A stretch of 64,000 bases of DNA. Source: Candidatus Magasanikiibacteriota bacterium (GTDB taxonomy: Bacteria > Patescibacteriota > Patescibacteriia > Magasanikbacterales > UBA922). The position numbers were made by a program, and so were the translations under genes. The notes below the pieces were generated by a model. It saw only the letters and a program-made list of their open reading frames with translations. It did not search any database and was not told the DNA's origin. The DNA lies in NCBI GenBank assembly GCA_041674805.1, contig JBAYVA010000004.1, positions 30,069 through 94,068 of the forward strand. Direction: 5' to 3'. Shown here in pieces: positions 1 through 64,000 of the stretch; position 1 is the first letter of the stretch, and the number at the start of each line of letters is the position of its first letter.

Positions 1-1
1 G

Positions 2-1288
2 TTTATCAAAGATATTGCCGATTTTGTCGGACAAAGTGTAGAAATAAAAGCGTGGGTGTATAACTTACGTTCTTCAGGTTCTCTTTCTTTTTTGGAGTTG
101 CGTGATGGTACTGGTTTTATTCAAGCTGTTGTTGCCAAAGACAATGTTTCTGCTGAAACTTGGTTAAATACTGAAAAATTGACTCAAGAGTCTTCTATTA
201 GTTTGATGGGTACTGTAAGTAAGCATCCCAAAAAAGAAGGTGTTTATGAAATTCAAGTTACTGATTTGAAAATTTTTGGTTTGTCACAAGATTATCCAAT
301 CGCTCACAAAGAACATGGTCCAGAATTTTTGTTGGAAAATCGTCATTTGTGGCTTCGCTCAAAAAGACAATGGGCAATTTTGCGTATTCGCGATACTGTA
401 GAAACTGCTATCAATGAATATTTGCATAGTATAAATTTTGTACGTACTGATTCTCCAATTTTTACACCAAATGCTTGTGAAGGAACCACTACACTTTTCC
501 CTGTGCCATATTTTGATTTAGGTGAAGCTTATTTGTCACAATCTGGACAATTGTATATAGAAGCGGCGATTGCTAGTGTTGGTCGTTGTTATGATTTTGG
601 TCCAGTATTTCGTGCTGAAAAATCGGTAACAAAAAGACATTTGACAGAATTTTGGATGATGGATGCTGAAGCTGCTTTTGTAGAGCATGAAGAAAATCTT
701 CGTATTCAAGAAGGCTTAGTCAAAGCTATTGTCAAAAAATGTTTGGACAATTGTACTCAAGAATTTGAAATTTTGGAAAGAAATACTGAACCACTAAAAA
801 AAGTTTTGGAAAAATCATTTACTCGTTATACTTATGATGATGCTATTGTAAAATTGAATGAATTAGGTAGTGATATCAAACATGGGGAAGATTTGGGAAA
901 TGATGATGAAGGCTTACTTACCAAAGATAGTGATGTGCCTGTGTTTATTGAAAAATGGCCAAAAACTATCAAGCCTTTTTATATGAAGATAGATCCTGAA
1001 AACAATTCTCGTGTATTGAATGATGATTTGATTGGTATTGAAGGTTCTGGAGAATTGATTGGTGGTTCACAGCGTGAAGATAATTTTGATTTATTATTGG
1101 AAAGAATTAGAGAAGAAAATTTGCCAGAAGCTGAATATTCTTGGTATACAGATTTACGTAAATATGGTTCTGTACCACATGCTGGTTTTGGTATTGGGGT
1201 AGAGCGTGCTGTACGTTGGATGGCTGGTATTGAACATATCCGTGAGTGTATTCCTTTCCCTAGAATGGTGAATAGACTTAAACCATAA
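2..1288 (+). CDS. asnS: asparaginyl-tRNA synthetase (5' end truncated by window edge)
   Basis: Class IIb aaRS motifs FRAEKSVTKRHLTEFWMMDAEAAF, GSGELIGGSQRE, HAGFGIGVERAV. The frame is open from nt 2 (FIKDIADFVGQSVEIKAWV...), so the true start is upstream of the window. Confidence 0.85.
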   Translation, partial: FIKDIADFVGQSVEIKAWVYNLRSSGSLSFLELRDGTGFIQAVVAKDNVSAETWLNTEKLTQESSISLMGTVSKHPKKEGVYEIQVTDLKIFGLSQDYPIAHKEHGPEFLLENRHLWLRSKRQWAILRIRDTVETAINEYLHSINFVRTDSPIFTPNACEGTTTLFPVPYFDLGEAYLSQSGQLYIEAAIASVGRCYDFGPVFRAEKSVTKRHLTEFWMMDAEAAFVEHEENLRIQEGLVKAIVKKCLDNCTQEFEILERNTEPLKKVLEKSFTRYTYDDAIVKLNELGSDIKHGEDLGNDDEGLLTKDSDVPVFIEKWPKTIKPFYMKIDPENNSRVLNDDLIGIEGSGELIGGSQREDNFDLLLERIREENLPEAEYSWYTDLRKYGSVPHAGFGIGVERAVRWMAGIEHIRECIPFPRMVNRLKP

Positions 1289-1317
1289 TTGTTTTATTTT
1301 AAATTAATTTTGTAATA

Positions 1318-1347
1318 GAAAACGTTCTTTTTGTAAAGGACGTTTTT
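1318..1347 (+). terminator. rho-independent terminator after asnS
   Basis: Hairpin aacgttc/ggacgtt followed by TTTTT; a second palindrome ccgactagtcgg follows at about 1357-1370. Confidence 0.5.
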
Positions 1348-1478
1348 AATTTAGTTCCGACTAGTCGGGATTAAATATTTGAGTTTAGAAAAATTAGTTT
1401 ATTATTTAAAATTAAAAATTCCAAAATTTCTAAATTATCTATATTAGCTATGGTGTGGATATTCTCCAGCTTTGCTAT

Positions 1479-1507
1479 TATTCTTTATTTGCAATTTGTG
1501 TTATAAT
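1479..1507 (+). promoter_or_regulatory. candidate sigma70-like promoter with extended -10 (TGtTATAAT) for the T4SS-like operon
   Basis: TGtTATAAT at 1499-1507 with a weak -35 at 17-bp spacing; about 35 nt upstream of the 1546 start. Confidence 0.3.
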
Positions 1508-1545
1508 ATTTACAAATACATTTTTAAACGGCTAACCAAAAATAC

Positions 1546-4500
1546 ATGAGTCGTTTTGTCTTAAATCAAGTTTTGAAAATAAAAAACTTGTTGTCAAAAA
1601 TATTACCAAAAAAATTATCCAAATATCATTATTTGGCATTTTTTGTTTCTTCAATTATTTTAGTTTTTATTTTTTCTAGTCATAGTGTAATTGCTGAAGG
1701 TAGTACAGATGTTTTCGGTGGTATCGGTAATTGGGTATCTGGTGCTTTGTTGACTTTTGCTAATTTAGCTATTTTGTTGAGTATTTTCTTTTTGAAATTT
1801 TTTATTCATTTAGCTAGTTACAACAATTATATTGATGTAAATGTCGTAAAAATTGGTTGGGTGATGGTACGTGATGTAGCTAATATGTTCTTTGTGGTTG
1901 CTTTGCTTATTATTGCTTTTGCTACTATTTTAGGTATTGAAAAGTATGAATGGAAAAAAGGCCTAGTCAAGTTGATTGCTATGGCTATTTTGATAAATTT
2001 TAGTAATTTGATAGCTCAAGTTATTATTGATGTAGCTCATGTTTTTACAATTACTTTTTTGAATGCTATTTCTGCTAGTGCTGGTGGTAATTTGATCAAC
2101 ATGTTTGATTTGGCTGAAATAAATACAATGGTTCATGGTAGAGAGCTTGGTTCTGATATGCAACAAGCCAATTATGCCATATTTGGTGCTGCTGTGTTGG
2201 CTCTTATTTTTTCGGTTATTACAGCGGTAACCTTGGGAGCTTATGCTATCGTGATGGCTGCTCGTGTGGTGGTATTGTGGGCTTTGATCATTTTGTCTCC
2301 ATTGGCTTATCTTTTGTCAGCTTTGCCTGATGGTGACAAATATGCTAGTAAATGGTGGTCAGAGTTCAACAGGCATGTGATAGTCGCTCCGGTAATGGTT
2401 TTTTTCTTATGGTTGGCTTTTGCTACTTTTGGTAGCGGCAATATTATGGCTGAAATAAGTAAAAGTGCGACCGTACCTTTGGATACTGGTAGTATTCCTA
2501 CTTCTATATCTTTGTTAGAAGTTTCTACTTGGGAAAATATGGCCAGTTTTATTTTGGGTATTATATTTTTGGTGATTGGTCTAAAAATGACACAGGAAAC
2601 AGGAGCAACTGCTTCTGGTATGGTAAGTGCTGCTGTAGATTGGGGTAAGAAAGTGGCTACTATTGCTAGTGGTTATGCTCTGGGTAGATGGATGGTGGGT
2701 AAGGGCAAGGATGCTGTTATAGAAAACACACCTATTGTTGGTATGCGATCTTTAAGACGTTACGGTAAACAAATAAAAGGTGTTACTACTTATCCATTCA
2801 AAAGATTTGCTATTGCACGTGATGGGCAAGTTCAAAATTTAGAAAAAAAACGAGAGGATGCAAAAAAAGAAGGTAAAACTTTTAAAAGTTTTGCTTTGGG
2901 TGCTGCTGTACTTGGAGCTACAGCTCTTTGGAGTTCTTCAAAAAGAAAAGACACTCTGGCCGATAATTGGGAGGATATTGCTGAACATATGGATAGAGAG
3001 CATGAAGCAAAAATATCTACAAGTAGAACTCCAAGTGGTGATTTAAAACAAACTGCTCGTGTGAGAGCTGATTTTGCTGTGGAAGCTAAAGATACAAAAG
3101 GTCCTCAAAAAGGTGCTGAACGTGCTTTAAAACTTATAAAAGAAAATGATAAATCAGTAGTAGATTCTTTGAAGGCTATGTCTTCATCAAAATCAAAAGG
3201 TGAGGTTGTAACTGGTTTAGTTGATGAAGTTAAACGTGAAAAATATTTGAAAGAAAGAGATAAAGATCAAATTTTAGACAAAAAAACAGATGATGATACT
3301 TATATGAAAATTTTGGCACGAAAGAAAGTTTTTAATGAAAAATTTCAAGAAACTGTTGATACTGATAGGGATTTAATGCAAGAAGATACTAGATTACATT
3401 TACATGATACAGATGATAATTATAAAAATTTAGATAATAGATCTACAGAAGCTGGAGAAAGATTGACTCAAGCAAAAAATTTATATGCTAAACGTATGGA
3501 TGAAGGCTCTGCTGTTGAAAAAGCTAAACTTATGGAAGATGATAAATTCAAGAAGAGAGAGCAGGAGTTTGGAACTCTTGAAGCTAGAACAAAAGCTATA
3601 ACAGAAGATGTTAATTCTCAAAAAGAATTATATTTATTGAAAGCTATTAAAGAGATTTTAGGAGAAATAACATTAGATACAAAAGGTAATATGACTGGTC
3701 CAGAAGATAATGTTTATAGAAGATCTTTTGTTTCTAAAGCGGCTGTAGAGAGATTGAAAGATGGTGTGGAAAGAACACAAATTTCTTCGTTGGCTTCAGC
3801 TAGAGCAGAAGGATATGAAAAAGAATCTGATGATTTACGTGCTAATTCTGTAAGAAAAAATGCTGCAGCTGAAATACAAAAAAGAGATACTGAAATGTTT
3901 GCTAATTTGAGTTATCAAGATAGACGTTTATTAGAGCAGACATTGATTGTCAAAATTCAAGAAGCTGAGGATAAAGGAGATACAGATCTTTTGAAAAAAC
4001 TTAGAATGCAAAAAAATTCTTTGACTACTTTGAATATGTTAGATGACGCTGAAACTTCTCGTGATACTCGTATTGATGCTTTAGATAAATTGGGTATTAA
4101 CGAATTAGGAGATAAAAATCGTTTAAAAGCAGAATTGCAAAGACGTCTTGGTGTTCATACAACAAAACTTGAAGCAGTTTCTATGGATGAGGGCGAACAA
4201 ATAGCATATCTTCAAAAACTTTTTGATGATTTATATGAAGGTCAAGAAGTTCAAAAACAGATTGTTTTGGAACAAATAGAAAAAGCTATGAAATCTGTTG
4301 CTATGAAAGGTGATGAATATGGTCTTGGTCTTATCAATTCAACACCAAGTAGTGATGATATAGCTTCTGGTACAATAACAAGATCTTGGAAAAGTAAAGC
4401 CGATAATGACGAGACAGATTATTTTGCTACAAGAGCTAGAGGAGTTGATAGTATTGAAGGTTATGCTAAATTAAAGAAAATTGGTGATAAATATAAAATA

Positions 4501-4800
4501 AATGGTTTTTCTAAAAGAGGGGTAAACTCAGTTTCATTTTTTTTCAAAGGTGTTGATTCTCGTTCTATGGCAGCAGAGAGTATGAAATCTGTAAGTAGTT
4601 CTGTTAATGAAGCTTCTGTTGATTCATCAAATGTAGATGAATATTTGGATTTTTTAGAGAAAACAAAAAGTTTAATGCAAAGTAGTGGTTATGAAACAGC
4701 AAAAAAACAGTGGGAACCTTTTATTGAAAAATTGGAAGCTGAGGCAGATTTTAAACAAAAGGAAAGATTAAAAGAAATTTTAAAAAAAAAGGAAGATTAA
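1546..4800 (+). CDS. VirB6/TrbL-like polytopic membrane protein with long charged coiled-coil C-terminal extension
   Basis: First roughly 420 aa hold 7-9 predicted TM helices in a TrbL/VirB6-like arrangement. The remaining roughly 650 aa are K/E/D-rich and heptad-like. It heads an operon with PrgI-like and VirB4 genes. Confidence 0.45.
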   Translation: MSRFVLNQVLKIKNLLSKILPKKLSKYHYLAFFVSSIILVFIFSSHSVIAEGSTDVFGGIGNWVSGALLTFANLAILLSIFFLKFFIHLASYNNYIDVNVVKIGWVMVRDVANMFFVVALLIIAFATILGIEKYEWKKGLVKLIAMAILINFSNLIAQVIIDVAHVFTITFLNAISASAGGNLINMFDLAEINTMVHGRELGSDMQQANYAIFGAAVLALIFSVITAVTLGAYAIVMAARVVVLWALIILSPLAYLLSALPDGDKYASKWWSEFNRHVIVAPVMVFFLWLAFATFGSGNIMAEISKSATVPLDTGSIPTSISLLEVSTWENMASFILGIIFLVIGLKMTQETGATASGMVSAAVDWGKKVATIASGYALGRWMVGKGKDAVIENTPIVGMRSLRRYGKQIKGVTTYPFKRFAIARDGQVQNLEKKREDAKKEGKTFKSFALGAAVLGATALWSSSKRKDTLADNWEDIAEHMDREHEAKISTSRTPSGDLKQTARVRADFAVEAKDTKGPQKGAERALKLIKENDKSVVDSLKAMSSSKSKGEVVTGLVDEVKREKYLKERDKDQILDKKTDDDTYMKILARKKVFNEKFQETVDTDRDLMQEDTRLHLHDTDDNYKNLDNRSTEAGERLTQAKNLYAKRMDEGSAVEKAKLMEDDKFKKREQEFGTLEARTKAITEDVNSQKELYLLKAIKEILGEITLDTKGNMTGPEDNVYRRSFVSKAAVERLKDGVERTQISSLASARAEGYEKESDDLRANSVRKNAAAEIQKRDTEMFANLSYQDRRLLEQTLIVKIQEAEDKGDTDLLKKLRMQKNSLTTLNMLDDAETSRDTRIDALDKLGINELGDKNRLKAELQRRLGVHTTKLEAVSMDEGEQIAYLQKLFDDLYEGQEVQKQIVLEQIEKAMKSVAMKGDEYGLGLINSTPSSDDIASGTITRSWKSKADNDETDYFATRARGVDSIEGYAKLKKIGDKYKINGFSKRGVNSVSFFFKGVDSRSMAAESMKSVSSSVNEASVDSSNVDEYLDFLEKTKSLMQSSGYETAKKQWEPFIEKLEAEADFKQKERLKEILKKKED

Positions 4801-4869
4801 AAGAATAAAATAGTATAATTAATTTTCATATCATATTTCCGATATCATCGGGATTGTGGAATAGTTGAT

Positions 4870-5889
4870 TTGTTTTTTATGAATAATGATTTACAAATAA
4901 AAAAAATTATTCAAAATAATAATTTTTCTGAGGTTGAAATTAAACTTAGAAAAATTATTATTGATCCTGTTGCTAAGGATGTCTTTTGGGGTATATTGGA
5001 TGAGGATTATTCTTTTGCGGATAATAAAAAAATACAAAATGATTGGTGGAAATTATATAGAATGTATGTAGAAATTTGTTGGAAAAAAATGCCAATGTTG
5101 CATATTGAATTTGTAAATAATCATTTATTTGCAAAACAATTAGTAATTGCTAGTGTACTTAAATTTGAACCTATTGAAACTTTATTAAACTATTTGGGTT
5201 CTAGATTTCTTTTGGAAGAAGAACAAATGTCTGAATATAAAAAAATAAAAGAAAGTATTTTCAATTCTAATATTGTTTTAGGTACATATAAAGGAAAAAA
5301 TGTTATTCAAAAAGAATTAATACAAGAAATTACAGAATTAAATAGTAAAAGTAACCCTACATTGGAGTTAGCTAATTTAAAAGCAAAATTAGAAGAAATA
5401 TTTTTTTCTAATTTTCCAAATGATTTGAATTTTGATAATTTTTTTGTAAATAAAAGAGAAGTTGTTGTAACATTTTTTTCTTTTGTACATTTTTTGATAG
5501 GTGTTCAACCAAAAAGTATTTCAAGATTTATTGATTTGTATTTTAATGGTAAAGAAATACTGAATAAATCAGAATTCTCTAATATCAATAATGCTTTGGA
5601 CGAAATAGTCAATTTAGATACTGACATTGTTGAAAATATAGAAAACAATGAAGATCTTTTATCTAATAGTACAAGCAATTTAGACAATAAATATTTGCAA
5701 ATCAAATCCCAACTAGAACAACAATTTTCTTATGATGAAAATGGAGAGTTGACTCCAATAGAAGAAGTTTTGAATATTTTGTCTCAAATGGCGGAAGAAC
5801 AAGGTGATGTAAATATTGAAGAGTTGTATATGTTTGATGAAAATGCTGGTAAGTTTGTCTGGAACGAAGAATTAACTAATGCTAAATAA
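4870..5889 (+). CDS. hypothetical protein (T4SS-cluster associated)
   Basis: Long ORF co-directional within the T4SS-like operon; no recognisable motifs. Confidence 0.5.
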   Translation: MFFMNNDLQIKKIIQNNNFSEVEIKLRKIIIDPVAKDVFWGILDEDYSFADNKKIQNDWWKLYRMYVEICWKKMPMLHIEFVNNHLFAKQLVIASVLKFEPIETLLNYLGSRFLLEEEQMSEYKKIKESIFNSNIVLGTYKGKNVIQKELIQEITELNSKSNPTLELANLKAKLEEIFFSNFPNDLNFDNFFVNKREVVVTFFSFVHFLIGVQPKSISRFIDLYFNGKEILNKSEFSNINNALDEIVNLDTDIVENIENNEDLLSNSTSNLDNKYLQIKSQLEQQFSYDENGELTPIEEVLNILSQMAEEQGDVNIEELYMFDENAGKFVWNEELTNAK

Positions 5890-5891
5890 GT

Positions 5892-7148
5892 ATGGCCGAT
5901 AATAAACAAGCCACAATTTTGGTAAAAAAAGCTGACGGTACAAAAGTACGCGTTACTCTTGAGGAATTCAAAAAAATGCGTGAAGGAGAAAAGGGGAATG
6001 GAGAAACATCCCAAACGTCTGGCAAGAGCGGAATGAGTGACAATGAACAGAATGTGATGAACAATGAGCTAATAACCCCGCTAGAAAATAATATTCAAGA
6101 AGAAAAAATGTTTGTCACTTCAGCTTCTGTACCTCTATCACCAGCTGTTACATTGTTAGAAAATGAACAAGTTTTAGCAAAAGAACAAAATGATGTACCT
6201 GTAGCAGAAGAAAATGAATTGGCAACAACTACACCAGTGACAGATATTTTTGTCAATGAAGCTGCTGCAAATTTTGAATGGGGTCAAAAAGACAATGAAT
6301 CACTTTTAGAAGAAGACAACAAAGAAGTAGTGGCTTTGCAAAACAAAGGTAAAGTGCATGTGGCTATGCATGATTTGAATGAACATATCAAAATGCCTAG
6401 TATGGGAATAGATGATGATATGAAAAATCGTGCTAAATCTTTGCTTATTTCTTGGCAAAAAGGTATTAGAAATGATTATCAGATTTTGGATTATGCTAAA
6501 CGAGATATCAATCACGGTGGTCTTGGTTTGGATGATGATCAAGCCAATAGATTTTTGAATCAAATAAAAAATTACAAAAATAATTTAGACAATTTGTTTG
6601 AAATAGTTTTTGAAAAAAAGAAACAACAAGTTATCTTGAATACTAATACAAAAAATGTTGTTGATGCTACATCAAAAAATGAAGTCCTAAACATAAATCC
6701 AGAAAATTTTAGAAAAGAAATTGCCAAAAATACTATTACAGATGATAATTTTTTTAGTGCTCCTTTTTCTCATACGCCACCAAAATCTGTTGTTTATGAT
6801 GTGGCTTCACCACAATCATTGAAACAAAAAACAACTGGACCAAAACAAGAAATATCCGAATTTTCATTAGTAGAATTTCGTCGTTTTGCCAAAGATCCTT
6901 ACAAATGTGCGGATATGTTATTTTCAAAATTTCAATCTTGGAAACAAGAATCTTATTTGTTGTTTTTAGATACTATGGAAGGTTGGCACTTGAGTCCTTT
7001 GTACAATATGTATGTCAGAGCAACCTTGGAAGCTTTCAACAAACATATTACTTTACAACAATTTTTTCAGACAAAAAATCCTAATGATTTTATTACTTTT
7101 GAAGAATACAAAAGTTTGATAGAGTTAAACGACAAGTTAAGTAAGTAG
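5892..7148 (+). CDS. hypothetical acidic protein (T4SS-cluster associated)
   Basis: Start sits 3 nt after the upstream stop; D/E-rich; no recognised domain. Confidence 0.5.
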   Translation: MADNKQATILVKKADGTKVRVTLEEFKKMREGEKGNGETSQTSGKSGMSDNEQNVMNNELITPLENNIQEEKMFVTSASVPLSPAVTLLENEQVLAKEQNDVPVAEENELATTTPVTDIFVNEAAANFEWGQKDNESLLEEDNKEVVALQNKGKVHVAMHDLNEHIKMPSMGIDDDMKNRAKSLLISWQKGIRNDYQILDYAKRDINHGGLGLDDDQANRFLNQIKNYKNNLDNLFEIVFEKKKQQVILNTNTKNVVDATSKNEVLNINPENFRKEIAKNTITDDNFFSAPFSHTPPKSVVYDVASPQSLKQKTTGPKQEISEFSLVEFRRFAKDPYKCADMLFSKFQSWKQESYLLFLDTMEGWHLSPLYNMYVRATLEAFNKHITLQQFFQTKNPNDFITFEEYKSLIELNDKLSK

Positions 7149-7153
7149 TTTTT

Positions 7154-7591
7154 ATGCAACAGTTTGTAGTACCACAATTTATTGAAGTAGAAGACAAAAT
7201 TTTTGGTCCAATTACAGTGAGACAGTTTCTTATATTATTAGTCACTGGTACTATTATCTTTTTTTCTTTTCGTTATGGAGATTTTTATTTGTTTCTTTTG
7301 TGCTTAGTTTTTTTTGGAGGTTTGGGTCTTATTTTCTCTTTTGTAAAAATAAATGGACAAAATTTTCATTATTTCATATTGAATGTTATACAAAGTTTAA
7401 AAAAACCAGATTTGCGTGTTTGGCACAAACATTATGACAAAGTTGAATTAAATTATTTACGTAAACGTGTTTTTGTTGTAGAGAGTGTTGACAAAAAACA
7501 AAAAAAAGTTCAAAAAAAACATATTAGAGATTTGGCTTTACTGGTGAATACTGGAGGATTTTATAAACCAGATGATGATTTTTCTTTTTAG
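7154..7591 (+). CDS. PrgI/VirB3-like small membrane protein
   Basis: N-terminus VPQFIEVEDKIFGPITVRQFLILL matches the PrgI-family pattern (P..L..V.TK..F.LT.RQ) followed by two TM helices; lies immediately upstream of VirB4. Confidence 0.5.
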   Translation: MQQFVVPQFIEVEDKIFGPITVRQFLILLVTGTIIFFSFRYGDFYLFLLCLVFFGGLGLIFSFVKINGQNFHYFILNVIQSLKKPDLRVWHKHYDKVELNYLRKRVFVVESVDKKQKKVQKKHIRDLALLVNTGGFYKPDDDFSF

Positions 7592-7652
7592 TTTATTCTT
7601 TATCAAAAAGTAATTTGATTAGAAGTAGTAGATTTGTTAAATTTTTTATATT

Positions 7653-8339
7653 ATGCAAAATAAAAAAGCTTTAAAAAAAATAAACAAAAAACCAAATACG
7701 CAGACATATTTGCCTATTGCTGAAATTAGAGATGATGTTGTGGTTTTGAAAGATGGCACTTTGCGAGCAGTACTTATTACTTCTAGTATCAATTTTTCTT
7801 TGAAATCAGAAGACGAACAAAATGCTACAATTTCTTCTTATGTAGGATTTTTGAATTCTTTGGATTTTCCTATTCAAATTAGTGTGCAATCTAGACGTTT
7901 GCAAGTCAAACCTTACTTAGAGAAATTGATGGACCAAGAAAAAAAACAAACAAACGAATTATTGCGCATCCAAACAGCTGATTATCGTTCTTTTATTGAA
8001 GAGTTAGTAGATATTGGCAAAATAATGACCAAAAAATATTATGTGATAGTTCCTTATGATCCTTTGTCTAATAATAAAAAAAGTTTTTGGTCAAGGTTCA
8101 AGGAAGTTGTCAAACCAGCAATTTCTTTACGTCTAAAAGACGAAAGATTCAAACAAAGAAAAGATGGTTTGGAAATGCGTGTTAGACAAGTATCTAGTGG
8201 TTTGGAAAATATGGGTTTATCTGTAGCGCAGTTAGATACACAATCATTGATAGAATTATATTATAATACTTACAATCCAGATATTGCTTTTGCAGAACAA
8301 TTGGGTGATATCGAAAAACAGCAAATAGAGGAGTTGTAA
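7653..8339 (+). CDS. VirB4/TrbE-like ATPase, N-terminal domain fragment (split gene)
   Basis: YLPIAEIRDDVVVLKDGTLRAVLITSSINFSLKSEDEQ...FPIQISVQSRRL resembles the VirB4 N-terminal (CagE/TrbE/VirB) domain. It stops 38 nt before the ATPase ORF. Confidence 0.5.
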   Translation: MQNKKALKKINKKPNTQTYLPIAEIRDDVVVLKDGTLRAVLITSSINFSLKSEDEQNATISSYVGFLNSLDFPIQISVQSRRLQVKPYLEKLMDQEKKQTNELLRIQTADYRSFIEELVDIGKIMTKKYYVIVPYDPLSNNKKSFWSRFKEVVKPAISLRLKDERFKQRKDGLEMRVRQVSSGLENMGLSVAQLDTQSLIELYYNTYNPDIAFAEQLGDIEKQQIEEL

Positions 8340-8377
8340 GTGTTTAGTTATTAAAAAAATAGTATATAATCATAAAT

Positions 8378-10255
8378 ATGCCTTTTAGACCTATTTCAAG
8401 CAGTAATATAAAAAACTTCAAAGATTACGAGCTTGAAGATAAAGAAAAAATAAAAATTAAAGAAGATTTAATATCTCTTGAAGAAGAGCGTGTTTATCGT
8501 GAAGGTACGGTGGCAATACGTGATCTTATTGCGCCCTCAGCTTTCAAAGTAGAACCAAATTTTTTACAATTGGGTGATACTTTTTTGCGTACTATTTTTG
8601 TAACTAGTTATCCTCGTTATATTGGAGTTGGTTGGAATGCTTCTATCCTCAATTTGAATTTGAGTATGGATGTTAGTATGTTTTTTTATCCTGTTAACTC
8701 TGCGGTAATTTTGAAACAATTAAAAAATAAAGTAGGTGCTTTGCAAGCACAATTGTCTTCAGACGCTGAAAAAGGCGCTGCCCGTGATCCTTTGAGAGAG
8801 ACAGCTTTACGTGATATAGAATCTTTGCGAGATGATTTGACTCAGGGTACTGAACATTTTTTTCAATTTGCTTTTTATATTACACTGTACTCAACAAGTA
8901 AAGAAGAATTGGACAAACAAACTGATGATTTGCACAATATTTTTGGTTCAAAATTGATTCATAGTAAACATGTTTTGTATCAATCTGAACAAGGCTTCAA
9001 TTCTACAATACCATTGGGAGTAGATGAATTAGTTATTTCTTTTAACATGAATTCATCTCCGATTGCAGCTTCATTTCCTTTTATATCCTCAGAGCTTACT
9101 AGTGATGATGGTATTTTGTATGGTATCAACAGACATAATAATAGTTTGATTTTGTTTGATAGATTTTCTTTGCAAAATGCCAATATGGTAGTATTTGCTA
9201 CTTCTGGTGCTGGTAAATCTTATGCTGTAAAATTGGAAATTTTGCGTAGTTTGATGATGGGTATTGATGTAATTGTAATTGATCCTGAAATGGAGTATGT
9301 TCATTTGTCTGAAGCTGTAAATGGTACTTATGTAAATATTTCTTTGGCTTCTGATAGTAAAGTAAATCCTTTTGATTTGCCAAGACCTGTTGGTCAACAA
9401 GTTTCAACTGAAGATGTGATTAGAAGTGCTGTCATTACTTTGAAAGGTTTGTTGCGTATTATGTTAGGTACTATAAATTCTACAGAAGATTCTATTTTGG
9501 ATAGAGCTTTGCTTGAGACTTATGCCAAAAAAGATATTACTATAAATAGTGATTTGTCTACTGTTGAAGCGCCTGTGATGCAAGATTTGCTGGATGTTTT
9601 GTCTGGTATGGATGGAGCTGAAAATTTAGTAATTAGATTAAAAAAATATACAGATGGTACTTTTGCTGGCTTATTCAATTCTCCAACCAATGTAAATACA
9701 AGTAATCAACTTGTGATATTTAGTGTGCGTGATTTGGAAGATGAATTGCGTCCAATGGCTATTTATACTTTGGTCAATTATATTTGGAATATTGTGCGTT
9801 CTGAAAAAAAGAAAAGATTACTTATGATAGATGAAGCTTGGTGGCTTATGATGCACGAAGATAGTGCCAAATTTATGTATGCTTTGGTCAAGCGTTGTCG
9901 TAAATATTTCTTGGGAGTAACAACTATCACTCAAGACGTCAATGATTTTTTGCGTTCTCCTTATGGACAAGCTATTGTGAACAACTCATCTATGCAATTG
10001 CTTTTAAAACAATCTCCTTCAGCAATTGATACTATTCAAAAGACTTTTATGTTGACAGAAGGTGAAAAATATTTGCTTTTGGATAGTCCGGTAGGACAAG
10101 GTATTTTCTTTGCTGGCAACAAACATGTGGCTATTCAAGTAGTTGCTTCTTATACTGAAGATCAATTGGTCACTACCAATCCTCAACAGCTTTTGGAAAT
10201 AGAAAGAGCCAAAAAAGATTTTCAAGATAAAATGAATAATGAGTATTTATCATAA
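8378..10255 (+). CDS. VirB4/TrbE-like conjugal-transfer ATPase, ATPase domain
   Basis: Walker A VVFATSGAGKSYAV, Walker B/DEAW motif LLMIDEAWWLM, and ITQ motif in GVTTITQD, all typical of VirB4/TraC. Confidence 0.65.
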   Translation: MPFRPISSSNIKNFKDYELEDKEKIKIKEDLISLEEERVYREGTVAIRDLIAPSAFKVEPNFLQLGDTFLRTIFVTSYPRYIGVGWNASILNLNLSMDVSMFFYPVNSAVILKQLKNKVGALQAQLSSDAEKGAARDPLRETALRDIESLRDDLTQGTEHFFQFAFYITLYSTSKEELDKQTDDLHNIFGSKLIHSKHVLYQSEQGFNSTIPLGVDELVISFNMNSSPIAASFPFISSELTSDDGILYGINRHNNSLILFDRFSLQNANMVVFATSGAGKSYAVKLEILRSLMMGIDVIVIDPEMEYVHLSEAVNGTYVNISLASDSKVNPFDLPRPVGQQVSTEDVIRSAVITLKGLLRIMLGTINSTEDSILDRALLETYAKKDITINSDLSTVEAPVMQDLLDVLSGMDGAENLVIRLKKYTDGTFAGLFNSPTNVNTSNQLVIFSVRDLEDELRPMAIYTLVNYIWNIVRSEKKKRLLMIDEAWWLMMHEDSAKFMYALVKRCRKYFLGVTTITQDVNDFLRSPYGQAIVNNSSMQLLLKQSPSAIDTIQKTFMLTEGEKYLLLDSPVGQGIFFAGNKHVAIQVVASYTEDQLVTTNPQQLLEIERAKKDFQDKMNNEYLS

Positions 10256-10877
10256 ACTAATTGCTATTTTTATGTTTACATTTAGACAAAGAATTTTTAT
10301 TTTTTCTGGTATTTTTGTGGGATTGGTTTTGGTTATTTTATTATATTTTTTTTATATAAAACCAAAAAACAATAAGCAAGAGAACACACCAGAAGTTGTG
10401 GTCAATGAAAATATTGTAGACAGCAATAATCCTAATTTAATTTTTGATAATTTAGCAAATAATAATCAAGTTATAAGTAAACCAGACGGAACACCAGAAG
10501 AACAATTTTTGAAACAGATGTCTAGATTTTTTGTAGAAAGATTTTTTACTTATTCTAATCAAAATAACAATGTTCATATTGTAGAATTACAAAGTTTGGC
10601 AACACCAAGTATGAATACTTGGATGAATACACAAATGAGAAAAAAAGAGCAAGACTATAGTGGTGTTACTACTAGAGTTTTTAGTATGTCTCTTATTAAT
10701 TTTGACAAAAATTTAGCAAAAGCTTCTGCCATGGTAGATGCTGAACATGTTATTTCTATTGAAAAAGATAATCAAGTAGAACAAAGTAAAACACAAAAAA
10801 AATACCAAGTAGATTTTGAATACGTTGATAATACTTGGAAAGTCTCAGCTGTTTGGGACAAAACTTTAAGCAATTAA
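10239..10877 (+). CDS. single-pass membrane protein, possible VirB8/PrgL-like
   Basis: N-terminal TM helix plus a roughly 160-aa extracytoplasmic domain. Its position after VirB4 mirrors Gram-positive T4SS order. No motif-level proof. Confidence 0.3.
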   Translation: MSIYHKLIAIFMFTFRQRIFIFSGIFVGLVLVILLYFFYIKPKNNKQENTPEVVVNENIVDSNNPNLIFDNLANNNQVISKPDGTPEEQFLKQMSRFFVERFFTYSNQNNNVHIVELQSLATPSMNTWMNTQMRKKEQDYSGVTTRVFSMSLINFDKNLAKASAMVDAEHVISIEKDNQVEQSKTQKKYQVDFEYVDNTWKVSAVWDKTLSN

Positions 10878-10885
10878 TTTTTTAT

Positions 10886-11578
10886 ATGATTTTGGGAGGA
10901 ATTGTCAATTCTTTAAAAGATATTTTTTTTCCAGTAAATTGTTTAAACTGTGCCAAAGAAGGTGCTTTTGTTTGTAATGAATGTTTTGAAACACTAGATT
11001 TGTCTGGTGTTTTTTGTTGTCCTATTTGTCACAAAGAAACTATTGATGGAAATTATTGTGATAATTGCCAACCTTTGTTTATAGACAAACATGTCGCTGC
11101 TATCAAATATTTAGAAACAGATTTGATAGGGGAGATAATCCATAATTTCAAATATCAGTATGTAGAAGATTTGGATAAAATAATTGAAAAAATGTTGATA
11201 AATTTTTTTGCAAACAAAAAAATAAGTGATATAGATTTAATAACTTTTGTGCCTTTGCATAGTCGTAGATATGTAGAAAGAGGATTCAATCAAGCTGAAA
11301 AAATAGCAATACTTTGTGGTAAAATTTTACATAAGCCGGTTACTAATTTACTCAAGAGAACTCGATATACACATCCACAAGCTCAGTTCAAAAGACAAGA
11401 AAGATTAGTGAATTTGCAAAATGCTTTTTCTTTAGAGAATAAAAAAGATGTGTTTGCCAAAAATATTTTGGTAGTTGACGATGTATTTACTACAGGTTCT
11501 ACTATTCAGGAGTGTGCTAAGGTCTTAAAATTGCATAAAGCTGCTAATGTATATGGTTTTAGTTTAGCTAGAGGTTGA
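10886..11578 (+). CDS. comFC: ComF family protein (ComFC-like, zinc-ribbon + phosphoribosyltransferase domain)
   Basis: CLNCAKEGAFVCNECF...CCPICHKETIDGNYCDNCQ double zinc ribbon and C-terminal PRTase motif ILVVDDVFTTGSTI. The start is set at the MILGG Met rather than the overlapping upstream TTG. Confidence 0.7.
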   Translation: MILGGIVNSLKDIFFPVNCLNCAKEGAFVCNECFETLDLSGVFCCPICHKETIDGNYCDNCQPLFIDKHVAAIKYLETDLIGEIIHNFKYQYVEDLDKIIEKMLINFFANKKISDIDLITFVPLHSRRYVERGFNQAEKIAILCGKILHKPVTNLLKRTRYTHPQAQFKRQERLVNLQNAFSLENKKDVFAKNILVVDDVFTTGSTIQECAKVLKLHKAANVYGFSLARG

Positions 11579-11599
11579 TTAATTATAAAATTAGACAAA

Positions 11600-11631
11600 A
11601 AAATATCGCTTTTTATTGCGATATTTTTTTA
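11600..11631. terminator. bidirectional rho-independent terminator (comFC / dsbB convergent)
   Basis: Hairpin aatatcgc-ttttatt-gcgatatt flanked by A-run and T-run. Confidence 0.6.
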
Positions 11632-11642
11632 TGTTTACAAAG

Positions 11643-12158
11643 TTATTTTTTTTGCATTTTTAAAAAGAAAATCATTAGTATAAAAGCAGTAAGTGACATC
11701 ATAGGTATTGTAACATAGCCAAACTCCAAAATATATAATTTGGTACAAGAGACAGCAGTATCACAAGCAATACTATTTTCAGTACCTAGGTAATAAAGTA
11801 AATTTTGATAGACACCAATGATAGCTCCTAATATTGTCAATGTTAAAGCGTATAAGTAAGAATGTTTAAATTCTTTTTTGAAGTAAGCAATACCCAAAAA
11901 TATTGCTTGAGGATAAATAAAGACTCTTTGCCACCAACATAAAGAACATGGTAAATAGCCAACTATTTCAGAATAATACAAACTAAGTAAAGCAGAAAAA
12001 AGAGCCATTAGCCAAGCTAATAGTAGACCATATTGTCCAAAAAATTTCTTGGCCAAGTTGTTTTCTTTTTTCCAAAAAATATAAATCAAAACTACAATTA
12101 AAAAAATGTGTGATAAAAGTGTGCCTGTAGCTAAAAGTTTGTTTACTATTTCGATCAT
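11643..12158 (-). CDS. disulfide bond formation protein B (DsbB/BdbC family)
   Basis: Four TM helices, with the CSLCWWQR motif and second Cys pair (CDTAVSC) characteristic of DsbB/BdbC. Confidence 0.65.
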   Translation of the reverse strand: MIEIVNKLLATGTLLSHIFLIVVLIYIFWKKENNLAKKFFGQYGLLLAWLMALFSALLSLYYSEIVGYLPCSLCWWQRVFIYPQAIFLGIAYFKKEFKHSYLYALTLTILGAIIGVYQNLLYYLGTENSIACDTAVSCTKLYILEFGYVTIPMMSLTAFILMIFFLKMQKK

Positions 12159-12168
12159 ATTTTTTATA

Positions 12169-12549
12169 TTAAGGTAATTGACAACTTGTTTTTTCTGCTA
12201 ATTCTTGCAAAGATAATTCACCAGATTGTCTACTACCATCGGCAAATATCCAAGTAGGATAGCCTTCTATTTTTTGATTAGTACAGACAGGTAATTGTCC
12301 ATTGCTATCTACAGTAGAACATTCTACATATGGTAAGTATTTGGCAGATTTTCCAAAAGTTTCTTTTTGGGCATTACAATGTGAACACCAAAAAGCGCCA
12401 TAAAAAACAGCCCCTTTGTCTTGTAAACATTTGGCAAATTCATCTAGTTTGCCAGGTTTTTGGTTGTAAGAGACTAAACTATAAATAGCAATACTTAAGA
12501 TAATAATTATGATTGAAATTATAGTAATATTTTTTGTTTTTTTATTCAT
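12169..12549 (-). CDS. membrane-anchored thioredoxin-fold thiol-disulfide oxidoreductase
   Basis: N-terminal TM helix and WCSHC active-site motif; co-transcribed with DsbB. Confidence 0.6.
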   Translation of the reverse strand: MNKKTKNITIISIIIIILSIAIYSLVSYNQKPGKLDEFAKCLQDKGAVFYGAFWCSHCNAQKETFGKSAKYLPYVECSTVDSNGQLPVCTNQKIEGYPTWIFADGSRQSGELSLQELAEKTSCQLP

Positions 12550-12620
12550 GTCATTTGATTATAATTTATATTTGGTTATTATATCAATAATCTTTTGTTG
12601 TAGTCAAATTATAACAAAAA

Positions 12621-12650
12621 ACAAACTTTAAAATAAAGTTTGTTTTTTTA
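12621..12650. terminator. bidirectional terminator hairpin downstream of tRNA array
   Basis: Perfect 9-bp stem acaaacttt/aaagtttgt with a T-run on both strands. Confidence 0.5.
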
Positions 12651-12651
12651 G

Positions 12652-12738
12652 CGGAGAGATAGGGATTCGAACCCTAGGAAGGTTTGACCCTTCAACGGTT
12701 TTCAAGACCGCCGCCATAGACCGCTCAGCCATCTCTCC
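12652..12738 (-). tRNA. tRNA-Ser (anticodon UGA)
   Basis: Acceptor GGAGAGA/TCTCTCC, G73, long variable arm, anticodon loop CUUGAAA, T-loop GTTCGAATC; no encoded CCA. Confidence 0.85.
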
Positions 12739-12740
12739 AG

Positions 12741-12774
12741 TTTAACTTTTGACAGTTAACATTTGACAATTAAC
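12741..12774. repeat. direct repeats TTGACA(G/A)TTAAC between tRNA genes
   Basis: tttgacagttaacatttgacaattaac; related copies at 12944-12978 and 12988-13023. Confidence 0.5.
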
Positions 12775-12852
12775 TTATTAAAATAAGGTTAATTTTTAAT
12801 AGTCAAATGTAAATTGTCAAGATTGGTGTATTGTTACTATGATGATCAAAAG

Positions 12853-12941
12853 CGGAGAAGGCGGGATTCGAACCCGCGGTCCGGTTTTACCCAGACAACA
12901 CATTAGCAGTGTGCCCCTTTCGGCCTCTCAGGCACCTCTCC
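12853..12941 (-). tRNA. tRNA-Ser (anticodon GCU)
   Basis: Acceptor GGAGAGG, long variable arm, anticodon loop CUGCUAA, GTTCGAATC T-loop; no encoded CCA. Confidence 0.85.
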
Positions 12942-13026
12942 TATGACAACTTTTAACAGTTGGCAATTGACTATTAACTTTTTTTAAGATGTCAACTGTC
13001 ATTTGTTAAGTGTCAAAAGTTGGTCC

Positions 13027-13116
13027 TGGCGGAGAGACAGGGATTCGAACCCTGGGTCCCCTTGCGGAGACTGCAGTTTAGTAAACTGCTGCTATCGGCC
13101 ACTCAGCCATCTCTCC
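13027..13116 (-). tRNA. Ser-type (class II) tRNA with atypical anticodon loop UUACUAA (anticodon ACU), CCA encoded
   Basis: Acceptor and D arm are identical to tRNA-Ser(UGA). Anticodon stem GCAGU/ACUGC with loop TTACTAA, long variable arm, G73 and a genomically encoded CCA. Confidence 0.6.
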
Positions 13117-13205
13117 TTTTTTAACATCTAATTCTTGTATATTCTATATCAAACAAATAATATTGTCAACTTCTAAACCTGTGGTTATTTTTGTTTTTTT
13201 GGGTG

Positions 13206-13234
13206 TTTACTATATCTAATATTTTTGTTATAAT
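13206..13234 (+). promoter_or_regulatory. candidate promoter for Hsp20 gene
   Basis: TATAAT at 13229-13234 with a TTTACT -35-like hexamer at 17-bp spacing; 12 nt before the ATG. Confidence 0.3.
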
Positions 13235-13245
13235 TTAGCTATATT

Positions 13246-13707
13246 ATGAAAAACAAAATGAACAATCATGGATTTTCTATGATTTTAGAAAATTTACAAG
13301 ATGTTTCTTCACAAGAAGCTTATGGAAAAGAAGCCTCAAAAGAATTCAAAGATTGGATAGAAGAGGGAAGTAGTGAAGGTAAATTATCTATAGATGTGGC
13401 TCAAAATGATTCACATATTTTTGTAGTATCTACTATGGCTGGTGCTAAACCAGATAAAATAGAAGTTTTTGTTCACAATGATGTTTTGACTATTAGAGGT
13501 ACAAGATATTCTCCTTTAGATATAGAAAAAAACATTGAATATTATTACAAAGAATGTTTTTGGGGAGTATTTTCTCGTACGGTTGTTTTGCCTGTTGAAG
13601 TAAAAAGTGATTTATCTTATGCCAAATTTCAAAATGGTGTTTTGTTTTTAAGTATCCCAAAAAAGAAACATGAAACCAAAATCTCGATTGAGATAGTAGA
13701 AGACTAA
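13246..13707 (+). CDS. Hsp20/alpha-crystallin family small heat shock protein
   Basis: Alpha-crystallin domain pattern with the conserved G-x-L-x-I-x-x-P-K motif (GVLFLSIPKK). Confidence 0.7.
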   Translation: MKNKMNNHGFSMILENLQDVSSQEAYGKEASKEFKDWIEEGSSEGKLSIDVAQNDSHIFVVSTMAGAKPDKIEVFVHNDVLTIRGTRYSPLDIEKNIEYYYKECFWGVFSRTVVLPVEVKSDLSYAKFQNGVLFLSIPKKKHETKISIEIVED

Positions 13708-13717
13708 TTTAAAAAAT

Positions 13718-15730
13718 ATGTTTGAAAATTTTTTCAAAAAAGAAAATGAAAAGTTGGTTAATTTTTCGTGGAAACGTGTTTGGTTGATTATTACAATATT
13801 TGTTGTAATGGTTGGTGTTTTTTTTGTGGCTAGTTTTGTTTATGTAGATAGTTACAAAGAAAAAGTTTTGCCAGGTGTTTATTTGGGTGGTATTCATATT
13901 GGAGGTATGGACAAAGAAAATTTGACTACCTATATTCAAAGCATGAATACTAAATTGTTAAATAAAGGTATTTTATTTAATTTTTCATTTGAAGGTGAAG
14001 AAAAAAAATTTACGGTTTATCCTTCAGTTCTTGCCAAAGAGGAAACACGTGATTTGATAGATTTAGACATACAAAAAGAAGTAGATAGTTTAATTTATTA
14101 TCGTAAAAATGATAATTTTTTGTCTGATATATTTTCGGCTGTTTTGGTACGTATTCAAAAACCTACTTTGAATTTAGAAACTGTAAAAATAGACAAGAAT
14201 GAACTTTTTATACAAATACAAAATTTTTTGAAAGATTATATAAAAGAACCAAAAAATGCTACTATCAAAATTACTACATTGGATCCTCTTAAATATGAAT
14301 TAGTTTCTTCGACATCAGGTTATTCTTTTGACTACGAAATGGTAGCTGGTAAGATTTTGAAATCTTGGTCAAATTTAGAAACACCTAATATTGATATTGT
14401 CTCTCATGCTAAGGATGCTGAAATAAAAGAAGAAGATGTAAAATTAATGACAGACAAATTAAGTAAAATTTTTGATGGCGGTCCTCTAAATATTTCTTAT
14501 ATAGATAAATTTACTACTAAAAAGTATAATTGGGTGATTACAACTAAGATGATTTCAGATTGGTTGGAGGTCCAAAAAAATAATGAAGGTAATTTATCTT
14601 TTGGTTTAAATTTTGCTTCTACTACAGAATTCTTTTTAAAAGAAATTGAACCTAATGTAAACATAAAAGCTCAAGATGCCAAATTTCAAATTGGTGCTAA
14701 TGGAAAAGTTAATGAGTTTGTTGGTTCTAGACCTGGTGCAACAGTAGATACTGAAGCTACTTTAGAAAAAGTCAAAGAAGCTTTTGATTCTAGAATTTTA
14801 CATTTGGATGCTGTAGTAAAAAATGTAGATTTGGTAATCAAAGAGACAAAACCAAATATCAAAACAGGAGAAGTCAATGATTTAGGTATCTCTGAAATTA
14901 TTGGTGTTGGACAATCTAGATTTAAAGGTAGTCCTACAAATCGTATCAAAAACATAAAACATGCTATTTATGATAAGTTGAATGGTTTACTTATCAAACC
15001 TAATGAAGACTTTTCTCTTGTAAACGCTTTAAGACCTTTTACTGTTGCAGATGGATATTTACCAGAGTTAGTTATCAAAGGTGATGAAATAAAACCAGAA
15101 GTTGCTGGTGGTTTATGTCAGGTAGGTACTACAATGTTTCGTGCCGCTATGAATTCTGGATTAAAAATTACTGCAAGAAGAAATCATTCTTTAGTTGTGA
15201 GTTATTATAATGATTTATCAAATGGTAATCCTGGTACAGATGCTACTATTTATGATCCAAATCCAGATTTTCGTTTTTTGAATGATACTGGTAATTATAT
15301 TTTGGTTACAACTGAAATGAATACACAAACAGGTGATCTTTTCATTTATCTTTGGGGAACAAATGATGGTCGTAAAGCTTCATATAGTCCACCAGTTGTT
15401 TCTAAATGGATACCTACAGGACCAGTCAAGAATATAGAAACAACAAATTTAGCTCCTGGCAAAAAAGAATGTCAAGAATCTCATGTTGGTGCTCAAACTT
15501 CTTTTACCTATACTCGTGTTTTGGCTGATGGTAAGAAAGAAAATGTTGTTTTTGATAGTTATTATCGACCTTTACCAAAGATTTGTTTGGTGGGTGTAGA
15601 ACCAAAAGTGGAAGCTACTATACCAAGTACTGAAGAAATACCAAATACTACAGAAGAAATTACAGCAGAGGTACCTGTTTTAGAAGAAAATCAATTACCT
15701 TTTGATCTAAATGACCCTGTTTTGAATTGA
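13718..15730 (+). CDS. VanW family protein with N-terminal TM anchor and C-terminal extension
   Basis: VanW-domain signature EVAGGLCQVGTTMFRAAMNSGLKITARRNHS; single N-terminal TM helix; TGA stop. Confidence 0.65.
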   Translation: MFENFFKKENEKLVNFSWKRVWLIITIFVVMVGVFFVASFVYVDSYKEKVLPGVYLGGIHIGGMDKENLTTYIQSMNTKLLNKGILFNFSFEGEEKKFTVYPSVLAKEETRDLIDLDIQKEVDSLIYYRKNDNFLSDIFSAVLVRIQKPTLNLETVKIDKNELFIQIQNFLKDYIKEPKNATIKITTLDPLKYELVSSTSGYSFDYEMVAGKILKSWSNLETPNIDIVSHAKDAEIKEEDVKLMTDKLSKIFDGGPLNISYIDKFTTKKYNWVITTKMISDWLEVQKNNEGNLSFGLNFASTTEFFLKEIEPNVNIKAQDAKFQIGANGKVNEFVGSRPGATVDTEATLEKVKEAFDSRILHLDAVVKNVDLVIKETKPNIKTGEVNDLGISEIIGVGQSRFKGSPTNRIKNIKHAIYDKLNGLLIKPNEDFSLVNALRPFTVADGYLPELVIKGDEIKPEVAGGLCQVGTTMFRAAMNSGLKITARRNHSLVVSYYNDLSNGNPGTDATIYDPNPDFRFLNDTGNYILVTTEMNTQTGDLFIYLWGTNDGRKASYSPPVVSKWIPTGPVKNIETTNLAPGKKECQESHVGAQTSFTYTRVLADGKKENVVFDSYYRPLPKICLVGVEPKVEATIPSTEEIPNTTEEITAEVPVLEENQLPFDLNDPVLN

Positions 15731-15752
15731 TTTGTGGACATATAATATATAA

Positions 15753-15786
15753 AATTGGCTTAAATAAGCCAATTTTTGTTTTTTAT
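15753..15786 (+). terminator. rho-independent terminator after VanW-like gene
   Basis: Hairpin ttggctt-aaat-aagccaa followed by TTTTTGTTTTTT. Confidence 0.65.
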
Positions 15787-15798
15787 CCTTATTTACTC

Positions 15799-15827
15799 TT
15801 GACAACTTTGTTATAATATGTTATTAT
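15799..15827 (+). promoter_or_regulatory. strong sigma70-like promoter (TTGACA-17-TATTAT) driving the non-coding unit
   Basis: TTGACA at 15799-15804 and TATTAT at 15822-15827 with exact 17-bp spacing. No ORF follows. Confidence 0.45.
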
Positions 15828-15833
15828 ATCAAG

Positions 15834-16159
15834 TCGTATAAAAAAAGGTTTAACAGTTTAAGAATGTAGTAAAGTATATTTTTGACACATAAGCTTAGTA
15901 AATAAAAATATACGCTCCTGTATTCACAACTATAAATAGTTAAAGCTAAACGAGGATTTAGGATAGTGCGTTTTTCTTAGTAAAGTCTATTAAAAACATA
16001 TTATCCTGTATCCACGACAAGCATGGGGGTGTGTTGTAGGCTAGGGCAGGCTACGGCTCGCAATTGACCTAGAACACACCTTCTTGGATCAGGTAAGGAC
16101 TCAATTCCTTAATCTTTTAAATATTCCTCAACACATTTGTGCTGAGGAATTTTTTTTTG
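15834..16159 (+). ncRNA. candidate structured ncRNA, RNase P RNA (rnpB)-like
   Basis: Promoter-to-terminator unit of about 325 nt with no ORF of 60 aa or more. It contains GCUAGGGCAGG (RNase P CR-II), a 13-nt exact match GGAUCAGGUAAGG (the E. coli M1 RNA J11/12 region), and AGUAAAGUCU resembling the P4 5' strand. A canonical P4 3' strand (ACAGAA..GGCUUA) was not found in the expected place. Confidence 0.4.
16124..16159 (+). terminator. rho-independent terminator ending the ncRNA unit
   Basis: Hairpin cctcaac-acatttgt-gctgagg followed by AATTTTTTTTT. Confidence 0.6.
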
Positions 16160-16237
16160 ACACTGATTACACTGATTAGAAAAGATTACACTGAAAAATA
16201 AGCTAAGATCTTTAAACCATTATTTTTGTTTATTTAA

Positions 16238-16262
16238 AAACAGACGTGTATTAGTCTGTTTT
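16238..16262 (-). terminator. terminator hairpin overlapping the stop of the HAD hydrolase gene
   Basis: aacagac-gtgtatta-gtctgtt with T-runs on both strands. Confidence 0.5.
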
Positions 16263-16844
16263 TGTTTTTAGATATTTTATAAATTTATCAAAGTCTTTGT
16301 ATAAATAAGATTCTATACCTAATTCTTTGGCAATCTCTATATTTTTTACATCATCATCTAAATAAAATATTTCTTTTGCTGGAATATTTAGATTATCTAA
16401 TATGAATTCATAAAATTCTTTAGTTGGTTTTTTGTGTCCAATATAAGCTGAAGAAAAAATTCCATCAAATAATTCTCCAAATTTCATTTTATTCTTCAAA
16501 TATTCTGTGCGGTATTTTTCTTGATTGGTGGCTAAATAGCACTTTATACCTTCTTTTTTTAATTGATTTATAAATTCTATAACTTTTTCATCGATATTAT
16601 TTTCATGTTCAAACCACTGTTTTAGAAATTCATCTACACTTTCATTCCATTGCCATTTTACTAGCCATGGTTTAATTACTTCTTTTAGGTCTGCTTTGCC
16701 TTTCATGCAGTCTTGAAACACTCCTGTAAAAAATGGTAACATTTCTTCTTTTGGAATATTATTTTTTTGACTGTAGTGATTACTAAACATTTCAGATAAA
16801 ACGACTACACCATCTGTGTCAAAAAGAAAAACTTTGTATTTCAT
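16251..16844 (-). CDS. HAD-superfamily hydrolase
   Basis: N-terminal DxD motif FLFDTDGVVV and HAD motif III/IV (YLDDD). Confidence 0.65.
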   Translation of the reverse strand: MKYKVFLFDTDGVVVLSEMFSNHYSQKNNIPKEEMLPFFTGVFQDCMKGKADLKEVIKPWLVKWQWNESVDEFLKQWFEHENNIDEKVIEFINQLKKEGIKCYLATNQEKYRTEYLKNKMKFGELFDGIFSSAYIGHKKPTKEFYEFILDNLNIPAKEIFYLDDDVKNIEIAKELGIESYLYKDFDKFIKYLKTKTD

Positions 16845-16864
16845 AATTTTCTTAATAAAACGTT

Positions 16865-16888
16865 AGGGACAGGTCTAGACCTGTCCCT
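16865..16888. terminator. perfect palindromic hairpin between clpP and HAD genes
   Basis: agggacaggtctagacctgtccct (11-bp arms) immediately downstream of the clpP stop. Confidence 0.55.
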
Positions 16889-16906
16889 ACAATTTATATA
16901 ATATTA

Positions 16907-17518
16907 TTATTTCTCAATCACTTTGTCTACCAAACCATATTTTACAGCTGCCTGAGCACTCATGAAATTGTCACGGTCTGAATCATTTTCGATAGTAGTT
17001 AATTTTTGACCAGTGTGTTTTTGTAAAATTGCGTTTAGGTTGTCTTTCATTTTTAGTATTCTTTCAGCGTGAATCTTGATATCACTAGCTTGGCCTTGAG
17101 TGCCACCCATGACTTGGTGAATCATGACTTCACTGTTTGGCAAGCAAAATCTTTTGCCTTTGGCTCCTGCGGCTAATAAAACTGAGGCCATACTAGCTGC
17201 CATACCAATACAAATAGTAGATACATCAGGTTTTACAAATTGCATAGTGTCGTAGATAGCTAAGCCAGCTGTGACTGAACCACCAGGGGAATTGATATAT
17301 ATTTTGATATCTTTTTCTGGATCTTGATTGGCCAAGAATAATAGTTGAGCTATCACAATATTAGCGACTTGGTCATTGATTTCTGTGCCCAAAAAAATTA
17401 TTCTGTCTTTGAGTAGTCTGGAATAAATATCATAAGCACGTTCACCATAACTAGTCTTTTCTATAATAGTTGGGATGAGGATTTGAGAAGTTATCTCTTG
17501 GTTGGAAGAGTTGTTCAT
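16907..17518 (-). CDS. clpP: ATP-dependent Clp protease proteolytic subunit
   Basis: ClpP signature around the catalytic Ser ([11 protein letters not shown]), His (MIHQ) and Asp; full-length, about 200 aa. Confidence 0.9.
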
Positions 17519-17589
17519 AAAGTTTATTTTTTATTTAGTTACATTCGTAATTCGAATGTTATTTTTTGTAAAACAATGCTATTTATATA

Positions 17590-18573
17590 TTACCTTATAT
17601 TCTTATTTTTTTCAATTGTGGACCAAACATTTTCTATAGCTTCTTCAATAGGACCATTTATTTCAAAACCAGCAGCTTTTTTGTGTCCACCACCACCAAA
17701 TAATCTGGCAATTTGTGAAAGATCTAAGGTATCTAAAGTAGTTCTAGTACTGACTTTTACATTGCCATTAGCTTTTTCTTTGAAAAGAAATATAGCTTGT
17801 CCTTCAGTAAGATGATTCATCATGTTTGATAATCCTCCAATTTCTTCTTCGCCCAAATTATATTTTTGTAAGTCAGCTTGTTTTATATAAGTATAAACAA
17901 TATTATTTTTTTCATTTATATTTAAACGATTGAGTACAGTACCCCATAATTGTAAAATAGCAATATTTTTGTCTAAAACGATATAATCGTGTATTTTTTT
18001 GAATTTGGCTCCTTTGTTTACTAGGTAACTAGCCATAGACAAGGCTTCTTTTGATGTGGCAGCATTAGAAAAGTTATCAGTATCTGTAATAAGACCTGTG
18101 AGTAATGCTGTAGCCATTTCACTATTTATTTTTATTTTATTTACTAAAAAGTAGTTGTATATTACTTCTACTGTGGAAGATAAAGTTTCTCTTACTAAAT
18201 TGAAGTTGCCATATTGAATATTACTAGCATGGTGATCTATGTTGATGATAAAAGGTTTTTTTTGGTTTTTTATAAATTCATCAATGCCGGCATAAGATAG
18301 GTCTCCTGAATCAAAAACCAAAATAGCTCCAAATTGTGTTTTCCAGGTATCTGGATGAGTTTGTATTTGGTCAATATTTTTTAGATATTCAAATTGTTTT
18401 GAAGCCGGTGTTTTGCAAAATAGAGTGTATTTTTTGTTTAATTGTTCCAACATTTGGGAAAATGAGGAAACAGAACTACAAGCGTCGCCATCAGGATTTT
18501 GATGTGCTACTAGCAAAAAATTGTCCTTTTGAAGGATTTCAGAGTGAATTTGTTTGGCTATTCTATGTGGCAT
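17590..18573 (-). CDS. nrnA: DHH/DHHA1 phosphoesterase (NrnA-like nanoRNase/pAp phosphatase)
   Basis: DHH motifs LVAHQNPDGDA, FDSGD and NIDHH, with a C-terminal DHHA1 motif GGGH (FGGGGHKKAAG). Confidence 0.75.
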   Translation of the reverse strand: MPHRIAKQIHSEILQKDNFLLVAHQNPDGDACSSVSSFSQMLEQLNKKYTLFCKTPASKQFEYLKNIDQIQTHPDTWKTQFGAILVFDSGDLSYAGIDEFIKNQKKPFIINIDHHASNIQYGNFNLVRETLSSTVEVIYNYFLVNKIKINSEMATALLTGLITDTDNFSNAATSKEALSMASYLVNKGAKFKKIHDYIVLDKNIAILQLWGTVLNRLNINEKNNIVYTYIKQADLQKYNLGEEEIGGLSNMMNHLTEGQAIFLFKEKANGNVKVSTRTTLDTLDLSQIARLFGGGGHKKAAGFEINGPIEEAIENVWSTIEKNKNIR

Positions 18574-18752
18574 ATTTGTCTTATTTTACAGCCAGCCATT
18601 ATATCTGATATTCATATTATTGTCAACTATCAAGAAAAAAGGTATAATAGATGTAATTTGTAGAATAACTATTACTTATTTTATAGTTTGTCTTATTTAT
18701 ACAGTTTTTAGTTAAAAGTTTGTAAAGTTCATTCCGCCCAAGGCGGACAAGA

Positions 18753-18818
18753 AAGTTTATAAAGTAATTTGATTGTATATTTATTTTAAAAAACTTTATA
18801 AACTTTTAACTTTATAAA
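18753..18818. repeat. cluster of TTTATAAA-core motifs (ACTTTATAAAC / GTTTATAAAGT) upstream of smc
   Basis: aagtttataaagt, then actttataaac twice. Same family as the motifs at 28915-29009 and 50093-50133. Confidence 0.55.
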
Positions 18819-18895
18819 CTATTTTTATAATAAAATGATATATACTTTAGAAAGTAGTATTTTGTTTAATATTTAATTTATCGTTTGAGTAGTGT

Positions 18896-21800
18896 ATGTA
18901 CGTAAAAAAACTTGAGATAAATGGTTTTAAATCTTTTGCCAGTAATACTGTAATAGATTTTCCTGCACCAAAAAATTCTGGACAATATAGTGTTACTGCT
19001 ATTGTCGGTCCAAACGGTAGTGGTAAGAGTAATGTTGTAGATGCTATTCGTTGGGTGTTGGGTGAACAAAGTATGAAGCATCTTCGTGGCAAAAAAAGTG
19101 AGGACGTTATTTTTGCAGGTTCAGAAGGTAAAGGGAAAATGGGCTTGGCTAGTGTTACAATGTTATTAGATAATAAAGATAAAAGAATAAAAATAGATTA
19201 TGATGAAGTAGAAATTTCTAGAAAAATTTATCGTTCAGGTGAAAGTGAATATTTATTAAATGGTAGTCCAACTAGATTGTTGGATTTGCAAATTCTTTTG
19301 GCACAAGCACAATTTGGTCAAGGATCTTATTCTGTAATTAGTCAGGGTACTATTGATAGACTACTTTTGCAAACACCGGCAGAAAGAAAGAATTTTTTTG
19401 ATGAAGCTGTTGGTATCAAAGAATTTCAAATCAAACGTCATCATGCTGTCTTAAAACTTAATAAAACACAAGAAAATATCAATCAAGCAGATTTGATGCT
19501 CAAAGAAATAGAACCTCATTTGAAAAATTTGAAACGTCAAGTTGGTAAATTGGAAAAAAGACAAGAAGTAGAAATATCTCTACGTGATTTGCAAGAAAAG
19601 TATTATTTTACTTTGCATGATAATTTGTCTTTGGATTTGGAAAAATTGCAATCAGAGCATGACAATGTTAGTAAAATTTATGAAGAAGTGAATGTTCGTC
19701 TTTTGTCTGTCCAAAATGAATTGTCAAAATTAGCTCAAGAAAAATCTAGACAAGAAGTTTTTACAGAGTTACAAGATGAATATCAAAAGCTTTTACAAGG
19801 AAAAAATTCTTTGGAAAGAGATCAAGCTATTGTTTCTGGAAAGTTGCAAACTGAATTTGGTAAAGTAGGTAAACAAAATATTGGTTGGCTTGAATCCAAA
19901 ATAGATGAATTTTTGCAACAAGAAAAAAATATTGAAAAAGATATTGAAGGGCAAGATAAAAGAAAAGAAGAAATTTCTAATAAAATGAAGTCTGTTTCTT
20001 TGGATATTGAAGATTTTCAAAATAAAAAAATAAAATTACAAAACAGACAGTTGGAAATAGAACACAATTTAAATGAATTAAAACAAGGCAAAGATAGTAT
20101 TCAATTTGAAGGTTTGCGTGCTGTTAATGCTATTTTGATGCAAGTTCCTGGCAAATTTGGTGGCAAAGTACACGGTTTGGTGGCGCAGTTGGCCAAAGTA
20201 GACGAAAAGTATCGTTTGGCTTTGGAAGTGGCTGCTCAGGCTCATCTGGGTGCTATTGTGGTAGAAAATGATAGTGTCGCTCAATCAGCTATTGAATTTT
20301 TGAAAAAGCAACAATTGGGATTTGCAACATTTTTGCCTTTGAACAAAATAAAAGGACGTTTTGTACCAAATGATATCAAAGAGTTAGAAAATACTACTGG
20401 TGTTTATGGTTTGGCAGTAAACTTAGTAAATTATGATCTTATTTACGATGATGTTTTTTCTTATGTTTTTGGTTCTACTTTGATTGTAGAAAATATAGAT
20501 ATTGCTCGCAAAATAGGCATTGGGCGTGTACGTATGGTAACTCTGGAAGGGGATATCATGGAAACTAGTGGTTCTATGAAAGGTGGTTTTAGACATAGTA
20601 AAAAAGGAGTTTTGTCTTTTGCTGGTGGCAATCAAGATTTTAGTGAATATGCTTATGAACAATTGAAACAAGAACTTTTGGAAAATAAAATCAAGTTGGA
20701 CAAAATGGAAATAGCTATTGAAAATCTCAAAGAAAATTTGATGGAACAACGTATGCAAGAGCAAATGCAAAGTCAAAAAATTGGACTTTTACAAAATAGT
20801 TTGAAAGATGTTTCTAAAGAATTATCACAGTTTAAACAAGAATTATCAATGCATACTTTGTCAAAAGAAGAATATAGTGAAATGATGAATACTTTTTCTA
20901 GTCAAAAAGAAGAATTGTCAACAAAAATACAAGTTTTGGAAGATAATATCTCACAAGTAAACAAAAAAATAGAACAATTGAATGCTGAAGAAGAAGCTAA
21001 AAGACAAAGAATTTTTTCTTTGCAAGATAGTATGCAAGAAGAACAAGAATCTTTGAATAAGCAAGCTGATGAAAAACATAAGTTGCAAGTAGAAATTGTA
21101 AAATTACAAACACACAGAGAAGATTTGGAACAAGAAATTTTTACAGAATTACAAGAAGGTATTGGTAATATAAAAGTAAGATTGACTGACAAATTTTTGC
21201 AAGAAGAATTGGAGTCTTGCAAAATTGAAATAGAAAAATTGAAATATCAATTGTCTTTGATTGGGGGAATTGATGAAAGTGTGATGGGTGAGTATGAAGA
21301 GATAAAAGCTCGTTATGATTCATTATCTTTTGAATTGGATGATTTGAGTAAAGCTTCTGCTGATTTGGAAAAAATGATTGAAGAGTTAGACAAGTTGATG
21401 AAGAAAAAACATAAAGAAAGTTTCAATAAAATTAAAAAAGAATTTAGTAGATATTTCAAAGTATTATTTGAAGGTGGTAGTGCTGAGTTGGTAGAAGTGT
21501 ATGGTACTGAAAAAGATGAAGATGAGATGGTATTAGAAGGTGAAGTACTTTCAAGTGAAAATTTGCAGGAAACTGATGATTTGGGAAATCCTGTAGAAAA
21601 GAAAAACAAAAGAAAAATTTTGACAGGTGTGGAAGTCTATGCTTGTCCTCCAGGGAAAAAAATAAAAAATATTTCAGCACTGTCTGGTGGTGAGAGAACT
21701 ATGACGTCTATTGCACTTCTTTGTGCTATTTTGCATACTAATCCTTCACCATTTGTAATTTTGGACGAAGTAGAAGCTGCTCTTGATGAAGCCAATACAA

Positions 21801-21958
21801 CTCGTTTTACCAAGATTTTGACAGAGTTGTCTTTACAATCACAATTCATCGTTATTACTCATAATAGAGTGACTATGCACGCTGTAGATGTACTCTACGG
21901 TGTAACAATGGGTAATGACGGTATTAGTAAATTGCTTAGTGTCAAATTGGATAATTAA
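18896..21958 (+). CDS. smc: chromosome segregation protein SMC
   Basis: N-terminal Walker A GPNGSGKSN, long coiled coils, hinge, C-terminal signature LSGGERTMTSIALL and Walker B FVILDEVEAALD. Confidence 0.85.
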   Translation: MYVKKLEINGFKSFASNTVIDFPAPKNSGQYSVTAIVGPNGSGKSNVVDAIRWVLGEQSMKHLRGKKSEDVIFAGSEGKGKMGLASVTMLLDNKDKRIKIDYDEVEISRKIYRSGESEYLLNGSPTRLLDLQILLAQAQFGQGSYSVISQGTIDRLLLQTPAERKNFFDEAVGIKEFQIKRHHAVLKLNKTQENINQADLMLKEIEPHLKNLKRQVGKLEKRQEVEISLRDLQEKYYFTLHDNLSLDLEKLQSEHDNVSKIYEEVNVRLLSVQNELSKLAQEKSRQEVFTELQDEYQKLLQGKNSLERDQAIVSGKLQTEFGKVGKQNIGWLESKIDEFLQQEKNIEKDIEGQDKRKEEISNKMKSVSLDIEDFQNKKIKLQNRQLEIEHNLNELKQGKDSIQFEGLRAVNAILMQVPGKFGGKVHGLVAQLAKVDEKYRLALEVAAQAHLGAIVVENDSVAQSAIEFLKKQQLGFATFLPLNKIKGRFVPNDIKELENTTGVYGLAVNLVNYDLIYDDVFSYVFGSTLIVENIDIARKIGIGRVRMVTLEGDIMETSGSMKGGFRHSKKGVLSFAGGNQDFSEYAYEQLKQELLENKIKLDKMEIAIENLKENLMEQRMQEQMQSQKIGLLQNSLKDVSKELSQFKQELSMHTLSKEEYSEMMNTFSSQKEELSTKIQVLEDNISQVNKKIEQLNAEEEAKRQRIFSLQDSMQEEQESLNKQADEKHKLQVEIVKLQTHREDLEQEIFTELQEGIGNIKVRLTDKFLQEELESCKIEIEKLKYQLSLIGGIDESVMGEYEEIKARYDSLSFELDDLSKASADLEKMIEELDKLMKKKHKESFNKIKKEFSRYFKVLFEGGSAELVEVYGTEKDEDEMVLEGEVLSSENLQETDDLGNPVEKKNKRKILTGVEVYACPPGKKIKNISALSGGERTMTSIALLCAILHTNPSPFVILDEVEAALDEANTTRFTKILTELSLQSQFIVITHNRVTMHAVDVLYGVTMGNDGISKLLSVKLDN

Positions 21959-21984
21959 TTTTATATTTTTAACTTTCTTATTGT

Positions 21985-22149
21985 ATGGTAAAAAACACAA
22001 AAAATTCTATTATTAATATTCTTGCTGATTTCAAAAAAAATGTGACTGTTTTGAAAGCAAAGAGAACAAAAATTGTGAAAGATTTTCAAAAAAAAATTAA
22101 AGATGTTGAAATAAAAAAGTTACAAAAAAATATAAAAAAGATAGTTTAA
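21985..22149 (+). CDS. small basic hypothetical protein (54 aa)
   Basis: ATG-initiated ORF MVKNTKNSIINILADFKKNVTVLKAKRTKIV..., K-rich, in an otherwise empty 213-bp spacer. It is not in the 60-aa-and-over track. Confidence 0.25.
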   Translation: MVKNTKNSIINILADFKKNVTVLKAKRTKIVKDFQKKIKDVEIKKLQKNIKKIV

Positions 22150-22171
22150 TTTATTTTTTTAATATAAATAT

Positions 22172-24481
22172 ATGAGTATACACGATGCAATTAAAGAAGG
22201 TGAACATACACAGGAGTTTCAGCCTAGTGTTGCTGAAGCGAAGAATGAAACTCATCAAAAAATAATAGAACTTTTGGAAAATGTACCTGCTGTCCTTAAT
22301 AGTGAAGTGGCTACTACTAAACAGCTAGTTTTTGAGATGATAGAAAGAGCAAAATCTGTTGATCTTGATGCTGAGGATATCTCCGCATTTGAGGATGCTA
22401 TGAAAAATATTGTGAAAGAACTGGAAGTGCTTGCGCAGAAAGTACAGATACAATTGAATGCTATTCAAGCTACTAATGAATTAGTTGCTAGTGGTATTCT
22501 TTCTGTAGAAGATGTACCTGAAGCAGATCCTATAAATTTGGGTGTTTTTCAACAAAGTGTTAGATCAGTGATGTCTCAGGTCAGTGGTGAATTGTCAGCT
22601 ATTGTTAATAAAAATGTACAAGAAAGGTATCGTAGAAGAGCTAGAATTAATTTTGCTGACACATTAAACAGATCTGGATTGAAAAGTTCTCATATAGAAT
22701 TATTTACCATTCCTCCACTTGAACCTTCAGATGTCTTGCAAAAACAAAGGGTAGCTTTTGAGAATGCAAAAAATTCGGCTTCTTTGTCTCAAGATGTGTT
22801 AACAAGAGCAGAAAATAATTTAAGAGCATTAGAACAAAAAGAACAAATTGCCTGGGATGCTTCACACGCTGGCAATTCTGAAGAGATTGCACTTTTGGAT
22901 AGTATTCGTACTGCTTTGGATACGGGAACCTTGGATAAATTATTTGCTAAAAAAGGATTTGATACTGAAAAAGCTGTTAAATTGATTGCTACTCAAATTC
23001 GTGAGAAAGCATTTTCTCTTGATGGTATAGGTAATGATATATTAAAAGAACTTCCAGAAGAAGTTATAAAGGCTATTGTGCAAGATATGTCTGATGAGGA
23101 AATGTGGAAGACTATTAGAGAAATGTCTATGATTGTTGCTGGGAAAAAAACAATTTCATACATATACATAAGCAAACCATACCAGGAAAGATCAAAAAAA
23201 TTAATAAGAACACAGGCAGATGCAATAAAAGTTTTTGATGATTTTTCTATTTATAATAATACATTGGGAAGATTGGTTGATGCTTTGAAAGAAAAATCGG
23301 TAGATAAAAATAATATTCGTGATAAGGCGGTAATGGAATTAAAGGATGTGGCTATAGCTATAAAGGTAATGAAAGATAGTAATGATCCTAATTTGACGTA
23401 TGTTAATTTATTTCCAGATGTACAAGATGATTTTGATAAGTTTATAGAACAAATTGAAACATCTCCAAATTTACAACCTTCTGATATCTTCCAATTTGTT
23501 ACAAAAATTAAGGAGACTTTGTTTCATCCAATAAATAGAATCAAAGAAACTTCATACATTAGTTCTTCTGCTGTAGATGGGGCCACTAGTCTGTATCAAG
23601 ACCAATTGAGGCAATCAGAAGCAAAAAACAGTAGGGAAAGAGAAATTAAGGGAGTAATTAGTGGTGTTTTGAGTGAGTTGTTATCATATAAAGTAGATGA
23701 TTATATAAGAGAAAAATTTGACCTTAATAAGTTAGAAGGTCATTTAAGTTCTATTTCTGCATCTGTTCACGATTATATTTGTGCTGTAAAACTTTGTGAA
23801 TTGCAAGAGCAAGCATATAGAGAATTTAGGAGCAAACCTTTTTTGGGTCAAAATAGAAAAATAGAATTGACTGATGCTCAAAAAGATGCTATTACAGCTA
23901 TTGCACAACTAGAAGGTCAAGAAGATCCTGGTGTTGGGGGAATTAAATTTGTTGATTATAATAAAGAAAGGAATAAAATGTCAGTAAAAAGAGGTATTAT
24001 GGAAGAAAAGAGGATGATTGTTATAAATCAAGTATCTAGATTTAGTACGCCAAATCTAGCTGTGATCAGTAACCTCATGCCCACAAGAGAACAAGTGGTA
24101 TCTTCTGTTTTAGAAAAATTAAAAAGAATTGAAGAAAAAAAATTGGGTGGAAGCTTTTATGTTGATGAATCATTGTTGAAAATAGAAGCCGAAACGTTTG
24201 TTCCTGATATAAAAGAATTACAAAGATCAATAGCAAAAAAAATACTTGCAACAGCAAAAAAATATATGGATTTGCTAGATAAAGCAATAGTATCTTATGA
24301 TACTAAAAATATAGAGGGAATGCAGATAGAATTATCTAATATGGAGACTGTTAATGAAAAAGTAGATTCTTCTTATAAAGAAGTAGTTACTTCTGGAGGA
24401 GGGGGACGTGTGTTGGGAGTATTACAATCTGTTAAGAAGGATCTTCAAGAAATGTTAGATGGTTTTTCAAAATATGAATAA
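22172..24481 (+). CDS. large hypothetical protein (769 aa, predicted all-alpha/coiled-coil, no TM)
   Basis: Long uninterrupted ORF; no recognisable catalytic motifs. Confidence 0.55.
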   Translation: MSIHDAIKEGEHTQEFQPSVAEAKNETHQKIIELLENVPAVLNSEVATTKQLVFEMIERAKSVDLDAEDISAFEDAMKNIVKELEVLAQKVQIQLNAIQATNELVASGILSVEDVPEADPINLGVFQQSVRSVMSQVSGELSAIVNKNVQERYRRRARINFADTLNRSGLKSSHIELFTIPPLEPSDVLQKQRVAFENAKNSASLSQDVLTRAENNLRALEQKEQIAWDASHAGNSEEIALLDSIRTALDTGTLDKLFAKKGFDTEKAVKLIATQIREKAFSLDGIGNDILKELPEEVIKAIVQDMSDEEMWKTIREMSMIVAGKKTISYIYISKPYQERSKKLIRTQADAIKVFDDFSIYNNTLGRLVDALKEKSVDKNNIRDKAVMELKDVAIAIKVMKDSNDPNLTYVNLFPDVQDDFDKFIEQIETSPNLQPSDIFQFVTKIKETLFHPINRIKETSYISSSAVDGATSLYQDQLRQSEAKNSREREIKGVISGVLSELLSYKVDDYIREKFDLNKLEGHLSSISASVHDYICAVKLCELQEQAYREFRSKPFLGQNRKIELTDAQKDAITAIAQLEGQEDPGVGGIKFVDYNKERNKMSVKRGIMEEKRMIVINQVSRFSTPNLAVISNLMPTREQVVSSVLEKLKRIEEKKLGGSFYVDESLLKIEAETFVPDIKELQRSIAKKILATAKKYMDLLDKAIVSYDTKNIEGMQIELSNMETVNEKVDSSYKEVVTSGGGGRVLGVLQSVKKDLQEMLDGFSKYE

Positions 24482-24510
24482 ACTATTTGAAGTTAAATTA
24501 AATAATTAAT

Positions 24511-25083
24511 ATGAGAGATAAACCATTTGATTTTAGTATACGTAGTGAAAGTGAAGGTATTATTGGTTTGAGTGATAGTATTGAAGATGTTAATAGTCAT
24601 AGTGAAAAAGAATCTTCACCTGATTTGGAAAAATGCCAAAGAATAATTTGGAAAAAAATTTTAGAAGATAAAGATTTCTTTAAAGGTTTATCTAAATTTT
24701 CTATATCTGCTAAGACAATTGCTAAAATGAATGGATTAAGATTACCTTATCAAGCTACTCGGGAGGATATTCAAAAATGTAGTTCTAAAAAAGAAATTAG
24801 AGATATTAAAAAATTGTTGTTTGATAAAATTATTGATCAGATAAATGTATATAATTTAGAAAATGGTTATTTTCCTTTCCCTACTGTTTTACCTGATATA
24901 AATTTTGAAGAATCAGAAAAATTTCAGTTTGATGTCTTTGTAAATAACGGTTTACAAAAAGTTACTTTTTTGTGTACTTTGTCTTATGAATGTGTTTATG
25001 GTTATGATTGTCCTATTTTGGAAGTTATAGATATTGTTCAATATAGTCAGTCGGTTTATGATTTTAATACTTTGAATACTTGA
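24511..25083 (+). CDS. hypothetical protein (190 aa)
   Basis: ORF 30 nt downstream of the 769-aa gene; no motifs. Confidence 0.5.
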   Translation: MRDKPFDFSIRSESEGIIGLSDSIEDVNSHSEKESSPDLEKCQRIIWKKILEDKDFFKGLSKFSISAKTIAKMNGLRLPYQATREDIQKCSSKKEIRDIKKLLFDKIIDQINVYNLENGYFPFPTVLPDINFEESEKFQFDVFVNNGLQKVTFLCTLSYECVYGYDCPILEVIDIVQYSQSVYDFNTLNT

Positions 25084-25165
25084 CAAATAAAACCTTATCT
25101 GTTAGAATAGTTTTCGTAAACCGTCACCCGCTCTAGATAGGTTTATTTATATAAAAAGAAATATT

Positions 25166-25528
25166 ATGTTGACTATTCGTCTACAAAGAATTGGTAAAAG
25201 AAAACAACCAACTTATCGTTTTATCGTTTCAGAAAAACGTCACGATACACAATACAATAGTTTGGAAATTTTAGGTCATTATTCTCCTACACAAAATCCA
25301 AAAATATTGGAATTGAATAAAGATCGTATAAAACATTGGTTGTCTGTTGGTGCTCAAACATCAAATACTGTAAATAATTTGTTTGTAAGAGAAGGTTTGG
25401 TTGAAGGTAAAAAAAGAAAATCTGTTACAATCAGTAACAAACGCCAAACAAAACTTACTACAAAAAAAGCTGAAGAAGCAACAAAAAAAGAAGCCGCAGC
25501 AGCTAAAGCAGCTGAAGCACAAGCTTAA
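25166..25528 (+). CDS. rpsP: 30S ribosomal protein S16 with Ala/Lys-rich C-terminal tail
   Basis: MLTIRLQRIGKRKQPTYRFIVSEKR... matches the bS16 N-terminus. Confidence 0.85.
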   Translation: MLTIRLQRIGKRKQPTYRFIVSEKRHDTQYNSLEILGHYSPTQNPKILELNKDRIKHWLSVGAQTSNTVNNLFVREGLVEGKKRKSVTISNKRQTKLTTKKAEEATKKEAAAAKAAEAQA

Positions 25529-25544
25529 AAAATACATATTTAAA

Positions 25545-25572
25545 AAATCTCGTTAAAAGCGAGATTTTTTGT
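25545..25572 (+). terminator. rho-independent terminator after rpsP
   Basis: Hairpin atctcg-ttaaaag-cgagat followed by TTTTTTGTTTT. Confidence 0.65.
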
Positions 25573-25654
25573 TTTATATGAGCGACTTGAAAAAAAATGT
25601 ATTAAATAGTAAACTGTAGATGATATGTATTTTTAGATTAATAACTTATTTTAT

Positions 25655-27661
25655 ATGCAAAAGATTTTAGAACGTATTTTGAAAATTCTTATTGGAACAA
25701 CTTTTTTTATTCCTTTGCTTGTTTTGCCAAAAGTTTATATATTTCCGTTTATCGTACCAAAGATTATTTATTTTCGCTCTCTTGTCTTGCTCATGCTTGG
25801 TGTATATTTGATTTTGTTGTTTGCAAATTTTGCTAAGTATCGTCCTAGATTTTCTTGGTTGCATGTCAGTGTTTTGGCATTTTTTTCCTCTTTCTTGATT
25901 TCTACTTTTTTAGGTGTGGATTGGTATAAGAGTTTTTGGGATAGTCACGAGAGAATGCTTGGAGCTTTTACTATTTTTCATTATATAATTTATTATATTA
26001 TTGTGAGTAGTGTTTTGCATAGTTGGGATGATTGGAAAAATTTGTTGCGTACATTTTTGTTGGCTGGTTCTGTAGTCATGTTTATTGGTCTTTTACAAAG
26101 ATATGCTGATCCAGAAATGCTTTTGAATAGAGGTAGCGAAAGAGTTTCGGCTACACTTGGTAATGCTATATATTTTAGTGGCTATGGTTTGTTTTTGTTT
26201 TTTGTAGGTGCTCTTTTGGCTGTCAAAGACAAATTGAAATTGGTTAAGAATCAAATGTTTTCTTTTGAAGCTTCTTGGTTTTGGTTTGAAGTATTAGCTG
26301 CTTTGCTTGGTTTTTGGGGAATATTTTTGGGTGGTACTAGAGGAGCGTTGGTTGCTTGGTTGTTAGCTATTATTATTTTAAGTTTGGTATATTTTTTTAC
26401 ATTAAAAGAACAGAAAAAATTGAAGCAAATAGTTTCTTTATTTTTCTTAAGTATGTTGACTATTTTTGGAGTATTGTTTATAAATAGAAATACTGAATTT
26501 GTTCAAAATTTGCCAACAGTTGGACGTCTGTTTTCTACAGATATATCTAATACAAATACTAGAGTTATGGCTTGGGGAGTGGCTTTGGATGCTTGGCAAG
26601 AAAAACCAATTTTTGGTTGGGGTCCAAATAATTATTATTATGCTTTCAATAAGTATTATCGTCCAGAATTTTTGCAATATGGTTTTACTGAAACTTGGTT
26701 TGACAATGCACATAGTGTAATCATGAATACTTTGGCTGTGCAAGGTGTGGTTGGTATTGTATTGTATGTGAGTATGTTTTTACTTGCTAGTTGGTTGTTG
26801 ATAAAGAAATATAGAGAAGGTAATTTGGATGTTCATATTTTGGCTTTTTCTTTGGCTTTTTTGTGGGCTCATTTTATTAGCGTTGCTACTGTTTTTGATA
26901 ATCCTACTTCATATTTATATTTCTTTTTCTTCTTGGCTATGGTAAATTTTTTGACAGAAAATAAAAGAGAAGAAAATCTAACTAAAAATTATAAACAAAT
27001 TTCAATAGGTATTTCAGTTTTAGTTTCTGTTTTTATTCTTATTTTATTATATAGTACAAATATTAATCCAGCTCGTGCTAACAAAGCGACTTTGCGTGCT
27101 ATCCAGAATTTGACGTCAGGCAAAGCTTTTGAAGCTGATTATGAATTGGCTTTGAAAACGCCTAGTCCTCATATAGATGATATTAGAAATGATATTTCTA
27201 GATTTTTTACTGAAGTGATCACTCAAATTTTTAAAGATACAAAAATAAAAGATAAATGGGCTGTGGCTGAAAATTTTTATAATTTGGCTGTAAATAATTT
27301 GGAAGAAAATTTGAAGATTCATCCTAATGATATTCGTGTAAGTTTACAATTGTCTCAGTTGAAGTTGATAGGTGCTTCAGCTACTCAAGATGTAAAATTG
27401 TTGCAAGAGTCTGAAAAGATTTTGGAAGATGCTTTGTTATTATCTCCAAAGAGACAACAAATACAATATTTATTGTCAAATGTCAAACAACAATTGCAAA
27501 AACCAGAAGAAGCTGAACAATTGTTGAGAGATAGTATTTCAAATGATCCTTTGATTGCAAATGGCTGGCAACAGCTTGAAAGTTTGTACAAAGCTATGGG
27601 TGAAAATGAAAAAGCAAAGGCGTTGCATGAAGAAGCTGTGGAAAAGGGAATATCTTTTTAA
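25655..27661 (+). CDS. O-antigen ligase/polymerase (Wzy_C)-family polytopic membrane protein with C-terminal TPR region
   Basis: About 12 TM helices with a large loop containing GGTRGALVAWLLA (Wzy_C-like); a soluble C-terminal roughly 200 aa with TPR-like repeats. Confidence 0.5.
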   Translation: MQKILERILKILIGTTFFIPLLVLPKVYIFPFIVPKIIYFRSLVLLMLGVYLILLFANFAKYRPRFSWLHVSVLAFFSSFLISTFLGVDWYKSFWDSHERMLGAFTIFHYIIYYIIVSSVLHSWDDWKNLLRTFLLAGSVVMFIGLLQRYADPEMLLNRGSERVSATLGNAIYFSGYGLFLFFVGALLAVKDKLKLVKNQMFSFEASWFWFEVLAALLGFWGIFLGGTRGALVAWLLAIIILSLVYFFTLKEQKKLKQIVSLFFLSMLTIFGVLFINRNTEFVQNLPTVGRLFSTDISNTNTRVMAWGVALDAWQEKPIFGWGPNNYYYAFNKYYRPEFLQYGFTETWFDNAHSVIMNTLAVQGVVGIVLYVSMFLLASWLLIKKYREGNLDVHILAFSLAFLWAHFISVATVFDNPTSYLYFFFFLAMVNFLTENKREENLTKNYKQISIGISVLVSVFILILLYSTNINPARANKATLRAIQNLTSGKAFEADYELALKTPSPHIDDIRNDISRFFTEVITQIFKDTKIKDKWAVAENFYNLAVNNLEENLKIHPNDIRVSLQLSQLKLIGASATQDVKLLQESEKILEDALLLSPKRQQIQYLLSNVKQQLQKPEEAEQLLRDSISNDPLIANGWQQLESLYKAMGENEKAKALHEEAVEKGISF

Positions 27662-27675
27662 TTTAGAAATTTAGG

Positions 27676-27796
27676 AATTTTAAATTTTAAATTATCTGTT
27701 TGCCTATGTGGTGCGAGCGGAAATATTTTTTAATTTATAAATGAAATTATTTTTATTCTCTTAATTTAGCAGACAAACAAGTTAAAATTTAAAATT
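27676..27796. repeat. imperfect long-range inverted repeat between the wzy-like gene and gmd
   Basis: Left arm aattttaaattttaaattatctgtttgc. Right arm gcagacaaacaagttaaaatttaaaatt (15/15 outer match). Roughly 65-bp spacer with a GC-rich core gtggtgcgagcgg. Confidence 0.4.
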
Positions 27797-27819
27797 ACTA
27801 AATTTAAAATTATATTTAT

Positions 27820-28836
27820 ATGCGTAAAGCACTAATAACCGGTATCACCGGACAAGATGGATCTTATTTAGCAGAATTATTGCTAGAAAAAGGTTATGAA
27901 GTACATGGTATTATTCGTCGTTCTAGTAGTTTTAATACGGAAAGAATAGATCATATTTATCGTGATAAACATGAAAAAGGTGTTAAATTATTTTTGCATT
28001 ATGGTGATTTGACAGATAGTAGCAATGTTAGTCGTATTTTGGAAGAAGTAAAACCTGATGAAATATACAATTTGGGAGCACAGAGTCATGTGCGTGTAAG
28101 TTTTGATTTACCAGAGTACACAGCTGATGCTGATGGTTTGGGAACATTACGTTTACTTGATGCTATTCGTGACAAAGGTATGGATGTAAAATTTTATCAA
28201 GCAGGAAGTTCAGAAATGTTTGGCAAAGTTTTGGAAATTCCACAAAAGGAAACAACAGCATTTTATCCTCGTAGTCCATATGCTTGTGCCAAAGTTTATG
28301 CTCATCATATTGCTGTTAATTATCGTGAAAGTTACAATATGTTTGTTTGTAACGGAATACTATTTAATCATGAATCTCCTCGTCGTGGTGGCACTTTTGT
28401 TACCAAAAAAATTGTGGATGCTTTCAAAAATATCAAAGAAGGAAAACAAGAAAAATTGTATTTGGGTAATCTAGAAGCCAAGCGTGATTGGGGTTATGCT
28501 TGTGATTATGTAGAAGCTATGTGGATGATGCTTCAACAAAAAGAGGCTGATGATTATGTCATTGCTACTGGCGAAACTCATAGTGTGCGTGAATTTGTGG
28601 AGGAATCTGCTCCTTATTTTGGTTTTGCTATTGAGTGGAAGGGAAGTGGTATGAAAGAAAAAGGAATTGATAAAAATAGTGGTAAAGTTTTGATTGAAAT
28701 AGATGAACAATATTTTCGTCCAGCAGAAGTAGATTTGCTATTGGGAGATGCTAGTAAGGCTAAAGAAAAATTGAATTGGGTACCAAAAACTAAGTTCAAA
28801 GAGTTGGTGAGTATTATGTGTGAGGAAGAAAAATAA
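27820..28836 (+). CDS. gmd: GDP-mannose 4,6-dehydratase
   Basis: [42 protein letters not shown] is near-identical in pattern to E. coli Gmd. Confidence 0.9.
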
Positions 28837-28889
28837 ATTTGTTGGTTTTTAGAAATTATGTTATAATATTTTCATAAAAAAATAAATGT

Positions 28890-28906
28890 GAGCAGAGGAG
28901 GGGGAG
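28890..28906. repeat. GC-rich 17-mer GAGCAGAGGAGGGGGAG (copy 1 of 2)
   Basis: A second copy, GAGCAAAGGAGGGGGTG, lies at 62992-63008. Both sit in AT-rich intergenic DNA next to long inverted repeats. Confidence 0.5.
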
Positions 28907-28914
28907 TGTATTTA

Positions 28915-28983
28915 GTCCATAAAGTTTATAAAGTCTATAAAGTAAAAAGTTGTGATTTTACGGACTTTATAAACTTTATGGAC
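28915..28983. repeat. perfect 21-bp inverted repeat (GTCCATAAAGTTTATAAAGTC ... GACTTTATAAACTTTATGGAC) between gmd and fcl
   Basis: Arms at 28915-28935 and 28964-28983 are exact reverse complements, with a 28-bp spacer. A third half-site, ggactttatgaac, lies at 28997-29009. Confidence 0.7.
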
Positions 28984-29002
28984 TTTAAATTTTAAGGACT
29001 TT

Positions 29003-29959
29003 ATGAACTATTTATCAAAAATTTATGTAGCTGGACATAATGGAATGGTAGGTTCTGCTATTTTGCGTTTACTTGAAAAACAAGGTTATACAAATATTAT
29101 TATACGTACGAGAGAAGAACTTGATCTGACAAATCAGCAATCTGTGGCAGATTTTTTTGCAACAGAAAAACCAGAATATGTGATTCTGGCAGCTGCCAAA
29201 GTGGGGGGAATTATGGCCAACAATACTTACCCAGCAGATTTTCTCTATCAAAATTTACAAATTCAAAATAATGTAATTCACAATGCCTATTTGAGTGGCG
29301 TGAAGAAGTTGTTGTTTCTTGGATCTTCTTGTATTTATCCAAAGAATTGTCCGCAACCCATGAAAGAAGAATATTTATTGACTGGACTTTTGGAAGAGAC
29401 AAACGAACCTTATGCGATTGCCAAGATTGCGGGAATAAAAATGTGTCAAAGTTACAATAGACAATATGGCACAAATTTTATTGCGGTCATGCCGACCAAT
29501 CTTTATGGGGAGAATGATAATTTTGATTTGAATAATTCTCATGTTTTACCAGCTTTACTTCGCAAGTTTCACGAAGCAAAAATAAATAATTTGTCAGAAG
29601 TAGAAGTGTGGGGTACAGGTACACAAAGACGGGAATTTTTGTATGTGGATGATATGACGAAAGCTTGTCTTTTTGTCTTACAAAATTTTAGTCCAACTAA
29701 GGACCAAAATGAAAATGGCGATATATTTTTTAATATTGGGACTGGAATGGATCTTACTATTCTAGAATTAGCAGAAATGATCAAGAAAATAGTTGGTTTT
29801 GAAGGAAATATAGTTTTTGACACTACTAAACCTGATGGAACTTTGCAAAAACTCTTGGATGTAACAAAAATAAATAACTTAGGTTGGAAAGATGAAAGTA
29901 GTCTAGAAGAGGGTATAAAACAGGTTTATGATTGGTATTTGGACCGTATTGACACCTAG
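29003..29959 (+). CDS. fcl: GDP-L-fucose synthase (GDP-4-keto-6-deoxymannose 3,5-epimerase/4-reductase); a ColC-like alternative is possible
   Basis: IYVAGHNGMVGSAI, LAAAKVGGI.ANNTYPADF and NEPYAIAKIAGIK.C.SYNRQYG collinear with E. coli Fcl. Confidence 0.85.
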   Translation: MNYLSKIYVAGHNGMVGSAILRLLEKQGYTNIIIRTREELDLTNQQSVADFFATEKPEYVILAAAKVGGIMANNTYPADFLYQNLQIQNNVIHNAYLSGVKKLLFLGSSCIYPKNCPQPMKEEYLLTGLLEETNEPYAIAKIAGIKMCQSYNRQYGTNFIAVMPTNLYGENDNFDLNNSHVLPALLRKFHEAKINNLSEVEVWGTGTQRREFLYVDDMTKACLFVLQNFSPTKDQNENGDIFFNIGTGMDLTILELAEMIKKIVGFEGNIVFDTTKPDGTLQKLLDVTKINNLGWKDESSLEEGIKQVYDWYLDRIDT

Positions 29960-30062
29960 TGATACCATATGATAAAATTGTTATAGTTGTTTAATCACTA
30001 CGTTTGTTGTAATTTATTTTTTAATTATAACATTTATAATTCTTACAAACATCTATAATATT

Positions 30063-30308
30063 ATGTCTGAAATCAAGCCCAACGAAGTATATACAACTAC
30101 AGAAGCTCAAGATTTACTAAAAATTAGTAGTAGTACCATGAAACGCCTGCTTAAACAAGGTCTTATTCGTGCTAATAAGATTGGTAAACAATACAGAATT
30201 CTTGGTCATGAACTTTTGCGTTTGCTTTCGCCTGTTGTAGACCAAAGGGTCACTGATTTATATCAAAAGGTGAAGATAAAAACAATTGAGAAAATTGATA
30301 AATGGTAG
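30063..30308 (+). CDS. small helix-turn-helix DNA-binding protein (excisionase/MerR-like HTH_17)
   Basis: YTTTEAQDLLKISSSTMKRLLKQGLIRANKIGKQYRI pattern of excisionase-family HTH domains. Confidence 0.5.
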   Translation: MSEIKPNEVYTTTEAQDLLKISSSTMKRLLKQGLIRANKIGKQYRILGHELLRLLSPVVDQRVTDLYQKVKIKTIEKIDKW

Positions 30309-30391
30309 TAGTATTTATTTTTTTATTTAAGTAGCCTTTTGTGTAATAAAAATTATTAGTTTTTAGTTGGAATGATATAATTATAAAAGTT

Positions 30392-32212
30392 ATGAAAAAA
30401 ATAATTCAAAAATTTAATTTTTTATATAAAATTAATGATCTTTTCAATAAAAAAGAAAAAATACATTTTTTATTTGTTTTGATTTTGTCGATTATTTCGT
30501 CTTTATTTCAAGCTTTGGGAATTATTTCTATACTTCCTTTTATGAGTATAATAATGAATTCAGATTTAATATACTCAAATTTTTTTTATTTTTATGTTTA
30601 TAATTTATTTAATTTTACAAGTGAAGGTTCTTATATATTTTTTGTAGGTTTATTTGTTTTATCAATTATTATACTTGGTAATTTAATTTCAGCTTTAAAT
30701 ATTTGGGTTAAAACATCTTTCATTTGGGGTAAAGAGCATAAGTTGTCAGTTTCTTTGTTGAAAAAATATTTGTCTCTCCCTTACATTTATTTTTTGGATA
30801 GAAACACTGCAGATTTGGGGAAAAATATATTGGTTGAAGTTGGAAATCTTATGAATGGTTTTCTTTTTCCATTTTTAAGAATATTATCTGATATAATAAT
30901 GATTTTGGTTATTTTGGCAACTCTTCTTTTTGTTAATTTTAAAATTACTTTAATTGCCTCTGTTGTTTTGATAACAGCTTATGTCATAATATATATTATG
31001 ATTTCTTTTAAATTAAAGAGCAAGGGTGTAGAACGTTTAGAAGAAAATAAAAGACGTTTTGAAACAGCCAATGAGGCATTGGGTGGAATAAAGGATGTAA
31101 AGCTTCTGGGTAGAGAATTATATTTTTTACATAGATTTTCTAAACATTCTCATAAATATTCTCAACTTATTATGTGGAGTGATGTAGTTGGACAAACACC
31201 TCGATATATAATGGAGATCTTTGCCTTTGGTGGAGTTATTACGTTAATTTTGTTTCTGTTTTCTTCTGGTTTTTTGATAAATGAAATTATTCCTTTGGTT
31301 AGTTTTTTTGTTTTTGCTGGTTATCGCTTAATGCCAGCATTGCAAGATGCATTTAATTCTTTTACTGTTTTTCGGTTTAATAAGGTTGTTTTGGACAGTA
31401 TACATAAAGATATGTTGGAGGATGGTATATATAAAGAAAAAAAAATTCTTAATGAAGAAAATTTAAAATCTATGATTTTTGAAAATGAAGTAGCTTTAGA
31501 AAATATTAATTTTCATTATCCTAATACACACAAAAAAGTGTTGAATGGTATAAGTTTAAATATAAAAAAGAAAACCTCTATTGCTATTGTTGGGTCTACT
31601 GGTTCAGGAAAAACAACTTTAGTTGATATTATTTTAGGACTTTTGAGTCCTCAGGAGGGACAAATTAAAATTGATGGTGTAGAAATAAATTATTCTAATA
31701 TTAGAAATTGGCAGGCTAATTTGGGCTATGTTCCACAACAAATATATCTTTCTGATGATACTTTAACTAGAAATATTGCTTTTGGAGTGCCAGATCATTT
31801 GATTGATAATGAACAAGTTAAAATGGTGGCTAAGATGGCTAGTATTGATGATTTTATTGAGAATGATCTTAAGGATTCATATAATACTATTATCGGAGAG
31901 AGGGGGATTAGGTTGAGTGGTGGACAAAGACAAAGAATAGGTATCGCAAGAGCTTTATATAATGATCCTAAAGTTCTTGTATTTGATGAGGCTACTAGTT
32001 CTTTGGATAATGTGACAGAAGACGCCGTACTAGATTCTATAGAAAGAATTTCAAAGTTTAAAACTATGATAATAGTTGCACATAGATTAACAACCATTAA
32101 AAAATGTGATATTGTATATTTATTAGATAAAGGTAAGCTTGTGGCTAGCGGAACCTATGAAGATCTAATAAAGACAAATGATCAATTTAAAATTATGGCA
32201 AAGAAATTTTAA
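30392..32212 (+). CDS. ABC exporter, fused permease/ATP-binding protein (MsbA-like)
   Basis: Six N-terminal TM helices; Walker A GSTGSGKTT, signature LSGGQRQR, Walker B VLVFDEATS. Confidence 0.8.
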   Translation: MKKIIQKFNFLYKINDLFNKKEKIHFLFVLILSIISSLFQALGIISILPFMSIIMNSDLIYSNFFYFYVYNLFNFTSEGSYIFFVGLFVLSIIILGNLISALNIWVKTSFIWGKEHKLSVSLLKKYLSLPYIYFLDRNTADLGKNILVEVGNLMNGFLFPFLRILSDIIMILVILATLLFVNFKITLIASVVLITAYVIIYIMISFKLKSKGVERLEENKRRFETANEALGGIKDVKLLGRELYFLHRFSKHSHKYSQLIMWSDVVGQTPRYIMEIFAFGGVITLILFLFSSGFLINEIIPLVSFFVFAGYRLMPALQDAFNSFTVFRFNKVVLDSIHKDMLEDGIYKEKKILNEENLKSMIFENEVALENINFHYPNTHKKVLNGISLNIKKKTSIAIVGSTGSGKTTLVDIILGLLSPQEGQIKIDGVEINYSNIRNWQANLGYVPQQIYLSDDTLTRNIAFGVPDHLIDNEQVKMVAKMASIDDFIENDLKDSYNTIIGERGIRLSGGQRQRIGIARALYNDPKVLVFDEATSSLDNVTEDAVLDSIERISKFKTMIIVAHRLTTIKKCDIVYLLDKGKLVASGTYEDLIKTNDQFKIMAKKF

Positions 32213-32233
32213 AAAATAATTAAAATTAATTTT

Positions 32234-33010
32234 ATGAAAGTAGTTATATTATGTGGTGGTTTAGGAACCCGTTTAAAAGAAGAAACTGAATTTAGACCAA
32301 AGCCGATGGTCCCTATTGGTAATAAACCTATTTTGTGGCATATTATGAAGATATATGCTCACTATGGTTTTAGTGACTTTATTTTAGCTCTTGGTTATAA
32401 AGGTGATACAATCAAGGAGTATTTTAATAACTATGAGTTAATGAATAATGATGTGACTCTTGAGTTAGGTAGACCAGAAAATCGTATAGTTTACCAGAAT
32501 CATAAAGAGATTGGTTGGAAAGTTACTTTGGCTGATACAGGTCAGTATTCTTTAAAAGGAGCTAGACTAAAAAAACTGGAAAAATATATTGAAGATGATG
32601 AATTCATGGTGACTTATGGTGATGGTGTCGCAGATATTAATATTGAAGAGCTTTTAAAATTTCATCGTAGTCATGGAAAGATGGTAACTGTAACTGGTTC
32701 TATTCCTTCATCTCAATTTGGAAAATTAACTATACAAGAAAATGATACTGTGAATTTTAATGAAAAACCAAAAGCTGATTCATATATAAATGGTGGTTTT
32801 TTTGTTTTTAATAGATCAATTTTTGAATATCTTACGACTGAAGATAGTTGTGATTTAGAATATGGGGTTTTAGAAAAACTTTCCCAATCTGGTGAAATTA
32901 AAGTTTATAAGCATAATAATTTTTGGGCGAACATGGATACCTTTAGAGATATGGAATATTTGAATAAATTATGGAATGAAGGTAATGCAAAATGGAAAAT
33001 TTGGAGTTGA
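32234..33010 (+). CDS. rfbF: glucose-1-phosphate cytidylyltransferase
   Basis: MKVVILCGGLGTRLKEETEFRPKPMVPIGNKPILWHIMKIY collinear with Salmonella RfbF/DdhA. Confidence 0.85.
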   Translation: MKVVILCGGLGTRLKEETEFRPKPMVPIGNKPILWHIMKIYAHYGFSDFILALGYKGDTIKEYFNNYELMNNDVTLELGRPENRIVYQNHKEIGWKVTLADTGQYSLKGARLKKLEKYIEDDEFMVTYGDGVADINIEELLKFHRSHGKMVTVTGSIPSSQFGKLTIQENDTVNFNEKPKADSYINGGFFVFNRSIFEYLTTEDSCDLEYGVLEKLSQSGEIKVYKHNNFWANMDTFRDMEYLNKLWNEGNAKWKIWS

Positions 33011-33038
33011 AAAATGAGAAAATTAAAATGGCAAAAAT

Positions 33039-34091
33039 ATGGAAAATATTAAAAAAAGTTTTAAAAATAAAAAAATCCTAGTCACAGGTCATACTGGTTT
33101 TAAAGGATCCTGGCTTTCTCTTTGGCTCAAAGAACTAGGGGCGGATGTTAGTGGTTATTCTTTGCCACCAAAAAATAATCCTAATCTTTATTCTATTTTA
33201 AATTTAGATTTACCTGAAACTTTAGCTGATATTAATGATAAAAATTCTTTGTCTAGACATTTACAAAAGTATAAACCAGAAATAATTTTTCATTTAGCCG
33301 CACAACCTTTGGTTAGAGAGTCTTACAATGATCCTGTTGGTACTTTTCAGACAAATATTGCTGGTGTTTGGAATTTATTAGACTTGATTAAAAAAACTCC
33401 AAGTGTTAAAGTAGTTGTCGTAGTTACTACTGACAAATGTTACAAAAATAATGAAAATGGTGTTCCCTTTGTTGAAACGGATCCTTTGGGGGGGTATGAC
33501 CCCTACTCAGCCTCTAAAGCTTGTGTTGAAATAATTTGTGAGTCATGGAAATCATCATTTTTATCGGAACAAGGTGATCCTGTATTAGCTACTGTAAGAG
33601 CCGGTAATGTTATAGGTGGAGGAGATTGGTCTACTGATAGATTAATTCCTGATTGTATTAGATCTTTTATTTCCAATGAGTTTGTTAACATTAGATATCC
33701 AAATTCTGTAAGACCTTGGCAACATGTTTTAGAAGCTTTGTATGGATATATTATTTTAGCAGAAAAACTCTATAATTTTGGTAATAAATATTCTGGTGCT
33801 TGGAATTTTGGACCAAATATGGAAAATCAAGCAACAGTTGGTGATGTTGTTTCTATTGCTTCTGAATTATGGGGTACAAAAAACGTTTTTAAAAAACAAT
33901 CAATAAATAATCTTCATGAAGTTGAATTGCTTAGGTTGGACATTACTAAAGCTACTAAGGAATTAGATTGGAGACCACGTTGGGACATTAATCAGACATT
34001 ATCTGAAACAGTAGAATGGTATAAAAAATGGCATCAAGGTGATGACATGTTAATATATACAATAAATCAAATAAAAAAATATGGAATGTAA
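33039..34091 (+). CDS. rfbG: CDP-glucose 4,6-dehydratase
   Basis: ILVTGHTGFKGSWLSLWL and YSASKAC (YxxxK) SDR motifs, with RfbG-like length. Confidence 0.8.
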   Translation: MENIKKSFKNKKILVTGHTGFKGSWLSLWLKELGADVSGYSLPPKNNPNLYSILNLDLPETLADINDKNSLSRHLQKYKPEIIFHLAAQPLVRESYNDPVGTFQTNIAGVWNLLDLIKKTPSVKVVVVVTTDKCYKNNENGVPFVETDPLGGYDPYSASKACVEIICESWKSSFLSEQGDPVLATVRAGNVIGGGDWSTDRLIPDCIRSFISNEFVNIRYPNSVRPWQHVLEALYGYIILAEKLYNFGNKYSGAWNFGPNMENQATVGDVVSIASELWGTKNVFKKQSINNLHEVELLRLDITKATKELDWRPRWDINQTLSETVEWYKKWHQGDDMLIYTINQIKKYGM

Positions 34092-35292
34092 ATCTTGCAA
34101 GTCATTAATAATTGAATTTTTTTCTTTAGGCCAAATGCCTTTAGTTAATTCTTTTTTGAAAAAAGATGAGTTGTCTACAGAAGAAAAATTTGATTTGAGA
34201 GTTGGCTTTTGTACAAAGTGTTATCTTGTTCAATTAATTACGGTAGTACCTCCTGAAAGGTTGTTTAGAGATTATGTTTATTTTTCTTCTACGTCTAAGT
34301 CTTTTTTAGAACATTGTCAAGAAACTTCTGAATATTTAACAAAAAGATTGGGTTTGAATTCTAAAAGTTTAGTAATGGAGATAGCTAGTAATGATGGATC
34401 TCAATTAAAGTTTTTTAAAAATTTAGGTATTTCAATATTAGGAGTTGATCCTGCTATTAATATCTCAGAGATAGCAAATAAAAATGGGATCCCTACAATT
34501 CCAGAATTTTTTAATTATAATTTTGCTAAAAAATTAAAAGAAAATGATGGGATAGAAGCGGATCTAATTCTTGGAGCAAATGTTTTGGCACATGTACCTG
34601 AAATAGTTGATTTTGTTAAAGGTGTTAAGATTATTTTGAAACAAAATGGTACAGCTGTATTTGAGTTTCCTTATTTAAAGGGTTTGATAGAAAAAAAATT
34701 TGATACTATTTATCATGAACATGTTTATTATTATTCTCTAATAGCTTTAATAAATCTTTTTAATCAAGCTGATTTGGAAATTTATGATGTAGAAATAACC
34801 TCTATGCAAGGAGGATCCCTAGAAATTTTTGTTTCACATCCTGGTAGTTATAAAATAAGTAGTAATATTAAGAATTTAGTTGATAAAGAATTTGAATTTG
34901 GATTTGATAAAATTGAAACATATCAAAAAATAAACAGTGATGTTAAAAGTTTAAAAAAAGATCTTGTTTCTTTTCTTGATAAATTAAAAAAAGAAGGTCA
35001 TAAAATAGCTGCTTATAGTGCTCCAGCTAAAGGTAATATTCTTTTGAATTATTTTGGTATCAATAATAATTATATTGATTTCATAGTAGATAAATCGATA
35101 GCTAAACAGGGTTTATTCACACCTGGTACTCATTTAATGGTTTACTCACCTGAAAAAATTTATCAAGATAAACCAGATTATCTTTTAATTTTGTGTTGGA
35201 ACATAGCTGATGAAGTAATAGAACAATTAAATGAATATCAAAAAACTGGAGGTAAATTTATTATTCCAATACCAGATATAAAAGTAATATGA
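34081..35292 (+). CDS. NDP-hexose C-methyltransferase-like (zinc-ribbon + SAM MTase + C-methyltransferase C-domain)
   Basis: N-terminal CKSC...CTKC zinc ribbon, SAM motif I MEIASNDGS, and a TylC3/C-methyltransferase-like architecture. Confidence 0.55.
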   Translation: MECKSCKSLIIEFFSLGQMPLVNSFLKKDELSTEEKFDLRVGFCTKCYLVQLITVVPPERLFRDYVYFSSTSKSFLEHCQETSEYLTKRLGLNSKSLVMEIASNDGSQLKFFKNLGISILGVDPAINISEIANKNGIPTIPEFFNYNFAKKLKENDGIEADLILGANVLAHVPEIVDFVKGVKIILKQNGTAVFEFPYLKGLIEKKFDTIYHEHVYYYSLIALINLFNQADLEIYDVEITSMQGGSLEIFVSHPGSYKISSNIKNLVDKEFEFGFDKIETYQKINSDVKSLKKDLVSFLDKLKKEGHKIAAYSAPAKGNILLNYFGINNNYIDFIVDKSIAKQGLFTPGTHLMVYSPEKIYQDKPDYLLILCWNIADEVIEQLNEYQKTGGKFIIPIPDIKVI

Positions 35293-35822
35293 AGTTCAAA
35301 GAGACTAAATTAAAAGGTCTTTATATTATTGAGCCTGAACTTAAAATTGATGAAAGGGGCTATTTTATGAGGACTTTCTGTATAGAAGAATTAAAGAAAA
35401 ATGATCTACAATTTACAGTTACACAAGTAAATCAAACCTTAACAAAAAAAAAGGGGACTATTCGTGGAATGCATTTTCAAAAATCATCAAAAGCGGAAGA
35501 TAAAATTGTTCAATGTTTGCGAGGTGCTATATATGATGTTGCTATTGATTTGCGTGAAGATTCAATAACTTATGGTCAGTGGGTTGCTGAAGAATTAACA
35601 GAAAATAATAAAAAATTGTTTTTAATACCTAAAGGTTTTGCTCATGGTTTCCAAACATTAACTGATAATTGTGAACTTCAATATTTTATGTCGGAATACT
35701 ACTCACCGGAGTATGCATCTGGTGTACTTTGGAACGACCCACTTTTTGATATATCATGGCCAATAAAAAAAATATTTCTTTCAGAAAAAGATAAAAAGTG
35801 GAATTTATTAAAAAAAGTATGA
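35289..35822 (+). CDS. NDP-4-keto-6-deoxy-sugar 3,5-epimerase (RmlC-like cupin)
   Basis: RmlC-family pattern ...RGMHFQ... with His/Tyr catalytic context; ATGA overlap with the next gene. Confidence 0.7.
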   Translation: MKFKETKLKGLYIIEPELKIDERGYFMRTFCIEELKKNDLQFTVTQVNQTLTKKKGTIRGMHFQKSSKAEDKIVQCLRGAIYDVAIDLREDSITYGQWVAEELTENNKKLFLIPKGFAHGFQTLTDNCELQYFMSEYYSPEYASGVLWNDPLFDISWPIKKIFLSEKDKKWNLLKKV

Positions 35823-36691
35823 AAAGAATTTTATTGATAGGAAAATTTGGACAATTAGCTACTGAAATTATAAAACATTCTGTTTATTTTGATTTTGATG
35901 TTGTGAGTTTTAGTAAAGAGGAACTAGATGTCAGTGACATAATTCAAGTTGAAAAAAAAATAATTGAAATTAAACCAGATATATTAATTAACACTTCTGC
36001 CTATCATGTGGTAACAAATTGTGAAGAAAATCCAGCAGTTGCCATGGAAATTAATTTTATTGCTGTGAGAAATTTAGCTAAAATTTGTTTAGATCAAAAT
36101 ATTACCTTTGTTACTTATAGTACGGATTATGTTTTTGATGGCAAAAAAAAAGTACCTTATGAAGAAAATGATAGAACAAACCCACTTCAAACATATGGAT
36201 TTTCTAAACTTGCAGGGGAATATGCTGCTTTAAAAACTCATCCTGATAAAACATTTGTTATTAGAACTAGTGGTGTTTATGGAGGAAAAAATGGTAGTCA
36301 TGAAAAAAAAGGTAATTTTGTTTTAAATATTATTAAAGAGTTACAAGATAAAAATATTATTGAAGTTAGTTCTGAACAATTTGTTAGTCCTACTTATGCT
36401 GTTGATTTGAGTATTTCTACTTTAAAATTATTAAATAGTAATGCTGAAGCTGGTATATACCATTTGGTTAATGAAGGATTGTGTAGTTGGTATGAGTTTG
36501 CACAAGAAATTATTAAATTGTCTAAAATAAATAAAAAAATAAAACCTGTTGATAGAGGTGGCTTAACTAAAAAAATGAAACGTCCTAAATTTTCAGCTTT
36601 AAAAAATAGTAAAGCTAAGTCATTAGGTATAGAATTACCTCCTTGGCAGGAAGGTTTAAAAAAATATTTATATGATTTGTCCAATTTGTAA
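35819..36691 (+). CDS. NDP-4-keto-6-deoxy-sugar 4-reductase (RmlD-like)
   Basis: RmlD substrate-binding-domain pattern (LLIGKFGQLATEI; YSTDYVFDG; YGFSKLAGE). The start is taken at MKRIL, overlapping the upstream stop. Confidence 0.65.
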   Translation: MKRILLIGKFGQLATEIIKHSVYFDFDVVSFSKEELDVSDIIQVEKKIIEIKPDILINTSAYHVVTNCEENPAVAMEINFIAVRNLAKICLDQNITFVTYSTDYVFDGKKKVPYEENDRTNPLQTYGFSKLAGEYAALKTHPDKTFVIRTSGVYGGKNGSHEKKGNFVLNIIKELQDKNIIEVSSEQFVSPTYAVDLSISTLKLLNSNAEAGIYHLVNEGLCSWYEFAQEIIKLSKINKKIKPVDRGGLTKKMKRPKFSALKNSKAKSLGIELPPWQEGLKKYLYDLSNL

Positions 36692-37793
36692 AGATACTAA
36701 TCCACAATTTATTTTTAATTTTTTTGATAGTCCTGCAATGCAAAATAAATTGCACGTTACTCTTGAGAGTGCTTTGATGGAAGAAAAAGTTTCTGTTAAT
36801 CTTTATGGGTGTAATGAATGTGGTTTTGTTTTTAATGCGGATTTTATTGATAAAAAAACGGAATATTCTTCAATTTATGATAATACACAAGATGATTCTA
36901 TTTATTTTCAATCTTATTTGATTAAACTTGCAGAAAGACTTGATAAAAAATATCAGTTATTTGATAAAAAAGTGGTTGAAGTAGGATGCGGAAAGGGGCA
37001 TTTTATCAAAATTATTTATGATTTGGGTGTAAAAAATATTAGAGGCTATGACCCTTCATATATTGATTATAATAAAAATATTGATAGATTAGTAATAAAA
37101 AAATTTTTTGATGATAAAAATGTCGATGAAAAAGTTGATTTTATTATTTGTAGGCATGTTTTAGAACATATTAAAAATCCAGATTTGTTTGTATTCTCTA
37201 TTGAAAAATGTTTGAATGTTGGAGGTTCTATGTATTTTGAATTTCCTTCTTTAGAGTGGATTGTTAAAAATGAAGTTTTTTTTGATTTTTTTTATGAACA
37301 TTGTAATTATTTTTCAAAGAGATCATTATCTTTTTTGTTTAATAAAATAGGATTGGGTAATATAGTTTTTAACTATGGGCTTGATGGACAATATTTTCAA
37401 CTTGATATTAGCCGTGGAAAATGTAGTGACTTAAAATTATTAGATTTGATTAATTTTGATGATATTTCTAATTTTTTATCTAATAAGATAAATGAATATA
37501 AAAAAATGGTTGAAGAAATGGGTACTTTTATTGTATGGGGTGCTGGGGCAAAAGGGGTTACATTTCTTAATAGGCTAAATATTTCTGTTGAAAAATGTCA
37601 GTATGTTATAGATATTAATTTAAATAAACAGAATAAGTTTATTCCTATAACAGGTCAAGAAATAGTTTCACCTAAGATTCTTAAAAAAATAGATGTTAAT
37701 ACTATTATTGTTATGAATCCTGTATATGAAGAGGAAATTAAAAAAATGGCATCTTCTTTTGGTTATAATGGAAAATTTATTTTATTGCATTAG
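36672..37793 (+). CDS. second C-methyltransferase-like protein (zinc ribbon + SAM MTase)
   Basis: CPICK...CNECGF zinc ribbon; SAM motif VVEVGCGKGHF. Confidence 0.5.
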   Translation: MICPICKDTNPQFIFNFFDSPAMQNKLHVTLESALMEEKVSVNLYGCNECGFVFNADFIDKKTEYSSIYDNTQDDSIYFQSYLIKLAERLDKKYQLFDKKVVEVGCGKGHFIKIIYDLGVKNIRGYDPSYIDYNKNIDRLVIKKFFDDKNVDEKVDFIICRHVLEHIKNPDLFVFSIEKCLNVGGSMYFEFPSLEWIVKNEVFFDFFYEHCNYFSKRSLSFLFNKIGLGNIVFNYGLDGQYFQLDISRGKCSDLKLLDLINFDDISNFLSNKINEYKKMVEEMGTFIVWGAGAKGVTFLNRLNISVEKCQYVIDINLNKQNKFIPITGQEIVSPKILKKIDVNTIIVMNPVYEEEIKKMASSFGYNGKFILLH

Positions 37794-37847
37794 TTAATAT
37801 TTTTTTTATATTAAATAAGTTGAATTATTAATAATAATTTTTAAATT

Positions 37848-38603
37848 ATGAATAACGATCAGTTGGAAAAATTTAAAGATGAATCATCTAAAAGGATTTT
37901 ATCTTATGAAAATAATCATAGTTTACAAGAGTCTCGTAAAATATTGTTTGAAGAGATGAATAAAGTAAAATATTTTTATAATTTTTTTTGGCTAGGTGTT
38001 CCAATTATTCAATCACCTCAAGATATGCAAGCTTGGCAAGAAATTGTTTGGGAAGTTAAACCTGATTTAATTATAGAAACAGGGATTGCTTGGGGTGGTT
38101 CAATTCTTTTTAGTGCTTCTTTATTAAAATTGTTAGAAGTTTGTGGTGAAATAGAGAATGGTGAAGTTATTGGAATTGACATTGATATTCGTTCTCACAC
38201 TAAAGATATTATTAATAATCACCCAATGAGTAAATGTATTACTATGTTTGAGGGATCAAGTGTAGATAATAAAATTCTAGAAAAAATTAAACATATTGCT
38301 GGCAGCAAAAAGAGAATTTTAATTATGTTGGATAGTAATCATACACATGAACATGTTTTGGCAGAACTTAAAACTTATGCACCTTTAGTTAGTTTAGGAA
38401 GTTATATCATAGCTCAGGATACTATAGTTGAAGATTTGTCAGATGATTGTGTGGTTGATCGCCCTTGGTGTAAAGGTAATAATCCTAAAACTGCAGTTTT
38501 TGAATTTTTAAAGAATAATAGTGATTTTGAAATAGATAAAAATATTGAATCAAAAATTATGTTAACAAATTCTCCTGATGGGTTTTTAAAGAGAATAAAG
38601 TAA
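37848..38603 (+). CDS. CmcI/cephalosporin-hydroxylase-family sugar O-methyltransferase-like
   Basis: FWLGVPIIQSPQDMQAWQEIVWEVKPDLIIETGIAWGGS matches the CmcI-family rhamnosyl O-methyltransferase pattern. Confidence 0.6.
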   Translation: MNNDQLEKFKDESSKRILSYENNHSLQESRKILFEEMNKVKYFYNFFWLGVPIIQSPQDMQAWQEIVWEVKPDLIIETGIAWGGSILFSASLLKLLEVCGEIENGEVIGIDIDIRSHTKDIINNHPMSKCITMFEGSSVDNKILEKIKHIAGSKKRILIMLDSNHTHEHVLAELKTYAPLVSLGSYIIAQDTIVEDLSDDCVVDRPWCKGNNPKTAVFEFLKNNSDFEIDKNIESKIMLTNSPDGFLKRIK

Positions 38604-38604
38604 T

Positions 38605-39468
38605 ATGGAAGAAAAAAGTCAAAAGTTAGTTAGTGTAGGAATTCCAACTTATAATAGACCTGAAGGGTTGAAAAGAGTATTGGAATGTATAACTAATCAG
38701 TCTTACAAAAATTTAGAAATTATTGTTTCTGATAATTGTTCTTCTTACTCGGAAGTTGTAGAAGTTCTTCTTGAATTTTCTGCAAAAGATAAAAGAATTA
38801 AATACTTTATTCAAAAAGAAAATAAAGGTGTTTCTTTTAATTTTGATTTTGTTCTTAAAAAAGCAACTGGTGAATATTTTATGTGGGCATCAGATGATGA
38901 TGAATGGGAAAATAATTTTATTGAAGTATGCGTTAATTTGTTGGAAGAAAATAAAAATGCAGGAGTAGCTTTTTCTAACATTGTTAATATAGATTCTTTT
39001 AACCATATTGTAAGAACATATCCGTCTTTTAAAAAGTTTACTATTAAAAATAATTTTTTTAGAATAATAAAATACGTATTGGATCCAGAAATATTAGGAA
39101 AGGCCAATATTATTTATGGTCTTTACAGAATAGATGTATGTAAAATGGCATGGAATATTTGCCCTTTAAATGAAAAATGGGGGTCTGATATGGCGTTTGT
39201 ATTAGCCACACTTAGCCGCTTTCATATGTGTATTGATGATAGAATTCTTTTTAAGAAAAGAATAGTAAAAGATTCTGAAGATAAAAACTATGCTTCTAAG
39301 ATTAATATTTTGCATCCATGGCGAAGTATTTTCCCTTTTGATAAGTTTATTGAATATACAGTAGAAATGAAAAAAGGCGTTAGTGGAACCAAGTACTCGT
39401 TTTTAGTTGTTTTTTTATTATTAATTCGTTTGCCTCAATCATTTTTAAACAAGTATTTGGGGAGTTAA
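38605..39468 (+). CDS. family 2 glycosyltransferase
   Basis: VSVGIPTYNRPEGL...IIVSDNCS GT2 DxD context. Confidence 0.7.
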   Translation: MEEKSQKLVSVGIPTYNRPEGLKRVLECITNQSYKNLEIIVSDNCSSYSEVVEVLLEFSAKDKRIKYFIQKENKGVSFNFDFVLKKATGEYFMWASDDDEWENNFIEVCVNLLEENKNAGVAFSNIVNIDSFNHIVRTYPSFKKFTIKNNFFRIIKYVLDPEILGKANIIYGLYRIDVCKMAWNICPLNEKWGSDMAFVLATLSRFHMCIDDRILFKKRIVKDSEDKNYASKINILHPWRSIFPFDKFIEYTVEMKKGVSGTKYSFLVVFLLLIRLPQSFLNKYLGS

Positions 39469-39480
39469 TTTATAGAAAAT

Positions 39481-40656
39481 ATGATACCATTAATGAAATA
39501 TGCTTTTTTGAATGAGTTTGAAACTAAAAAAGCATTAGCAGATTTTATTTTAAAGACAGACCGTTTGAGTATGGACGTACAATGTTCAGAATTTGAAAAA
39601 AAATTTGCTTCTTTCCAAGGAAGTAACGATTCTATTCTTTTTAATAGTGGTGGAAGTGCAAATTTGGCAATTATACAGTCTTTAAAAAACTTAGGAATAC
39701 TAAAAGAAGGAGATAAAGTGGGATTTTCTGCGCTGACTTGGTCAACCAATATAATGCCTATAATCCAGCTTGGTCTTATTCCTGTACCTATAGATTGCAA
39801 TATTAATACTCTTAATGTTATGTCGTCTGATTTGGAAGATAGAATTAGAGAAACTTCTTTGAAGGTTTTGTTTTTGACTAACGTTTTAGGATTCGTCGGG
39901 GATATCTCCAAAATAAAAGAAGTATGTAATAAAAATGATATTATTTTATTGGAAGATAACTGTGAAGCATTAGGGACTGAATTGCCAGAAGGGAAAACTG
40001 GAACTTTTGGGTTGTGTGCTAGTTTTTCTTTTTTTGTTGCTCACCATATGTCTTCTATAGAAGGTGGTATGGTGTGTACTAATAATGAAGAATTGGCTGA
40101 AATGTTAAGAATAGTGCGTGCTAATGGTTGGGATAGAAATTTAACAGCTCAACAACAATATAAATGGAGAAAAAAATTTAATATAAATTCAGAATTTGAA
40201 GCAAAATACACTTTTTATGATTTGGGATTCAATATGAGACCTACTGAAATAACAGGTTTTCTAGGTTCATATCAGCTTCAATTTTTAGAAGATAATATAA
40301 AAGCTAGAGAAAAAAATTATTTGTTAATTGAAAAAATCGTAAAAGATAACGATGATCTTGTTACATTAACACATGATCATATAAAATGTCTTTCAACTTT
40401 TGCTTTGCCTGTGGTCTGTAAGAGTCATGAGCTAAGAGAACACTATTTGGCTAGATTTGCCGGAGCTGGTATAGAAGTGAGGCCAATGATAGCAGGGAAT
40501 ATGCAGCGTCAGCCTTTTTATTATAAGTATGTAAAAGAAAAATACAATGTACCAAATACAGATTTTATTCATGATAATGGATTTTATTGTGGTAATTATC
40601 CAGAACTTACAGAAACAGATTTACAAACAATTTCAAGTTGTTTGTTAAAATATTAA
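39481..40656 (+). CDS. colD: ColD-like NDP-4-keto-6-deoxyhexose 3-dehydratase (DegT/AHBA-synthase fold with active-site His)
   Basis: Collinear with E. coli ColD: SWSTN, NTLN, EDNCEALGT, GTFGLCASFSFFVAHHMSSIEGGMVCT (His in place of the aminotransferase Lys), RANGWDRNL. Its 391 aa is about the same as ColD (388 aa). It lacks the Cys cluster of RfbH/E1. Confidence 0.6.
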   Translation: MIPLMKYAFLNEFETKKALADFILKTDRLSMDVQCSEFEKKFASFQGSNDSILFNSGGSANLAIIQSLKNLGILKEGDKVGFSALTWSTNIMPIIQLGLIPVPIDCNINTLNVMSSDLEDRIRETSLKVLFLTNVLGFVGDISKIKEVCNKNDIILLEDNCEALGTELPEGKTGTFGLCASFSFFVAHHMSSIEGGMVCTNNEELAEMLRIVRANGWDRNLTAQQQYKWRKKFNINSEFEAKYTFYDLGFNMRPTEITGFLGSYQLQFLEDNIKAREKNYLLIEKIVKDNDDLVTLTHDHIKCLSTFALPVVCKSHELREHYLARFAGAGIEVRPMIAGNMQRQPFYYKYVKEKYNVPNTDFIHDNGFYCGNYPELTETDLQTISSCLLKY

Positions 40657-40659
40657 ATT

Positions 40660-41532
40660 ATGATTGTTGTAAGATTAATAGGTGGATTAGGAAATCAACT
40701 TTTTCAATATGCTCTGGCAAGAAAACTTTCTGTTCATTTAGATACCAAAGTTGTTTTGGATATAACTCCTTATAAAAAATATAAATTACACAAATACGGA
40801 CTTGATAATTTCAATATTTGTTCTAAAATAATATCTGGCAGAGAGAAAATTTTTTGGTATTTTAAAAAAATAATATTATTTGATAAAATATTTTGCATAA
40901 TATCAAAAAAATTTCGTAATGCCATATATATTACTGAACAGCAATTTAATTTTGATAAAAAAATATTTTTAGATTCAAAAAAAGATACCTATTTGGATGG
41001 TTATTGGCAGAGTGAAAAATATTTTTTAGATATTAGAAAAAATCTTTTAGGTGATTTAATTGTTTCTAAACAAATAGAAGGTAAAAATTTGGAATTGTCA
41101 AAACAGATTAATAGTGTAAATTCAATATCTTTACATGTGCGTAGAGGTGATTATGTTTCTAATATTAAAACAGCGCAAGTGCATGGTGTTTGTTATTTAA
41201 ATTATTATTATAATGCGATTGATTTTTTATCAAAAAGAATTGAAAATCCTGTATTATTTATTTTTTCTGATGATATAGAATGGGTTAAAGAAAATTTAGA
41301 AACAACTTTAAAATGTATTTACGTTGAAAATAATAGTGCTAATTTTAATTATGAAGATTTAAGATTGATGAGTTTGTGTAAACATAATATTATTGCTAAT
41401 AGTTCTTTTAGCTGGTGGGGTGCTTGGCTTAACAATAATCCAGACAAAATAGTTGTTGCTCCTAAAAAGTGGTTTAATGATTCTTCAATTAATACAAAAG
41501 ACTTATTACCAGACGATTGGGTAAAAATATAA
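40660..41532 (+). CDS. GT11 alpha-1,2-fucosyl(colitosyl)transferase
   Basis: GT11 motif I IGGLGNQLFQYALARKL and C-terminal motifs. Confidence 0.7.
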   Translation: MIVVRLIGGLGNQLFQYALARKLSVHLDTKVVLDITPYKKYKLHKYGLDNFNICSKIISGREKIFWYFKKIILFDKIFCIISKKFRNAIYITEQQFNFDKKIFLDSKKDTYLDGYWQSEKYFLDIRKNLLGDLIVSKQIEGKNLELSKQINSVNSISLHVRRGDYVSNIKTAQVHGVCYLNYYYNAIDFLSKRIENPVLFIFSDDIEWVKENLETTLKCIYVENNSANFNYEDLRLMSLCKHNIIANSSFSWWGAWLNNNPDKIVVAPKKWFNDSSINTKDLLPDDWVKI

Positions 41533-41535
41533 AAT

Positions 41536-42339
41536 ATGAAAAAACCTGAATTTTCAATTTTAATGGCAAATTATAACAATGCTAAATATTTGAAGCAAGC
41601 CATAGAATCGGTTTTGAATCAGACATATATTAATTGGGAACTTATTATAGTAGATGATTGTTCTGTTGATAATTCAGTTGATATTATAAAAAAATATTTA
41701 AAGGATTCACGAATTATTTTTTTAAAACATAAAAAAAATATTGGGTATGTTGGTGTTTTGAAAAAGATGATCTCTTTGGCTAGTTCAGATTTAATTGGTA
41801 TTTTGGATAGTGATGATGCTTTAAAAAAAAAAGCTGTAGAAGAAGTAGTATCTTGTTATCTAAAAATGCCCGAAATTGGTATGGTATATACACAGTTTCA
41901 ATATTGTGATAAAGATCTAAATCCAGTTAAAAATGGTTATTGTCAAGAGGTTTCAATTTCAAAGAGTACACTGGACTGTGATGTTGTGAGTCATTTTAAG
42001 ACTTTTAAAAAAAGTGTTTATTTAAAAACTGAAGGTTATAATGAATTTATAATATATGCTGAAGATAAAGATTTAGTTTTCAAATTAGAAGAGGTAACAA
42101 AAATGTTTTTTTTAGATAAAATTTTGTATGATTATAGAGTATTAGAAAATTCTCAAGGTAATGATAAAAAGAAATCTTTTAGAAGGTTGATTTCTTTAAT
42201 AAAGGCTAGGAAACAAGCTTATAAAAGAAGAAAAAATACAAATAAAAGATCTAGTTTTTTAAGTTTTTGGTTAACAAATGTAAAATTAATTTATAATAAT
42301 TTTGTTAGATTAAAAATTAGCTACCTATGGAAAAAATAA
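41536..42339 (+). CDS. family 2 glycosyltransferase
   Basis: FSILMANYNNAKYL...IIVDDCSVD. Confidence 0.7.
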   Translation: MKKPEFSILMANYNNAKYLKQAIESVLNQTYINWELIIVDDCSVDNSVDIIKKYLKDSRIIFLKHKKNIGYVGVLKKMISLASSDLIGILDSDDALKKKAVEEVVSCYLKMPEIGMVYTQFQYCDKDLNPVKNGYCQEVSISKSTLDCDVVSHFKTFKKSVYLKTEGYNEFIIYAEDKDLVFKLEEVTKMFFLDKILYDYRVLENSQGNDKKKSFRRLISLIKARKQAYKRRKNTNKRSSFLSFWLTNVKLIYNNFVRLKISYLWKK

Positions 42340-43235
42340 CTGTTGCAATTTGTACTTACAATAGATCTTATTTATTAAAAAAGGTATTAGAAAGTTTAGT
42401 AAATCAAACTGTTAAAAAAGATTTTTTTGAAGTTTTAGTTGTAGATAATAATTCTAGTGATAATACTAGAGAGGTTGTTAAAATTTTTGAATCTTTACTT
42501 TCTTTAAAATATGTTTTTGAAAATAAACAAGGTTTAAGCTATGCTAGAAATCGTGCAATAAAAAACTGTCAAACTGAATATATTTCTTTTATTGATGATG
42601 ATTCTATCGCTGAGAATAATTGGTTAGAGATTGCGTATGATTTGATTAAAAATGGCCAGTATGATATTTTTGGTGGTAGTATTTATCCTTATTATATAGA
42701 TAAAAAAATTTGGTTTTTGGATAAATATGAAATTAGAGAACCTGCAGTTGTTAGTAGCTTTTTACATAATAATCAGTTTTTGTCTGGTTCAAATATTTTT
42801 TTTAGAAGAAGTATTTTTATTAAAATTGGTAATTTTGATCAAAAATTAGGCATGAAAGGTAATAAAATAGGTGTTGGTGAAGAAACTTTATTACAAATTT
42901 GTGCTGACAAAAAAGAAATAAAAAGATACTTTTCTAGTAAATTGATTGTATATACATTAGTGCCTATTAAAAAAATGGAATTAAAATATTTGATAAAAAG
43001 GACTTTTATTACAGGATATGTGAGCAAACAAGTTTTTATTAGTAAAAGAGGATTGTTCGTGGATGGAGTAAGATTTTTTATGTCTATTTTATTAATTATT
43101 TTTTCTTCTATAACTATGATTTTTAGGAATAGAAAAAAATATAGGTATTGGCAAAATTATTTTGTTGAAAAAATTTGTAATTATTTTTATGTAATAGGAG
43201 TATTTTTTTCATATTTTAGATTAATTAAATTTTAA
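42327..43235 (+). CDS. family 2 glycosyltransferase
   Basis: ITVAICTYNRSYLL...LVVDNNSSD and a C-terminal TM helix. Confidence 0.7.
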   Translation: MEKITVAICTYNRSYLLKKVLESLVNQTVKKDFFEVLVVDNNSSDNTREVVKIFESLLSLKYVFENKQGLSYARNRAIKNCQTEYISFIDDDSIAENNWLEIAYDLIKNGQYDIFGGSIYPYYIDKKIWFLDKYEIREPAVVSSFLHNNQFLSGSNIFFRRSIFIKIGNFDQKLGMKGNKIGVGEETLLQICADKKEIKRYFSSKLIVYTLVPIKKMELKYLIKRTFITGYVSKQVFISKRGLFVDGVRFFMSILLIIFSSITMIFRNRKKYRYWQNYFVEKICNYFYVIGVFFSYFRLIKF

Positions 43236-43263
43236 AATAATATAGTTTATAATATAGTTAAAT

Positions 43264-43989
43264 ATGCAAAACAAAAAAATAGGTATTTTAGGTTATGGAG
43301 AAATTGGTCATGCTATGGCTAAATTTTACAAAAAACCATTGATTAGGGATATAGAAATAAATACTTTTCAAGAAAATTTGGACATCCTTCATGTTTGTTT
43401 GCCATATTTAAAAAATTTTGAAGAGGTTGTTTCATATAATATTGTTACTTATAAACCAAAAATAGTTATTATCCATTCTACAATTGGGCTTGGAAGTACT
43501 TTGAATTTATACAAAAAATTTGGCAATGTGGTACATTCTCCTGTCCGTGGGGTACATCCTTATTTGTATGAAGGTATAAAAACTTTTGTTAAATATATTG
43601 GAGCTGATGATAGAAAATTAGGTATGAAAGTAGCACGACATTTTAGGTCTATTGGTATAAATAATCTAAAAGTTTTAGGAAGTTCAAAATCTAGTGAACT
43701 TGGGAAATTATTAGACACAACTTATTACGGACTTTGTATTGCTTATCATGATTATGCTAATAAGATTTGTGTTGAAGAAAAAGTTGACTTTGAAGAAGTT
43801 ATGTCAGATTTTAATACAACTTATAATGATGGTTATAAAAAATTAAAAAAAGAAAATGTTATTAGACCAGTTTTGTTTCCACCCAAAGATGGTAAAATAG
43901 GTGGACATTGTATAATGCCTAATGCTCAAATATTAAAAAAAATATTTGGCGACGATGCTATTTTGAAAGCCATACTTAGACACGAATAA
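43264..43989 (+). CDS. Rossmann-fold NAD(P)-binding protein of unknown function
   Basis: N-terminal IGILGYGEIGHAMA dinucleotide-binding motif. Confidence 0.4.
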   Translation: MQNKKIGILGYGEIGHAMAKFYKKPLIRDIEINTFQENLDILHVCLPYLKNFEEVVSYNIVTYKPKIVIIHSTIGLGSTLNLYKKFGNVVHSPVRGVHPYLYEGIKTFVKYIGADDRKLGMKVARHFRSIGINNLKVLGSSKSSELGKLLDTTYYGLCIAYHDYANKICVEEKVDFEEVMSDFNTTYNDGYKKLKKENVIRPVLFPPKDGKIGGHCIMPNAQILKKIFGDDAILKAILRHE

Positions 43990-43995
43990 GAATTT

Positions 43996-45120
43996 ATGAA
44001 ATTTGTTATTTTGAATTCAGATTATCCAGTTTTTATAGAAAGTGTAGCCAAACAAGACACCTCTTTTTTGTCAGTTACATATGATGAACAGACAAAAATA
44101 TATTTTGATAAATTTTTTGGTACGGCTAATTTTTATTCAAAAAATCTTTGTTTATTGGGACATGAAGCTCAAGATTTTGTAATTAATAATCAATATTTAC
44201 AAAAAAAATGGTTAGTAGATCATGATTTATCTTATAATAAGATATTAGAACTGTTTGATAAAAATAGAATTTTGAGGACTCTTAAGAGGAAGTTTTATTT
44301 TTCTAGTGATTGGTATTATAAGGCTATTCTTGCCCAAATAAAAGAATATCGTCCAGATGTGATATATATACAGTTGATGGCCCACATTTCCCCTGTTTTT
44401 TTGAAAAAAATAAAAAAATATTGTAAATTATTAGTTGGACAGATAGCTTGTCCTATGCCTAGTTTAAATTATTTTAAAGACTATGATCTTATTCTTTCAT
44501 CTTTACCAAATTATGTTGAAAAGTTTAAAAAAGCAGGTATTAAGAGTGAATATTTCAAATTAGGTTTTGAAAAAGAAGTACTCAATAATCTATCAAAAAA
44601 AGATAATTTTTTTGATGTGGTTCATATTGGTGGTTATGGGCCTGTACATAATGAAAGAAATGCTTTGTTAGAAAAAGTAAGTAAAATTGTGCCAATTGAC
44701 TTTTGGGGGTATGGCGTTAACAATTTGTCATCTGAAAGTCCAATTAGAAAAAAAATTCATGGTGAATCTTGGGGAGTAAATATGTTTGAAACGCTTTATA
44801 ATTCTAAAATAACTATGACTAAACATATAGACTCTGTGGCTGGGGAATATGCGAATAATATGACACTCTTTGAGGCAACTGGAGTTGGTACTTTGTTAAT
44901 TACTGACGAAAAAAAGAATTTATCAGAACTTTTTAAAATTGGTGAAGAAGTTGTGACCTATAAGAATGCTGAAGATCTTGCTGATAAAATAAAATATTAT
45001 TTAGATCATGAAGAAGAACGAAAAAAAATTGCTCTTGCAGGACAGAGGAGAACTTTGACTGAGCATACTTACACAAATCGAATGCAAGAATTGATTAAAA
45101 TTATTGAAAATTATTTATGA
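43996..45120 (+). CDS. glycosyltransferase (GT1/CgeB-like)
   Basis: C-terminal GT1-like region with the E..EAT.VGTLLIT pattern. Confidence 0.5.
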   Translation: MKFVILNSDYPVFIESVAKQDTSFLSVTYDEQTKIYFDKFFGTANFYSKNLCLLGHEAQDFVINNQYLQKKWLVDHDLSYNKILELFDKNRILRTLKRKFYFSSDWYYKAILAQIKEYRPDVIYIQLMAHISPVFLKKIKKYCKLLVGQIACPMPSLNYFKDYDLILSSLPNYVEKFKKAGIKSEYFKLGFEKEVLNNLSKKDNFFDVVHIGGYGPVHNERNALLEKVSKIVPIDFWGYGVNNLSSESPIRKKIHGESWGVNMFETLYNSKITMTKHIDSVAGEYANNMTLFEATGVGTLLITDEKKNLSELFKIGEEVVTYKNAEDLADKIKYYLDHEEERKKIALAGQRRTLTEHTYTNRMQELIKIIENYL

Positions 45121-45920
45121 AAAAATTATTAAAAAATCTATTGTCTCCAATTCATAACTTTATTTATTCTAAAAATATACGTACTTTTTTAAAATTGTAT
45201 TTACGTTTCTCAAATGCTAAACGTTTTAAAGAAACAAAAATTAATTTTTTGAATTATTTTTTTATAGTTCCTGATAGCCTCAGTTTTGTTTATCAGTTTA
45301 AAGAAATATTTGTTGATCAAATATATAAATTTAAAAATGTTTCAGATGAACCTATTATTTATGATTGCGGTGCAAATGTAGGAACGAGTATTTTGTATTT
45401 TAAAAAAAATTACCCTAATGCGATTATTAAGGCATTTGAACCGGATAAAAAAATATTTTCTTATTTAAAAAATAATTTAATAGATAACGGAATAAATAAT
45501 GTCTTACTTGAAAATAATGCTGTCTGGATAAACAATGATGGTATAAGTTTTAGTTCTGATGGTGCTGATGGTGGTTCTATGTTTGGTGCTGATAATGTTA
45601 CTTTAGTATCTTCTGTAAGATTACGAGATTTGTTATCTAAAGAAAAATTAGTGGATATGTTGAAAATGGATATTGAAGGATCTGAAGTTGAAGTAATAAT
45701 GGACTGTGTTGATGTCTTGGACAAAGTAAATAATCTATTTGTGGAGTATCATTCTTGGAGTAAACAACCACAAAAACTGGATGAATTATTACAGGTATTA
45801 TCAAAAGCTGGCTTTAGGTATTATTTACAGACTATCAAGATACAAAGTGAACCTTTTGTAAATAAAGGGAGTGGTATGTTGATGGATTTACAACTTAACA
45901 TATCTGCTTATCGAATATGA
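45117..45920 (+). CDS. FkbM-family methyltransferase
   Basis: IIYDCGANVGTSILYF FkbM motif; ATGA overlap with the upstream gene. Confidence 0.65.
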   Translation: MKKLLKNLLSPIHNFIYSKNIRTFLKLYLRFSNAKRFKETKINFLNYFFIVPDSLSFVYQFKEIFVDQIYKFKNVSDEPIIYDCGANVGTSILYFKKNYPNAIIKAFEPDKKIFSYLKNNLIDNGINNVLLENNAVWINNDGISFSSDGADGGSMFGADNVTLVSSVRLRDLLSKEKLVDMLKMDIEGSEVEVIMDCVDVLDKVNNLFVEYHSWSKQPQKLDELLQVLSKAGFRYYLQTIKIQSEPFVNKGSGMLMDLQLNISAYRI

Positions 45921-46699
45921 ACAAGCAATTAATAAAAAGAATTATAGCAAAATGTTATCCATTTATTTATCGGGATGGTATTTTGATTTTGAATTACCAT
46001 TCTGTTGGTTCAAATAATCCTTTTTCTTTGTCTTTAAAAAACTTTGATGAACAAATGAATTATATTACTAAAAATTATAATATAGTGAAACTTGGTGATT
46101 TTTCAAATTTGGCTGGTGGAATAAGTTTAGTGGTGACTTTTGATGATGGTTATGAAGATAATTATTTGGAGGTTTTCCCAATTTTAAAAAAATATAATAT
46201 TCCTGCGACGATATTTCTTACTAGTGAATTTATATTGGGTAAACTTGATATTACAAAAGATTGGCTAGATTATAAAGGTTTAAAACCTCTTAAAATAGAT
46301 CAGATAGAAGAGATGAATAATTCAGGACTTGTTTCTTTTGGTTCACATAGTAAGACACACAGAAAAATGAGTAATTTATCTAAAGAAAATATAACTACAG
46401 AAGTAGTTGATTCAAAAAAAGAACTTGAATTTATTTTGGGCACTTCAATATCAGATTTCGCTTTTCCTTTTGGTCAAAAAAAAGATATTGGAGTATTTCA
46501 AGATGAGTTATTTAAGAATAGTGGTTATAAAACTGTTTGTACTACCAATTGGGGAATAAATTTATTTAAAAGTATTGATTTTTATAGACTAAAAAGAATT
46601 AGAATTGATCATTTGGACAGCTTAAATGATTTTGTAAATAAAATAAAAGGCCACTGGGATTTTGTTAGATTTTTTCAAAGTATAAAAAATTTTTTATGA
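45917..46699 (+). CDS. polysaccharide deacetylase (NodB/CE4)
   Basis: VVTFDDGYEDNYLEVFPILKKYNIPATIFL NodB motifs 1-2; HSKTH. Confidence 0.7.
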   Translation: MNKQLIKRIIAKCYPFIYRDGILILNYHSVGSNNPFSLSLKNFDEQMNYITKNYNIVKLGDFSNLAGGISLVVTFDDGYEDNYLEVFPILKKYNIPATIFLTSEFILGKLDITKDWLDYKGLKPLKIDQIEEMNNSGLVSFGSHSKTHRKMSNLSKENITTEVVDSKKELEFILGTSISDFAFPFGQKKDIGVFQDELFKNSGYKTVCTTNWGINLFKSIDFYRLKRIRIDHLDSLNDFVNKIKGHWDFVRFFQSIKNFL

Positions 46700-47871
46700 A
46701 AAAAGTTTTATTTATAAATACAGTATTTGATGGTGGTGGTGCTGCAAAAATTGTTCGTACTTTGTTTGATTACACAGATAAACAGCCGGATGTGGAAGCT
46801 TATTTTGCTTATGGTCGTGGTAAAAATGTTTATAAAAACAGAGTTTATAAATTTGGTATTTTTTTTGAGGTACTTTTCCATATTTTTATAGTAAGAATTT
46901 TGGGTATAGATGGTTGTGGTACTTATTTTTCTACTAAACGTCTTATAAATTATATTAAAAAAAATAAATTTGATTTAGTTCATTTGCATAATCTACATGG
47001 TTATTATTTAAATTATAAATTATTATTAAATTTTTTAAATAAATTAAATATACCAATAATTTGGACTTTGCATGATGAATGGGCTTTGACTTGGCTTCCT
47101 GCGCATAGTATGGGATGTCAGCATTGTATTTCAGCTGAAGGTAAATGTATAAATAGATATTTATATCCAAAGACGTATAACAAAATTTTCGCAAATTGGT
47201 CTTTAAAAAGAAAAATAAATTTGATTAGTTCTATTTCTAATTTAACTTTTGTTTCTCCTGCCAAATGGCTTGCTAAAAAAGTTAATTTGGTTTATCCAAA
47301 ACTCACTGTAAAAATTATTGTAAATAGTGTCAGTTTTTCAATTATAAACATTGATAAAAAATTGTTAAGAGAAAAATATAATTTAGGTCAAAATAAAAAA
47401 ATAGTTTTATTTTCTTCTGGAAATTTGAATGATCCAAACAAGGGTTTGAAGTATATTATAAAAATAGCTAGCAATCTGATAAAAGAAAAAGATATAGTTT
47501 TTGTTTTAGTAGGACAAGGTAAAAAGAAAAAATTATCTAATATTGTCTACTTGGGATATCTTAATGAAAAACAAATGGAAGAGGTTTATGCGCTTTCTGA
47601 TATGTATTGTTTTTTTTCAGAGGCTGAAACGATGCCATTATCTCTTTTGGAAGCAAAATCTGCTGGATTATATATTTTTTCTATGGACATATCTGCAAGT
47701 AAAGAAGTTCTAGAGGATTATGAAAGATGCTTTTTTGTTAATAATAATTCAATTTTTTTGTTGAAAGATAAAATTTTGAATTTAGACATAAATTTTCAAA
47801 AGAGGAAAAATGTTAGATACTATAATACTATTGATTTTTGTCAAGAATATTTTAAAATATATTTATCATAA
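46696..47871 (+). CDS. GT4/GT1 glycosyltransferase
   Basis: C-terminal E-x7-E-like region (FSEAETMPLSLLEAKSAGL). Confidence 0.6.
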   Translation: MKKVLFINTVFDGGGAAKIVRTLFDYTDKQPDVEAYFAYGRGKNVYKNRVYKFGIFFEVLFHIFIVRILGIDGCGTYFSTKRLINYIKKNKFDLVHLHNLHGYYLNYKLLLNFLNKLNIPIIWTLHDEWALTWLPAHSMGCQHCISAEGKCINRYLYPKTYNKIFANWSLKRKINLISSISNLTFVSPAKWLAKKVNLVYPKLTVKIIVNSVSFSIINIDKKLLREKYNLGQNKKIVLFSSGNLNDPNKGLKYIIKIASNLIKEKDIVFVLVGQGKKKKLSNIVYLGYLNEKQMEEVYALSDMYCFFSEAETMPLSLLEAKSAGLYIFSMDISASKEVLEDYERCFFVNNNSIFLLKDKILNLDINFQKRKNVRYYNTIDFCQEYFKIYLS

Positions 47872-47880
47872 TATTTTAAA

Positions 47881-48621
47881 ATGAAAATCTCCCTCATCAC
47901 AATTTCCTACAATAGTGCCAAAACGATTGAAAAAACTATTCAATCTGTTTTGTCGCAGACTTATACAGATATTGAATATATTATTATTGATGGAGCTTCG
48001 ACAGATGGAACTTTGAAAATATTTAATAAATATAAAGATAAAATTAGTAAAATAATTTCTGAAAAAGATAAAGGTATTTATGATGCCATGAACAAAGGTA
48101 TCTCTTTGGCTACTGGAGATGTTGTTGGAATTATTAATTCTGATGATTTTTATATTGATGAATTTTCTATAGCCAAAGTTATGGATTGTTTTGAAAATAA
48201 TAAAGTGGATGCTTGTTATGCTAATTTGGAATATTTGAATAGAGAAAATATTGATAAAAAAGTAAGAAGTTGGAGAGCAGGTGAGTATGATCAAAAGAAA
48301 TTATCAAGTGGTTGGGCTCCTCCACATCCTACTTTTTTTGTTAAAAAAGAAATTTATGAAAAGTATGGTAAATTTAACTTGGATTTCAAAATAGCTGCAG
48401 ACTATGAGCTAATGTTGCGTTTTTTGATCAAAGGTATTAATATTGTTTATATTAATGAAAACTTGGTTTGTATGAGGGAAGGTGGTCATAGTGCTAAGAG
48501 TGTTGCTCAGAGAATTAAAGGTTGGCAGGAGATTAGAAAATCTTGGCAAGTGAATAATAGACAAGTTCCTAAATGTTTGATTTTTAGAAGAATTTTGTCA
48601 AAATTATCACAGTATATATAA
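47881..48621 (+). CDS. family 2 glycosyltransferase
   Basis: ISLITISYNSAKTI...YIIIDGAST...INSDD. Confidence 0.75.
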   Translation: MKISLITISYNSAKTIEKTIQSVLSQTYTDIEYIIIDGASTDGTLKIFNKYKDKISKIISEKDKGIYDAMNKGISLATGDVVGIINSDDFYIDEFSIAKVMDCFENNKVDACYANLEYLNRENIDKKVRSWRAGEYDQKKLSSGWAPPHPTFFVKKEIYEKYGKFNLDFKIAADYELMLRFLIKGINIVYINENLVCMREGGHSAKSVAQRIKGWQEIRKSWQVNNRQVPKCLIFRRILSKLSQYI

Positions 48622-48685
48622 CTTAGAAGTTTGTAAAGTTAATAAAGTAACTGTTTTTGATATTTCAACTTATTATACAGCTTTT

Positions 48686-48724
48686 CAGGCCTTTTTAGCC
48701 TTTCAAGCATTTTAAGCCTTTTTA
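48686..48724. repeat. phased (A)GCCTTTT-type 9-10-bp repeats upstream of ugd
   Basis: caggccttttt agcctttca agcatttta agccttttt; same family as 57495-57539, 60861-60953 and (reverse orientation) 57319-57362. Confidence 0.55.
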
Positions 48725-48725
48725 T

Positions 48726-50090
48726 ATGAAACTACTCTACATCGGCGCCGGTTTTGTCGGCACATGCTCAGCTGCCGTTTCCGCTTCTAGTGGACACGAA
48801 GTTTTGGTTTATGATATTGATGAAAAGAAAATAAATATGTTATCATCTGGCGACCGTGATCAAATTGAGGCTTGTCTTTTTGAAGAAGGCTTGAGTGATT
48901 TGCTTACACGCAATAAAGAAAGAATAGAATTTACTATTGATTATAATAAAGTCAGTGAATTTTTGGAAAATTGTGATGCTATTTTCATGTGTTTGCCAAC
49001 TCCAGAAATTGGTGAAACAGGGGAGAGTGATCTCAAATATTATAATTTGGCTGCAGAAAAATTGGCTGAAAATTTGCTTAAAAGAAATAATAGTGAGCAA
49101 AATAAATATGTAGTTATTATCAACAAAAGTACTGTACCAATCGACATGGTAGATAAGACTGCTGAAATTTTGGAAAGTAAGGGCGTCAAAAATTTTGGGG
49201 TAGTTTCTAATCCAGAATTTTTGGTGGAAGGCAAAGCTATTCAAGGTTCAATCAAACCAGACAGAATTGTTGTTGGTGCTTGGAACGAAAAAGATTTTGC
49301 GATTATGAAAAAAGTTTACGAACGTTTTTGCAATTCTCCACAAACTAAATATATTGAAGTCAATCCTAAGGAAGCTGCAGCTGCAAAATTATTGGCAAAT
49401 TATATGCTTTTCAACAAGTTGGCTGTTTGTTTCGATGTCGTCGGTCGTACTTGTGAAAGTTTTGAAGATTTGGGATTTGAAAATGTTCGCAATGCTTTGG
49501 TTACAGATCCACGTATTGGAAGTTGGGGATTGTATGACAGCCTTTATGCTGGAGGAAGTTGTTTTATCAAAGATGCGCGTTCATTATCTCATCAACTCAA
49601 ACAAAAAAATCAAAATACAGTTTTGGTAGACGAAGTTTATTTGTCCAACAAAAGACAGCTCAAAAATTTCTTGGAAAGAATAGAATCTGTAAGTGGATTT
49701 GAAAACAAAAAAATCAGTATTTTAGGAACTGCTTTCAAACGCGATACCAATGATATTCGTAATTCAGCTAGTATCGAAATAATGAATTATTTGCAAGACA
49801 AAAATTTTGCTGAAATAAATATTTACGATCCGGCTGCCATGGACAATTTCAAAAAAATGTTTCCTGAATCAGTAAATATCAAATATCACAGCCATGAGTT
49901 TGAAGCAATTAGAAATTCTGATATAATAATCATAGCGACAGACTGGCCACAATTTCGTGGTTTGGCAGATATAATTATGTCAGAGATGTCTAACAAAGTA
50001 ATTATTGCTGACGGTCGTCGTATGCTCGCACATCGTTATGAAGATTTGAAGAATTCTGGGTTTAAGGTTGTGGCGGTGGGAAGTAAATAA
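48726..50090 (+). CDS. ugd: UDP-glucose 6-dehydrogenase / nucleotide-sugar dehydrogenase
   Basis: N-terminal GAGFVGTCSAAV Rossmann motif, catalytic Cys region GGSCFIKD, and a UDPG_MGDP_dh C-domain. Confidence 0.8.
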   Translation: MKLLYIGAGFVGTCSAAVSASSGHEVLVYDIDEKKINMLSSGDRDQIEACLFEEGLSDLLTRNKERIEFTIDYNKVSEFLENCDAIFMCLPTPEIGETGESDLKYYNLAAEKLAENLLKRNNSEQNKYVVIINKSTVPIDMVDKTAEILESKGVKNFGVVSNPEFLVEGKAIQGSIKPDRIVVGAWNEKDFAIMKKVYERFCNSPQTKYIEVNPKEAAAAKLLANYMLFNKLAVCFDVVGRTCESFEDLGFENVRNALVTDPRIGSWGLYDSLYAGGSCFIKDARSLSHQLKQKNQNTVLVDEVYLSNKRQLKNFLERIESVSGFENKKISILGTAFKRDTNDIRNSASIEIMNYLQDKNFAEINIYDPAAMDNFKKMFPESVNIKYHSHEFEAIRNSDIIIIATDWPQFRGLADIIMSEMSNKVIIADGRRMLAHRYEDLKNSGFKVVAVGSK

Positions 50091-50092
50091 AA

Positions 50093-50133
50093 AGTTTACA
50101 AACTTTATGAACTTTATAACTTTACAAACTATA
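50093..50133. repeat. tandem ACTTTAT(A/G)AAC / TTTACAAAC motifs immediately upstream of galE
   Basis: agtttacaaactttatgaactttataactttacaaactat runs straight into the ATG. Confidence 0.55.
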
Positions 50134-51140
50134 TGAAATATTTAATCACCGGCGGTGCTGGCTACATTGGTAGTCATGTCGTCAAACAATTGATTGACAA
50201 AAAAAACGATATTGTAATTGTAGATAATTTGTCTACTGGTTTACAAAAAACTATCAATACTTTGAAAAAATACGCTGACACCAAAAAAGTAAAATTAAGT
50301 TTTTATAAACTTGATTTGGCTGATAGCAAAAAATTGGAAACTGTTTTTGCCAAAGAAAAAGTTGCAGGTGTAATACATTTTGCTGCGAGTATTGTCGTGC
50401 CAGAATCAGTGATTGACCCTTTGAAATATTATGCTAATAATACGAGTAATACAATTAATTTGATCAAAGCTTGTTTGAAATATAAAGTAAACAAATTTAT
50501 TTTTAGTTCTACTGCTGCTGTCTATGGCGAGCTTGATGCAAAATATATTCCAGCCAAAGAAGATGGACCTGTTTCTCCTATCAATCCTTATGGACAAAGC
50601 AAACTTTTCAATGAAAAGATTATTCAAGATGTAGCTTTTGCTAATTCAAAATTTAAATATGTTATCTTGCGTTATTTCAATGTAGCTGGCGCCTGTCTAG
50701 ATGGCAGTATCGGACAGTCAAGTGAGAAAGCTACTTTACTAGTAAAAGTTTGTGCTGAAGTGGCACTTGGTAAACGCAAAAAATTAACATTATTTGGTAC
50801 TGATTACAAAACACCAGATGGTACTGCTATTCGTGATTATATTCACGTGGATGATTTGGCTTCTGCTCATATCAAAGCTTTGTCTTATTTGAACAAAAAT
50901 AAAAGTGATATTTTCAATTGTGGTTATGGCAAAGGTTTTTCTGTGCAAGAGGTCATAGATATGATGAAAAAAGTCAGTGGAGTTGATTTCAAAGTAGAAA
51001 AAGCAGGAAGACGTCCGGGTGATCCTGCTGTTCTTATTTCTGATAATAGTAAGATAAAAAATAAGATGGACTGGCAACCTAAGTATGATGATTTAGAAAT
51101 TATTTGTCGCACAGCGCTTGAGTGGGAGAAGAAAATTTAG
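50133..51140 (+). CDS. galE: UDP-glucose 4-epimerase
   Basis: ITGGAGYIGSHV, the YGQSKLFNE (YxxxK) motif and GalE length. Confidence 0.85.
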   Translation: MKYLITGGAGYIGSHVVKQLIDKKNDIVIVDNLSTGLQKTINTLKKYADTKKVKLSFYKLDLADSKKLETVFAKEKVAGVIHFAASIVVPESVIDPLKYYANNTSNTINLIKACLKYKVNKFIFSSTAAVYGELDAKYIPAKEDGPVSPINPYGQSKLFNEKIIQDVAFANSKFKYVILRYFNVAGACLDGSIGQSSEKATLLVKVCAEVALGKRKKLTLFGTDYKTPDGTAIRDYIHVDDLASAHIKALSYLNKNKSDIFNCGYGKGFSVQEVIDMMKKVSGVDFKVEKAGRRPGDPAVLISDNSKIKNKMDWQPKYDDLEIICRTALEWEKKI

Positions 51141-51148
51141 TTATCAAA

Positions 51149-51178
51149 AGAGGTGTGTAAAAACACCTCTTTTTTTAT
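51149..51178 (+). terminator. rho-independent terminator after galE (end of glycan locus)
   Basis: Hairpin gaggtgt-gtaaaa-acacctc followed by TTTTTTT. Confidence 0.7.
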
Positions 51179-51226
51179 AAATAATAATTTGTTATAATGG
51201 AAATATAATTTATATAAATAAAATAT

Positions 51227-51844
51227 ATGGAGGAAAACAAAAAAAGATTTTTTAAATTAGACATATTTTTTTGGTTATTTTTGCTAGCTGTGGCTGGTTA
51301 TTTTTTTTTGAAGAGTGCACCGCAGGCGACAGCACCAGATGATGAAAGTATGGTGACAAGTACTAGTGAGGTGAGTGCTGATTTACCAGAGGGTGTGACA
51401 GTGGAAAATTTGGGAGATGGTAATAAGTTGGTTAAGAATGAAAAGAATGATTATACTTTAAAAGTTAATGATGATATTTATTTGTATAAAGATTTTGAAG
51501 GAGATTTGAGAGTGCAAAATTATGAACAACCAAAAGAAGCTTATGGTGGTTCCCCTGGTTGTAGTGTTTCTATAACTCTTTTTCCTATAAAAACACAAGA
51601 AGAACTTAGAATTGAAGAAGAAAATAATTGTAAAAATATAATAGGTTTTGATTGTAAATCAGTACATGTAGAACAATTAAAATATAATAATATTGATTGG
51701 ATTAAAATTTATTCCCATGGTACTTATGTAGGTACAGATAATCCTTTAATTGTTACTAATAGAGAAGATAGTATGATAGGTCTATATTTTTCTTGTTCTA
51801 ATAAAAATTTTGTAGATAATATATTAAATAATTTTTCATTTTAA
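51227..51844 (+). CDS. hypothetical secreted/membrane-anchored protein
   Basis: N-terminal hydrophobic segment FFWLFLLAVAGYFFL; no known domain. Confidence 0.5.
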   Translation: MEENKKRFFKLDIFFWLFLLAVAGYFFLKSAPQATAPDDESMVTSTSEVSADLPEGVTVENLGDGNKLVKNEKNDYTLKVNDDIYLYKDFEGDLRVQNYEQPKEAYGGSPGCSVSITLFPIKTQEELRIEEENNCKNIIGFDCKSVHVEQLKYNNIDWIKIYSHGTYVGTDNPLIVTNREDSMIGLYFSCSNKNFVDNILNNFSF

Positions 51845-51854
51845 ATACAAAAAT

Positions 51855-54800
51855 ATGGAGGGGAAAAAGAAAAGTCTATTTTTTTTGTCAATAATAATAT
51901 TTTCTTTTTTATTTTTTAATTTAGTTAGTGCAGAAAATATTTTGAATGTGCCATTTATTTCACAGTACCCGCCAGGTACAAGTTGGAATTTTACTTTGAA
52001 TTGTGGTCCGACATCTTATTTAATGTTAGAATCATACTATACTAATAAAAAATTAGAAATACAATCTATAAAAGATATAGATGATTGGTTATATACAAAT
52101 TATAATAGACCAATTAATAATTACAATGGTTATTATACAGATACTGCTGATTTAAAAATATTAGCAACTGAATATGGTGATTTTACAGATGAAGATGTTA
52201 TAAAAACACGTTCGCTTGATGATATTAAGGAAGCTGTAAATAATAATTTTCCAGTTATTGTTGCAGTATATACAAATATGATGGCCTATAAAAATAGGAG
52301 TAATGGTCACTTCATGGTCCTCACTGGTATTACAGACGATACTGTTTATGTAAACGATCCTGGAAAAACTTATGGCAAGAACATGAGTTATAGTTTGGAA
52401 CAATTTCTTTATGCTTGGTCGCTGCAAAATAATGCGGCTCTTATTTTTTATCCACCAAATTCTGCTAATACAAAAAAATTAGATCAATTAGCACCTTATC
52501 TTTTGTTAAATAATAATTATAGTTATAATTCAGTTTTTAGTGAGATTTTTTCTAATTATACTAATATTTTTGATTTGAATAATTTAAAAGATCTAGAAGT
52601 AAAAGATAAAAAATTAGAAGAAAAACCATTGGAAGAAGATGTTAAGGTTTTTTATAATTCTGTTATAGAAGACAAAAATCTTAATTTACAGGCAAATGCA
52701 AATGAAGAATTGAATATTAAGTTGAAAGTAAAAAATACTTCTAATGTTTCTTGGGAAAGAAAAAATTTTTCTGTAAATGTTGTGGGAGGTGAAGTTCAAA
52801 ACAAAATTTTTTATCATAATTCTTGGATTACAAAATTACGACCAGCTTTGCAAAAAGAAAATATAGTTGAGTCAAATAATTTAGCTACTTTTGATTTTGT
52901 TATTCAAGCTCCTGACAAACCTGGTGATTATGTTTTTAAGTTGACGGTTGTTAGGCAATCTGGTAATAGTTTTAGTAATGTTGGTACAGATGTTTTTGTA
53001 TTGAATTTAGAAGTTTTAGAAGAAAAAAAAGTTGATGAAAAAATTGAAGCAGAACCTGAAAAAATAGTGATAGAAGAAAAAAAAGAAGAAATTGTTACCA
53101 AAGAAGAAGTTATTAAAAAAGAAGAGATAATTCAAAATAATTTTATTTCAAGTCCAAGCTATTCCTCTGGTTCTTCTTCTGGCTCTTCTTCAAATGGTTC
53201 AAATCAAAACAATGATGATGTTGTAAAATCATTTTTCTTTAATTTTGCTAGTTCTACACCAGTTATTACTAATCAATCAAAAGTTGTTTTTAATGGTGAA
53301 AAAACAAAAGAACTAACCAGATTAAAAATAAATAATTTGGATAGTTTGTTTTTTGATCAAGGTAATATTTGGTCTGTAGATTTTTCGTTACAAGAAGGAG
53401 ATAATAATATTTTGATGTCTTTTTTTGATGATACTTATGAAAATAGTGTAAGCGGCACTACGTATATTGCTCTTGATAGTACAGCCCCTGACAAACCTAT
53501 TTTGCAAGCTGTGGTAGTAGGTGATAATCAAAAACAAATCAATTTAACTTGGCAAAGTAATGATGTCGGTAGTGGAATTGATTATTATGTTTTGGAGTTC
53601 AAACAAAATAGTGTAGATGATTGGCAGTCTTTGGTGAGTAGTACTTTTGAAAATAGTTTTGTTTTTCCAGCAGAAATAGCGAAAGAATATTCTTTTAGAG
53701 TAAAAGCTTATGATAAATTAGGAAATGAGTCTTTGTGGAGTAATGATGGACAAGAAGAAATTATTTCTGTAGATTGGTCAAAAGAAGTAGTGATAAATGA
53801 GATAGCTTATGCTCCCACATATTCAAACAATTGTGGTGGTGAATGGATAGAATTGTATAATCCAGGATCAACAGATATTGATTTGTCTGGTTGGAAGTTG
53901 GAAATTTTGGATAGTAGTTCTTCTAGTACTGTAGATCTTACGGGTTTTGTGAGTAGTACTTCTTACAAAGTTATTCCAATTTCTAATATGTCAGATATTG
54001 GAGCCAAAATTACCTTAAAAAATTCTTTAGGTAATATTGTAGATGAGACTGATCAAAGTTTGGGTTGGTTTCCTACGTTGAATACTAATCATTCTCGTTC
54101 TTTGGAAAGAATTAATTTTGAAAGATCAGGTAATTTTCATAGTAATTGGCGAGAAAATAATTCACTTAAATTTTCTTTTTCAAATAGTAGTTGTGGTGAA
54201 AATTATTCTAGTCAAGGTTTTGATAATAATAGTTTTTATTTTTTATCAAAAAATTTAGATAGAGATTATGTTTTTTCAAATTCTTCTACTGATAATTTTG
54301 TTTTGACTTTGACCAAAGATCATAATCCTTATATTTTGTCGCAAGAAGTAGTATTACCATCTAATTACACTCTTATTTTAGAACCGGGTGTCGTCGTCGT
54401 TGGTATTGATAAAGATTCTGTTTTGAAAGTAAGTGGCAAATTGCAAATAAATGGTACAGAAGATGATCCTGTTTATTTTACTTCAGCACGTGATAAAACA
54501 GTGGCTGATTGGTATGCTTTGGGTAATCCAAGCAATAAATTAGCTGCCGGTGATCCTGCTCCTGGTGATTGGAGTGCCATTGTGGTAAAAGGTGGTGTTG
54601 TTGAAGCAAATTATGCCAATTTTTGGTATGGAGGAAGTACTTATAGAGATGGTAGTTGTTATGTGTGTTATAGTCAAGTTGTGATTCGTAATGAATCTGG
54701 AACTGTAAAAGTAACTAATTCAAATTTTGATAACATTTTTTTGAAAGATGATTATTCCGATCATCAAGATGCTTATATTTGGGATGGTGGAGGTAATATT

Positions 54801-55694
54801 GAAGTGGATAATACTATTTTTAATAATGGTTATTATTCTTTAGTTAGTTCCTATGGTTCTAATATAAATTTTACCAATAATGTAATTAGCAATTTTACAT
54901 TTCAGCCAGTTTCACCGGTAGTTTTGACTAGTAATGGTACTAATATTGTAAAGTGGTCAAATAATAGTTTGATAGATAATAATAACAATTTTGTGACATT
55001 ACCAGCTTTGGAGGTAAATGAAGATTATACTTTGACTACAGATGTAAATAATGTATATTTTATGGGAATAAATGTGACTTCTACAGCGACTTTAAATGTT
55101 TTACCTGGTGTTCATATAAATTTATTTGATAAACGTTTTTTGAAAGTAGAAGGAAATTTGCAAGCTTTGGGTACATCTGAAAATCCAATAGAGGTTTGTC
55201 CTTATGCTGTTTGTGGTGGTATTTGGTTACAAGATTCTCAAGGTAGTAAATTGTCTTTTGTTAATTTGAAAAATGGTGGTTATCATGATAATAGAGAGTA
55301 TCCTTATGATTATCTTTCAAAATATTATTCACCTTTTTGGTTAGTGAATTCAAAAGTAGAAATGGATAATGTAAATATTTTTGATAGCCGTTTTCCAAAT
55401 GCTTATAGTATTTGTAGTTTGAATAGTGATTTGCAAATCAAAGATTCTAATTTAGGTTGGACTGTAAAAAGAGATTATACTATTATTGGTGGAATTTATT
55501 TTTATGGTGGAAATTTATTTTTAGATAATACAAATTTTCATTTTAATAAATATGCTATTGATGCAAGTAAAGGAGATGGTGTTGTAACTTATGAAAATAT
55601 GAGTCCTGCTAATTTTATCAATAGTTTGCCGGCTAATGGATTCAAAAATTGGTTACCAGCAAGTTTGTTTCCTTTTGTTATTGAATATTGGTAG
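51855..55694 (+). CDS. large surface protein: C39-like peptidase domain + lamin-tail domain + right-handed beta-helix repeats
   Basis: Signal/TM helix; NVPFISQYPPGTSWNFTLNCGPTSYLM resembles the C39-like papain-fold domain; INEIAYAPTYSNNCGGEWIELYNPGSTDIDLSGWKL is an LTD signature; the C-terminal N/G/S-rich repeats are typical of pectate-lyase-like beta-helix. Confidence 0.6.
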   Translation: MEGKKKSLFFLSIIIFSFLFFNLVSAENILNVPFISQYPPGTSWNFTLNCGPTSYLMLESYYTNKKLEIQSIKDIDDWLYTNYNRPINNYNGYYTDTADLKILATEYGDFTDEDVIKTRSLDDIKEAVNNNFPVIVAVYTNMMAYKNRSNGHFMVLTGITDDTVYVNDPGKTYGKNMSYSLEQFLYAWSLQNNAALIFYPPNSANTKKLDQLAPYLLLNNNYSYNSVFSEIFSNYTNIFDLNNLKDLEVKDKKLEEKPLEEDVKVFYNSVIEDKNLNLQANANEELNIKLKVKNTSNVSWERKNFSVNVVGGEVQNKIFYHNSWITKLRPALQKENIVESNNLATFDFVIQAPDKPGDYVFKLTVVRQSGNSFSNVGTDVFVLNLEVLEEKKVDEKIEAEPEKIVIEEKKEEIVTKEEVIKKEEIIQNNFISSPSYSSGSSSGSSSNGSNQNNDDVVKSFFFNFASSTPVITNQSKVVFNGEKTKELTRLKINNLDSLFFDQGNIWSVDFSLQEGDNNILMSFFDDTYENSVSGTTYIALDSTAPDKPILQAVVVGDNQKQINLTWQSNDVGSGIDYYVLEFKQNSVDDWQSLVSSTFENSFVFPAEIAKEYSFRVKAYDKLGNESLWSNDGQEEIISVDWSKEVVINEIAYAPTYSNNCGGEWIELYNPGSTDIDLSGWKLEILDSSSSSTVDLTGFVSSTSYKVIPISNMSDIGAKITLKNSLGNIVDETDQSLGWFPTLNTNHSRSLERINFERSGNFHSNWRENNSLKFSFSNSSCGENYSSQGFDNNSFYFLSKNLDRDYVFSNSSTDNFVLTLTKDHNPYILSQEVVLPSNYTLILEPGVVVVGIDKDSVLKVSGKLQINGTEDDPVYFTSARDKTVADWYALGNPSNKLAAGDPAPGDWSAIVVKGGVVEANYANFWYGGSTYRDGSCYVCYSQVVIRNESGTVKVTNSNFDNIFLKDDYSDHQDAYIWDGGGNIEVDNTIFNNGYYSLVSSYGSNINFTNNVISNFTFQPVSPVVLTSNGTNIVKWSNNSLIDNNNNFVTLPALEVNEDYTLTTDVNNVYFMGINVTSTATLNVLPGVHINLFDKRFLKVEGNLQALGTSENPIEVCPYAVCGGIWLQDSQGSKLSFVNLKNGGYHDNREYPYDYLSKYYSPFWLVNSKVEMDNVNIFDSRFPNAYSICSLNSDLQIKDSNLGWTVKRDYTIIGGIYFYGGNLFLDNTNFHFNKYAIDASKGDGVVTYENMSPANFINSLPANGFKNWLPASLFPFVIEYW

Positions 55695-55825
55695 ATATAT
55701 TAGTGAAATTTTTATGTATATTTAAGCTCCAAAATTCAGCTTGAAGCGATTTTGTTTTTAGAGTATAATTACTATCGTAAAATTTAAGATCATAAATCCT
55801 AAATTAAAAATCAGATTTTTGATTA

Positions 55826-55875
55826 AACCTATTTTTACCTAGTACCTAACACCTAATATCTAAAACCTAAAAAAA
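55826..55875. repeat. ACCTAA-type roughly 7-bp tandem repeats immediately upstream of pyk
   Basis: aaacctatttttacctagtacctaacacctaatatctaaaacctaaaaaaat runs into the ATG. Confidence 0.45.
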
Positions 55876-55876
55876 T

Positions 55877-57313
55877 ATGGAAAAACAAACCAAAATTGTC
55901 TGTACTATTGGACCTTCTTGTGAAGATGTAGAAACTCTTGAAAAGATGGTAAGGGCGGGGATGAATGTAGCTAGACTCAATTTTTCACACGGCACTTATG
56001 AAAATCATGCAATGCTTATAAAAAATATTCGTGAAGTAGCTGAGAAGACTGGTGAACCTGTTGCGATTTTGCAAGATTTGTCAGGACCAAAAATTAGAAT
56101 AGAAAAAGTTGCCGAAGAAGGTGTGAATTTGGTAGAAGGGGCTGAAGTAATTTTTTCTACAGATCCTTCTGACAAAGATGCTATTCAAGTTGGTTACAAA
56201 GAGTTGCATAAGTTTATCAAAAAAGGTGAAGCCATGTTTCTCGATGATGGTAAAATAGAAGTCGTAGTAAAAGAAGTTCAAGACAAAAAAATTATTACAA
56301 AAGTTGTCGTTGCTGGAGTTTTGTTTTCCAACAAAGGTATCAATATTCCTAAGACTGATTTGACAGGATTAGAAGTTTTGACAGAAAAAGATAAAGCTGA
56401 TGCAAAATTTGGTGTAGAACAAGGAGTAGATATGATTGCTTTGTCTTTTGTAATGCGTCCAGATGATATTCTTGATTTACGTTATCATATCAAACAGATG
56501 GAATTAGAATTGGGTATAGAGCCTCATGATCCTATAAAGATTATCGCCAAAATAGAAAAAGCTGAAGCTGTAAAACATATCAAAGATATTATTCAAGTGA
56601 CTGATGGTATCATGGTAGCTCGTGGAGATTTGGGAGTTGAAATTCCTGCGGAAGAAGTGCCAATTGTGCAGAAAAAATTGATAGATATTGCTCTTGAAAA
56701 TGCCAAACCGGTGATTGTTGCTACTCAAATGCTTGATTCGATGCAAAATAATCCTCGTCCTACTCGTGCGGAAGTTTCTGATGTTGCCAATGCTGTGATT
56801 GATCACACAGACGCTGTAATGCTTTCTAATGAAACTGCAACTGGAAAATATCCAGTTGAAACTGTTTCGATGATGAGTAAAATTATCAAAGAAACAGAAA
56901 AATCAGAATATACCAAATTGTTTATTCGTGAACCAAAAGAAAAGACAAACAAAATAGACGACGTTATAAGTGGATTGTCCCGTCTTGTTGCTGAAGATGT
57001 GGGGGCTGATCTTATTTTGGCAGCTTCTTTATCTGGAGAAACTGGTCGTTTGATTTCTCGTTATCGTCCAAAATTTCCGATTGCAGTAGCAACCAATAGT
57101 AAGTTGGTTTCACATCAATTGAATTTATCTTGGGGTGTCTTGCCTTTTGAAGTGATTGAATGTAAAAGTATTGAAGAATTAGTTGAGCGTTCTATGACTC
57201 ATTTACGTGAGAAAAAAATAATCAAATCAGGTGATAGAATTATTGTGGTAGCTGGTGAACCTGTTGGTCATGCTGGTTTTGTTAATTTGCTTGAAGTGAG
57301 GGAAGTGAAGTAA
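55877..57313 (+). CDS. pyk: pyruvate kinase
   Basis: KIVCTIGPS, ARLNFSHG, MVARGDLGVEIP motifs. Confidence 0.9.
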   Translation: MEKQTKIVCTIGPSCEDVETLEKMVRAGMNVARLNFSHGTYENHAMLIKNIREVAEKTGEPVAILQDLSGPKIRIEKVAEEGVNLVEGAEVIFSTDPSDKDAIQVGYKELHKFIKKGEAMFLDDGKIEVVVKEVQDKKIITKVVVAGVLFSNKGINIPKTDLTGLEVLTEKDKADAKFGVEQGVDMIALSFVMRPDDILDLRYHIKQMELELGIEPHDPIKIIAKIEKAEAVKHIKDIIQVTDGIMVARGDLGVEIPAEEVPIVQKKLIDIALENAKPVIVATQMLDSMQNNPRPTRAEVSDVANAVIDHTDAVMLSNETATGKYPVETVSMMSKIIKETEKSEYTKLFIREPKEKTNKIDDVISGLSRLVAEDVGADLILAASLSGETGRLISRYRPKFPIAVATNSKLVSHQLNLSWGVLPFEVIECKSIEELVERSMTHLREKKIIKSGDRIIVVAGEPVGHAGFVNLLEVREVK

Positions 57314-57318
57314 AGTAA

Positions 57319-57362
57319 AGGCATAAAATGCCCGAAAGGCAAGAAAGGCTAGTAACCTACAT
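57319..57362. repeat. AAAGGC-type phased repeats after pyk (reverse orientation of the GCCTTT family)
   Basis: aaaggcataaaatgcccgaaaggcaagaaaggctag. Confidence 0.45.
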
Positions 57363-57494
57363 ATAAATAAAAGAATTAGATTTTATAAATAATAATCAGT
57401 TTAAATATATAAAAAATAAACGTGGTGAAATCGTTTTTCTATTTTTTAAATTAATCAAGTCCTTGGAAATCCAAAAGGATTAGTCAAACTCGTA

Positions 57495-57539
57495 AAAGCC
57501 TTTTAGGCCTTTTGGGCATTTTAAGCATTTCAAGCCTTA
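57495..57539. repeat. phased GCCTTTT-type 9-bp repeats upstream of ppsA
   Basis: aaagcctttt aggcctttt gggcatttt aagcatttc aagcctta; closely related to 48686-48724. Confidence 0.55.
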
Positions 57540-57547
57540 TTACTATT

Positions 57548-57576
57548 TTGTAAATTTTCATTTTTTGTGCTATAAT
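57548..57576 (+). promoter_or_regulatory. candidate promoter for ppsA: TTGTAA-17-TGcTATAAT (extended -10)
   Basis: TGCTATAAT at 57568-57576 with a -35-like TTGTAA at 57548-57553; about 30 nt before the ATG. Confidence 0.45.
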
Positions 57577-57604
57577 AAAAACATCTAATTTTTAACTATT
57601 TTTT

Positions 57605-60600
57605 ATGTTAAAAAACCGCGAAAAAAAATTGCAGATCGCGGAACAAAATACTAATAAAAATAACGTGGCTAGAGATAGCAAACGTGTTTTGTGGTTTGAT
57701 GAAATTGGTATCAAAGATATACCACTTGTTGGTGGTAAAAATGCTAGTCTTGGTGAAATGTACAACAATTTGAGTAAAAAAGGTATTAGTGTTCCAAATG
57801 GTTTTGCTGTAACATCTTTTAGTTACTGGGAATTTTTGGACAAAACTGGTTTGAAACAAAAAATAAAAAATGTTGTCAAAGATTTGAATATAAATGACAT
57901 AAAAAATTTATCTCAAGTTGGTGCAAAAATTAGAAAAATGATTTTGGCTGAAAAACTTCCAAAAGAATTAGCCAAAGAAATTGATACTGCTTATACACAA
58001 TTATCCAAAGAACAAAAAATAAATAATATTGCTGTGGCAGTACGTTCTTCTGCTACTGCTGAAGATTTGCCTGATGCTAGTTTTGCTGGTCAACAAGAAA
58101 CTTATTTAAATATTGTTGGTAAAAATGATTTACAGTTGGCTGTCAAAAAATGTATTGCTTCACTTTTTACTGATAGAGCTATTTCTTATCGTGAAACCAA
58201 AGGTTTTGATCATCTTGATGTGGCTTTGTCTGTGACTGTACAAATTATGGTCGGTTCTGAATCTGGTGCTAGTGGTGTGATGTTTACGCTAGATACAGAG
58301 TCTGGTTTTCCTGGAGTTGTACTTATCAATGCCTCTTATGGTCTTGGTGAATATGTAGTAAAGGGTAGAGTTACTCCTGATCAATTTTATGTTTTCAAAG
58401 AAGGTCTGAAAAATGGCAAAAAATCTGTTATTAGTAAAATTCTGGGTACCAAAGAAGTAAAGCTTGTTTATGGTAAGACAGGAACAAAGCAAATGACAGT
58501 ACCAAAATTACAACAAAATAAATTTTCTATTACCGAAGACGAAGTTTTACAATTGGCCAAATGGGGTGTAGAAATTGAAGAATATTACAAAAAACATCAA
58601 GATATTGAATGGGCCAAAGATGGTAAAACTGGCAAATTGTATATTGTCCAAGCTCGTCCTGAAACAGTGAAAGCTAATGTAGACAAAGCTTTTATTGAGA
58701 CATATATTTTAAACAAAAAAGGTAAAGTATTACTTACAGGTACTTCTGTCGGTCAAAAGATTGGTGCTGGCAAAGTGCGTGTAATAGACAATCCAAAACA
58801 AATGAAACTTTTCAAAAAAGGTGAAGTTTTGGTGACTAGAATTACTGATCCAGATTGGGAGCCAATTATGCGTATTGCTTCAGCTATTGTGACTGAACAA
58901 GGTGGCAAGACTTCTCATGCGGCTATCGTTTCTCGTGAACTTGGCGTACCTTGTGTGGTTGGTGCCAAAAATGCTCGTAAAATTTTGAAAACAGGTGAAA
59001 AAGTAACTGTTAGTTGTACTGGCGGGGATGAAGGAACTATTTACAAAGAAATGTTGCCATTTGAAGTACAAAAAACTGAAATTAAACAAGTAGACAAAAC
59101 TAATACCAAAATCATGATGAATGTTGGTGATCCTGATAATGCTTTTTCTTTGTCATTTTTACCAAATGATGGTGTAGGCCTTGCTCGTGAAGAATTTATT
59201 TTTAGTAATTTTATTCGTATTCATCCTTTGGCTCTTGTTAATTATGATAAATTGAAAGATAAAAAAGCCAAAGAACAAATAGCTGAAATTACTCGTGGCT
59301 ATGACAAAAAGACAGATTATGCTGTAGACAAATTAGCTGAAGGTATTGCTCGTATTTCAGCGGCTTTTTATCCAAAAGATGTGATTGTCCGTTTGTCAGA
59401 TTTCAAAACAAATGAATATGCTACTCTTATTGGTGGCAAAGAATTTGAACCAAAAGAAGAAAATCCAATGCTTGGTTGGCGTGGAGCTAGTAGATATTAT
59501 TCCAAAGAATACAAACCAGGTTTCAAATTAGAATGTGAAGCTATCAAAAAAGTTCGTGAAGAATGGGGATTAAAAAATCTTATTGTCATGATTCCATTTT
59601 GTCGTACACCAGAAGAAGGACAAAAAGTATTAGATACCATGAAAGAATTTGGTCTTGAGCGTGGCCGCGAAGATTTGCAAGTTTATGTGATGTGTGAAAT
59701 TCCATCGAACGTTATTTTGGCAGATGATTTTGCTCAAATGTTTGATGGTTTTAGTATTGGTTCCAATGATTTGACACAGCTTACTTTGGGTGTAGATAGA
59801 GATTCTGCTTTGGTTAGTCATGTTTATAATGAAAGAAATCAAGCAGTAACAAAACTTATCAAAGATGTTATTAGAACTGCTCACAAACACAAACGTAAAG
59901 TTGGTATTTGTGGACAAGCTCCAAGTGATTATCCAGAGTTTGCTGAAATGCTCGTGCGTGAAGGTATTGATAGTATTTCTCTCAACCCAGATACCGTGAT
60001 TTCTACACGTGAACGTATTTCTTTTACTGAAAAAACTTTAGGTAAAAAAGGTCATAAAACACATAAAACTTATTTAGGTTTGGTGACTTTGCTTGGTATT
60101 ATTTCTGCTTTTACTATGACTTTGGGTGCTGGTTGTAATTTGTCACAAGATGTAAGTCAAAACAACAAAGCTGTAATTCAAGAAATCACACCTTCTCAAA
60201 TTCGTGAAAATGCTGAAAAAAGAATGCAAGAAAAAAAATCTCAAGAAAAATTGCAATTGACTCAGACTATTAGTATGGCAGATTTTGCTAATTTCAATTT
60301 TAAATATCCTCAAGAGTGGACTGTGAATTATTGGAATGGGGGAGTAACAGTATTTAATTCTAGTTCTAGTGAATATGTGAGTGTTTTCAAACAATTAGTA
60401 GCTCATCCTATTGCTCTTGAACAAAAAGAAAAAATAACTATAGCTGGTCGTGAAGCTTTCAAATATACTCAAGCTATTGTCAGTAGTACCAAATCTTTTA
60501 CTGTAGTTGAAGTAAATATGGGTGATTATATTTTGGAAATGAATAGTGATGCTCCAAATTTTGTAGAAATGCTCAATACTTTCCAGTTTACTAGTTCTAG

Positions 60601-60763
60601 CAATCCTGATAGACCTCTTACTCATTGGGACGTCCTAGAAAAGAGAATTTGTGTGCAAATGATTACTTATGCCAAACAAGGTGAAGCAGGTAGTTGTCAG
60701 GCTTTTCCTACGCCTTGTGATGTGCCATCTGGTTGGCAAGTATGTAATTCTTCTTCACAATAA
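57605..60763 (+). CDS. ppsA: phosphoenolpyruvate synthase (pyruvate, water dikinase) fused in-frame to a roughly 250-aa C-terminal signal-peptide/lipoprotein-like domain
   Basis: N-terminal LVGGKNASLGEMY, phosphohistidine region GGKTSHAAIVSRELGVPCVVG, and a PEP-utilising TIM barrel ending near GIDSISLNPDTV (about aa 795). It is then followed, with no stop, by KKGHKTHKTY-LGLVTLLGIISAFTMTLGAGC and a soluble Cys-containing domain. Confidence 0.75.
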   Translation: MLKNREKKLQIAEQNTNKNNVARDSKRVLWFDEIGIKDIPLVGGKNASLGEMYNNLSKKGISVPNGFAVTSFSYWEFLDKTGLKQKIKNVVKDLNINDIKNLSQVGAKIRKMILAEKLPKELAKEIDTAYTQLSKEQKINNIAVAVRSSATAEDLPDASFAGQQETYLNIVGKNDLQLAVKKCIASLFTDRAISYRETKGFDHLDVALSVTVQIMVGSESGASGVMFTLDTESGFPGVVLINASYGLGEYVVKGRVTPDQFYVFKEGLKNGKKSVISKILGTKEVKLVYGKTGTKQMTVPKLQQNKFSITEDEVLQLAKWGVEIEEYYKKHQDIEWAKDGKTGKLYIVQARPETVKANVDKAFIETYILNKKGKVLLTGTSVGQKIGAGKVRVIDNPKQMKLFKKGEVLVTRITDPDWEPIMRIASAIVTEQGGKTSHAAIVSRELGVPCVVGAKNARKILKTGEKVTVSCTGGDEGTIYKEMLPFEVQKTEIKQVDKTNTKIMMNVGDPDNAFSLSFLPNDGVGLAREEFIFSNFIRIHPLALVNYDKLKDKKAKEQIAEITRGYDKKTDYAVDKLAEGIARISAAFYPKDVIVRLSDFKTNEYATLIGGKEFEPKEENPMLGWRGASRYYSKEYKPGFKLECEAIKKVREEWGLKNLIVMIPFCRTPEEGQKVLDTMKEFGLERGREDLQVYVMCEIPSNVILADDFAQMFDGFSIGSNDLTQLTLGVDRDSALVSHVYNERNQAVTKLIKDVIRTAHKHKRKVGICGQAPSDYPEFAEMLVREGIDSISLNPDTVISTRERISFTEKTLGKKGHKTHKTYLGLVTLLGIISAFTMTLGAGCNLSQDVSQNNKAVIQEITPSQIRENAEKRMQEKKSQEKLQLTQTISMADFANFNFKYPQEWTVNYWNGGVTVFNSSSSEYVSVFKQLVAHPIALEQKEKITIAGREAFKYTQAIVSSTKSFTVVEVNMGDYILEMNSDAPNFVEMLNTFQFTSSSNPDRPLTHWDVLEKRICVQMITYAKQGEAGSCQAFPTPCDVPSGWQVCNSSSQ

Positions 60764-60781
60764 TGTTTATTTTATATAATT

Positions 60782-60822
60782 AAAAACGGTTTCTTGTTCT
60801 AAGAGACCGTTTTTTTTGTTTT
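60782..60822 (+). terminator. rho-independent terminator after ppsA
   Basis: Hairpin aacggtttc-ttgttctaa-gagaccgtt followed by TTTTTTTGTTTTT. Confidence 0.65.
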
Positions 60823-60860
60823 TGATATTTTGGATAATAAAAATGATTGTATTAGCAGAG

Positions 60861-60953
60861 TAAGCAAAATAAGCAAATTTAAGTGTAAACCTAGTAAGCT
60901 TTGTAAGCCTTGTAGGCGCCTTGTGAGCCTTGTAATCTTACGTCTTGCAAATC
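60861..60953. repeat. about six degenerate tandem roughly 9-bp repeats (TAAGCCTTG family) upstream of trhO
   Basis: agtaagctttg taagccttg taggcgccttg tgagccttg taatcttacg tcttgcaaatc. Confidence 0.5.
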
Positions 60954-60998
60954 ATACCATTTTGGTATATAATAGGAGTGTTTTTTATTAATAATAAT

Positions 60999-62015
60999 AT
61001 GAGTTTATACAATAAAGTAAATAATAATACACTTAGAAAATGGATCAAAGAAGATACAACACCACGTACTACTTTGTCTTTTTATCGTTATGTCAAAATT
61101 TTAGAACCAGATAAAATGAGAGATGAGTTATATCGCGCTTGGGGTGCTATGGGAGTTTTGGGTAGAATTTATTTAGCAAAAGAAGGTATTAATAGTCAAT
61201 TGTCTGTGCCAACAGCTAATTTTGAAATGTTTAGAAAATATATAGATAGTTTTTTGGAATTCAAAAATGTACCTTTCAAAATTGCTGTGGAAGATGATGG
61301 TAAATCTTTTTATAAATTAACTATAAAAGTAAGAAGTAAAATTGTAGCTGACGGTCTAGATGATGATGCCTTTGACACTAGTAATGTTGGTAAGCATCTT
61401 ACTGCCGAAGAGTGGAATGAATATTTAGAAAAAGAAAATACTGTAGTAGTGGATATGCGCAATTCTTATGAGTCTAAAATAGGACATTTTGAAGGAGCTA
61501 TTTTGCCAGATGTGGATACTTTTCGTGAAGAATTGCAAGTAGTCAAAAAAGAATTGCAAAACAAAAAAAATAAAAAGATTTTGTTGTATTGTACTGGTGG
61601 TATACGTTGTGAAAAAGCTTCAGCTTTTCTTAAGTCAGAAGGTTTTGATGATGTTAACCAATTGTATGGTGGTATTATTGATTATGCTCGTCAGTGTAAA
61701 CAAGAAAATTTACCAATGAAGTTCAAAGGAAAAAACTTTGTTTTTGATGAAAGATTGTCAGAAACAATTTCTGATGAAATTTTGACTAAATGTGAACAGT
61801 GTGGAGAGAGCTGTGATGATTATCGTGATTGTAGCAATACTTTGTGTCATGTGTTATTTATTCAATGTGACAAATGTAAAGAAAAATTTGAAGGAACTTG
61901 TAGTGAAAAATGTCAATCAATTTTACATTTGTCAAAAGAAGAAAAATTAAAATTAATTCCTATTTGGGCTAAACAAAAAAAGAATAGAAGATTGAAATCA
62001 GCTTGTAGTATATAA
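60999..62015 (+). CDS. trhO: rhodanese-domain tRNA U34 hydroxylase TrhO (UPF0176/YceA) with Cys-rich C-terminal extension
   Basis: [29 protein letters not shown] and the rhodanese active-site loop [12 protein letters not shown]. The start is taken at MSLYNK rather than the upstream in-frame Met. Confidence 0.7.
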
Positions 62016-62051
62016 AAAATAAATTTGCTTGAATTTTTAATTTATATATAA

Positions 62052-62083
62052 AAAAACTCCACTAATTTTAGTGGAGTTTTTTC
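62052..62083. terminator. bidirectional terminator (trhO / tRNA-Asp convergent)
   Basis: Hairpin aactccact-aatttt-agtggagtt with A/T runs on both sides. Confidence 0.65.
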
Positions 62084-62087
62084 AAAG

Positions 62088-62161
62088 CGGACCGGACGAG
62101 GCTCGAACTCGCAACTTCTGCCGTGACAGGGCAGTGCTCTAACCAGTTGAACTACCGGTCC
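62088..62161 (-). tRNA. tRNA-Asp (anticodon GUC)
   Basis: Acceptor GGACCGG/CCGGTCC, D arm TAGTTCAACTGGTTAGAGC, anticodon loop CUGUCAC, T-loop GTTCGAGCC. Confidence 0.85.
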
Positions 62162-62226
62162 GTATATTCAATTATTTTTGATAATTGAATTGAAAAATTA
62201 CAATAATTCTAAACCAAAATTACAAA

Positions 62227-62343
62227 CTATTTTGTAGCAGCTGTTGCTTTGGCAAGACGTTTTTGTTTTTTCTTGTCTCTTCTTATTTTTGCTTTTTCAC
62301 GCTCAATTTTAAATTTTGCGTTGATTTTTTTTCTCATTCCCAT
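62227..62343 (-). CDS. very small basic protein (38 aa), possible ribosome-associated protein
   Basis: MGMRKKINAKFKIEREKAKIRRDKKKQKRLAKATAATK; below the 60-aa track threshold; lies between tRNA-Asp and a minus-strand gene. Confidence 0.25.
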   Translation of the reverse strand: MGMRKKINAKFKIEREKAKIRRDKKKQKRLAKATAATK

Positions 62344-62413
62344 AATTTTGGATTAGTTTGAGTACGGTTAATATAATACCTTTTTTTTGAAAAGTTGTCA
62401 ATATCTATAACTG

Positions 62414-62896
62414 TTAGTAAGAGAAGTATCCTAATTTTTCTTTCAAATCTTTGAGACGGGCATAAAAGCCTGAAGTATGAATAGAATTGATTTTTAATTT
62501 TTTATAATCATAATGATGGAGCCATTCATGTAGTAGAGTATCTACAAAGCTTTTTGGGGCCAAAATTTGGCCTCTAACAGCTGTTTTGTTGCTAATATGT
62601 ATATATTGACTAAGTGGTTTGTAATAGCCATAACGTCGTAAAGCTACTTTGCCTTTATGTTTTTTATGGTATTGTTTCTCGTCAGATATTTTTAGATGAA
62701 CTATGTCTATCTCAGCTAAGTCAGCCAATTCGTCTAAAAGTTGATCTCCGATGTTTTGTCTTTCTATTTCGTCTTTACTTTTGAGAAGTAAGGCAGTTAG
62801 GTGTCTAGCTTCATCAGAAATAGGGAAGTTTGTTTTTGTGATATAATTACTTATGGCATAATTGGCTTTGGAAAACAAAGCTTTTAAAATTCGCAT
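62414..62896 (-). CDS. hypothetical protein with C-terminal HExxH motif (putative small zinc metallopeptidase, SprT/YgjP-like)
   Basis: LLHEWLHHYD near the C-terminus; 160 aa. Confidence 0.4.
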   Translation of the reverse strand: MRILKALFSKANYAISNYITKTNFPISDEARHLTALLLKSKDEIERQNIGDQLLDELADLAEIDIVHLKISDEKQYHKKHKGKVALRRYGYYKPLSQYIHISNKTAVRGQILAPKSFVDTLLHEWLHHYDYKKLKINSIHTSGFYARLKDLKEKLGYFSY

Positions 62897-62968
62897 AGTC
62901 TAACTAATGATTTTTAAAAATGTTAAAGTATTATAGCATGAAAATTTTTTTAAAACAAAAAAGACCTG

Positions 62969-63031
62969 CTTAATGTTTGGCGTGACATGATGAGCAAAGG
63001 AGGGGGTGCTCCAGTCAACACCAAACATTAA
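62969..63031. repeat. 17-18-bp imperfect inverted repeat enclosing the GC-rich 17-mer (copy 2)
   Basis: Arms cttaatgtttggcgtgac / tcaacaccaaacattaa. The 28-nt loop atgatgagcaaaggagggggtgctccag contains GAGCAAAGGAGGGGGTG. Confidence 0.6.
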
Positions 63032-63145
63032 AAAGATCTTTTATATTATAAAATATTAGCATATTTTGACTTTGGTGTCAAGAGGATATTGTTTGTTTTT
63101 TTAAGAAATAATAAGAAATAAATTGTCTTATATTTTCTATAAAAA

Positions 63146-63176
63146 TAAAAAACTCACTAGATTAGTGAGTTTTTGT
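63146..63176. terminator. bidirectional terminator downstream of rplT
   Basis: Hairpin aactcactag-att-agtgagtt with flanking A/T runs. Confidence 0.6.
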
Positions 63177-63185
63177 TTATTGTAT

Positions 63186-63530
63186 TTATTTTACAGATTC
63201 GTAAATTTTTGTAAATACTTGAGGATGTTTTTCAGCTATTTCTGCTAAAATCTTTCTATCAACTGCTATTTCATGTTTCTTTATAGAAGCCATAAATACA
63301 CTATATGATGTACCTAAGGCACGAACAGCTGCATTGATTTTTACTTGCCATAAACGGCGATTTTCTCTTTTTTTGTTTTTTCTATCACGATAAGCGTATG
63401 CACCAGCTTTTGTTTCAGCAGTTTGAGCTAGTTTGATAAGATTTTTTCTACCAGCTTCAAAACCTTTGGTTCTTTTCATGATGGCCTTACGGCGTTTGAC
63501 GTGTTGTACACCTCTTTTTACTCTAGGCAT
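63186..63530 (-). CDS. rplT: 50S ribosomal protein L20
   Basis: MPRVKRGVQHVKRRKAIMKRTKGF... bL20 N-terminus and length. Confidence 0.9.
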   Translation of the reverse strand: MPRVKRGVQHVKRRKAIMKRTKGFEAGRKNLIKLAQTAETKAGAYAYRDRKNKKRENRRLWQVKINAAVRALGTSYSVFMASIKKHEIAVDRKILAEIAEKHPQVFTKIYESVK

Positions 63531-63549
63531 ATTGGTTATTTGTTACATT

Positions 63550-63756
63550 TTATGAATATGGTAGGGCTTTTACTACAGTTTTTTGTAGTGGTAAAGCTAC
63601 TGTATTGTCTGAACGTTTGTTACGTTTGGTCTTACCAGATTCACGTGAGTTGAAATGGTCTTGACCGTCAGTTCTTTTTAAAACTTTGGTACCTTTTTTA
63701 GACTTTTTTACCATGAATCTTTTGGCAGTACCTTTGTGAGTCTTCATTTTTGGCAT
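63550..63756 (-). CDS. rpmI: 50S ribosomal protein L35
   Basis: MPKMKTHKGTAKRF... bL35 N-terminus; sits immediately upstream of rplT. Confidence 0.85.
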   Translation of the reverse strand: MPKMKTHKGTAKRFMVKKSKKGTKVLKRTDGQDHFNSRESGKTKRNKRSDNTVALPLQKTVVKALPYS

Positions 63757-63900
63757 ATTTTTGATAAATTTATATATCTTGAAGCTCGGTGATTATATAC
63801 TATTTTTGAGCTTGAGTCAAGACGTGTGGTGTGTATAGATTAGGTTTTTTCTAACAAATAAGAAATACGAAATTTGTGTACTATCCGTATTTGATTAATT

Positions 63901-64000
63901 TTATTTTTTTACTATGACAGCTACAATACTTTTTCCTTGTCTTAGGATTTCTTGTTCAAATTTTATTTCTATTTTTGTTTGAATATTTTGCATCAATTTT
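63901..64000 (-). CDS. infC: translation initiation factor IF-3, C-terminal end (truncated by window edge)
   Basis: Minus-strand frame ends ...GKSIVAVIVKK*, resembling the IF3 C-terminus (GRNMFLVLAPK). Its position upstream of rpmI-rplT matches the conserved infC-rpmI-rplT operon. Confidence 0.45.
   Translation of the reverse strand, partial: KLMQNIQTKIEIKFEQEILRQGKSIVAVIVKK

Follow-up and report, generated by a model that had tools for sequence, protein, structure and literature searches.

The scarcity of adenosine at the wobble position of tRNA anticodons (A34) is a puzzle that dates to the 1966 wobble paper of Crick, in a passage quoted by a 2026 preprint. In the Ser-Arg split box, A34 has been reported to be "universally missing" (2021 review, PMC8007984). 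The 2026 preprint surveyed 4,047 cultured bacterial genomes in GtRNAdb and makes no mention of Patescibacteria. It reports that split-box A34 tRNAs are only sporadic and are always accompanied by a G34 partner, and it treats persistent A34 tRNAs as a phenomenon of four-codon boxes. For Patescibacteria, the supplement of a paper on tRNA introns gives per-amino-acid counts only, with no anticodons. Literature matches for ACU tRNAs consist only of engineered tRNAs, a human tRNA-Ser-ACT locus known from work on tRNA fragments, and one haptophyte mitochondrial trnS-ACU, and the 'Ser-ACT' of E. coli is an empty table slot. The ACU anticodon has been termed 'non-native' (PMC6158751). The full-text literature yielded no account of a Ser(ACU) family occurring naturally in bacteria or phages; the bracketed form 'Ser(ACU)' cannot be matched there, so that a report could be missed.

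In this work, we have analysed a stretch of 64,000 nt (the window) from Candidatus Magasanikiibacteriota (assembly GCA_041674805.1, contig JBAYVA010000004.1, positions 30,069 to 94,068) that carries a serine tRNA gene with an ACU anticodon. The initial annotation of this gene had pointed out that A34 is rare in bacteria outside tRNA-Arg(ACG), which agrees with the literature. The Ser(ACU) sequences described here were already public, and the pattern appears to have gone unrecognised.

The tRNA-Ser(ACU) gene and its cluster

ARAGORN identified four tRNAs in the window. Three of them are tandem serine tRNAs on the minus strand, including a standard Ser(UGA) and a standard Ser(GCU), as had been read in the initial annotation. 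The features of the cluster are as follows.

13027..13116, minus strand: tRNA-Ser(ACU) gene (ARAGORN; Rfam RF00005, 56.2 bits; cloverleaf z = -3.8; family alignment with 17 compensated pairs)
13116..13030, minus strand: mature positions 1-73 of Ser(ACU), followed by the encoded CCA at 13029..13027
13080..13082, minus strand: anticodon, with A34 at 13082, C35 at 13081 and U36 at 13080, in the loop U32-U33-A-C-U-A37-A38 (direct reading; ARAGORN position 35 of the gene)
12852..12941, minus strand: tRNA-Ser(GCU), the standard decoder of AGC and AGU (ARAGORN; Rfam 52.9 bits)
12651..12738, minus strand: tRNA-Ser(UGA), which shares the anticodon-stem pairs G30-C40 and U31-A39 with Ser(ACU) (ARAGORN; Rfam 53.2 bits)
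13141..13169, minus strand: predicted sigma-70-type promoter (TTGACA-17 nt-TAGAAT; consensus scan 11/12), some 25 nt upstream from where Ser(ACU) has its 5' end
12942..13026, minus strand: spacer between Ser(ACU) and Ser(GCU), one long imperfect hairpin (inverted repeat I1; -23.1 kcal/mol, z = -4.1)
12739..12851, minus strand: spacer separating Ser(GCU) from Ser(UGA), in which 12749-12820 forms a hairpin (88% complementary inverted repeat I3; z = -3.3)
12616..12648, minus strand: intrinsic-terminator-like hairpin that closes the cluster, with a perfect 15-bp stem ahead of a U run (inverted repeat I4; z = -5.1)

The sequence of Ser(ACU) is GGAGAGA-UG-GCUGAGUGGCCGAUAGC-A-GCAGU-UUACUAA-ACUGC-[18-nt variable arm]-CAGGG-UUCGAAU-CCCUG-UCUCUCC-G-CCA. 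It has a 7-bp acceptor stem (GGAGAGA/UCUCUCC), a standard T arm, an acceptor/T-stem geometry of 7/5, and an 18-nt variable arm with its own 6-bp stem. The anticodon arm (GCAGU-UUACUAA-ACUGC), the ACU at positions 34-36 and the discriminator G73 are exactly as they had been read before. ARAGORN calls tRNA-Ser(ACT). The Rfam score (E = 1.9e-9; gathering threshold 29) is the highest among the three serine tRNAs and is not at pseudogene level, and the gene folds as a cloverleaf without mismatches, well below shuffled sequences (z = -3.8). The window gene is a genuine serine tRNA gene with a wobble A in a split box.

The identity elements recognised by E. coli seryl-tRNA synthetase (SerRS) are G73, G1-C72, G2-C71, A3-U70 and C11-G24, and all of them are present in the Ser(ACU) of the window. 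The acceptor stems of Ser(ACU) and Ser(UGA) are identical and their D arms are similar, a resemblance that was noticed at the outset and that holds across the family. From the identical acceptor stem, we infer that SerRS would charge Ser(ACU) with serine. SerRS does not read the anticodon, so the ACU tRNA should receive serine.

Ser(ACU) is the first gene of the cluster, Ser(GCU) follows 85 nt downstream, and Ser(UGA) is the last. With a near-consensus promoter, hairpins in both spacers and a terminal hairpin, the three serine tRNA genes look like one operon in which internal promoters are possible. The promoter at 13169..13141 probably drives the cluster. The hairpin in the spacer between Ser(ACU) and Ser(GCU), as folded, is probably a processing element of the shared precursor transcript.

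Distribution of Ser(ACU) among bacteria and viruses

Homologues were sought with the pattern GGNNNNNTGNCNGAGNGGNNNANNGNNNNNNNNTACTAA, which fixes generic serine-tRNA positions of the 5' half (acceptor and D-arm region) together with U33-ACU-A37-A38. The pattern has 18 specified bases, and by our own calculation about 17 chance matches are expected in the genome collection. Species-representative genomes and IMG/VR viral contigs were scanned, and at least 120 loci matched in each collection. ARAGORN confirmed tRNA-Ser(act) in 115 of the 120 listed genome loci (at least 104 distinct sequences) and in 117 of the 120 listed IMG/VR loci (at least 102 distinct sequences).

Going by their titles, about 60 of the listed genome loci are from Patescibacteria (Magasanik-, Nomura-, Zambryski-, Taylor-, Yanofsky-, Kaiser- and Levybacteria, and Paceibacteria), about 16 are from Planctomycetota, and a few are from Verrucomicrobiota and others. 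Another 16 or so bear the label 'uncultured Gammaproteobacteria'. As several of them keep the gene order of the window, these labels are probably wrong. Ser(GCU) lies within 8 kb of Ser(ACU) in 59 of the listed family loci and in all close relatives. In high-GC Planctomycetota (58-69% GC), Ser(ACU) is chromosomal and solitary within the 8-kb locus. In one planctomycetotal locus (L108), it adjoins the genes moaE-moaD-moeA-moaC-moaB. The copies in Polynucleobacter look like hybrid genes.

Most of the listed IMG/VR genes are located within phage tRNA arrays that serve A/U-ending codons, on contigs whose viral status is given by the IMG/VR classification and the tRNA-array architecture. Near-complete phage arrays among the listed matches often have Ser(UGA) and Ser(ACU) without Ser(GCU). 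A PHROGs search of one viral Ser(ACU) locus gave weak matches only, of unknown function. The tRNA of the window and two ACU tRNAs from viral contigs were compared with GenBank sequences of cultured phages by BLAST, which cannot select by anticodon. This returned low-identity serine tRNAs only, and the six matches that were inspected are Ser(UGA), Ser(GCU) or Ser(CGA). Taken together, the matches identify Ser(ACU) as a large family in Patescibacteria, some other bacteria and, going by the contig classification, many environmental phages.

The viral matches bring in the reading that Ser(ACU) is mainly a mobile or phage-derived accessory tRNA (a cargo leftover, an integration target, or an escape from anticodon nucleases aimed at Ser(GCU)) that is marginal in host translation. 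Its abundance in IMG/VR arrays is consistent with this reading, as are several non-Patescibacteria genome matches that look like phage arrays (L047, L054, L115 and L118) and the hybrid appearance of the Polynucleobacter genes. The neighbourhood in the window argues against it. The tRNA cluster has housekeeping neighbours: it is flanked on one side by ComF-like, DsbB and thioredoxin genes and on the other by Hsp20, VanW-like, HAD, ClpP and DHH-family genes, and no phage or integrase genes were seen near it in the window. The region is collinear with, and about 70-90% identical in DNA to, loci of Magasanikbacteria and Patescibacteria MAGs (L061, L089, L079, L033 and others), and the serine trio stays collinear with its flanks across Magasanikbacteria that have diverged to about 70%. 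Orthologues, whose presence in relatives had been put forward as a check, occur in Magasanikbacteria MAGs with up to 98.6% identity to the window gene. The similarity declines gradually with distance, and the best listed viral match is only 90% identical. Collinear flanks and graded similarity indicate that Ser(ACU) has been vertically inherited with its gene neighbourhood in related Magasanikbacteria. The window gene also has its own strong predicted promoter. We consider a mainly mobile tRNA very unlikely.

Conservation of the cloverleaf

The acceptor, D, anticodon and T stems are paired in more than 96% of cells in both listed sets, and the positions each show several types of pair, such as AU, GC or UA at pair 7-66 of the acceptor stem and GC, AU, UA or CG at pair 29-41 of the anticodon stem. 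RNAalifold recovered the cloverleaf from 52 diverse members, with compensatory double changes in 17 of the 28 pairs, including the variable-arm stem. Among the 104 listed bacterial sequences, G73 is found in 95%, G1-C72 in 98%, G2-C71 in 97%, A3-U70 in 94% and C11-G24 in 100%. The variable arm is 16-20 nt long in 102 of these 104 members. The positions G30-C40, U31-A39 and U32 were left free by the scan pattern and yet are almost invariant. These patterns mark Ser(ACU) as an apparently old family under structural constraint, whose distinct sequences in bacteria and phages number more than 200.

For such a family, it is scarcely credible that the gene is a pseudogene or a neutral duplicate, or that it encodes a tRNA-like regulatory RNA without a decoding role; the first and the last of these had been offered as readings in the initial annotation. 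Only prior expectation speaks for them, as split-box A34 tRNAs have been described as missing or sporadic and their calls have been suspected to be prediction errors. Against them stand the top tRNA score within the cluster, the cloverleaf without mismatches, compensatory changes in every stem among the distinct homologues, and an anticodon loop that does not vary even where the pattern left it free to do so.

Origin of the tRNA body and the encoded CCA

The anticodon stem of Ser(ACU) follows the pattern N-C-R-G-U / A-C-Y-G-N of Ser(UGA), in contrast to Ser(GCU), which has C30-G40. When the anticodon and the variable arms were left out of the comparison, the mean between-locus identity of Ser(ACU) is 0.77 to UGA tRNAs and 0.70 to GCU tRNAs. 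For 80 of the 115 genes, the closest tRNA with another anticodon is a UGA tRNA, and UGA tRNAs make up only 20 of the 87 alternatives. Ser(UGA) genes also come first when ACU tRNAs are compared with cultured phages by BLAST. The family has its own signatures, A26 and C44, against G26 and U44 in other serine tRNAs.

On this evidence, the Ser(ACU) family seems to be derived from a UCN-type serine tRNA by anticodon replacement, which is feasible on a serine tRNA because SerRS ignores the anticodon. The origin would be an ancient change of anticodon on a Ser(UGA)-type body and not a G34A point mutation of Ser(GCU), and vertical inheritance in Patescibacteria would have followed. The initial suggestion of a duplicated serine tRNA that is evolving a specificity for AGU is retained for the specificity; the idea of a recent or still evolving gene is not, given an old family of more than 200 sequences and an inherited neighbourhood.

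The 3' end of Ser(ACU) is encoded as G-CCA, that of Ser(GCU) as G-CUU and that of Ser(UGA) as G-CUA. The encoded CCA is unique within the cluster, as had been stated, but it is not distinctive, since roughly a third to a half of the Ser(ACU), Ser(GCU) and Ser(UGA) genes of relatives encode it. In the closest relatives, CCA is also encoded by the GCU gene (L061) or by the UGA gene (L089). The encoded CCA was considered as a sign of foreign origin and rejected because its occurrence in relatives is spread over every type of serine tRNA.

Codon usage and codon meaning

The window has about 30% GC and uses the standard bacterial genetic code. Its 51 ORFs are long and end in TAA (36), TGA (9) and TAG (6). 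Codes 25 and 4 were rejected given these long ORFs, nine of which end in TGA. The 51 ORFs comprise 19,442 codons, and the comparison of AGU with AGC that had been suggested earlier gave 439 AGT against 43 AGC; AGA occurs 322 times and AGG 38 times. AGU makes up about 2.3% of codons overall and 32% of those for Ser. It is ten times commoner than AGC, and AGA is the main Arg codon.

The meaning of the codons was checked at conserved positions against PDB homologues. AGA occupies conserved Arg positions of ribosomal protein L20 (R3, R6, R28, R50, R55 and R92), and AGT falls on Ser residues conserved in GDP-mannose 4,6-dehydratase, such as the one in PRSPY. The AGN box keeps its standard meaning, and the ACU anticodon fits a serine codon. 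A change of the genetic code in which AGA means Ser was rejected, as AGA aligns with conserved Arg.

Codon demand explains the case of the window well, and perhaps does not explain the whole family. In the high-GC Planctomycetota that carry the gene, AGU is rare, with AGT/(AGT+AGC) of 0.06-0.45. Across the listed carrier loci, the preference for AGU over AGC does not exceed the general U-over-C bias of the other two-codon boxes. A simple AT-bias explanation for the whole family was rejected because the gene is also found in high-GC Planctomycetota. Codon demand cannot be the sole reason for retention where a solitary Ser(ACU) is kept in AGU-poor genomes, and Ser(ACU) may read more than AGU in some settings.

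Proposed decoding of AGU by an unedited A34

Our preferred reading, with a probability of about 0.75, is that Ser(ACU) is a dedicated Watson-Crick decoder of AGU with an unedited A34 that works beside Ser(GCU). We infer from the features above that the gene is expressed, that A34 stays unmodified and that reading is selective for AGU. The tRNA would read AGU through a Watson-Crick pair between A34 and U3, with A34 most likely left unedited. The neighbouring Ser(GCU) would still be needed for AGC and would read AGU only via G:U wobble. AGU is a major codon in this 30%-GC genome, so a dedicated reader should aid decoding, making it faster and more secure.

Published experiments on engineered tRNAs are consistent with this reading. 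In E. coli, an engineered ACU tRNA escaped deamination and gave 9.4% at AGU and 0.36% at AGG, with AGC and AGA below detection (PMC11066159). In vitro, AGU was read better by the ACU anticodon than by GCU (PMC6158751). Speaking against it, overexpressed split-box A34 tRNAs were reported to be often neutral or harmful in a 2026 E. coli study.

The alternative is that TadA or a related enzyme converts A34 to inosine, so that Ser(ICU) reads AGU and AGC, and AGA weakly, in the manner of Arg(ICG). The initial annotation had likewise raised AGY reading after A-to-I editing. The anticodon loop does have U33-A34-C35 and A37-A38 in common with tRNA-Arg(ACG). Some bacterial A34 tRNAs other than Arg carry I34, as cited for Leu-AAG of Oenococcus and Streptococcus, and a Phe-AAA construct, the sole split-box A34 tRNA assayed in the 2026 E. 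coli study, appears to have been deaminated. Phage arrays without Ser(GCU) and the solitary planctomycetotal gene would also be easier to understand if AGC were covered as well. The sequence requirement of the enzyme points the other way: E. coli TadA edits UACG stem-loops (PMC13170351), and the loop of Ser(ACU) reads UACU, with U36 in place of the G that the motif needs. An ICU anticodon would insert Ser at AGA, the commonest Arg codon of the window, which encodes Arg at conserved sites. Ser(GCU) is kept alongside in the window genome and in its relatives, as expected if an unedited ACU cannot cover AGC. Near the Ser(ACU) of related Patescibacteria, the small sample of neighbouring tRNAs contains Arg(GCG) four times and Arg(ACG) never, which hints that these lineages may lack I34 altogether. 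The deaminase motif H(A/V)E...PCxxC is absent from all frames of the 64-kb window, which is a small part of the genome. We regard deamination to inosine as unlikely, and AGY reading by editing is disfavoured.

A wider form of the preferred reading, that of an unedited AGU decoder, is put forward tentatively, at somewhat less than even odds. Ser(ACU) would be an isoacceptor of ancient origin that has passed vertically through much of Patescibacteria, and it would be a staple of the tRNA arrays of environmental phages. Its unedited split-box A34 would be tolerated for two reasons: SerRS ignores the anticodon, and wobble A-to-I editing either has been lost in these lineages or is beyond their TadA on this tRNA, a condition at which the Arg(GCG) tRNAs of related loci hint.

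Discussion

The findings in this work add a large and structurally constrained natural family of split-box A34 tRNAs from uncultured Patescibacteria, Planctomycetota and phages. If an ancient unedited split-box isoacceptor is true, the rule that A34 is "universally missing" from this box would be overturned. That the synthetase of serine does not read the anticodon would explain why serine is the exception. The family provides a natural system for asking how an unedited A34 reads codons that lie beside Arg codons, how it is protected from TadA and why it is favoured. It would be surprising to specialists, and it makes the question of why A34 is absent testable. On the practical side, Ser(ACT) calls may be dropped or wrongly scored when genomes are annotated from their tRNAs, when codon adaptation is modelled and when phage hosts are predicted.

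The closest known system is the bacterial tRNA-Ser(GCU) of the E. coli serV type. Both tRNAs have the same serine identity, long variable arm and G73, serve the same two-codon Ser box and carry A37-A38 after U36. Ser(ACU) differs in having A34 and not G34, which would give it a Watson-Crick pair with AGU and probably leave AGC hardly read. It also differs in having G30-C40 and not C30-G40 in the anticodon stem, and its core is nearer to Ser(UGA). With tRNA-Ser(UGA) it shares the acceptor stem (in the window) and the anticodon-stem pattern, and this tRNA is the nearest body for most of the listed genes. All three anticodon bases differ between the two, Ser(ACU) has U32 in place of C32 and A/C in place of G/U at positions 26/44, and Ser(UGA) decodes UCN whereas Ser(ACU) would decode AGU.

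The tRNA-Thr(AGU) of Mycoplasma and the tRNA-Leu(AAG) of Lactobacillales, as summarised in the 2026 preprint, are similar to Ser(ACU) in that a genome-encoded A34 is kept across an AT-rich lineage. Both belong to four-codon boxes, in which loose reading by A34 or I34 cannot alter the amino acid, and their A34 tRNA replaces the G34 tRNA. The box of Ser(ACU), in contrast, is divided between Ser and Arg, and its G34 tRNA has been retained.

Like Ser(ACU), the tRNA-Arg(ACG) that is edited by TadA has a 5-bp anticodon stem and a 7-nt loop that contains U33-A34-C35 and A37-A38. Unlike tRNA-Arg(ACG), Ser(ACU) has U36 for G36 and U32 for C32, and its editing would cause Ser-for-Arg errors at AGA. TadA-edited I34 tRNAs replace the G34 isoacceptor, whereas Ser(ACU) has Ser(GCU) immediately downstream.

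Serine-type tRNAs that recode, such as allo-tRNAs, tRNA-Sec and suppressors, are marked by an 8/4 or 9/3 geometry or by an anticodon that reads a stop codon or a codon of another amino acid. Ser(ACU) differs from them in its 7/5 geometry and in an anticodon that pairs with AGU, which means Ser at conserved positions.

The phage auxiliary tRNA arrays carry the same anticodon loop, and the window copy differs from them in being chromosomal, in a conserved neighbourhood and beside its own Ser(GCU) and Ser(UGA). The engineered orthogonal ACU tRNAs have the same anticodon and were AGU-selective, unedited in E. coli and superior to GCU on AGU (PMC11066159; PMC6158751). Those tRNAs are synthetic archaeal Tyr or Pyl scaffolds placed in E. 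coli, whereas Ser(ACU) is a natural serine tRNA.

Serine tRNA cluster and the Ser(ACU) family

The Ser(ACU) gene of the window is the first gene of the cluster Ser(ACU)-Ser(GCU)-Ser(UGA). The spacers of this cluster fold into long imperfect hairpins and the cluster ends with a terminator:

12942-13026 (-), inter-tRNA spacer, long imperfect hairpin (fold z = -4.1)
12739-12851 (-), inter-tRNA spacer, long imperfect hairpin (fold z = -3.3)
12616-12648 (-), terminator, perfect hairpin of 15 bp, then a U run

The TTGACA-like 'promoter' hexamers within the spacers belong to the hairpin arms.

In the columns of the family alignment, Ser(ACU) genes have A26 in 108/115 and C44 in 91/115 among the matches listed. 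The remaining serine tRNAs of the genomes that carry Ser(ACU) are mostly G26 and U44. A26 and C44 may adjust the D-stem/anticodon-stem hinge to suit a weak A/U-rich anticodon.

Ser(ACU) in phage tRNA arrays

Ser(ACU) is present and Ser(GCU) is absent in near-complete phage arrays of 19-27 tRNAs each (IMG/VR loci L124, L156, L193, L205, and L224), which were drawn from a sample picked for ACU and thus give no frequency. Ser(ACU) is the sole AGC/AGU-box tRNA in these arrays, and Ser(UGA) accompanies it in some but not all of them. Several large IMG/VR contigs exhibit a recurring phage cassette, Thr(UGU)-Gln(UUG)-Asn(GUU)-Ser(ACU)-Ile(UAU)-Glu(UUC), with Lys(UUU) as an occasional extra member. 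The cassette was located at the following sites:

L126, 108-654
L143, 8738-10047
L129, 9912-10854
L047, 1887-2812

One of the carriers of the cassette is a MAG labelled Candidatus Planktophila, where the contig that bears it probably belongs to a phage and was binned together with the host genome.

Ser(ACU) in Planctomycetota and Polynucleobacter

High-GC (58-69%) Planctomycetota have a solitary chromosomal Ser(ACU) (L108, L003, L010, L036, L063, L075, L086, and L099), and AGU is rare in these carriers. Near-identical tRNA sequences were found again under different taxon labels. Ser(ACU)-like genes were also identified in two cultured Polynucleobacter isolates. The L108 gene and these two lie at:

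L108, 4139-4229, Ser(ACU), Planctomycetota
L014, 3195-3284, Ser(ACU)-like gene, Polynucleobacter
L016, 1494-1584, Ser(ACU)-like gene, Polynucleobacter

The L108 gene adjoins the molybdenum-cofactor genes moaE, moaD, moeA, moaC, and moaB, named from our reading of the ORF translations. Both Polynucleobacter genes exhibit a C32 loop (CUACUAA) and an arm of the Ser(UGA) type. The acceptor stem of the L014 gene has two mismatches and the pairing of the L016 gene is also imperfect. These two genes look like hybrid genes, perhaps sited at an island junction, and their ACU anticodon looks to be of independent origin.

Other loci in the window and related MAG contigs

Two plus-strand gene blocks were identified in the window:

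1546-10255 (+), gene run that includes a multi-pass membrane protein of 1084 aa
8378-10255 (+), TraG/VirB4-like P-loop ATPase within this run (Pfam PF19044)
27820-51140 (+), long same-strand block of ~23 kb that resembles a cell-surface polysaccharide locus

The first run resembles an apparatus for type IV secretion or DNA uptake, and its ATPase gene is kept in many related loci. In the second block, GDP-mannose dehydratase is backed by PDB matches. Its other translations were called by eye as GDP-fucose synthase-like, an ABC exporter, several glycosyltransferases and methyltransferases, an aminotransferase, UDP-glucose dehydrogenase, and an epimerase.

The ATPase gene is matched at 72-76% DNA identity by L026, L033, L068, and L090, which are third-party-assembled MAG contigs with record titles of 'uncultured Gammaproteobacteria'. 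L033 matches two further genes of the window, the VanW-like one and ClpP. All four contigs carry a tRNA of the Magasanikbacteria type, and the taxon names given to them are almost certainly incorrect.

Other wobble-position anticodons

The other anticodons starting with A in the viral loci (L121-L240) are Phe(AAA) (2), Leu(AAG) (4), and Arg(ACG) (4) among the matches listed. The tRNA-Phe(AAA) is a further split-box case of A34. Arg(GCG) was identified in MAG loci of Patescibacteria type:

L015, 282-355
L017, 542-614
L028, 5649-5721
L050, 3778-3854

The Arg(GCG) anticodon is reported to be missing from bacteria that rely on TadA and Arg(ACG). The presence of Arg(GCG), together with no Arg(ACG) seen across the 120 bacterial loci listed, hints that the lineages of Patescibacteria type carrying Arg(GCG) decode CGN without inosine.

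Follow-up and report, generated by a model that had tools for sequence, protein, structure and literature searches.

A conserved bulged-hairpin RNA encoded between vanW and clpP in Patescibacteria and its short resemblances to RNase P RNA

The RNA gene and its genomic setting

The window analysed here (the whole 64-kb stretch of DNA) contains a small transcription unit, which begins downstream of the vanW terminator hairpin (15751-15776) and is delimited by the following elements:

15799..15804, plus strand: -35 hexamer TTGACA, the best promoter-like site within 15000-17000
15819..15827, plus strand: extended -10 element TGtTATTAT (TG at 15819-20, TATTAT at 15822-27)
15833..16158, plus strand: predicted transcript of ~326 nt, with the start inferred at G15833 (GUCGU) and the end at the U-tract of the terminator
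16123..16158, plus strand: intrinsic terminator, its 12-bp stem containing one A·C mismatch and leading into U9

The promoter (15799-15827) has a 17-nt spacer and matches the consensus at 11 of 12 positions. The terminator, AUUCCUCAACAC-AUUU-GUGCUGAGGAAU followed by U9, is present in every fold computed; it was missed by the terminator scanner because of the mismatch in its stem. The longest open reading frame from promoter to terminator is of 31 aa with a TTG start. The fold of the predicted transcript yields a z of -6.75 against shuffles, and the GC content is 51% at 16000-16100 as against 21-28% in the flanks. A preliminary description of this DNA had reported a promoter, an ORF-free stretch of ~325 nt and a terminator at this site, and all three are confirmed here with positions agreeing within 1 nt. 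Judged from its sequence, the locus is a genuine gene for a small non-coding RNA, equipped with a sigma-70-type promoter and an intrinsic terminator of its own, and its product would be an independently transcribed, stable and structured small RNA. BLAST of the region against a phage collection and a plasmid collection gave no match.

Family members were gathered by pattern scans and by a covariance model, R1. The same RNA was found by pattern scan in at least 119 species-representative genomes and in at least about 100 metagenome contigs (~103 true matches); R1 scores 88 of the 100 metagenome loci at 72-105 bits, with one match each. All hosts named among the matches listed are ultra-small bacteria of the Patescibacteria (Magasanikbacteria, Uhrbacteria and Kerfeldbacteria). 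The gene always lies between convergent vanW and clpP, in either orientation and as one copy per locus, and when flipped between these two neighbours it always retains its own TTGACA-17-TGnTAnnnT promoter, which is evidence of an independent gene. This promoter precedes the RNA in all 18 homologous loci compared and lies above the score cut-off in nearly all of ~120 loci; in nearly all species a gap of 5 nt separates the -10 element from GUY, and a GC-rich hairpin with a T-run stands 3' of the core in most family sequences listed. The VanW proteins of orthologous loci are only 46-66% identical, and the RNA region is much more conserved than the adjacent proteins. The genes smc and rpsP are also located near the RNA locus.

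We regard it as practically certain that these sequences form a real structured RNA family. Neither Rfam 15 nor the literature searched contains the family, and the RNA of the window is the first member noticed. The literature search on 6S, RNase P and other non-coding RNAs of the lineage retrieved only Lui et al. 2021.

Conserved core and variable surroundings

The core of the RNA is one long hairpin of ~105 nt, composed of helix A, a bulge, helix B and a UNCG-capped tip:

15997..16102, plus strand: conserved core, matched by R1 at 90 bits (E = 4e-23)
16005..16014, plus strand: 5' strand of helix A (helix 1), CCUGUAUCCA
16015..16024, plus strand: 10-nt bulge CGACAAGCAU, unpaired in the consensus structure
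16025..16040, plus strand: 5' strand of helix B (helix 2), opening with the G·U-rich block GGRGR
16047..16060, plus strand: apical hairpin C-A-GGC-UACG-GCU-C-G, with a loop of the UNCG family
16068..16083, plus strand: 3' strand of helix B (…CACACCUUC), from the covariation alignment
16085..16093, plus strand: 3' strand of helix A, UGGAUCAGG, part of a 13-mer quoted in the preliminary description

The R1 model is unbranched and comprises 106 positions. It finds a single full-length match in the 64-kb window; the other match is partial, on the minus strand of the same locus, at 15.7 bits. When 92 non-redundant sequences were aligned for covariation, 91.3% of the cells were found to pair as against at most 48% in slid controls, and compensatory changes were recorded in 23 of 32 pairs; the observed values were reached by none of 500 shuffles. 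Helix A is 99% paired with compensatory changes in 6 of 9 pairs, as exemplified by CUGCAGCC/GGCUGCAG and GGUCACGCCC/GGGCGUGACC, and helix B is 89% paired with such changes in 12 of 16 pairs. The length of helix B stays constant while its sequence turns over, the stretch from CACGAC to CUUCUUGG measuring 73-77 nt in all matches listed. The tip follows the family consensus GGY-UNCG-RCU, to which the RNA of the window conforms: the G16049·U16058 wobble is invariant (G·U in 92 of 92 sequences), the G-C pair beside it is retained in 86 of 92, and the C-G pair of the tip covaries with U-A. Read on the opposite strand, the invariant G·U pairs would turn into A·C mismatches, and the RNA is therefore assigned to the plus strand, in agreement with the R1 scores of 90 bits for plus and 15.7 for minus.

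The bulge is the most conserved element of the family. Among the ~103 true matches, for which its first 9 nt were unconstrained, it is identical in 90 and carries one change in 13; the genome-scan pattern fixed the whole bulge, and the pattern of another scan fixed its CAU. Both search patterns also fixed parts of the blocks flanking the bulge (CAUGG and CUUCUUGG), and the invariance of these blocks is thus partly an artefact of collection. The conservation of the tip, on the other hand, was not imposed by the genome-scan pattern. The bulge is one-sided (10 nt are unpaired in the 5' strand and 1 nt in the 3' strand), the adjoining bases being among those fixed by the search patterns.

The surroundings of the core are variable, and the following elements can be distinguished in the window:

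15833..16004, plus strand: variable 5' leader domain made of hairpin modules, 26-416 nt in other species
15917..15926, plus strand: duplicate of the helix A 5' strand (CCUGUAUUCA), which pairs with 16084-16093 in the minimum-free-energy fold
15954..15966, plus strand: upstream partner GGAUUUAGGAUAG, which can pair with 16000-16013 as an alternative to helix A
16094..16111, plus strand: hairpin C (UAAGGA-CUCAAU-UCCUUA), variable in sequence and found in Magasanikbacteria-type forms

The leader thus varies sixteen-fold in length across the family. Rod-like folds were obtained for 19 short-leader species, in which the 5' and 3' flanks lengthen the core hairpin into a rod of ~130 nt by closing stems of unrelated sequence; some members measure only 130-170 nt in total. 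In the species of the window, hairpin modules are inserted 5' of the bulge. Hairpin C has the counterpart UAGGGAAUUUUCCCUA in locus L008, and duplicates like CCUGUAUUCA, namely CCCUGUAUCCACGACC, occur in loci L003, L006, L008 and L010. A branched fold that uses the upstream helix A duplicate is favoured for the RNA of the window by 12 kcal/mol in thermodynamic prediction, and so the rod may not be the sole functional form. The upstream partner covaries in L010 (GGGUGUAGG with CUGUACCC), and the upstream duplex is stronger than cross-species controls by 2.4 kcal/mol on average. A riboswitch-like switching of CCUGUAUCC between its upstream and downstream partners would have some support from these energies, which fit simple hairpin insertion equally well.

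Two pairings of the bulge were considered and rejected, the first as a general feature. A pseudoknot between the 5' end GUCGU and the ACGAC of the bulge is at variance with the start GUCG being present in only 28 of 131 loci; the start is GUU or GUC in most loci, and in many the 5' end instead folds into a local hairpin. Runs complementary to the bulge within the leader vary in position and are about as long as chance would produce.

Resemblance to RNase P RNA and to other universal RNAs

The preliminary description had offered two readings, a highly reduced or divergent RNase P RNA as its lead, and a different structured RNA that shares motifs with it; the second is upheld by the present analysis and the first is not. 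The strings on which the comparison was based are present, namely GCTAGGGCAGG (16040-16050), GGATCAGGTAAGG (16086-16098) and AGTAAAGTCT (15979-15988), as is GGACT, the only pairing partner that had been proposed for P4, at 16097-16101. The match of 13 nt with E. coli M1 RNA is likewise real (M1 164-176) and was reproduced in none of 2000 shuffles, but it is confined to the closest relatives. Two more 9-mers are common with M1, TAGGGCAGG (M1 80-88) and TCCACGACA (M1 341-349). An RNase P RNA of unusual form is also conceivable in that the RNase P RNAs of these bacteria are divergent and often missed at default thresholds (PMC8172020).

The conservation pattern within the family nevertheless argues against this reading, for the proposed blocks vary among orthologues. 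The string put forward as the P4 5' strand, AGUAAAGUCU, falls in a hairpin loop that varies and has not been retained in L003, L006, L008, L010 and L011. The AGGG of GCUAGGGCAGG is replaced by UGAG or AAAA, and most family members carry GGAUACAG or GGGUGCGG in place of GGAUCAGGUAAGG, since this string is simply one strand (the 3') of a covarying helix together with the hairpin after it. The failure of the preliminary description to find a P4 3' strand is borne out, since no CR-V-like strand exists at the locus and the regular expression matches only the GGCUUA hairpins of vanW terminators. A P4 helix of CR-I (GNAAAGUCNG) and CR-V (ACAGAA…GGCUUA) hence cannot form. Branched catalytic and specificity domains, of at least ~250 nt, are equally incompatible with an unbranched core and with whole RNAs of down to 130 nt, and the sixteen-fold variation of the leader also speaks against an RNase P RNA.

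The covariance check proposed in the preliminary description led to the same result. Rfam scans covered the window (E<=10 over 15650-16350), 18 homologous loci, the minimal Uhrbacteria form and locus L158, and no relevant Rfam family, among them RNase P, 6S, SRP and tmRNA, matched at the gathering score or at E<=10. Canonical rnpB, ffs and ssrA were searched for in 1.85 Mb of clade sequence and none was found. Lui et al. reported RNase P RNAs of the RF00010 type for every one of their 35 circular CPR genomes, among which five belong to class ABY1 (PMC8172020); this also speaks against an RNase P RNA at the present locus. An equally similar string, GGAAAGTCCGGTAGGGCAGGG, occurs by chance within a 626-aa ORF, which we take to be the counterpart of the VirB4-like gene of the window; the one promising CR-I-like match in the clade sequence, at position 4286 of L158, lies inside a 626-aa ORF and has no Rfam support. 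We therefore hold it as virtually assured that the RNA is not an RNase P RNA, and its being a reduced or divergent one as extremely improbable.

A divergent form of another universal RNA (SRP 4.5S RNA or tmRNA), or a small-protein gene, is very improbable. In its favour, the ~110-nt hairpin and its conserved apical part bear a loose likeness to 4.5S RNA, smc and rpsP are nearby, and the bulge holds a conserved AUG. The tip, however, is a UNCG loop with a G·U/G-C step rather than a GNRA loop, the AGCA/GGAA motif of domain IV is absent by regular expression, and neither SRP nor tmRNA models match. An SRP Alu-like UGUNR motif in CCUGUAUCC was rejected because this string is a base-paired, covarying helix strand. 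A permuted tmRNA was considered because some leaders contain tandem stop codons and clpP is close by; ARAGORN detects none, either in the window or in any of the loci (251 sequences, 1.85 Mb), a tRNA-like domain is lacking, and the RNA of the window is without the leader segment of tandem stops. Read from the single conserved AUG, the ORF varies between 4 and 75 codons among homologues and yields no conserved peptide, so that it is not a conserved coding sequence; the substitutions are compensatory at the RNA level. An rRNA fragment or 16S antisense RNA was also discarded, as no Rfam rRNA model matches. The 16S sequence AUGCAAGUCG is not complementary to the bulge at the two central positions.

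Possible role and comparison with known RNAs

The bulge and the tip constitute two nearly invariant sites, which would be held at a fixed spacing by a helix of freely drifting sequence. They may serve as docking surfaces for a conserved cellular partner, more likely a protein or protein complex than another RNA. If so, the RNA would be a scaffold or decoy in a ribonucleoprotein and not a tRNA-processing catalyst. Work as a docking or scaffold RNA is the most likely role, to which we assign a probability of roughly 45%. The extreme conservation of a single-stranded 10-mer would also suit a base-pairing seed, and the branched fold predicted for the RNA of the window means that the rod is perhaps not its only form. 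A narrower version, in which the RNA is the subunit or decoy of a ribonucleoprotein restricted to this branch of Patescibacteria, appears possible though doubtful from the sequence data; its activity would be unlike that of RNase P, SRP, tmRNA or 6S, and a conserved protein, either lineage-specific or repurposed, would recognise the bulge and the G·U/G-C tip.

The leading specific rival to a docking role, itself unlikely, is an RNA functionally analogous to 6S RNA. By mimicking a promoter, the rod would bind the housekeeping RNA polymerase holoenzyme, and the bulge would template a short product RNA (predicted 5'-AUGCUUGUCGUGGAUACAG…), the synthesis of which would unzip helix A and free the polymerase. 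The shape agrees with this, as a closing arm and an apical arm of ~27 bp flank one large unpaired region, an arrangement seen in the 19 short-leader folds and in the covariation of helices A and B; the gene has its own strong promoter and one copy per locus, and the weak G·U-rich pairs adjoining the bulge could melt. 6S RNAs have a bubble open on both strands, whereas the unpaired region here is one-sided and a large central bubble of that kind is not found. The bulge is also far more conserved than is usual for 6S bubbles, no notable similarity to E. coli 6S RNA exists in or near it, and the Rfam 6S models do not match even at E<=10. Synteny with 5-formyl-THF cyclo-ligase, the neighbour of ssrS in E. 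coli, was not observed. No paper mentioning 6S RNA together with the candidate phyla radiation was found in the literature search, and a precedent for a lineage-specific replacement of 6S identified through synteny is Ms1 of Actinobacteria (PMC9130861).

A trans-acting base-pairing regulatory RNA, with the bulge as a seed for a AUGCUUGUCG-like site in a highly conserved target RNA, is rather unlikely. In its favour, the consensus structure leaves the nearly invariant 10-mer single-stranded, and promoter, hairpin and intrinsic terminator form the typical layout of a small regulatory RNA. Within the 64-kb window a complementary site is found only in the gene itself, and the single match with one mismatch in the window is no more than chance would give. 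The conservation of the tip and of helix B length is not needed by a seed, and a seed presented as a bulge within a long duplex is unusual; conservation at the level of a class exceeds that of typical regulatory-RNA seeds. Quite improbable, in turn, is an RNA that binds a ligand or processes itself, with a pocket or active site formed by the bulge and the adjoining G·U pairs. Nearly invariant unpaired nucleotides between conserved non-Watson-Crick pairs and the conserved transcript start GUY would fit such an RNA, but a downstream gene or expression platform is missing, no known ribozyme or riboswitch model matches, and little tertiary structure is to be had from a simple hairpin with one bulge.

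The Patescibacteria (candidate phyla radiation) account for much of the diversity of bacteria, with tiny genomes and almost wholly uncultivated members, and their non-coding RNAs are barely charted. A gene retained by such streamlined genomes is unlikely to be dispensable, and its 10-nt bulge has remained almost unchanged in more than 200 genomes and contigs while the flanking VanW drifted to 46-66% identity. With a covariance model, a defined core and a fixed vanW-clpP address, the family can be annotated, sought in metatranscriptomes and used as bait for a partner. The analysis also carries a methodological caution: exact identities of 9-13 nt to a famous ribozyme did not imply homology, a point reinforced by the equally RNase-P-like string within a protein-coding gene.

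As compared to RNase P RNA (RF00010 type A, RF00011 type B), the RNA of the window shares GGAUCAGGUAAGG, UAGGGCAGG and UCCACGACA with M1, and is alike in being GC-rich in an AT-rich genome and in its housekeeping gene context; it is without the P4 pseudoknot, CR-I, CR-V, the multi-domain fold and a model match, and the strings common with M1 are not conserved within the new family. With SRP RNA (4.5S; RF00169) it has in common a long irregular hairpin with two conserved sites at a fixed distance and very high sequence conservation at one of them. It differs in lacking the GNRA tetraloop, the symmetric/asymmetric loop motif of domain IV and a model match, and in that its most conserved site lies ~26 bp below the tip instead of adjoining it.

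The likeness to 6S RNA (ssrS; RF00013) and Ms1 consists in a stand-alone, mostly double-stranded rod of ~130-330 nt, a conserved unpaired region between two helical arms, and a single-copy gene with a strong housekeeping-type promoter. The new RNA is set apart by its one-sided 10-nt bulge, which is nearly invariant across orders, by the absence of a covariance-model match and by other neighbour genes. Like the raiA motif RNA and OLE RNA, it is an orphan structured RNA of the kind revealed by comparative genomics, defined by conservation and covariation alone and confined to one bacterial lineage. It differs from both in sequence and fold and has no Rfam match; its hosts are Patescibacteria, and its core is much simpler, being unbranched with one dominant bulge.

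Gene signals at the vanW-clpP locus and the RNase P question

The preliminary description proposed a stand-alone transcription unit downstream of vanW, and all of its signals were found at the locus, as follows (window coordinates).

15751-15776: terminator hairpin of vanW
15799-15827: promoter, TTGACA (15799-15804), 17-nt spacer, TG and TATTAT (15819-15827)
15833-16158 (+): predicted transcript of the small non-coding RNA under study
15997-16102 (+): conserved core, the only full-length copy in the window
16123-16158: intrinsic terminator, a hairpin of 12 bp (one A·C mismatch) and a tract of nine U's
16160-16193: three (GATT)ACACTG copies, ACACTGATT twice in tandem, then GATTACACTG
16235-16264: bidirectional terminator of a HAD-hydrolase gene

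The promoter is the top promoter-like site within 15000-17000 (11 of 12 matches and an extended -10). The intrinsic terminator was overlooked by the consensus scanner and is present in every fold, and the interval between promoter and terminator holds no ORF longer than 31 aa. The predicted transcript folds at -99.6 kcal/mol (z = -6.75 against shuffles), and the GC content of its 3' third rises to 51% as compared to 21-28% in the surroundings. The sole conserved AUG sits in the bulge of the core and opens an ORF of 4-75 codons across homologues, among which no conserved peptide was found; the substitutions in the core alignment compensate one another at the level of the RNA. TGGCTTA-nnn-TAAGCCA, with A and T runs on its sides, is the palindrome of the vanW terminator; it recurs near-unchanged downstream of vanW in many species, and its sequence conservation exceeds the needs of a terminator. 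The (GATT)ACACTG repeats occupy the short spacer between the RNA terminator and that of the HAD-hydrolase gene, are partly kept in two other loci (L006 and L007) and may be a protein-binding site.

The three RNase P-like strings quoted earlier are all present, and the 13-nt identity to E. coli M1 RNA was confirmed against the actual rnpB sequence (M1 164-176), to which there are two further 9-nt identities; a 13-mer match arose in none of 2000 shuffles. The RNase P reading itself did not survive: there is no model match, P4 is absent, the M1-like strings are unconserved, the core is an unbranched hairpin, whole RNAs run down to 130 nt and the leader is hypervariable. In the orthologue alignment AGUAAAGUCU, the supposed P4 5' strand, sits in a variable loop, AGGG within GCUAGGGCAGG varies, and GGAUCAGGUAAGG is altered in three loci (L008, L010 and L011). 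At gathering score, Rfam 15 matched only four tRNAs in the whole window, and the suggested model check, here run over 15650-16350 (Rfam 15, E<=10), gave only noise, with no RNase P, 6S, SRP or tmRNA. No Rfam match fell at the RNA in any of 18 homologous loci or, at E<=10, in the minimal Uhrbacteria form; ARAGORN found no tmRNA in the window, and no similarity of the region to phage or plasmid records was found. The gene is almost certainly not one for RNase P RNA, and it is very improbable that it specifies a small protein or a different universal RNA.

A search for strings like CR-I/CR-V, the strands forming P4, over 1.85 Mb of clade sequence gave one tempting match, GGAAAGTCCGGTAGGGCAGGG at 4286-4310 of the metagenome contig L158, with the look of CR-I plus J5/7. 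It is a chance look-alike without Rfam support, inside an ORF of 626 aa that probably corresponds to the VirB4-like gene of the window. It makes a useful control, in that RNase P-like strings arise easily; the contig also carries the RNA at 13896-14001. That rnpB is present elsewhere in genomes of this kind rests on the literature, where the RNase P RNAs reported for these bacteria have diverged, yet RF00010 at low thresholds recovers them from every one of 35 circular CPR genomes, five of which belong to class ABY1 (Lui et al. 2021; PMC8172020). In the window, the VirB4-like conjugal-transfer/type IV secretion ATPase gene (7653-10255) is apparently split into ORFs of 228 and 625 aa, and a ComF-family protein is encoded at 10835-11578.

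Conserved core and range of the family

The structure of the core was obtained from 92 non-redundant aligned cores by RNAalifold with extension by hand. Its elements, from base to tip, are given below.

Helix A (base of core): CCUGUAUCCA with UGGAUACAGG
Bulge: 10 nt on the 5' side, CGACAAGCAU, facing one U
Helix B: opens with the G·U-rich step GGRGR/YCUUC
Mismatches: a few, conserved
Apical hairpin (tip): C-N-GGY-UNCG-RCU-N-G

Standard pairs occupy 91.3% of the alignment cells as against 38-48% when partners are slid, both-sided changes are seen in 23 of the 32 pairs, and none of 500 shuffles reached the observed values. Single positions of helix A show as many as five types of pair. A G·U pair at the tip occurs in 92/92 sequences and the neighbouring G-C pair in 86/92, both pairs having been left free by the species-genome search pattern. 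Two observations settle the strand of the RNA: the invariance of the G·U pairs, and the scores of the window with R1, the covariance model of the family (90 bits on the plus strand vs 15.7 on the minus).

The closest relatives of the window's VanW protein are named Candidatus Magasanikbacteria. All contigs with a VanW 46-66% identical to it retain the long gap downstream of vanW, and their alignment shows the promoter, the terminator and, most of all, the 3' core to be conserved far beyond the proteins, with compensatory changes in the stems. Scanning of species-representative genomes with an exact pattern (CACGACAAGCATGG, 40-70 nt, CTTCTTGG) matched at least 119 genomes, plus one chance match; the named hosts among the matches listed are Magasanikbacteria, Uhrbacteria, Kerfeldbacteria and generic Patescibacteria/Parcubacteria; together the first three make up GTDB class ABY1. 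Metagenomes were scanned as well, with the first nine bulge-region bases left free. This gave at least 119 matches, and about 103 of those listed are family members; 88 of the first 100 loci reached 72-105 bits with R1, each with a single match. In 90 of these listed members the bulge is CCACGACAAG, and the other 13 differ by one change. Dozens of RNA-carrying MAGs with vanW-clpP synteny (among L012-L131) are titled 'uncultured Gammaproteobacteria bacterium', one record 'Candidatus Udaeobacter sp.' and a few 'Paceibacter/Paceibacteria'; these labels are probably placeholders or wrong taxonomy. The RNA is absent from the Rfam 15 families and from the literature searched, and is new as a family.

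The stretch from CACGAC to CUUCUUGG measures 73-77 nt in every match listed; the bulge-tip distance is therefore fixed while the intervening helix drifts. A base-pairing seed would account for the invariant single strand, but it leaves the conserved tip and helix length unexplained, and a target was found nowhere in the window, making this role rather unlikely. An aptamer or ribozyme is less probable again.

Variable leader and genomic setting

Between the predicted start and helix A, the length of the leader varies from 26 nt in Uhrbacteria to 416 nt. Short-leader forms are predicted to fold as a single rod, in which pairing of the 5' leader with the 3' trailer is followed by helix A, bulge, helix B and tip, with the terminator hairpin standing apart after the rod; the closing stems are unrelated in sequence between species. 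The 172-nt leader of the window RNA holds hairpin modules and a diverged duplicate of a helix A strand, CCUGUAUUCA (15917-15926). In the minimum-energy fold this duplicate is paired with 16084-16093 and the proximal CCUGUAUCC with GGAUUUAGG at 15954-15962, the canonical helix A incurring a penalty of 12 kcal/mol if forced. A CCUGUAUCC helix adjoins the bulge in both folds, and upstream partners are stronger on average than cross-species controls. The predicted upstream pairing may represent a switch, or a mere insertion.

The RNA adjoins vanW in about 120 of 130 loci, 91 of which include clpP inside the fetched piece, and is placed between the convergent 3' ends of the two genes. In some genomes, the window among them, it shares the strand of vanW, and in many others that of clpP (for example, L014, L015, L017 and L022 are inverted relative to the window, L006 and L012). 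In either orientation a TTGACA-17-TGnTAnnnT promoter lies upstream, with a predicted transcript start GUY 6 nt past the -10, and a hairpin with a T-run downstream; the RNA is therefore an autonomous gene and not a UTR.

Two other gene groups of the window were recorded. A tandem tRNA-Ser trio (13027-13116 on the minus strand, with 12651-12738 and 12852-12941) has the anticodons ACU (A34), GCU and UGA; A34 tRNAs are rare in bacteria except tRNA-Arg(ACG), and ACU decoding is redundant with GCU. The trio, tRNA-Ser(ACU) included, recurs in L003, L006, L020 and L058; L061 carries its ACU and GCU members. A long same-strand run of sugar-nucleotide genes (27820-36691, with ORFs continuing to about 48600) encodes GDP-mannose dehydratase, GDP-fucose synthase, CDP-glucose pathway enzymes, RmlC/RmlD and a PglK-like flippase, and is notable for a genome of about 0.75 Mb.

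Proposed role of the RNA

The gene is autonomous, single-copy and clade-wide, with a covariation-supported hairpin and two near-invariant sites at a fixed spacing. This combination, with free drift elsewhere, favours an RNA that serves a ribonucleoprotein as docking site, scaffold or decoy, a tentative reading to which we give a probability of about 0.45; a conserved macromolecular partner would read the RNA at two points. The rod shape and strong promoter fit the most concrete form of such docking, a 6S-like mimic for RNA polymerase, as does the finding that the literature searched reports no 6S RNA for these bacteria. Against it, the bulge is one-sided, no 6S model matches, and no sequence similarity to E. 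coli 6S was found in or near the bulge. This form has only an outside chance. The kind of RNA, a lineage-specific structured small RNA with function unassigned, is familiar, and the family could prove functionally analogous to an RNA already described. As a docking RNA it would resemble SRP RNA and 6S RNA in being read by its partner at two points.

Follow-up and report, generated by a model that had tools for sequence, protein, structure and literature searches.

What does a 25-kb run of carbohydrate genes in the tiny genome of a Candidatus Magasanikbacteria (CPR/Patescibacteria) bacterium build, and to what is the product attached? The locus lies at positions 25655-51140 of the 64-kb stretch of DNA analysed here (the window), where the ORF list gives 25 contiguous plus-strand genes in operon-like order (~25 kb). 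Curated protein families (Pfam, NCBIfam, PDB) are matched well above threshold by 24 of the 25 ORFs, the exception being a 241-aa ORF at 43264-43989. A first-pass annotation had described a single-strand glycan locus of about 25 kb, and Pfam, NCBIfam or PDB searches reproduce this locus together with nearly all gene identities. Its 24 listed genes are present, while an 81-aa HTH_17 gene (30063-30308) had been overlooked, and the last gene stops at 51140, not 51178. The cluster very probably serves to make a surface glycan rich in methylated deoxysugars, to export it, and to attach it; as a system it is of an ordinary kind, S-layer-glycosylation-like or O-antigen-like. Abundant surface-modification genes are already known for the Magasanikbacteria group (PMC12911398).

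Conserved anchor and exporter slot

The locus is modular, consisting of a lineage-conserved anchor, an exporter slot of varying type, and a low-GC variable region. It is preceded in the window by rpsP and then a terminator-like hairpin. Anchor and exporter comprise:

25655..27661, plus strand: membrane enzyme with Wzy_C domain and C-terminal TPR, 668 aa (Pfam Wzy_C 73 bits, residues 214-372)
27820..28836, plus strand: gmd (TIGR01472, 578 bits vs cut-off 415)
29003..29959, plus strand: fcl, GDP-L-fucose synthase-like epimerase/reductase (NF047922, marginal at 497.8 bits vs cut-off 500)
30063..30308, plus strand: HTH_17 small DNA-binding protein, 81 aa (Pfam HTH_17 45 bits)
30392..32212, plus strand: fused ABC half-transporter (TMD + NBD), PglK/MsbA-like (ABC_membrane + ABC_tran)

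The same anchor (Wzy_C/TPR, gmd, fcl, HTH_17) is shared by five sampled relatives' contigs (L013-L015, L017, L018). Identity to L013-L015 amounts to 49-67% for Wzy_C/TPR, 74-89% for gmd, 57-77% for fcl, and 67-85% for HTH_17; in L017, the anchor gene order is identical to that of the window and Wzy_C/TPR is 67% identical. HTH_17 marks the junction of the conserved and variable parts. Its orthologues (58-85% identical) occupy the same junction in L011, L013, L014, L015, and L016, and an 80-aa HTH_17 gene takes the equivalent position in L017 and L018. Since every Magasanikbacteria relative examined carries a large variable glycan locus at this anchor, the first-pass view of the repertoire as notable in a reduced genome was overstated.

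The gene following the anchor in relatives encodes Wzm/Wzt or a PglK-like ABC protein, with Wzx in L015 and an SDR gene coming first in L017 and L018. In the window, the best NCBIfam model of the exporter is PglK (378 bits, below the cut-off of 1000), followed by HepA and MsbA. By this score it is not a PglK equivalog; it is a candidate flippase of the lipid-linked glycan. Genes 30392-48621 are tightly packed, with -25 to +54 bp between neighbours, and their GC content is 26-27% vs 30.6% in the remaining window.

The AF2 model of Wzy_C/TPR (pLDDT 84, pTM 0.83) has WaaL (7tpg_B) as its top Foldseek PDB match, followed by TPR proteins. TM count and positive-inside pattern predict 13 TM helices with the N-terminus inside and the TPR outside. 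In an alignment of 36 sequences, R278, R303, and H353 of the outer loop are invariant; the known key residues are R215/R288/H338 in WaaL of E. coli and R224/R298/H349 in PglL of N. meningitidis (PMC3643930). C-terminal TPRs also occur on the O-OTases WsfB and PglL (PMC2943079). The protein, with its WaaL-like GT-C fold, is a candidate O-oligosaccharyltransferase or ligase.

The CDP-sugar cassette

Downstream of the exporter, the following genes form a cassette:

32234..33010, plus strand: rfbF/ddhA, glucose-1-phosphate cytidylyltransferase (TIGR02623, 331 bits vs 300)
[quoted passage not shown]
34081..35292, plus strand: NDP-hexose 3-C-methyltransferase (C-MT), TylC3/TcaB9/MtmC type (Methyltransf_13 64 bits, Methyltransf_14 187 bits)
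35289..35822, plus strand: RmlC-type 3,5-epimerase (TIGR01221, 189 bits vs 156)
35798..36691, plus strand: RmlD-type 4-ketoreductase (TIGR01214, 269 bits vs 224)
36672..37793, plus strand: MT2, second, divergent TylC3-superfamily methyltransferase (Pfam)
37848..38603, plus strand: CmcI/rhamnosyl O-methyltransferase-family methyltransferase (PF04989 286 bits)
38605..39468, plus strand: GT2 (PF00535 104 bits)

This cassette, rfbF-rfbG-C-methyltransferase-rmlC-rmlD-(second C-MT-like)-CmcI O-MT-GT2, has counterparts in other loci, with protein identities of 37-84%; two of these loci belong to annotated Patescibacteria MAGs. It is a mobile module within the variable region. Its core, rfbF-rfbG-CMT-rmlC, is contiguous in five independent locus types (window, L007/L008, L009/L010, L011, L016). 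Moreover, the C-MT gene of a Bryobacterales (Acidobacteria) MAG has rfbF next to it, and at most two genes separate the pair in an Actinobacteria MAG and a Brachyspira plasmid. Thus, with the C-MT directly 3' of rfbF-rfbG in five locus types and a cytidylyltransferase nearby in the MAGs and the plasmid, the nucleotide-sugar pairing is well supported. The S. meliloti gene order is ddhA-ddhB-3-C-MT (PMC4053727).

Both putative C-MTases of the first-pass annotation remain in the TylC3-type family, and a sugar-nucleotide pairing is supported, so the enzymatic reading of the first pass stands. The C-MT has full-length PDB matches to 4rv9 (E 6e-82), 5t64 (E 3e-69), and 3ndi (E 5e-62). H171 and H212-E213-H214 of the C-MT are invariant in 21 homologues, and its stop overlaps the rmlC start by 4 nt. 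MT2 combines a Zn ribbon (CPIC...CNEC), a class I methyltransferase fold, and a Methyltransf_14/C2185-like C-terminal domain, with E165-H166 and Y208-E209-H210 conserved. It aligns to the C-MT family (hhalign 99.8%, E 1e-27, 369 columns), and its profile matches 4rv9 (E 3e-31). MT2 is thus a distant but genuine relative of the TylC3/TcaB9-type C-MT family; it also accompanies the cassette in L016. The CmcI-like enzyme matches CmcI (2bm8) with E 1.6e-7 and has orthologues (49-67% identical) 3' of the cassette in L007, L010, L011, and L016. Immediately 3' of the CmcI gene in L007, L010, and L011 follows a partner (37-52% identical) of the window's GT2, a candidate transferase of the C-methyl sugar. 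In total, the locus contains four methyltransferase genes (two TylC3/TcaB9-type, one CmcI-type, one FkbM-type), so that the three types named before hold as families.

In the predicted pathway, RfbF and RfbG would form CDP-4-keto-6-deoxy-D-glucose, which the TylC3/TcaB9-type enzyme would methylate at C3. The RmlC-like enzyme, expected to act only at C5 when C3 is quaternary, would invert C5, and the RmlD-like enzyme would reduce C4. The CmcI-like O-methyltransferase and MT2 would add more methyls. In both L009/L010 and L016, a DegT aminotransferase stands in place of RmlD; L009/L010 also have an acetyltransferase there and retain an 89-aa RmlD fragment. We count this as favouring a C4-keto intermediate after methylation. 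The predicted product, in step order and stereochemistry likewise, is a CDP-6-deoxy-3-C-methyl-L-hexose with one or two extra methyl groups and resembles vinelose or 3-C-methylrhamnose.

Such genes might serve an antibiotic-type glycosylated secondary metabolite, as in actinomycetes. The solved-structure relatives of the C-MT (MtmC, TcaB9, and the 5t64 chains) are sugar 3-C-methyltransferases, MtmC being named for D-mycarose, and all three serve antibiotic pathways. However, PKS, NRPS, and aglycone genes are absent from the window, and the cluster comprises a Wzy_C enzyme, an exporter of the lipid-linked-glycan type, seven glycosyltransferases of surface-polysaccharide families, ugd, and galE. 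In relatives, the cassette is accompanied by Wzm/Wzt, Wzx, and a Bac_transf priming enzyme. We therefore consider a metabolite pathway highly improbable. The first-pass statement that these deoxysugars are normally seen in actinomycete antibiotics or mycobacterial glycolipids also went too far: close homologues of the C-MT number more than 6,000, many of them at least 70% identical, and the few source-named ones are from Patescibacteria.

Predicted GDP branch and glycan assembly

The remainder of the locus encodes:

39481..40656, plus strand: ColD/E1-type PMP-dependent NDP-4-keto-6-deoxyhexose 3-dehydratase, DegT family
40660..41532, plus strand: GT11, alpha-1,2-fucosyl/colitosyltransferase family (PF01531 152 bits, full length)
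41536-42339, plus strand: GT2 (PF00535 103 bits)
42327-43235, plus strand: GT2 (PF00535 114 bits)
43264..43989, plus strand: short stand-alone UDP-sugar-dehydrogenase-superfamily protein, 241 aa (family profile)
43996..45120, plus strand: Glyco_trans_1_2-domain glycosyltransferase-like protein (PF13524 106 bits)
45117..45920, plus strand: FkbM-family methyltransferase (PF05050 59 bits; TIGR01444 84 bits vs 38)
45917..46699, plus strand: CE4 polysaccharide deacetylase (PF01522 79 bits)
46696-47871, plus strand: GT4 (PF00534/PF13439)
47881-48621, plus strand: GT2 (PF00535)
48726..50090, plus strand: ugd-like NDP-sugar 6-dehydrogenase (TIGR03026 286 bits vs 190; three UDPG_MGDP_dh domains)
50133..51140, plus strand: galE, UDP-glucose 4-epimerase (TIGR01179 467 bits vs 262)

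The best PDB match of the ColD-type protein is ColD (2gms, E 1e-55), with E1 (3bcx) at E 2e-43. Its His188 aligns with His188 of ColD, which the ColD mutant entries 3b8x and 2r0t (H188N, H188K) pin down; aminotransferases have Lys there. Histidine instead of lysine and ColD as best match support a 3-dehydratase, as first proposed. Its substrate may be a GDP- or a CDP-sugar. A separate ColC gene is absent from the locus, and Fcl could act as the ColC-type reductase of the colitose branch too. Gmd and Fcl would yield GDP-L-fucose, the ColD-type dehydratase with Fcl as reductase would yield GDP-colitose, and the adjacent GT11 may take either donor or both. GT11 genes 39-48% identical occur in L007 and L010. 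For WbgN, a colitosyltransferase of E. coli O55, GDP-colitose is the donor and GDP-fucose is tolerated as well (PMC12723683).

The 241-aa protein, initially listed as an NAD-binding protein, lacks a significant Pfam match on its own; its family profile (1,176 representative clusters at E<=1e-3, mostly 230-260 aa) matches 4r16 (E 3e-13) and UGDHs, placing it in the UDP-sugar dehydrogenase superfamily. It has a Rossmann GxGxxG motif and, in its central domain, an IGGHC motif whose Cys is invariant; a 50% identical copy adjoins rfbF in L016.

By homology, the locus encodes two complete predicted nucleotide-sugar branches plus UDP-sugar enzymes. Ugd would provide UDP-GlcA and GalE UDP-Gal, while the seven glycosyltransferases, the FkbM methyltransferase, and the CE4 deacetylase would assemble and tailor the glycan. 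All of this biochemistry is inferred.

The acceptor of the glycan

CPR bacteria are devoid of LPS, lipid A, and an outer membrane but have S-layers (PMC10221324; bioRxiv 10.1101/2020.05.14.094862). Lipid A-core is therefore ruled out as acceptor. In five of five sampled relatives' contigs, a homologous secreted protein of ~1,220-1,285 aa with 22-25% Ser+Thr (incomplete in L018, where the contig end cuts it) is encoded upstream of Wzy_C/TPR. Nothing separates the two genes in L013 and L015. Between them, L014 has a second Wzy_C/TPR paralogue plus a TPR protein, and L017 and L018 have toxin-antitoxin/Abi genes. This protein of the relatives, rather than any window gene, is the best candidate target. 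The 64-kb window contains no homologue of it or other acceptor gene, no priming phosphoglycosyltransferase (Bac_transf or MraY-like), no Wzx, and no pilin or pilus-assembly gene. The proposed link to a neighbouring giant surface protein is without evidence, as no pilin, S-layer candidate, or demonstrable target adjoins the locus in the window.

The best explanation as a whole, at a probability of roughly 0.6, is a lipid-linked glycan that is flipped and moved en bloc by Wzy_C/TPR to a surface protein. Polyprenyl phosphate would carry the growing glycan at the inner membrane face; the priming transferase would be encoded elsewhere, and the PglK-like ABC exporter would flip the product. The 13-TM WaaL-fold Wzy_C enzyme, its TPR facing outward, would then attach the glycan as one block to Ser/Thr (or Tyr) residues on a secreted protein of the cell surface, most plausibly an S-layer-like one.

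We regard it as possible, though distinctly less probable, that the glycan is a wall-linked or lipid-anchored polysaccharide (capsule or secondary wall polymer), with Wzy_C/TPR as a Wzy-like polymerase or non-protein ligase. Wzy_C domains are common to Wzy polymerases and WaaL ligases, and neither fold nor sequence tells the two roles apart; the best structural match is a ligase, and PGAP names an annotated Wzy_C/TPR record (MFA7245484.1) 'O-antigen ligase family protein'. Further, L013 has an LCP (LytR_cpsA_psr) gene ~7 kb upstream, and the window offers no adjoining acceptor protein gene. An outward TPR, however, is characteristic of O-OTases that recognise proteins, WsfB and PglL for instance (PMC2943079), and ABC-dependent export (PglK-like here, Wzm/Wzt in L013) handles finished chains without a Wzy polymerase. 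The missing lipid A and LPS (PMC10221324) and the Ser/Thr-rich protein of the five relatives' contigs likewise speak against a non-protein acceptor.

Glycosylation of type IV pilins (TfpO/PilO- or PglL-like pilin O-glycosylation) instead of an S-layer-like protein is unlikely. O-OTase genes adjoining pilin genes are the rule for PglL homologues (PMC3643930), CPR episymbiosis centres on type IV pili (PMC12206443), and L007 (Patescibacteria MAG GCA_028704945.1) has the order pilB/pilC, pilin (N_methyl), Wzy_C/TPR, Wzm/Wzt, CDP cassette. Yet the L007 Wzy_C/TPR shares only 23% identity with the Wzy_C/TPR of the window across 445 residues and thus represents a paralogous lineage, whereas the true orthologues (49-67% identity) lie near the ~1,250-aa Ser/Thr-rich protein, not pilins; the window itself is free of pilus genes.

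Taken together, the earlier interpretation as a whole is partly supported. With transfer to a surface protein as the preferred reading, the Magasanikbacteria locus has analogues in the S-layer glycosylation (slg) clusters of Gram-positive bacteria and in O-antigen clusters. In evolutionary terms, an exchangeable exporter and a variable, low-GC sugar region follow a conserved anchor, and the sugar region receives the CDP cassette as a mobile module. The arrangement seen in relatives points to a testable system of S-layer-type protein glycosylation.

Organization and genomic setting of the glycan locus

ORF calling with Pfam and NCBIfam assignments delineates 25 contiguous ORFs, all on the plus strand, within 25655-51140, bearing out the single-strand glycan locus that the first-pass annotation had described from the sequence. 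Almost all gene identities it listed were reproduced, and its enzymatic interpretation is largely right; it had overlooked one gene, which encodes an 81-aa HTH_17 protein. The cluster is of the surface-glycan or protein-glycosylation type, here in a bacterium of the CPR (Patescibacteria), and not a new kind of system.

Genes of the glycan locus in order (all on the plus strand; scores in bits against model cut-off)
25655-27661, plus: Wzy_C domain with C-terminal TPR (Wzy_C/TPR), 668 aa (Pfam/NCBIfam)
plus: gmd (TIGR01472, 578 against 415)
plus: Fcl-type GDP-fucose synthase (497.8 against 500, marginal)
30063-30308, plus: HTH_17 protein, 81 aa (Pfam)
plus: fused ABC exporter (top model PglK, NF050066, 378 against an equivalog cut-off of 1000)
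plus: rfbF, glucose-1-phosphate cytidylyltransferase (TIGR02623, 331 against 300)
plus: rfbG, CDP-glucose 4,6-dehydratase (TIGR02622, 489 against 278)
34081-35292, plus: C-MT, putative C-methyltransferase (Methyltransf_13/14)
plus: rmlC (189 against 156)
plus: rmlD (269 against 224)
36672-37793, plus: MT2, second C-MT-like protein, followed by a CmcI/RMNT methyltransferase
plus: GT2, DegT-family protein (39481-40656), GT11, two GT2
43264-43989, plus: 241-aa protein (no significant Pfam match)
plus: Glyco_trans_1_2, FkbM methyltransferase, CE4 deacetylase, GT4, GT2
plus: NDP-sugar dehydrogenase (ugd) and galE, the 3' end of the locus

Intergenic gaps across 30392-48621 range from -25 to +54 bp, and GC content is 26-27% in this stretch, 31.6% in the four genes upstream, 34% in ugd-galE and 30.6% in the remaining window. 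Housekeeping genes flank the locus (class II aminoacyl-tRNA synthetase, SMC, rpsP, pyruvate kinase, PPDK), which occupies ~3.4% of the 744-kb contig. C-MT is encoded on this contig (ENA assembly ERZ27247358; exact length 743,922 bp), and the same proteins appear in NCBI as MFA7245484.1 (Wzy_C/TPR), MFA7245491.1 (C-MT), and MFA7245494.1 (MT2), in a MAG of Candidatus Magasanikbacteria, a taxon of the Patescibacteria/Parcubacteria group. The locus is already deposited, under generic automatic names. tRNA and Rfam scans gave no match inside the locus. Promoter and terminator scans of this AT-rich DNA returned the same counts as shuffled sequence, their only noteworthy result being a terminator-like hairpin after rpsP (25541-25571).

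Elsewhere in the window, we noted a conjugation/type IV secretion-like block, three tandem tRNA-Ser genes, and a PPDK ORF whose Pfam domains stop at residue 806, leaving ~245 C-terminal residues without a domain. One of the tRNA genes carries an unusual ACT anticodon; A34 anticodons are rare among bacteria except in tRNA-Arg(ACG).

Features outside the glycan locus
1546-11578: conjugation/type IV secretion-like block, including a 1,084-aa membrane protein
7154-7591: PrgI-like protein
8378-10255: TraG/VirB4-type ATPase
10239-10877: weakly TraE-like protein
10835-11578: ComFC-like protein
12651-13116, minus: three tRNA-Ser genes, anticodons TGA, GCT, and ACT (ACT copy 13027-13116, Rfam tRNA score 56 bits)
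57605-60763: PPDK ORF, 1,052 aa

Predicted CDP- and GDP-activated deoxysugar pathways

The first-pass annotation had read two proteins as sugar C-methyltransferases, open to revision should they belong to unrelated methyltransferase families with no sugar-nucleotide partner, and the two C-METHYLTRANSFERASES were examined on these points. By PDB alignment, hhalign, and profiles, neither C-MT nor MT2 falls into an unrelated family. C-MT aligns over its full length with MtmC (4rv9, E 6e-82), the chains of 5t64 (E 3e-69), and TcaB9 (3ndi, E 5e-62), and all three Pfam domains are present (PF08421, 64 bits; PF13489; PF08484, 187 bits). This is the TylC3/TcaB9/MtmC architecture of an N-terminal Zn-binding domain, a class I SAM fold, and a C-terminal Methyltransf_14 domain. 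All 21 homologues compared keep H171 and Y211-H212-E213-H214, which align with the 'YHEH' of MtmC; the active-site residues of TcaB9 are His181, Glu224, and His225. In the loci compared, the C-MT gene always follows rfbF-rfbG and precedes rmlC, and from this synteny we infer that C-MT would methylate an NDP-4-keto-6-deoxyhexose at C3.

MT2 combines a CPIC...CNEC zinc ribbon with a class I methyltransferase fold and a Methyltransf_14/C2185-like C-terminal domain. Its homology to the C-MT family extends over the full length in hhalign (probability 99.8%, E 1e-27, 369 columns), and its family profile matches MtmC (4rv9) with E 3e-31. E165/H166 and Y208/E209/H210 occupy the catalytic-residue positions and are invariant or nearly so. 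Since only PF08484 (42 bits) and not PF08421 passes, MT2 represents a divergent TylC3 subfamily. A Clostridioides island for flagellin glycosylation encodes an MT2 homologue (39% identity) alongside an RfbF-related cytidylyltransferase (54% identity), an RmlC-like protein, and a radical SAM/SPASM protein, which confirms that the MT2 family serves NDP-sugar pathways for protein glycans.

A probable sugar-nucleotide partner is present as well. Five independent locus types carry rfbF, rfbG, the C-MT gene, and rmlC as an uninterrupted block: the window, L007/L008 (from the Patescibacteria MAG GCA_028704945.1), and the sampled loci L009/L010, L011, and L016, as found by exact-protein look-ups, with 45-84% identity to the window proteins. 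Further, a cytidylyltransferase gene is found directly beside the C-MT gene in a Bryobacterales MAG, and two genes away from it in an Actinobacteria MAG and on a 32-kb Brachyspira hyodysenteriae plasmid, while S. meliloti pSymB carries ddhA-ddhB-'NDP-hexose 3-C-methyltransferase' (PMC4053727). The CmcI-like methyltransferase and GT2 genes come after the cassette in every case compared.

In L009/L010, a DegT aminotransferase and an acetyltransferase take the place of RmlD, and an 89-aa RmlD remnant, 63% identical to window RmlD, is kept between the acetyltransferase and the CmcI-like methyltransferase (L009:13505-13774, L010:9582-9851). This fragment is the visible scar of a swap of the 4-ketoreductase for an aminotransferase and an N-acetyltransferase, and the product would be a kansosamine-like 4-acetamido variant of the C-methyl sugar. 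L016 likewise has an aminotransferase at the RmlD position. Such a swap is expected if the C-methylated, C5-epimerised intermediate keeps its 4-keto group and is then either reduced or aminated.

In the most economical reading, in which step order, configuration, and methylation sites are inferred, CDP-glucose would be dehydrated to CDP-4-keto-6-deoxyglucose, methylated at C3, epimerised at C5, and reduced at C4. The O-methyltransferase and MT2 would then add further methyl groups, and the dedicated GT2 would transfer the C-methyl sugar. The compact seven-gene cassette should thereby make a CDP-activated, C- and O-methylated 6-deoxyhexose, and the pathway is widespread, C-MT having more than 6,000 close homologues. 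We know of no biochemical characterisation of this pathway. Its closest known nucleotide sugar is presumably the CDP-vinelose (6-deoxy-3-C-methyl-2-O-methyl-L-talose) of Azotobacter vinelandii, exactly the product type expected of the cassette, and to our knowledge no gene has been linked to vinelose. Some O-antigens include 3-C-methylrhamnose as a rare component (PMC7203242).

With the L-mycarose and D-tetronitrose pathways of TylC3, TcaB9, and MtmC, the cassette shares the three-domain C-methyltransferase, the His/Glu-His motif, and the succession of a 5-epimerase and a 4-ketoreductase. In contrast, the substrates of the characterised enzymes are dTDP-2,6-dideoxy sugars of antibiotic biosynthesis, whereas here the probable donor is CDP-4-keto-6-deoxyglucose in a surface-glycan context, and the window additionally encodes a second, divergent C-MT-like enzyme. 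A secondary-metabolite role of the locus is very unlikely.

A genome-contig scan with the single C-MT protein, whose search patterns were too specific, found five distant loci in Bryobacterales, Actinobacteria, and Bacteroidetes (34-43% identity) and no CPR genome among the matches. A viral-contig scan with the C-MT alignment gave one match at 30%; among phage auxiliary genes, the cassette is uncommon. The Brachyspira hyodysenteriae plasmid (L020, NZ_CP046927.1, 5530-14494) carries rfbF, a radical SAM gene, rmlC, and a C-MT gene (46% identity), along with genes for a DegT aminotransferase, an acetyltransferase, an SDR, a second methyltransferase, and a radical SAM/SPASM protein. In this cultured pig pathogen, the CDP C-methyl-sugar pathway could be studied.

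The second nucleotide-sugar branch would run through GDP-sugars. Gmd and an Fcl-type protein, a predicted bifunctional 3,5-epimerase/4-reductase, appear to provide the GDP-L-fucose/GDP-colitose steps; a separate ColC gene and manB/manC are absent from the window. The DegT-family protein (39481-40656) matches ColD best in the PDB (2gms, E 1e-55, 192 bits), ahead of E1 (3bcx, E 2e-43, 152 bits). Its His188 aligns with ColD His188, a column pinned down by the mutant chains 3b8x and 2r0t (H188N and H188K), and takes the place of the Schiff-base Lys of DegT aminotransferases as in ColD and E1. With 391 aa the protein has the length of ColD (390 aa) and not of E1 (437 aa), and no E3 (RfbI/AscD)/ferredoxin-reductase-like gene lies within the window. 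The dehydratase is thus ColD-like; the E1 subtype was rejected on these grounds and on the higher ColD score, and the RfbH model reaches 225 bits against a cut-off of 423. Together with Gmd and Fcl it would allow both GDP-fucose and GDP-colitose, and the sequence is compatible with either a GDP- or a CDP-4-keto sugar as substrate.

GT11 is encoded next to the dehydratase; the colitosyltransferase WbgN of E. coli O55 uses GDP-colitose and tolerates GDP-fucose (PMC12723683). The window and the E. coli O55/O111 O-antigen clusters (gmd, ColD, ColC, WbgN) have in common Gmd, a ColD-type enzyme that carries the active-site His, a reductase of the Fcl/ColC type, and GT11. Unlike in O55/O111, a single Fcl-like gene is present, which is part of a conserved anchor.

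The 241-aa ORF contains a GILGYGEIG Rossmann motif and an IGGHC motif. A single-sequence AlphaFold model reached a pLDDT of only 33, and the protein was classified by its family profile instead, which matches UDP-ManNAcA and UDP-glucose dehydrogenases from the end of the NAD domain through the central domain, with the Cys invariant. The family comprises 1,176 representative clusters (E<=1e-3), mostly of 230-260 aa. A ugd pseudogene fragment was rejected, because BLAST against the window ugd was insignificant and the family consists mostly of stand-alone proteins of this size. By its profile, the ORF is a short stand-alone UGDH-superfamily protein and not a pseudogene. This ~240-aa family lacks the UDP-binding C-terminal domain and occurs with CDP-sugar cassettes in two loci; in L016, a 50% identical copy (L016:7055-7900) adjoins rfbF.

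The Wzy_C/TPR enzyme, export, and the candidate acceptor

Only the ABC exporter and Wzy_C/TPR are polytopic membrane proteins in the locus. The Wzy_C domain scores 73 bits in Pfam, and an AlphaFold (AF2) model built with 36 orthologues reached a pLDDT of 84 and a pTM of 0.83. WaaL is its top Foldseek match (7tpg_B, E 1e-5, TM 0.62 normalised to WaaL), and TPR proteins match the C-terminal 200 residues. The WaaL fold is seen through structure prediction and not through sequence search: phmmer against the PDB returned TPR proteins only and no solved WaaL. The model thus places the Wzy_C domain in a polytopic GT-C/WaaL fold with 13 TM helices. By the positive-inside rule the N-terminus is inside, and the loop 277-354 and the TPR domain are then predicted outside the cell. 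R278, R303, and H353, all in this loop, are invariant across the 36 orthologues and may correspond to the key Arg, Arg, and His of E. coli WaaL (R215/R288/H338) and N. meningitidis PglL (R224/R298/H349) (PMC3643930).

The enzyme resembles PglL, TfpO/PilO, TfpM, and WaaL (7TPG) in its Wzy_C domain, GT-C/WaaL fold, and large outer loop with invariant Arg and His, a family whose mechanism is en bloc transfer from an undecaprenyl-PP-linked donor. C-terminal TPRs have been reported for the O-oligosaccharyltransferases WsfB and PglL (PMC2943079). Unlike in these enzymes, and unlike in O-antigen clusters, a thirteenth TM helix in the model would put the ~200-residue TPR domain outside.

CPR bacteria have neither lipid A nor LPS (PMC10221324), and an S-layer but no outer membrane has been seen (bioRxiv 10.1101/2020.05.14.094862). 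The PGAP name 'O-antigen ligase' thus cannot be literal. We favour a glycan that would be transferred en bloc onto an S-layer-like protein, by analogy with the slg systems of Geobacillus and Paenibacillus, because CPR bacteria have no lipid A, the TPR domain is predicted outside, and a Ser/Thr-rich secreted protein is encoded upstream of the enzyme in relatives. A wall- or lipid-linked polysaccharide, with the Wzy_C protein acting as ligase or polymerase, is less likely. Glycosylation of a pilin is suggested by L007, in which a pilin gene precedes a Wzy_C/TPR gene together with the same CDP cassette, but it is improbable: the L007 Wzy_C/TPR protein shares only 23% identity with its counterpart in the window and is hence a paralogue.

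The favoured O-glycosylation of an S-layer-like protein finds its closest model in the slg clusters of Geobacillus stearothermophilus NRS 2004/3a and Paenibacillus alvei CCM 2051T (PMC2943079). Both there and here, a monoderm-type envelope goes with one cluster that unites nucleotide-sugar genes, several glycosyltransferases, an ABC exporter, a Wzy_C-domain O-oligosaccharyltransferase (a candidate in the window), and a methyltransferase giving a methylated 6-deoxyhexose. The slg TPR is fused to the O-oligosaccharyltransferase (WsfB) or encoded beside it (WsaA/WsaB) (PMC2943079), and the slg cluster adjoins the S-layer gene much as the conserved genes of Magasanikbacteria relatives adjoin that of the Ser/Thr-rich protein. 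In contrast, the window has a fused PglK/MsbA-type half-transporter in place of Wzm/Wzt and predicted CDP-/GDP-activated sugars (C-methylated 6-deoxyhexose, fucose or colitose) in place of dTDP-rhamnose, it lacks a WsaP/WbaP-type priming enzyme and an S-layer gene, and the organism is a CPR bacterium.

Within the window there is no homologue of the relatives' Ser/Thr-rich protein, no pilin, and no priming transferase, including any Bac_transf or Glycos_transf_4 protein; in L011, a Bac_transf gene adjoins the Wzy_C gene. Upstream of Wzy_C/TPR lie rpsP with its hairpin and two proteins without signal peptides (22172-24481, 24511-25083). Directly 3' of galE (51227-55694), a 205-aa membrane-anchored protein without a family match (51227-51844) is followed by a 1,279-aa secreted protein (51855-55694) with Peptidase_C39_2, fn3, and lamin-tail domains. 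None of these four, checked as possible acceptors, shows homology to the Ser/Thr-rich protein of the relatives. Nothing in the window links the two proteins 3' of galE to the glycan as its target, nor the giant neighbouring surface protein that the first-pass annotation had suggested as one possible target.

As to export, the ABC transporter was rejected as a PglK equivalog by its score, yet NF050066 remains its top-scoring model, ahead of HepA and MsbA, and a PglK-like function is plausible. No Polysacc_synt (Wzx) protein is encoded within the window, so a Wzx/Wzy pathway is not indicated; Wzx is present in L014, L015, and L016.

A conserved anchor with exchangeable sugar and export genes

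Wzy_C/TPR has 723 homologues at E<=1e-10. The best 120 are nearly all full length, with 45-68% identity, and those with a named source are mostly from Magasanikbacteria, the others from other Patescibacteria or unclassified bacteria. Gene contexts were compared for four homologues on five contigs of relatives (L013-L015, L017, L018). An anchor of Wzy_C/TPR, gmd, fcl, and HTH_17 is conserved (49-67%, 74-89%, 57-77%, and 67-85% identity to the window, respectively) and is followed by an exporter and unrelated sugar genes; identity to the window falls to nothing right after the anchor. L013 fills the exporter slot with Wzm/Wzt (including a Wzt_C domain), L014 and L015 have Wzx there, L018 has Wzm, and the window encodes the PglK-like ABC protein, while the variable genes include a NeuB/CMP-sugar pathway in L013 and LicD in L015.

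Upstream, L013-L015 share the order sigma-70, a ~400-440-aa protein (DUF5667 in L015), a ~1,220-1,285-aa protein, and the anchor, and a large Ser/Thr-rich protein precedes Wzy_C/TPR in all five contigs. These proteins are 28-37% identical to each other, carry signal peptides, and contain 22-25% Ser+Thr. They have no Pfam family on record, and a direct Pfam scan of the L013 protein found none. They are candidates for an S-layer or major surface glycoprotein.

Ser/Thr-rich secreted proteins and HTH_17 proteins
L013:5976-9830, L014:3300-6968, L015:5985-9836, L017:1894-5595: Ser/Thr-rich secreted protein
window 30063-30308, L011:5673-5921, L013:14811-15053, L014:21039-21284, L015:14880-15125, L016:6862-7110, L017:14986-15228: HTH_17 protein

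In seven glycan loci, the gene directly before an exporter gene or a block of sugar genes encodes the conserved 80-82-aa HTH_17 protein. The five loci whose copies were compared with that of the window show 58-85% identity to it. This protein forms the exact end of the anchor in L013, L015, and L017, and could be an island regulator or a recombination landmark for cassette exchange. In one relative, RelB/YafQ, Bro-N, and AbiEi/AbiEii genes lie between the Ser/Thr-rich protein gene and Wzy_C/TPR (L017:6009-9935, L018:3467-7393); this neighbourhood thus also gathers defence and mobile genes.

The locus is a conserved anchor plus an exchangeable low-GC island, like O-antigen or capsule loci. With O-antigen clusters it shares hypervariable low-GC content between conserved flanks and the modular exchange of sugar cassettes and export mode; unlike these, it has no Wzx/Wzy pair and CPR bacteria offer no lipid A-core acceptor. 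The sugar genes at this position differ in every relative examined, a pattern that marks a surface structure under diversifying selection. The first-pass annotation had considered so elaborate a repertoire notable in a reduced genome. Large glycan loci are instead the norm in this lineage, being found in the relatives examined, in keeping with what has been published on surface-modification genes of Patescibacteria and on O-antigen sugar genes carried by phages (PMC12911398).

A more far-reaching reading, to which we assign a probability of about 0.35, is a Magasanikbacteria-wide protein O-glycosylation system. In it, the 13-TM Wzy_C enzyme with its external TPR domain would modify the ~1,250-aa Ser/Thr-rich S-layer-like protein that adjoins it in relatives, and the glycan would be set by a hypervariable island that swaps sugar cassettes and export mode (Wzm/Wzt, Wzx, PglK-type) at the HTH_17 junction. 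The exposed epitope in this genome would then belong to the vinelose type, as a CDP-derived 3-C-methyl-6-deoxy-L-hexose methylated two or three times.

Several leads follow: a candidate O-oligosaccharyltransferase in a lineage-wide anchor and its candidate Ser/Thr-rich target beside it, an export mode exchanged at one locus, a widespread CDP C-methyl-sugar cassette, and a short UDP-sugar-dehydrogenase-like family. The locus thereby offers a well-defined entry point to CPR glycobiology and to the enzymology of branched CDP-sugars. If the far-reaching reading is true, it would provide the first gene assignment for vinelose-type nucleotide sugars. CPR bacteria are ultrasmall episymbionts whose cell surface mediates host attachment and phage exposure, and the system would then give a handle on how these cells vary their surface towards hosts and phages.
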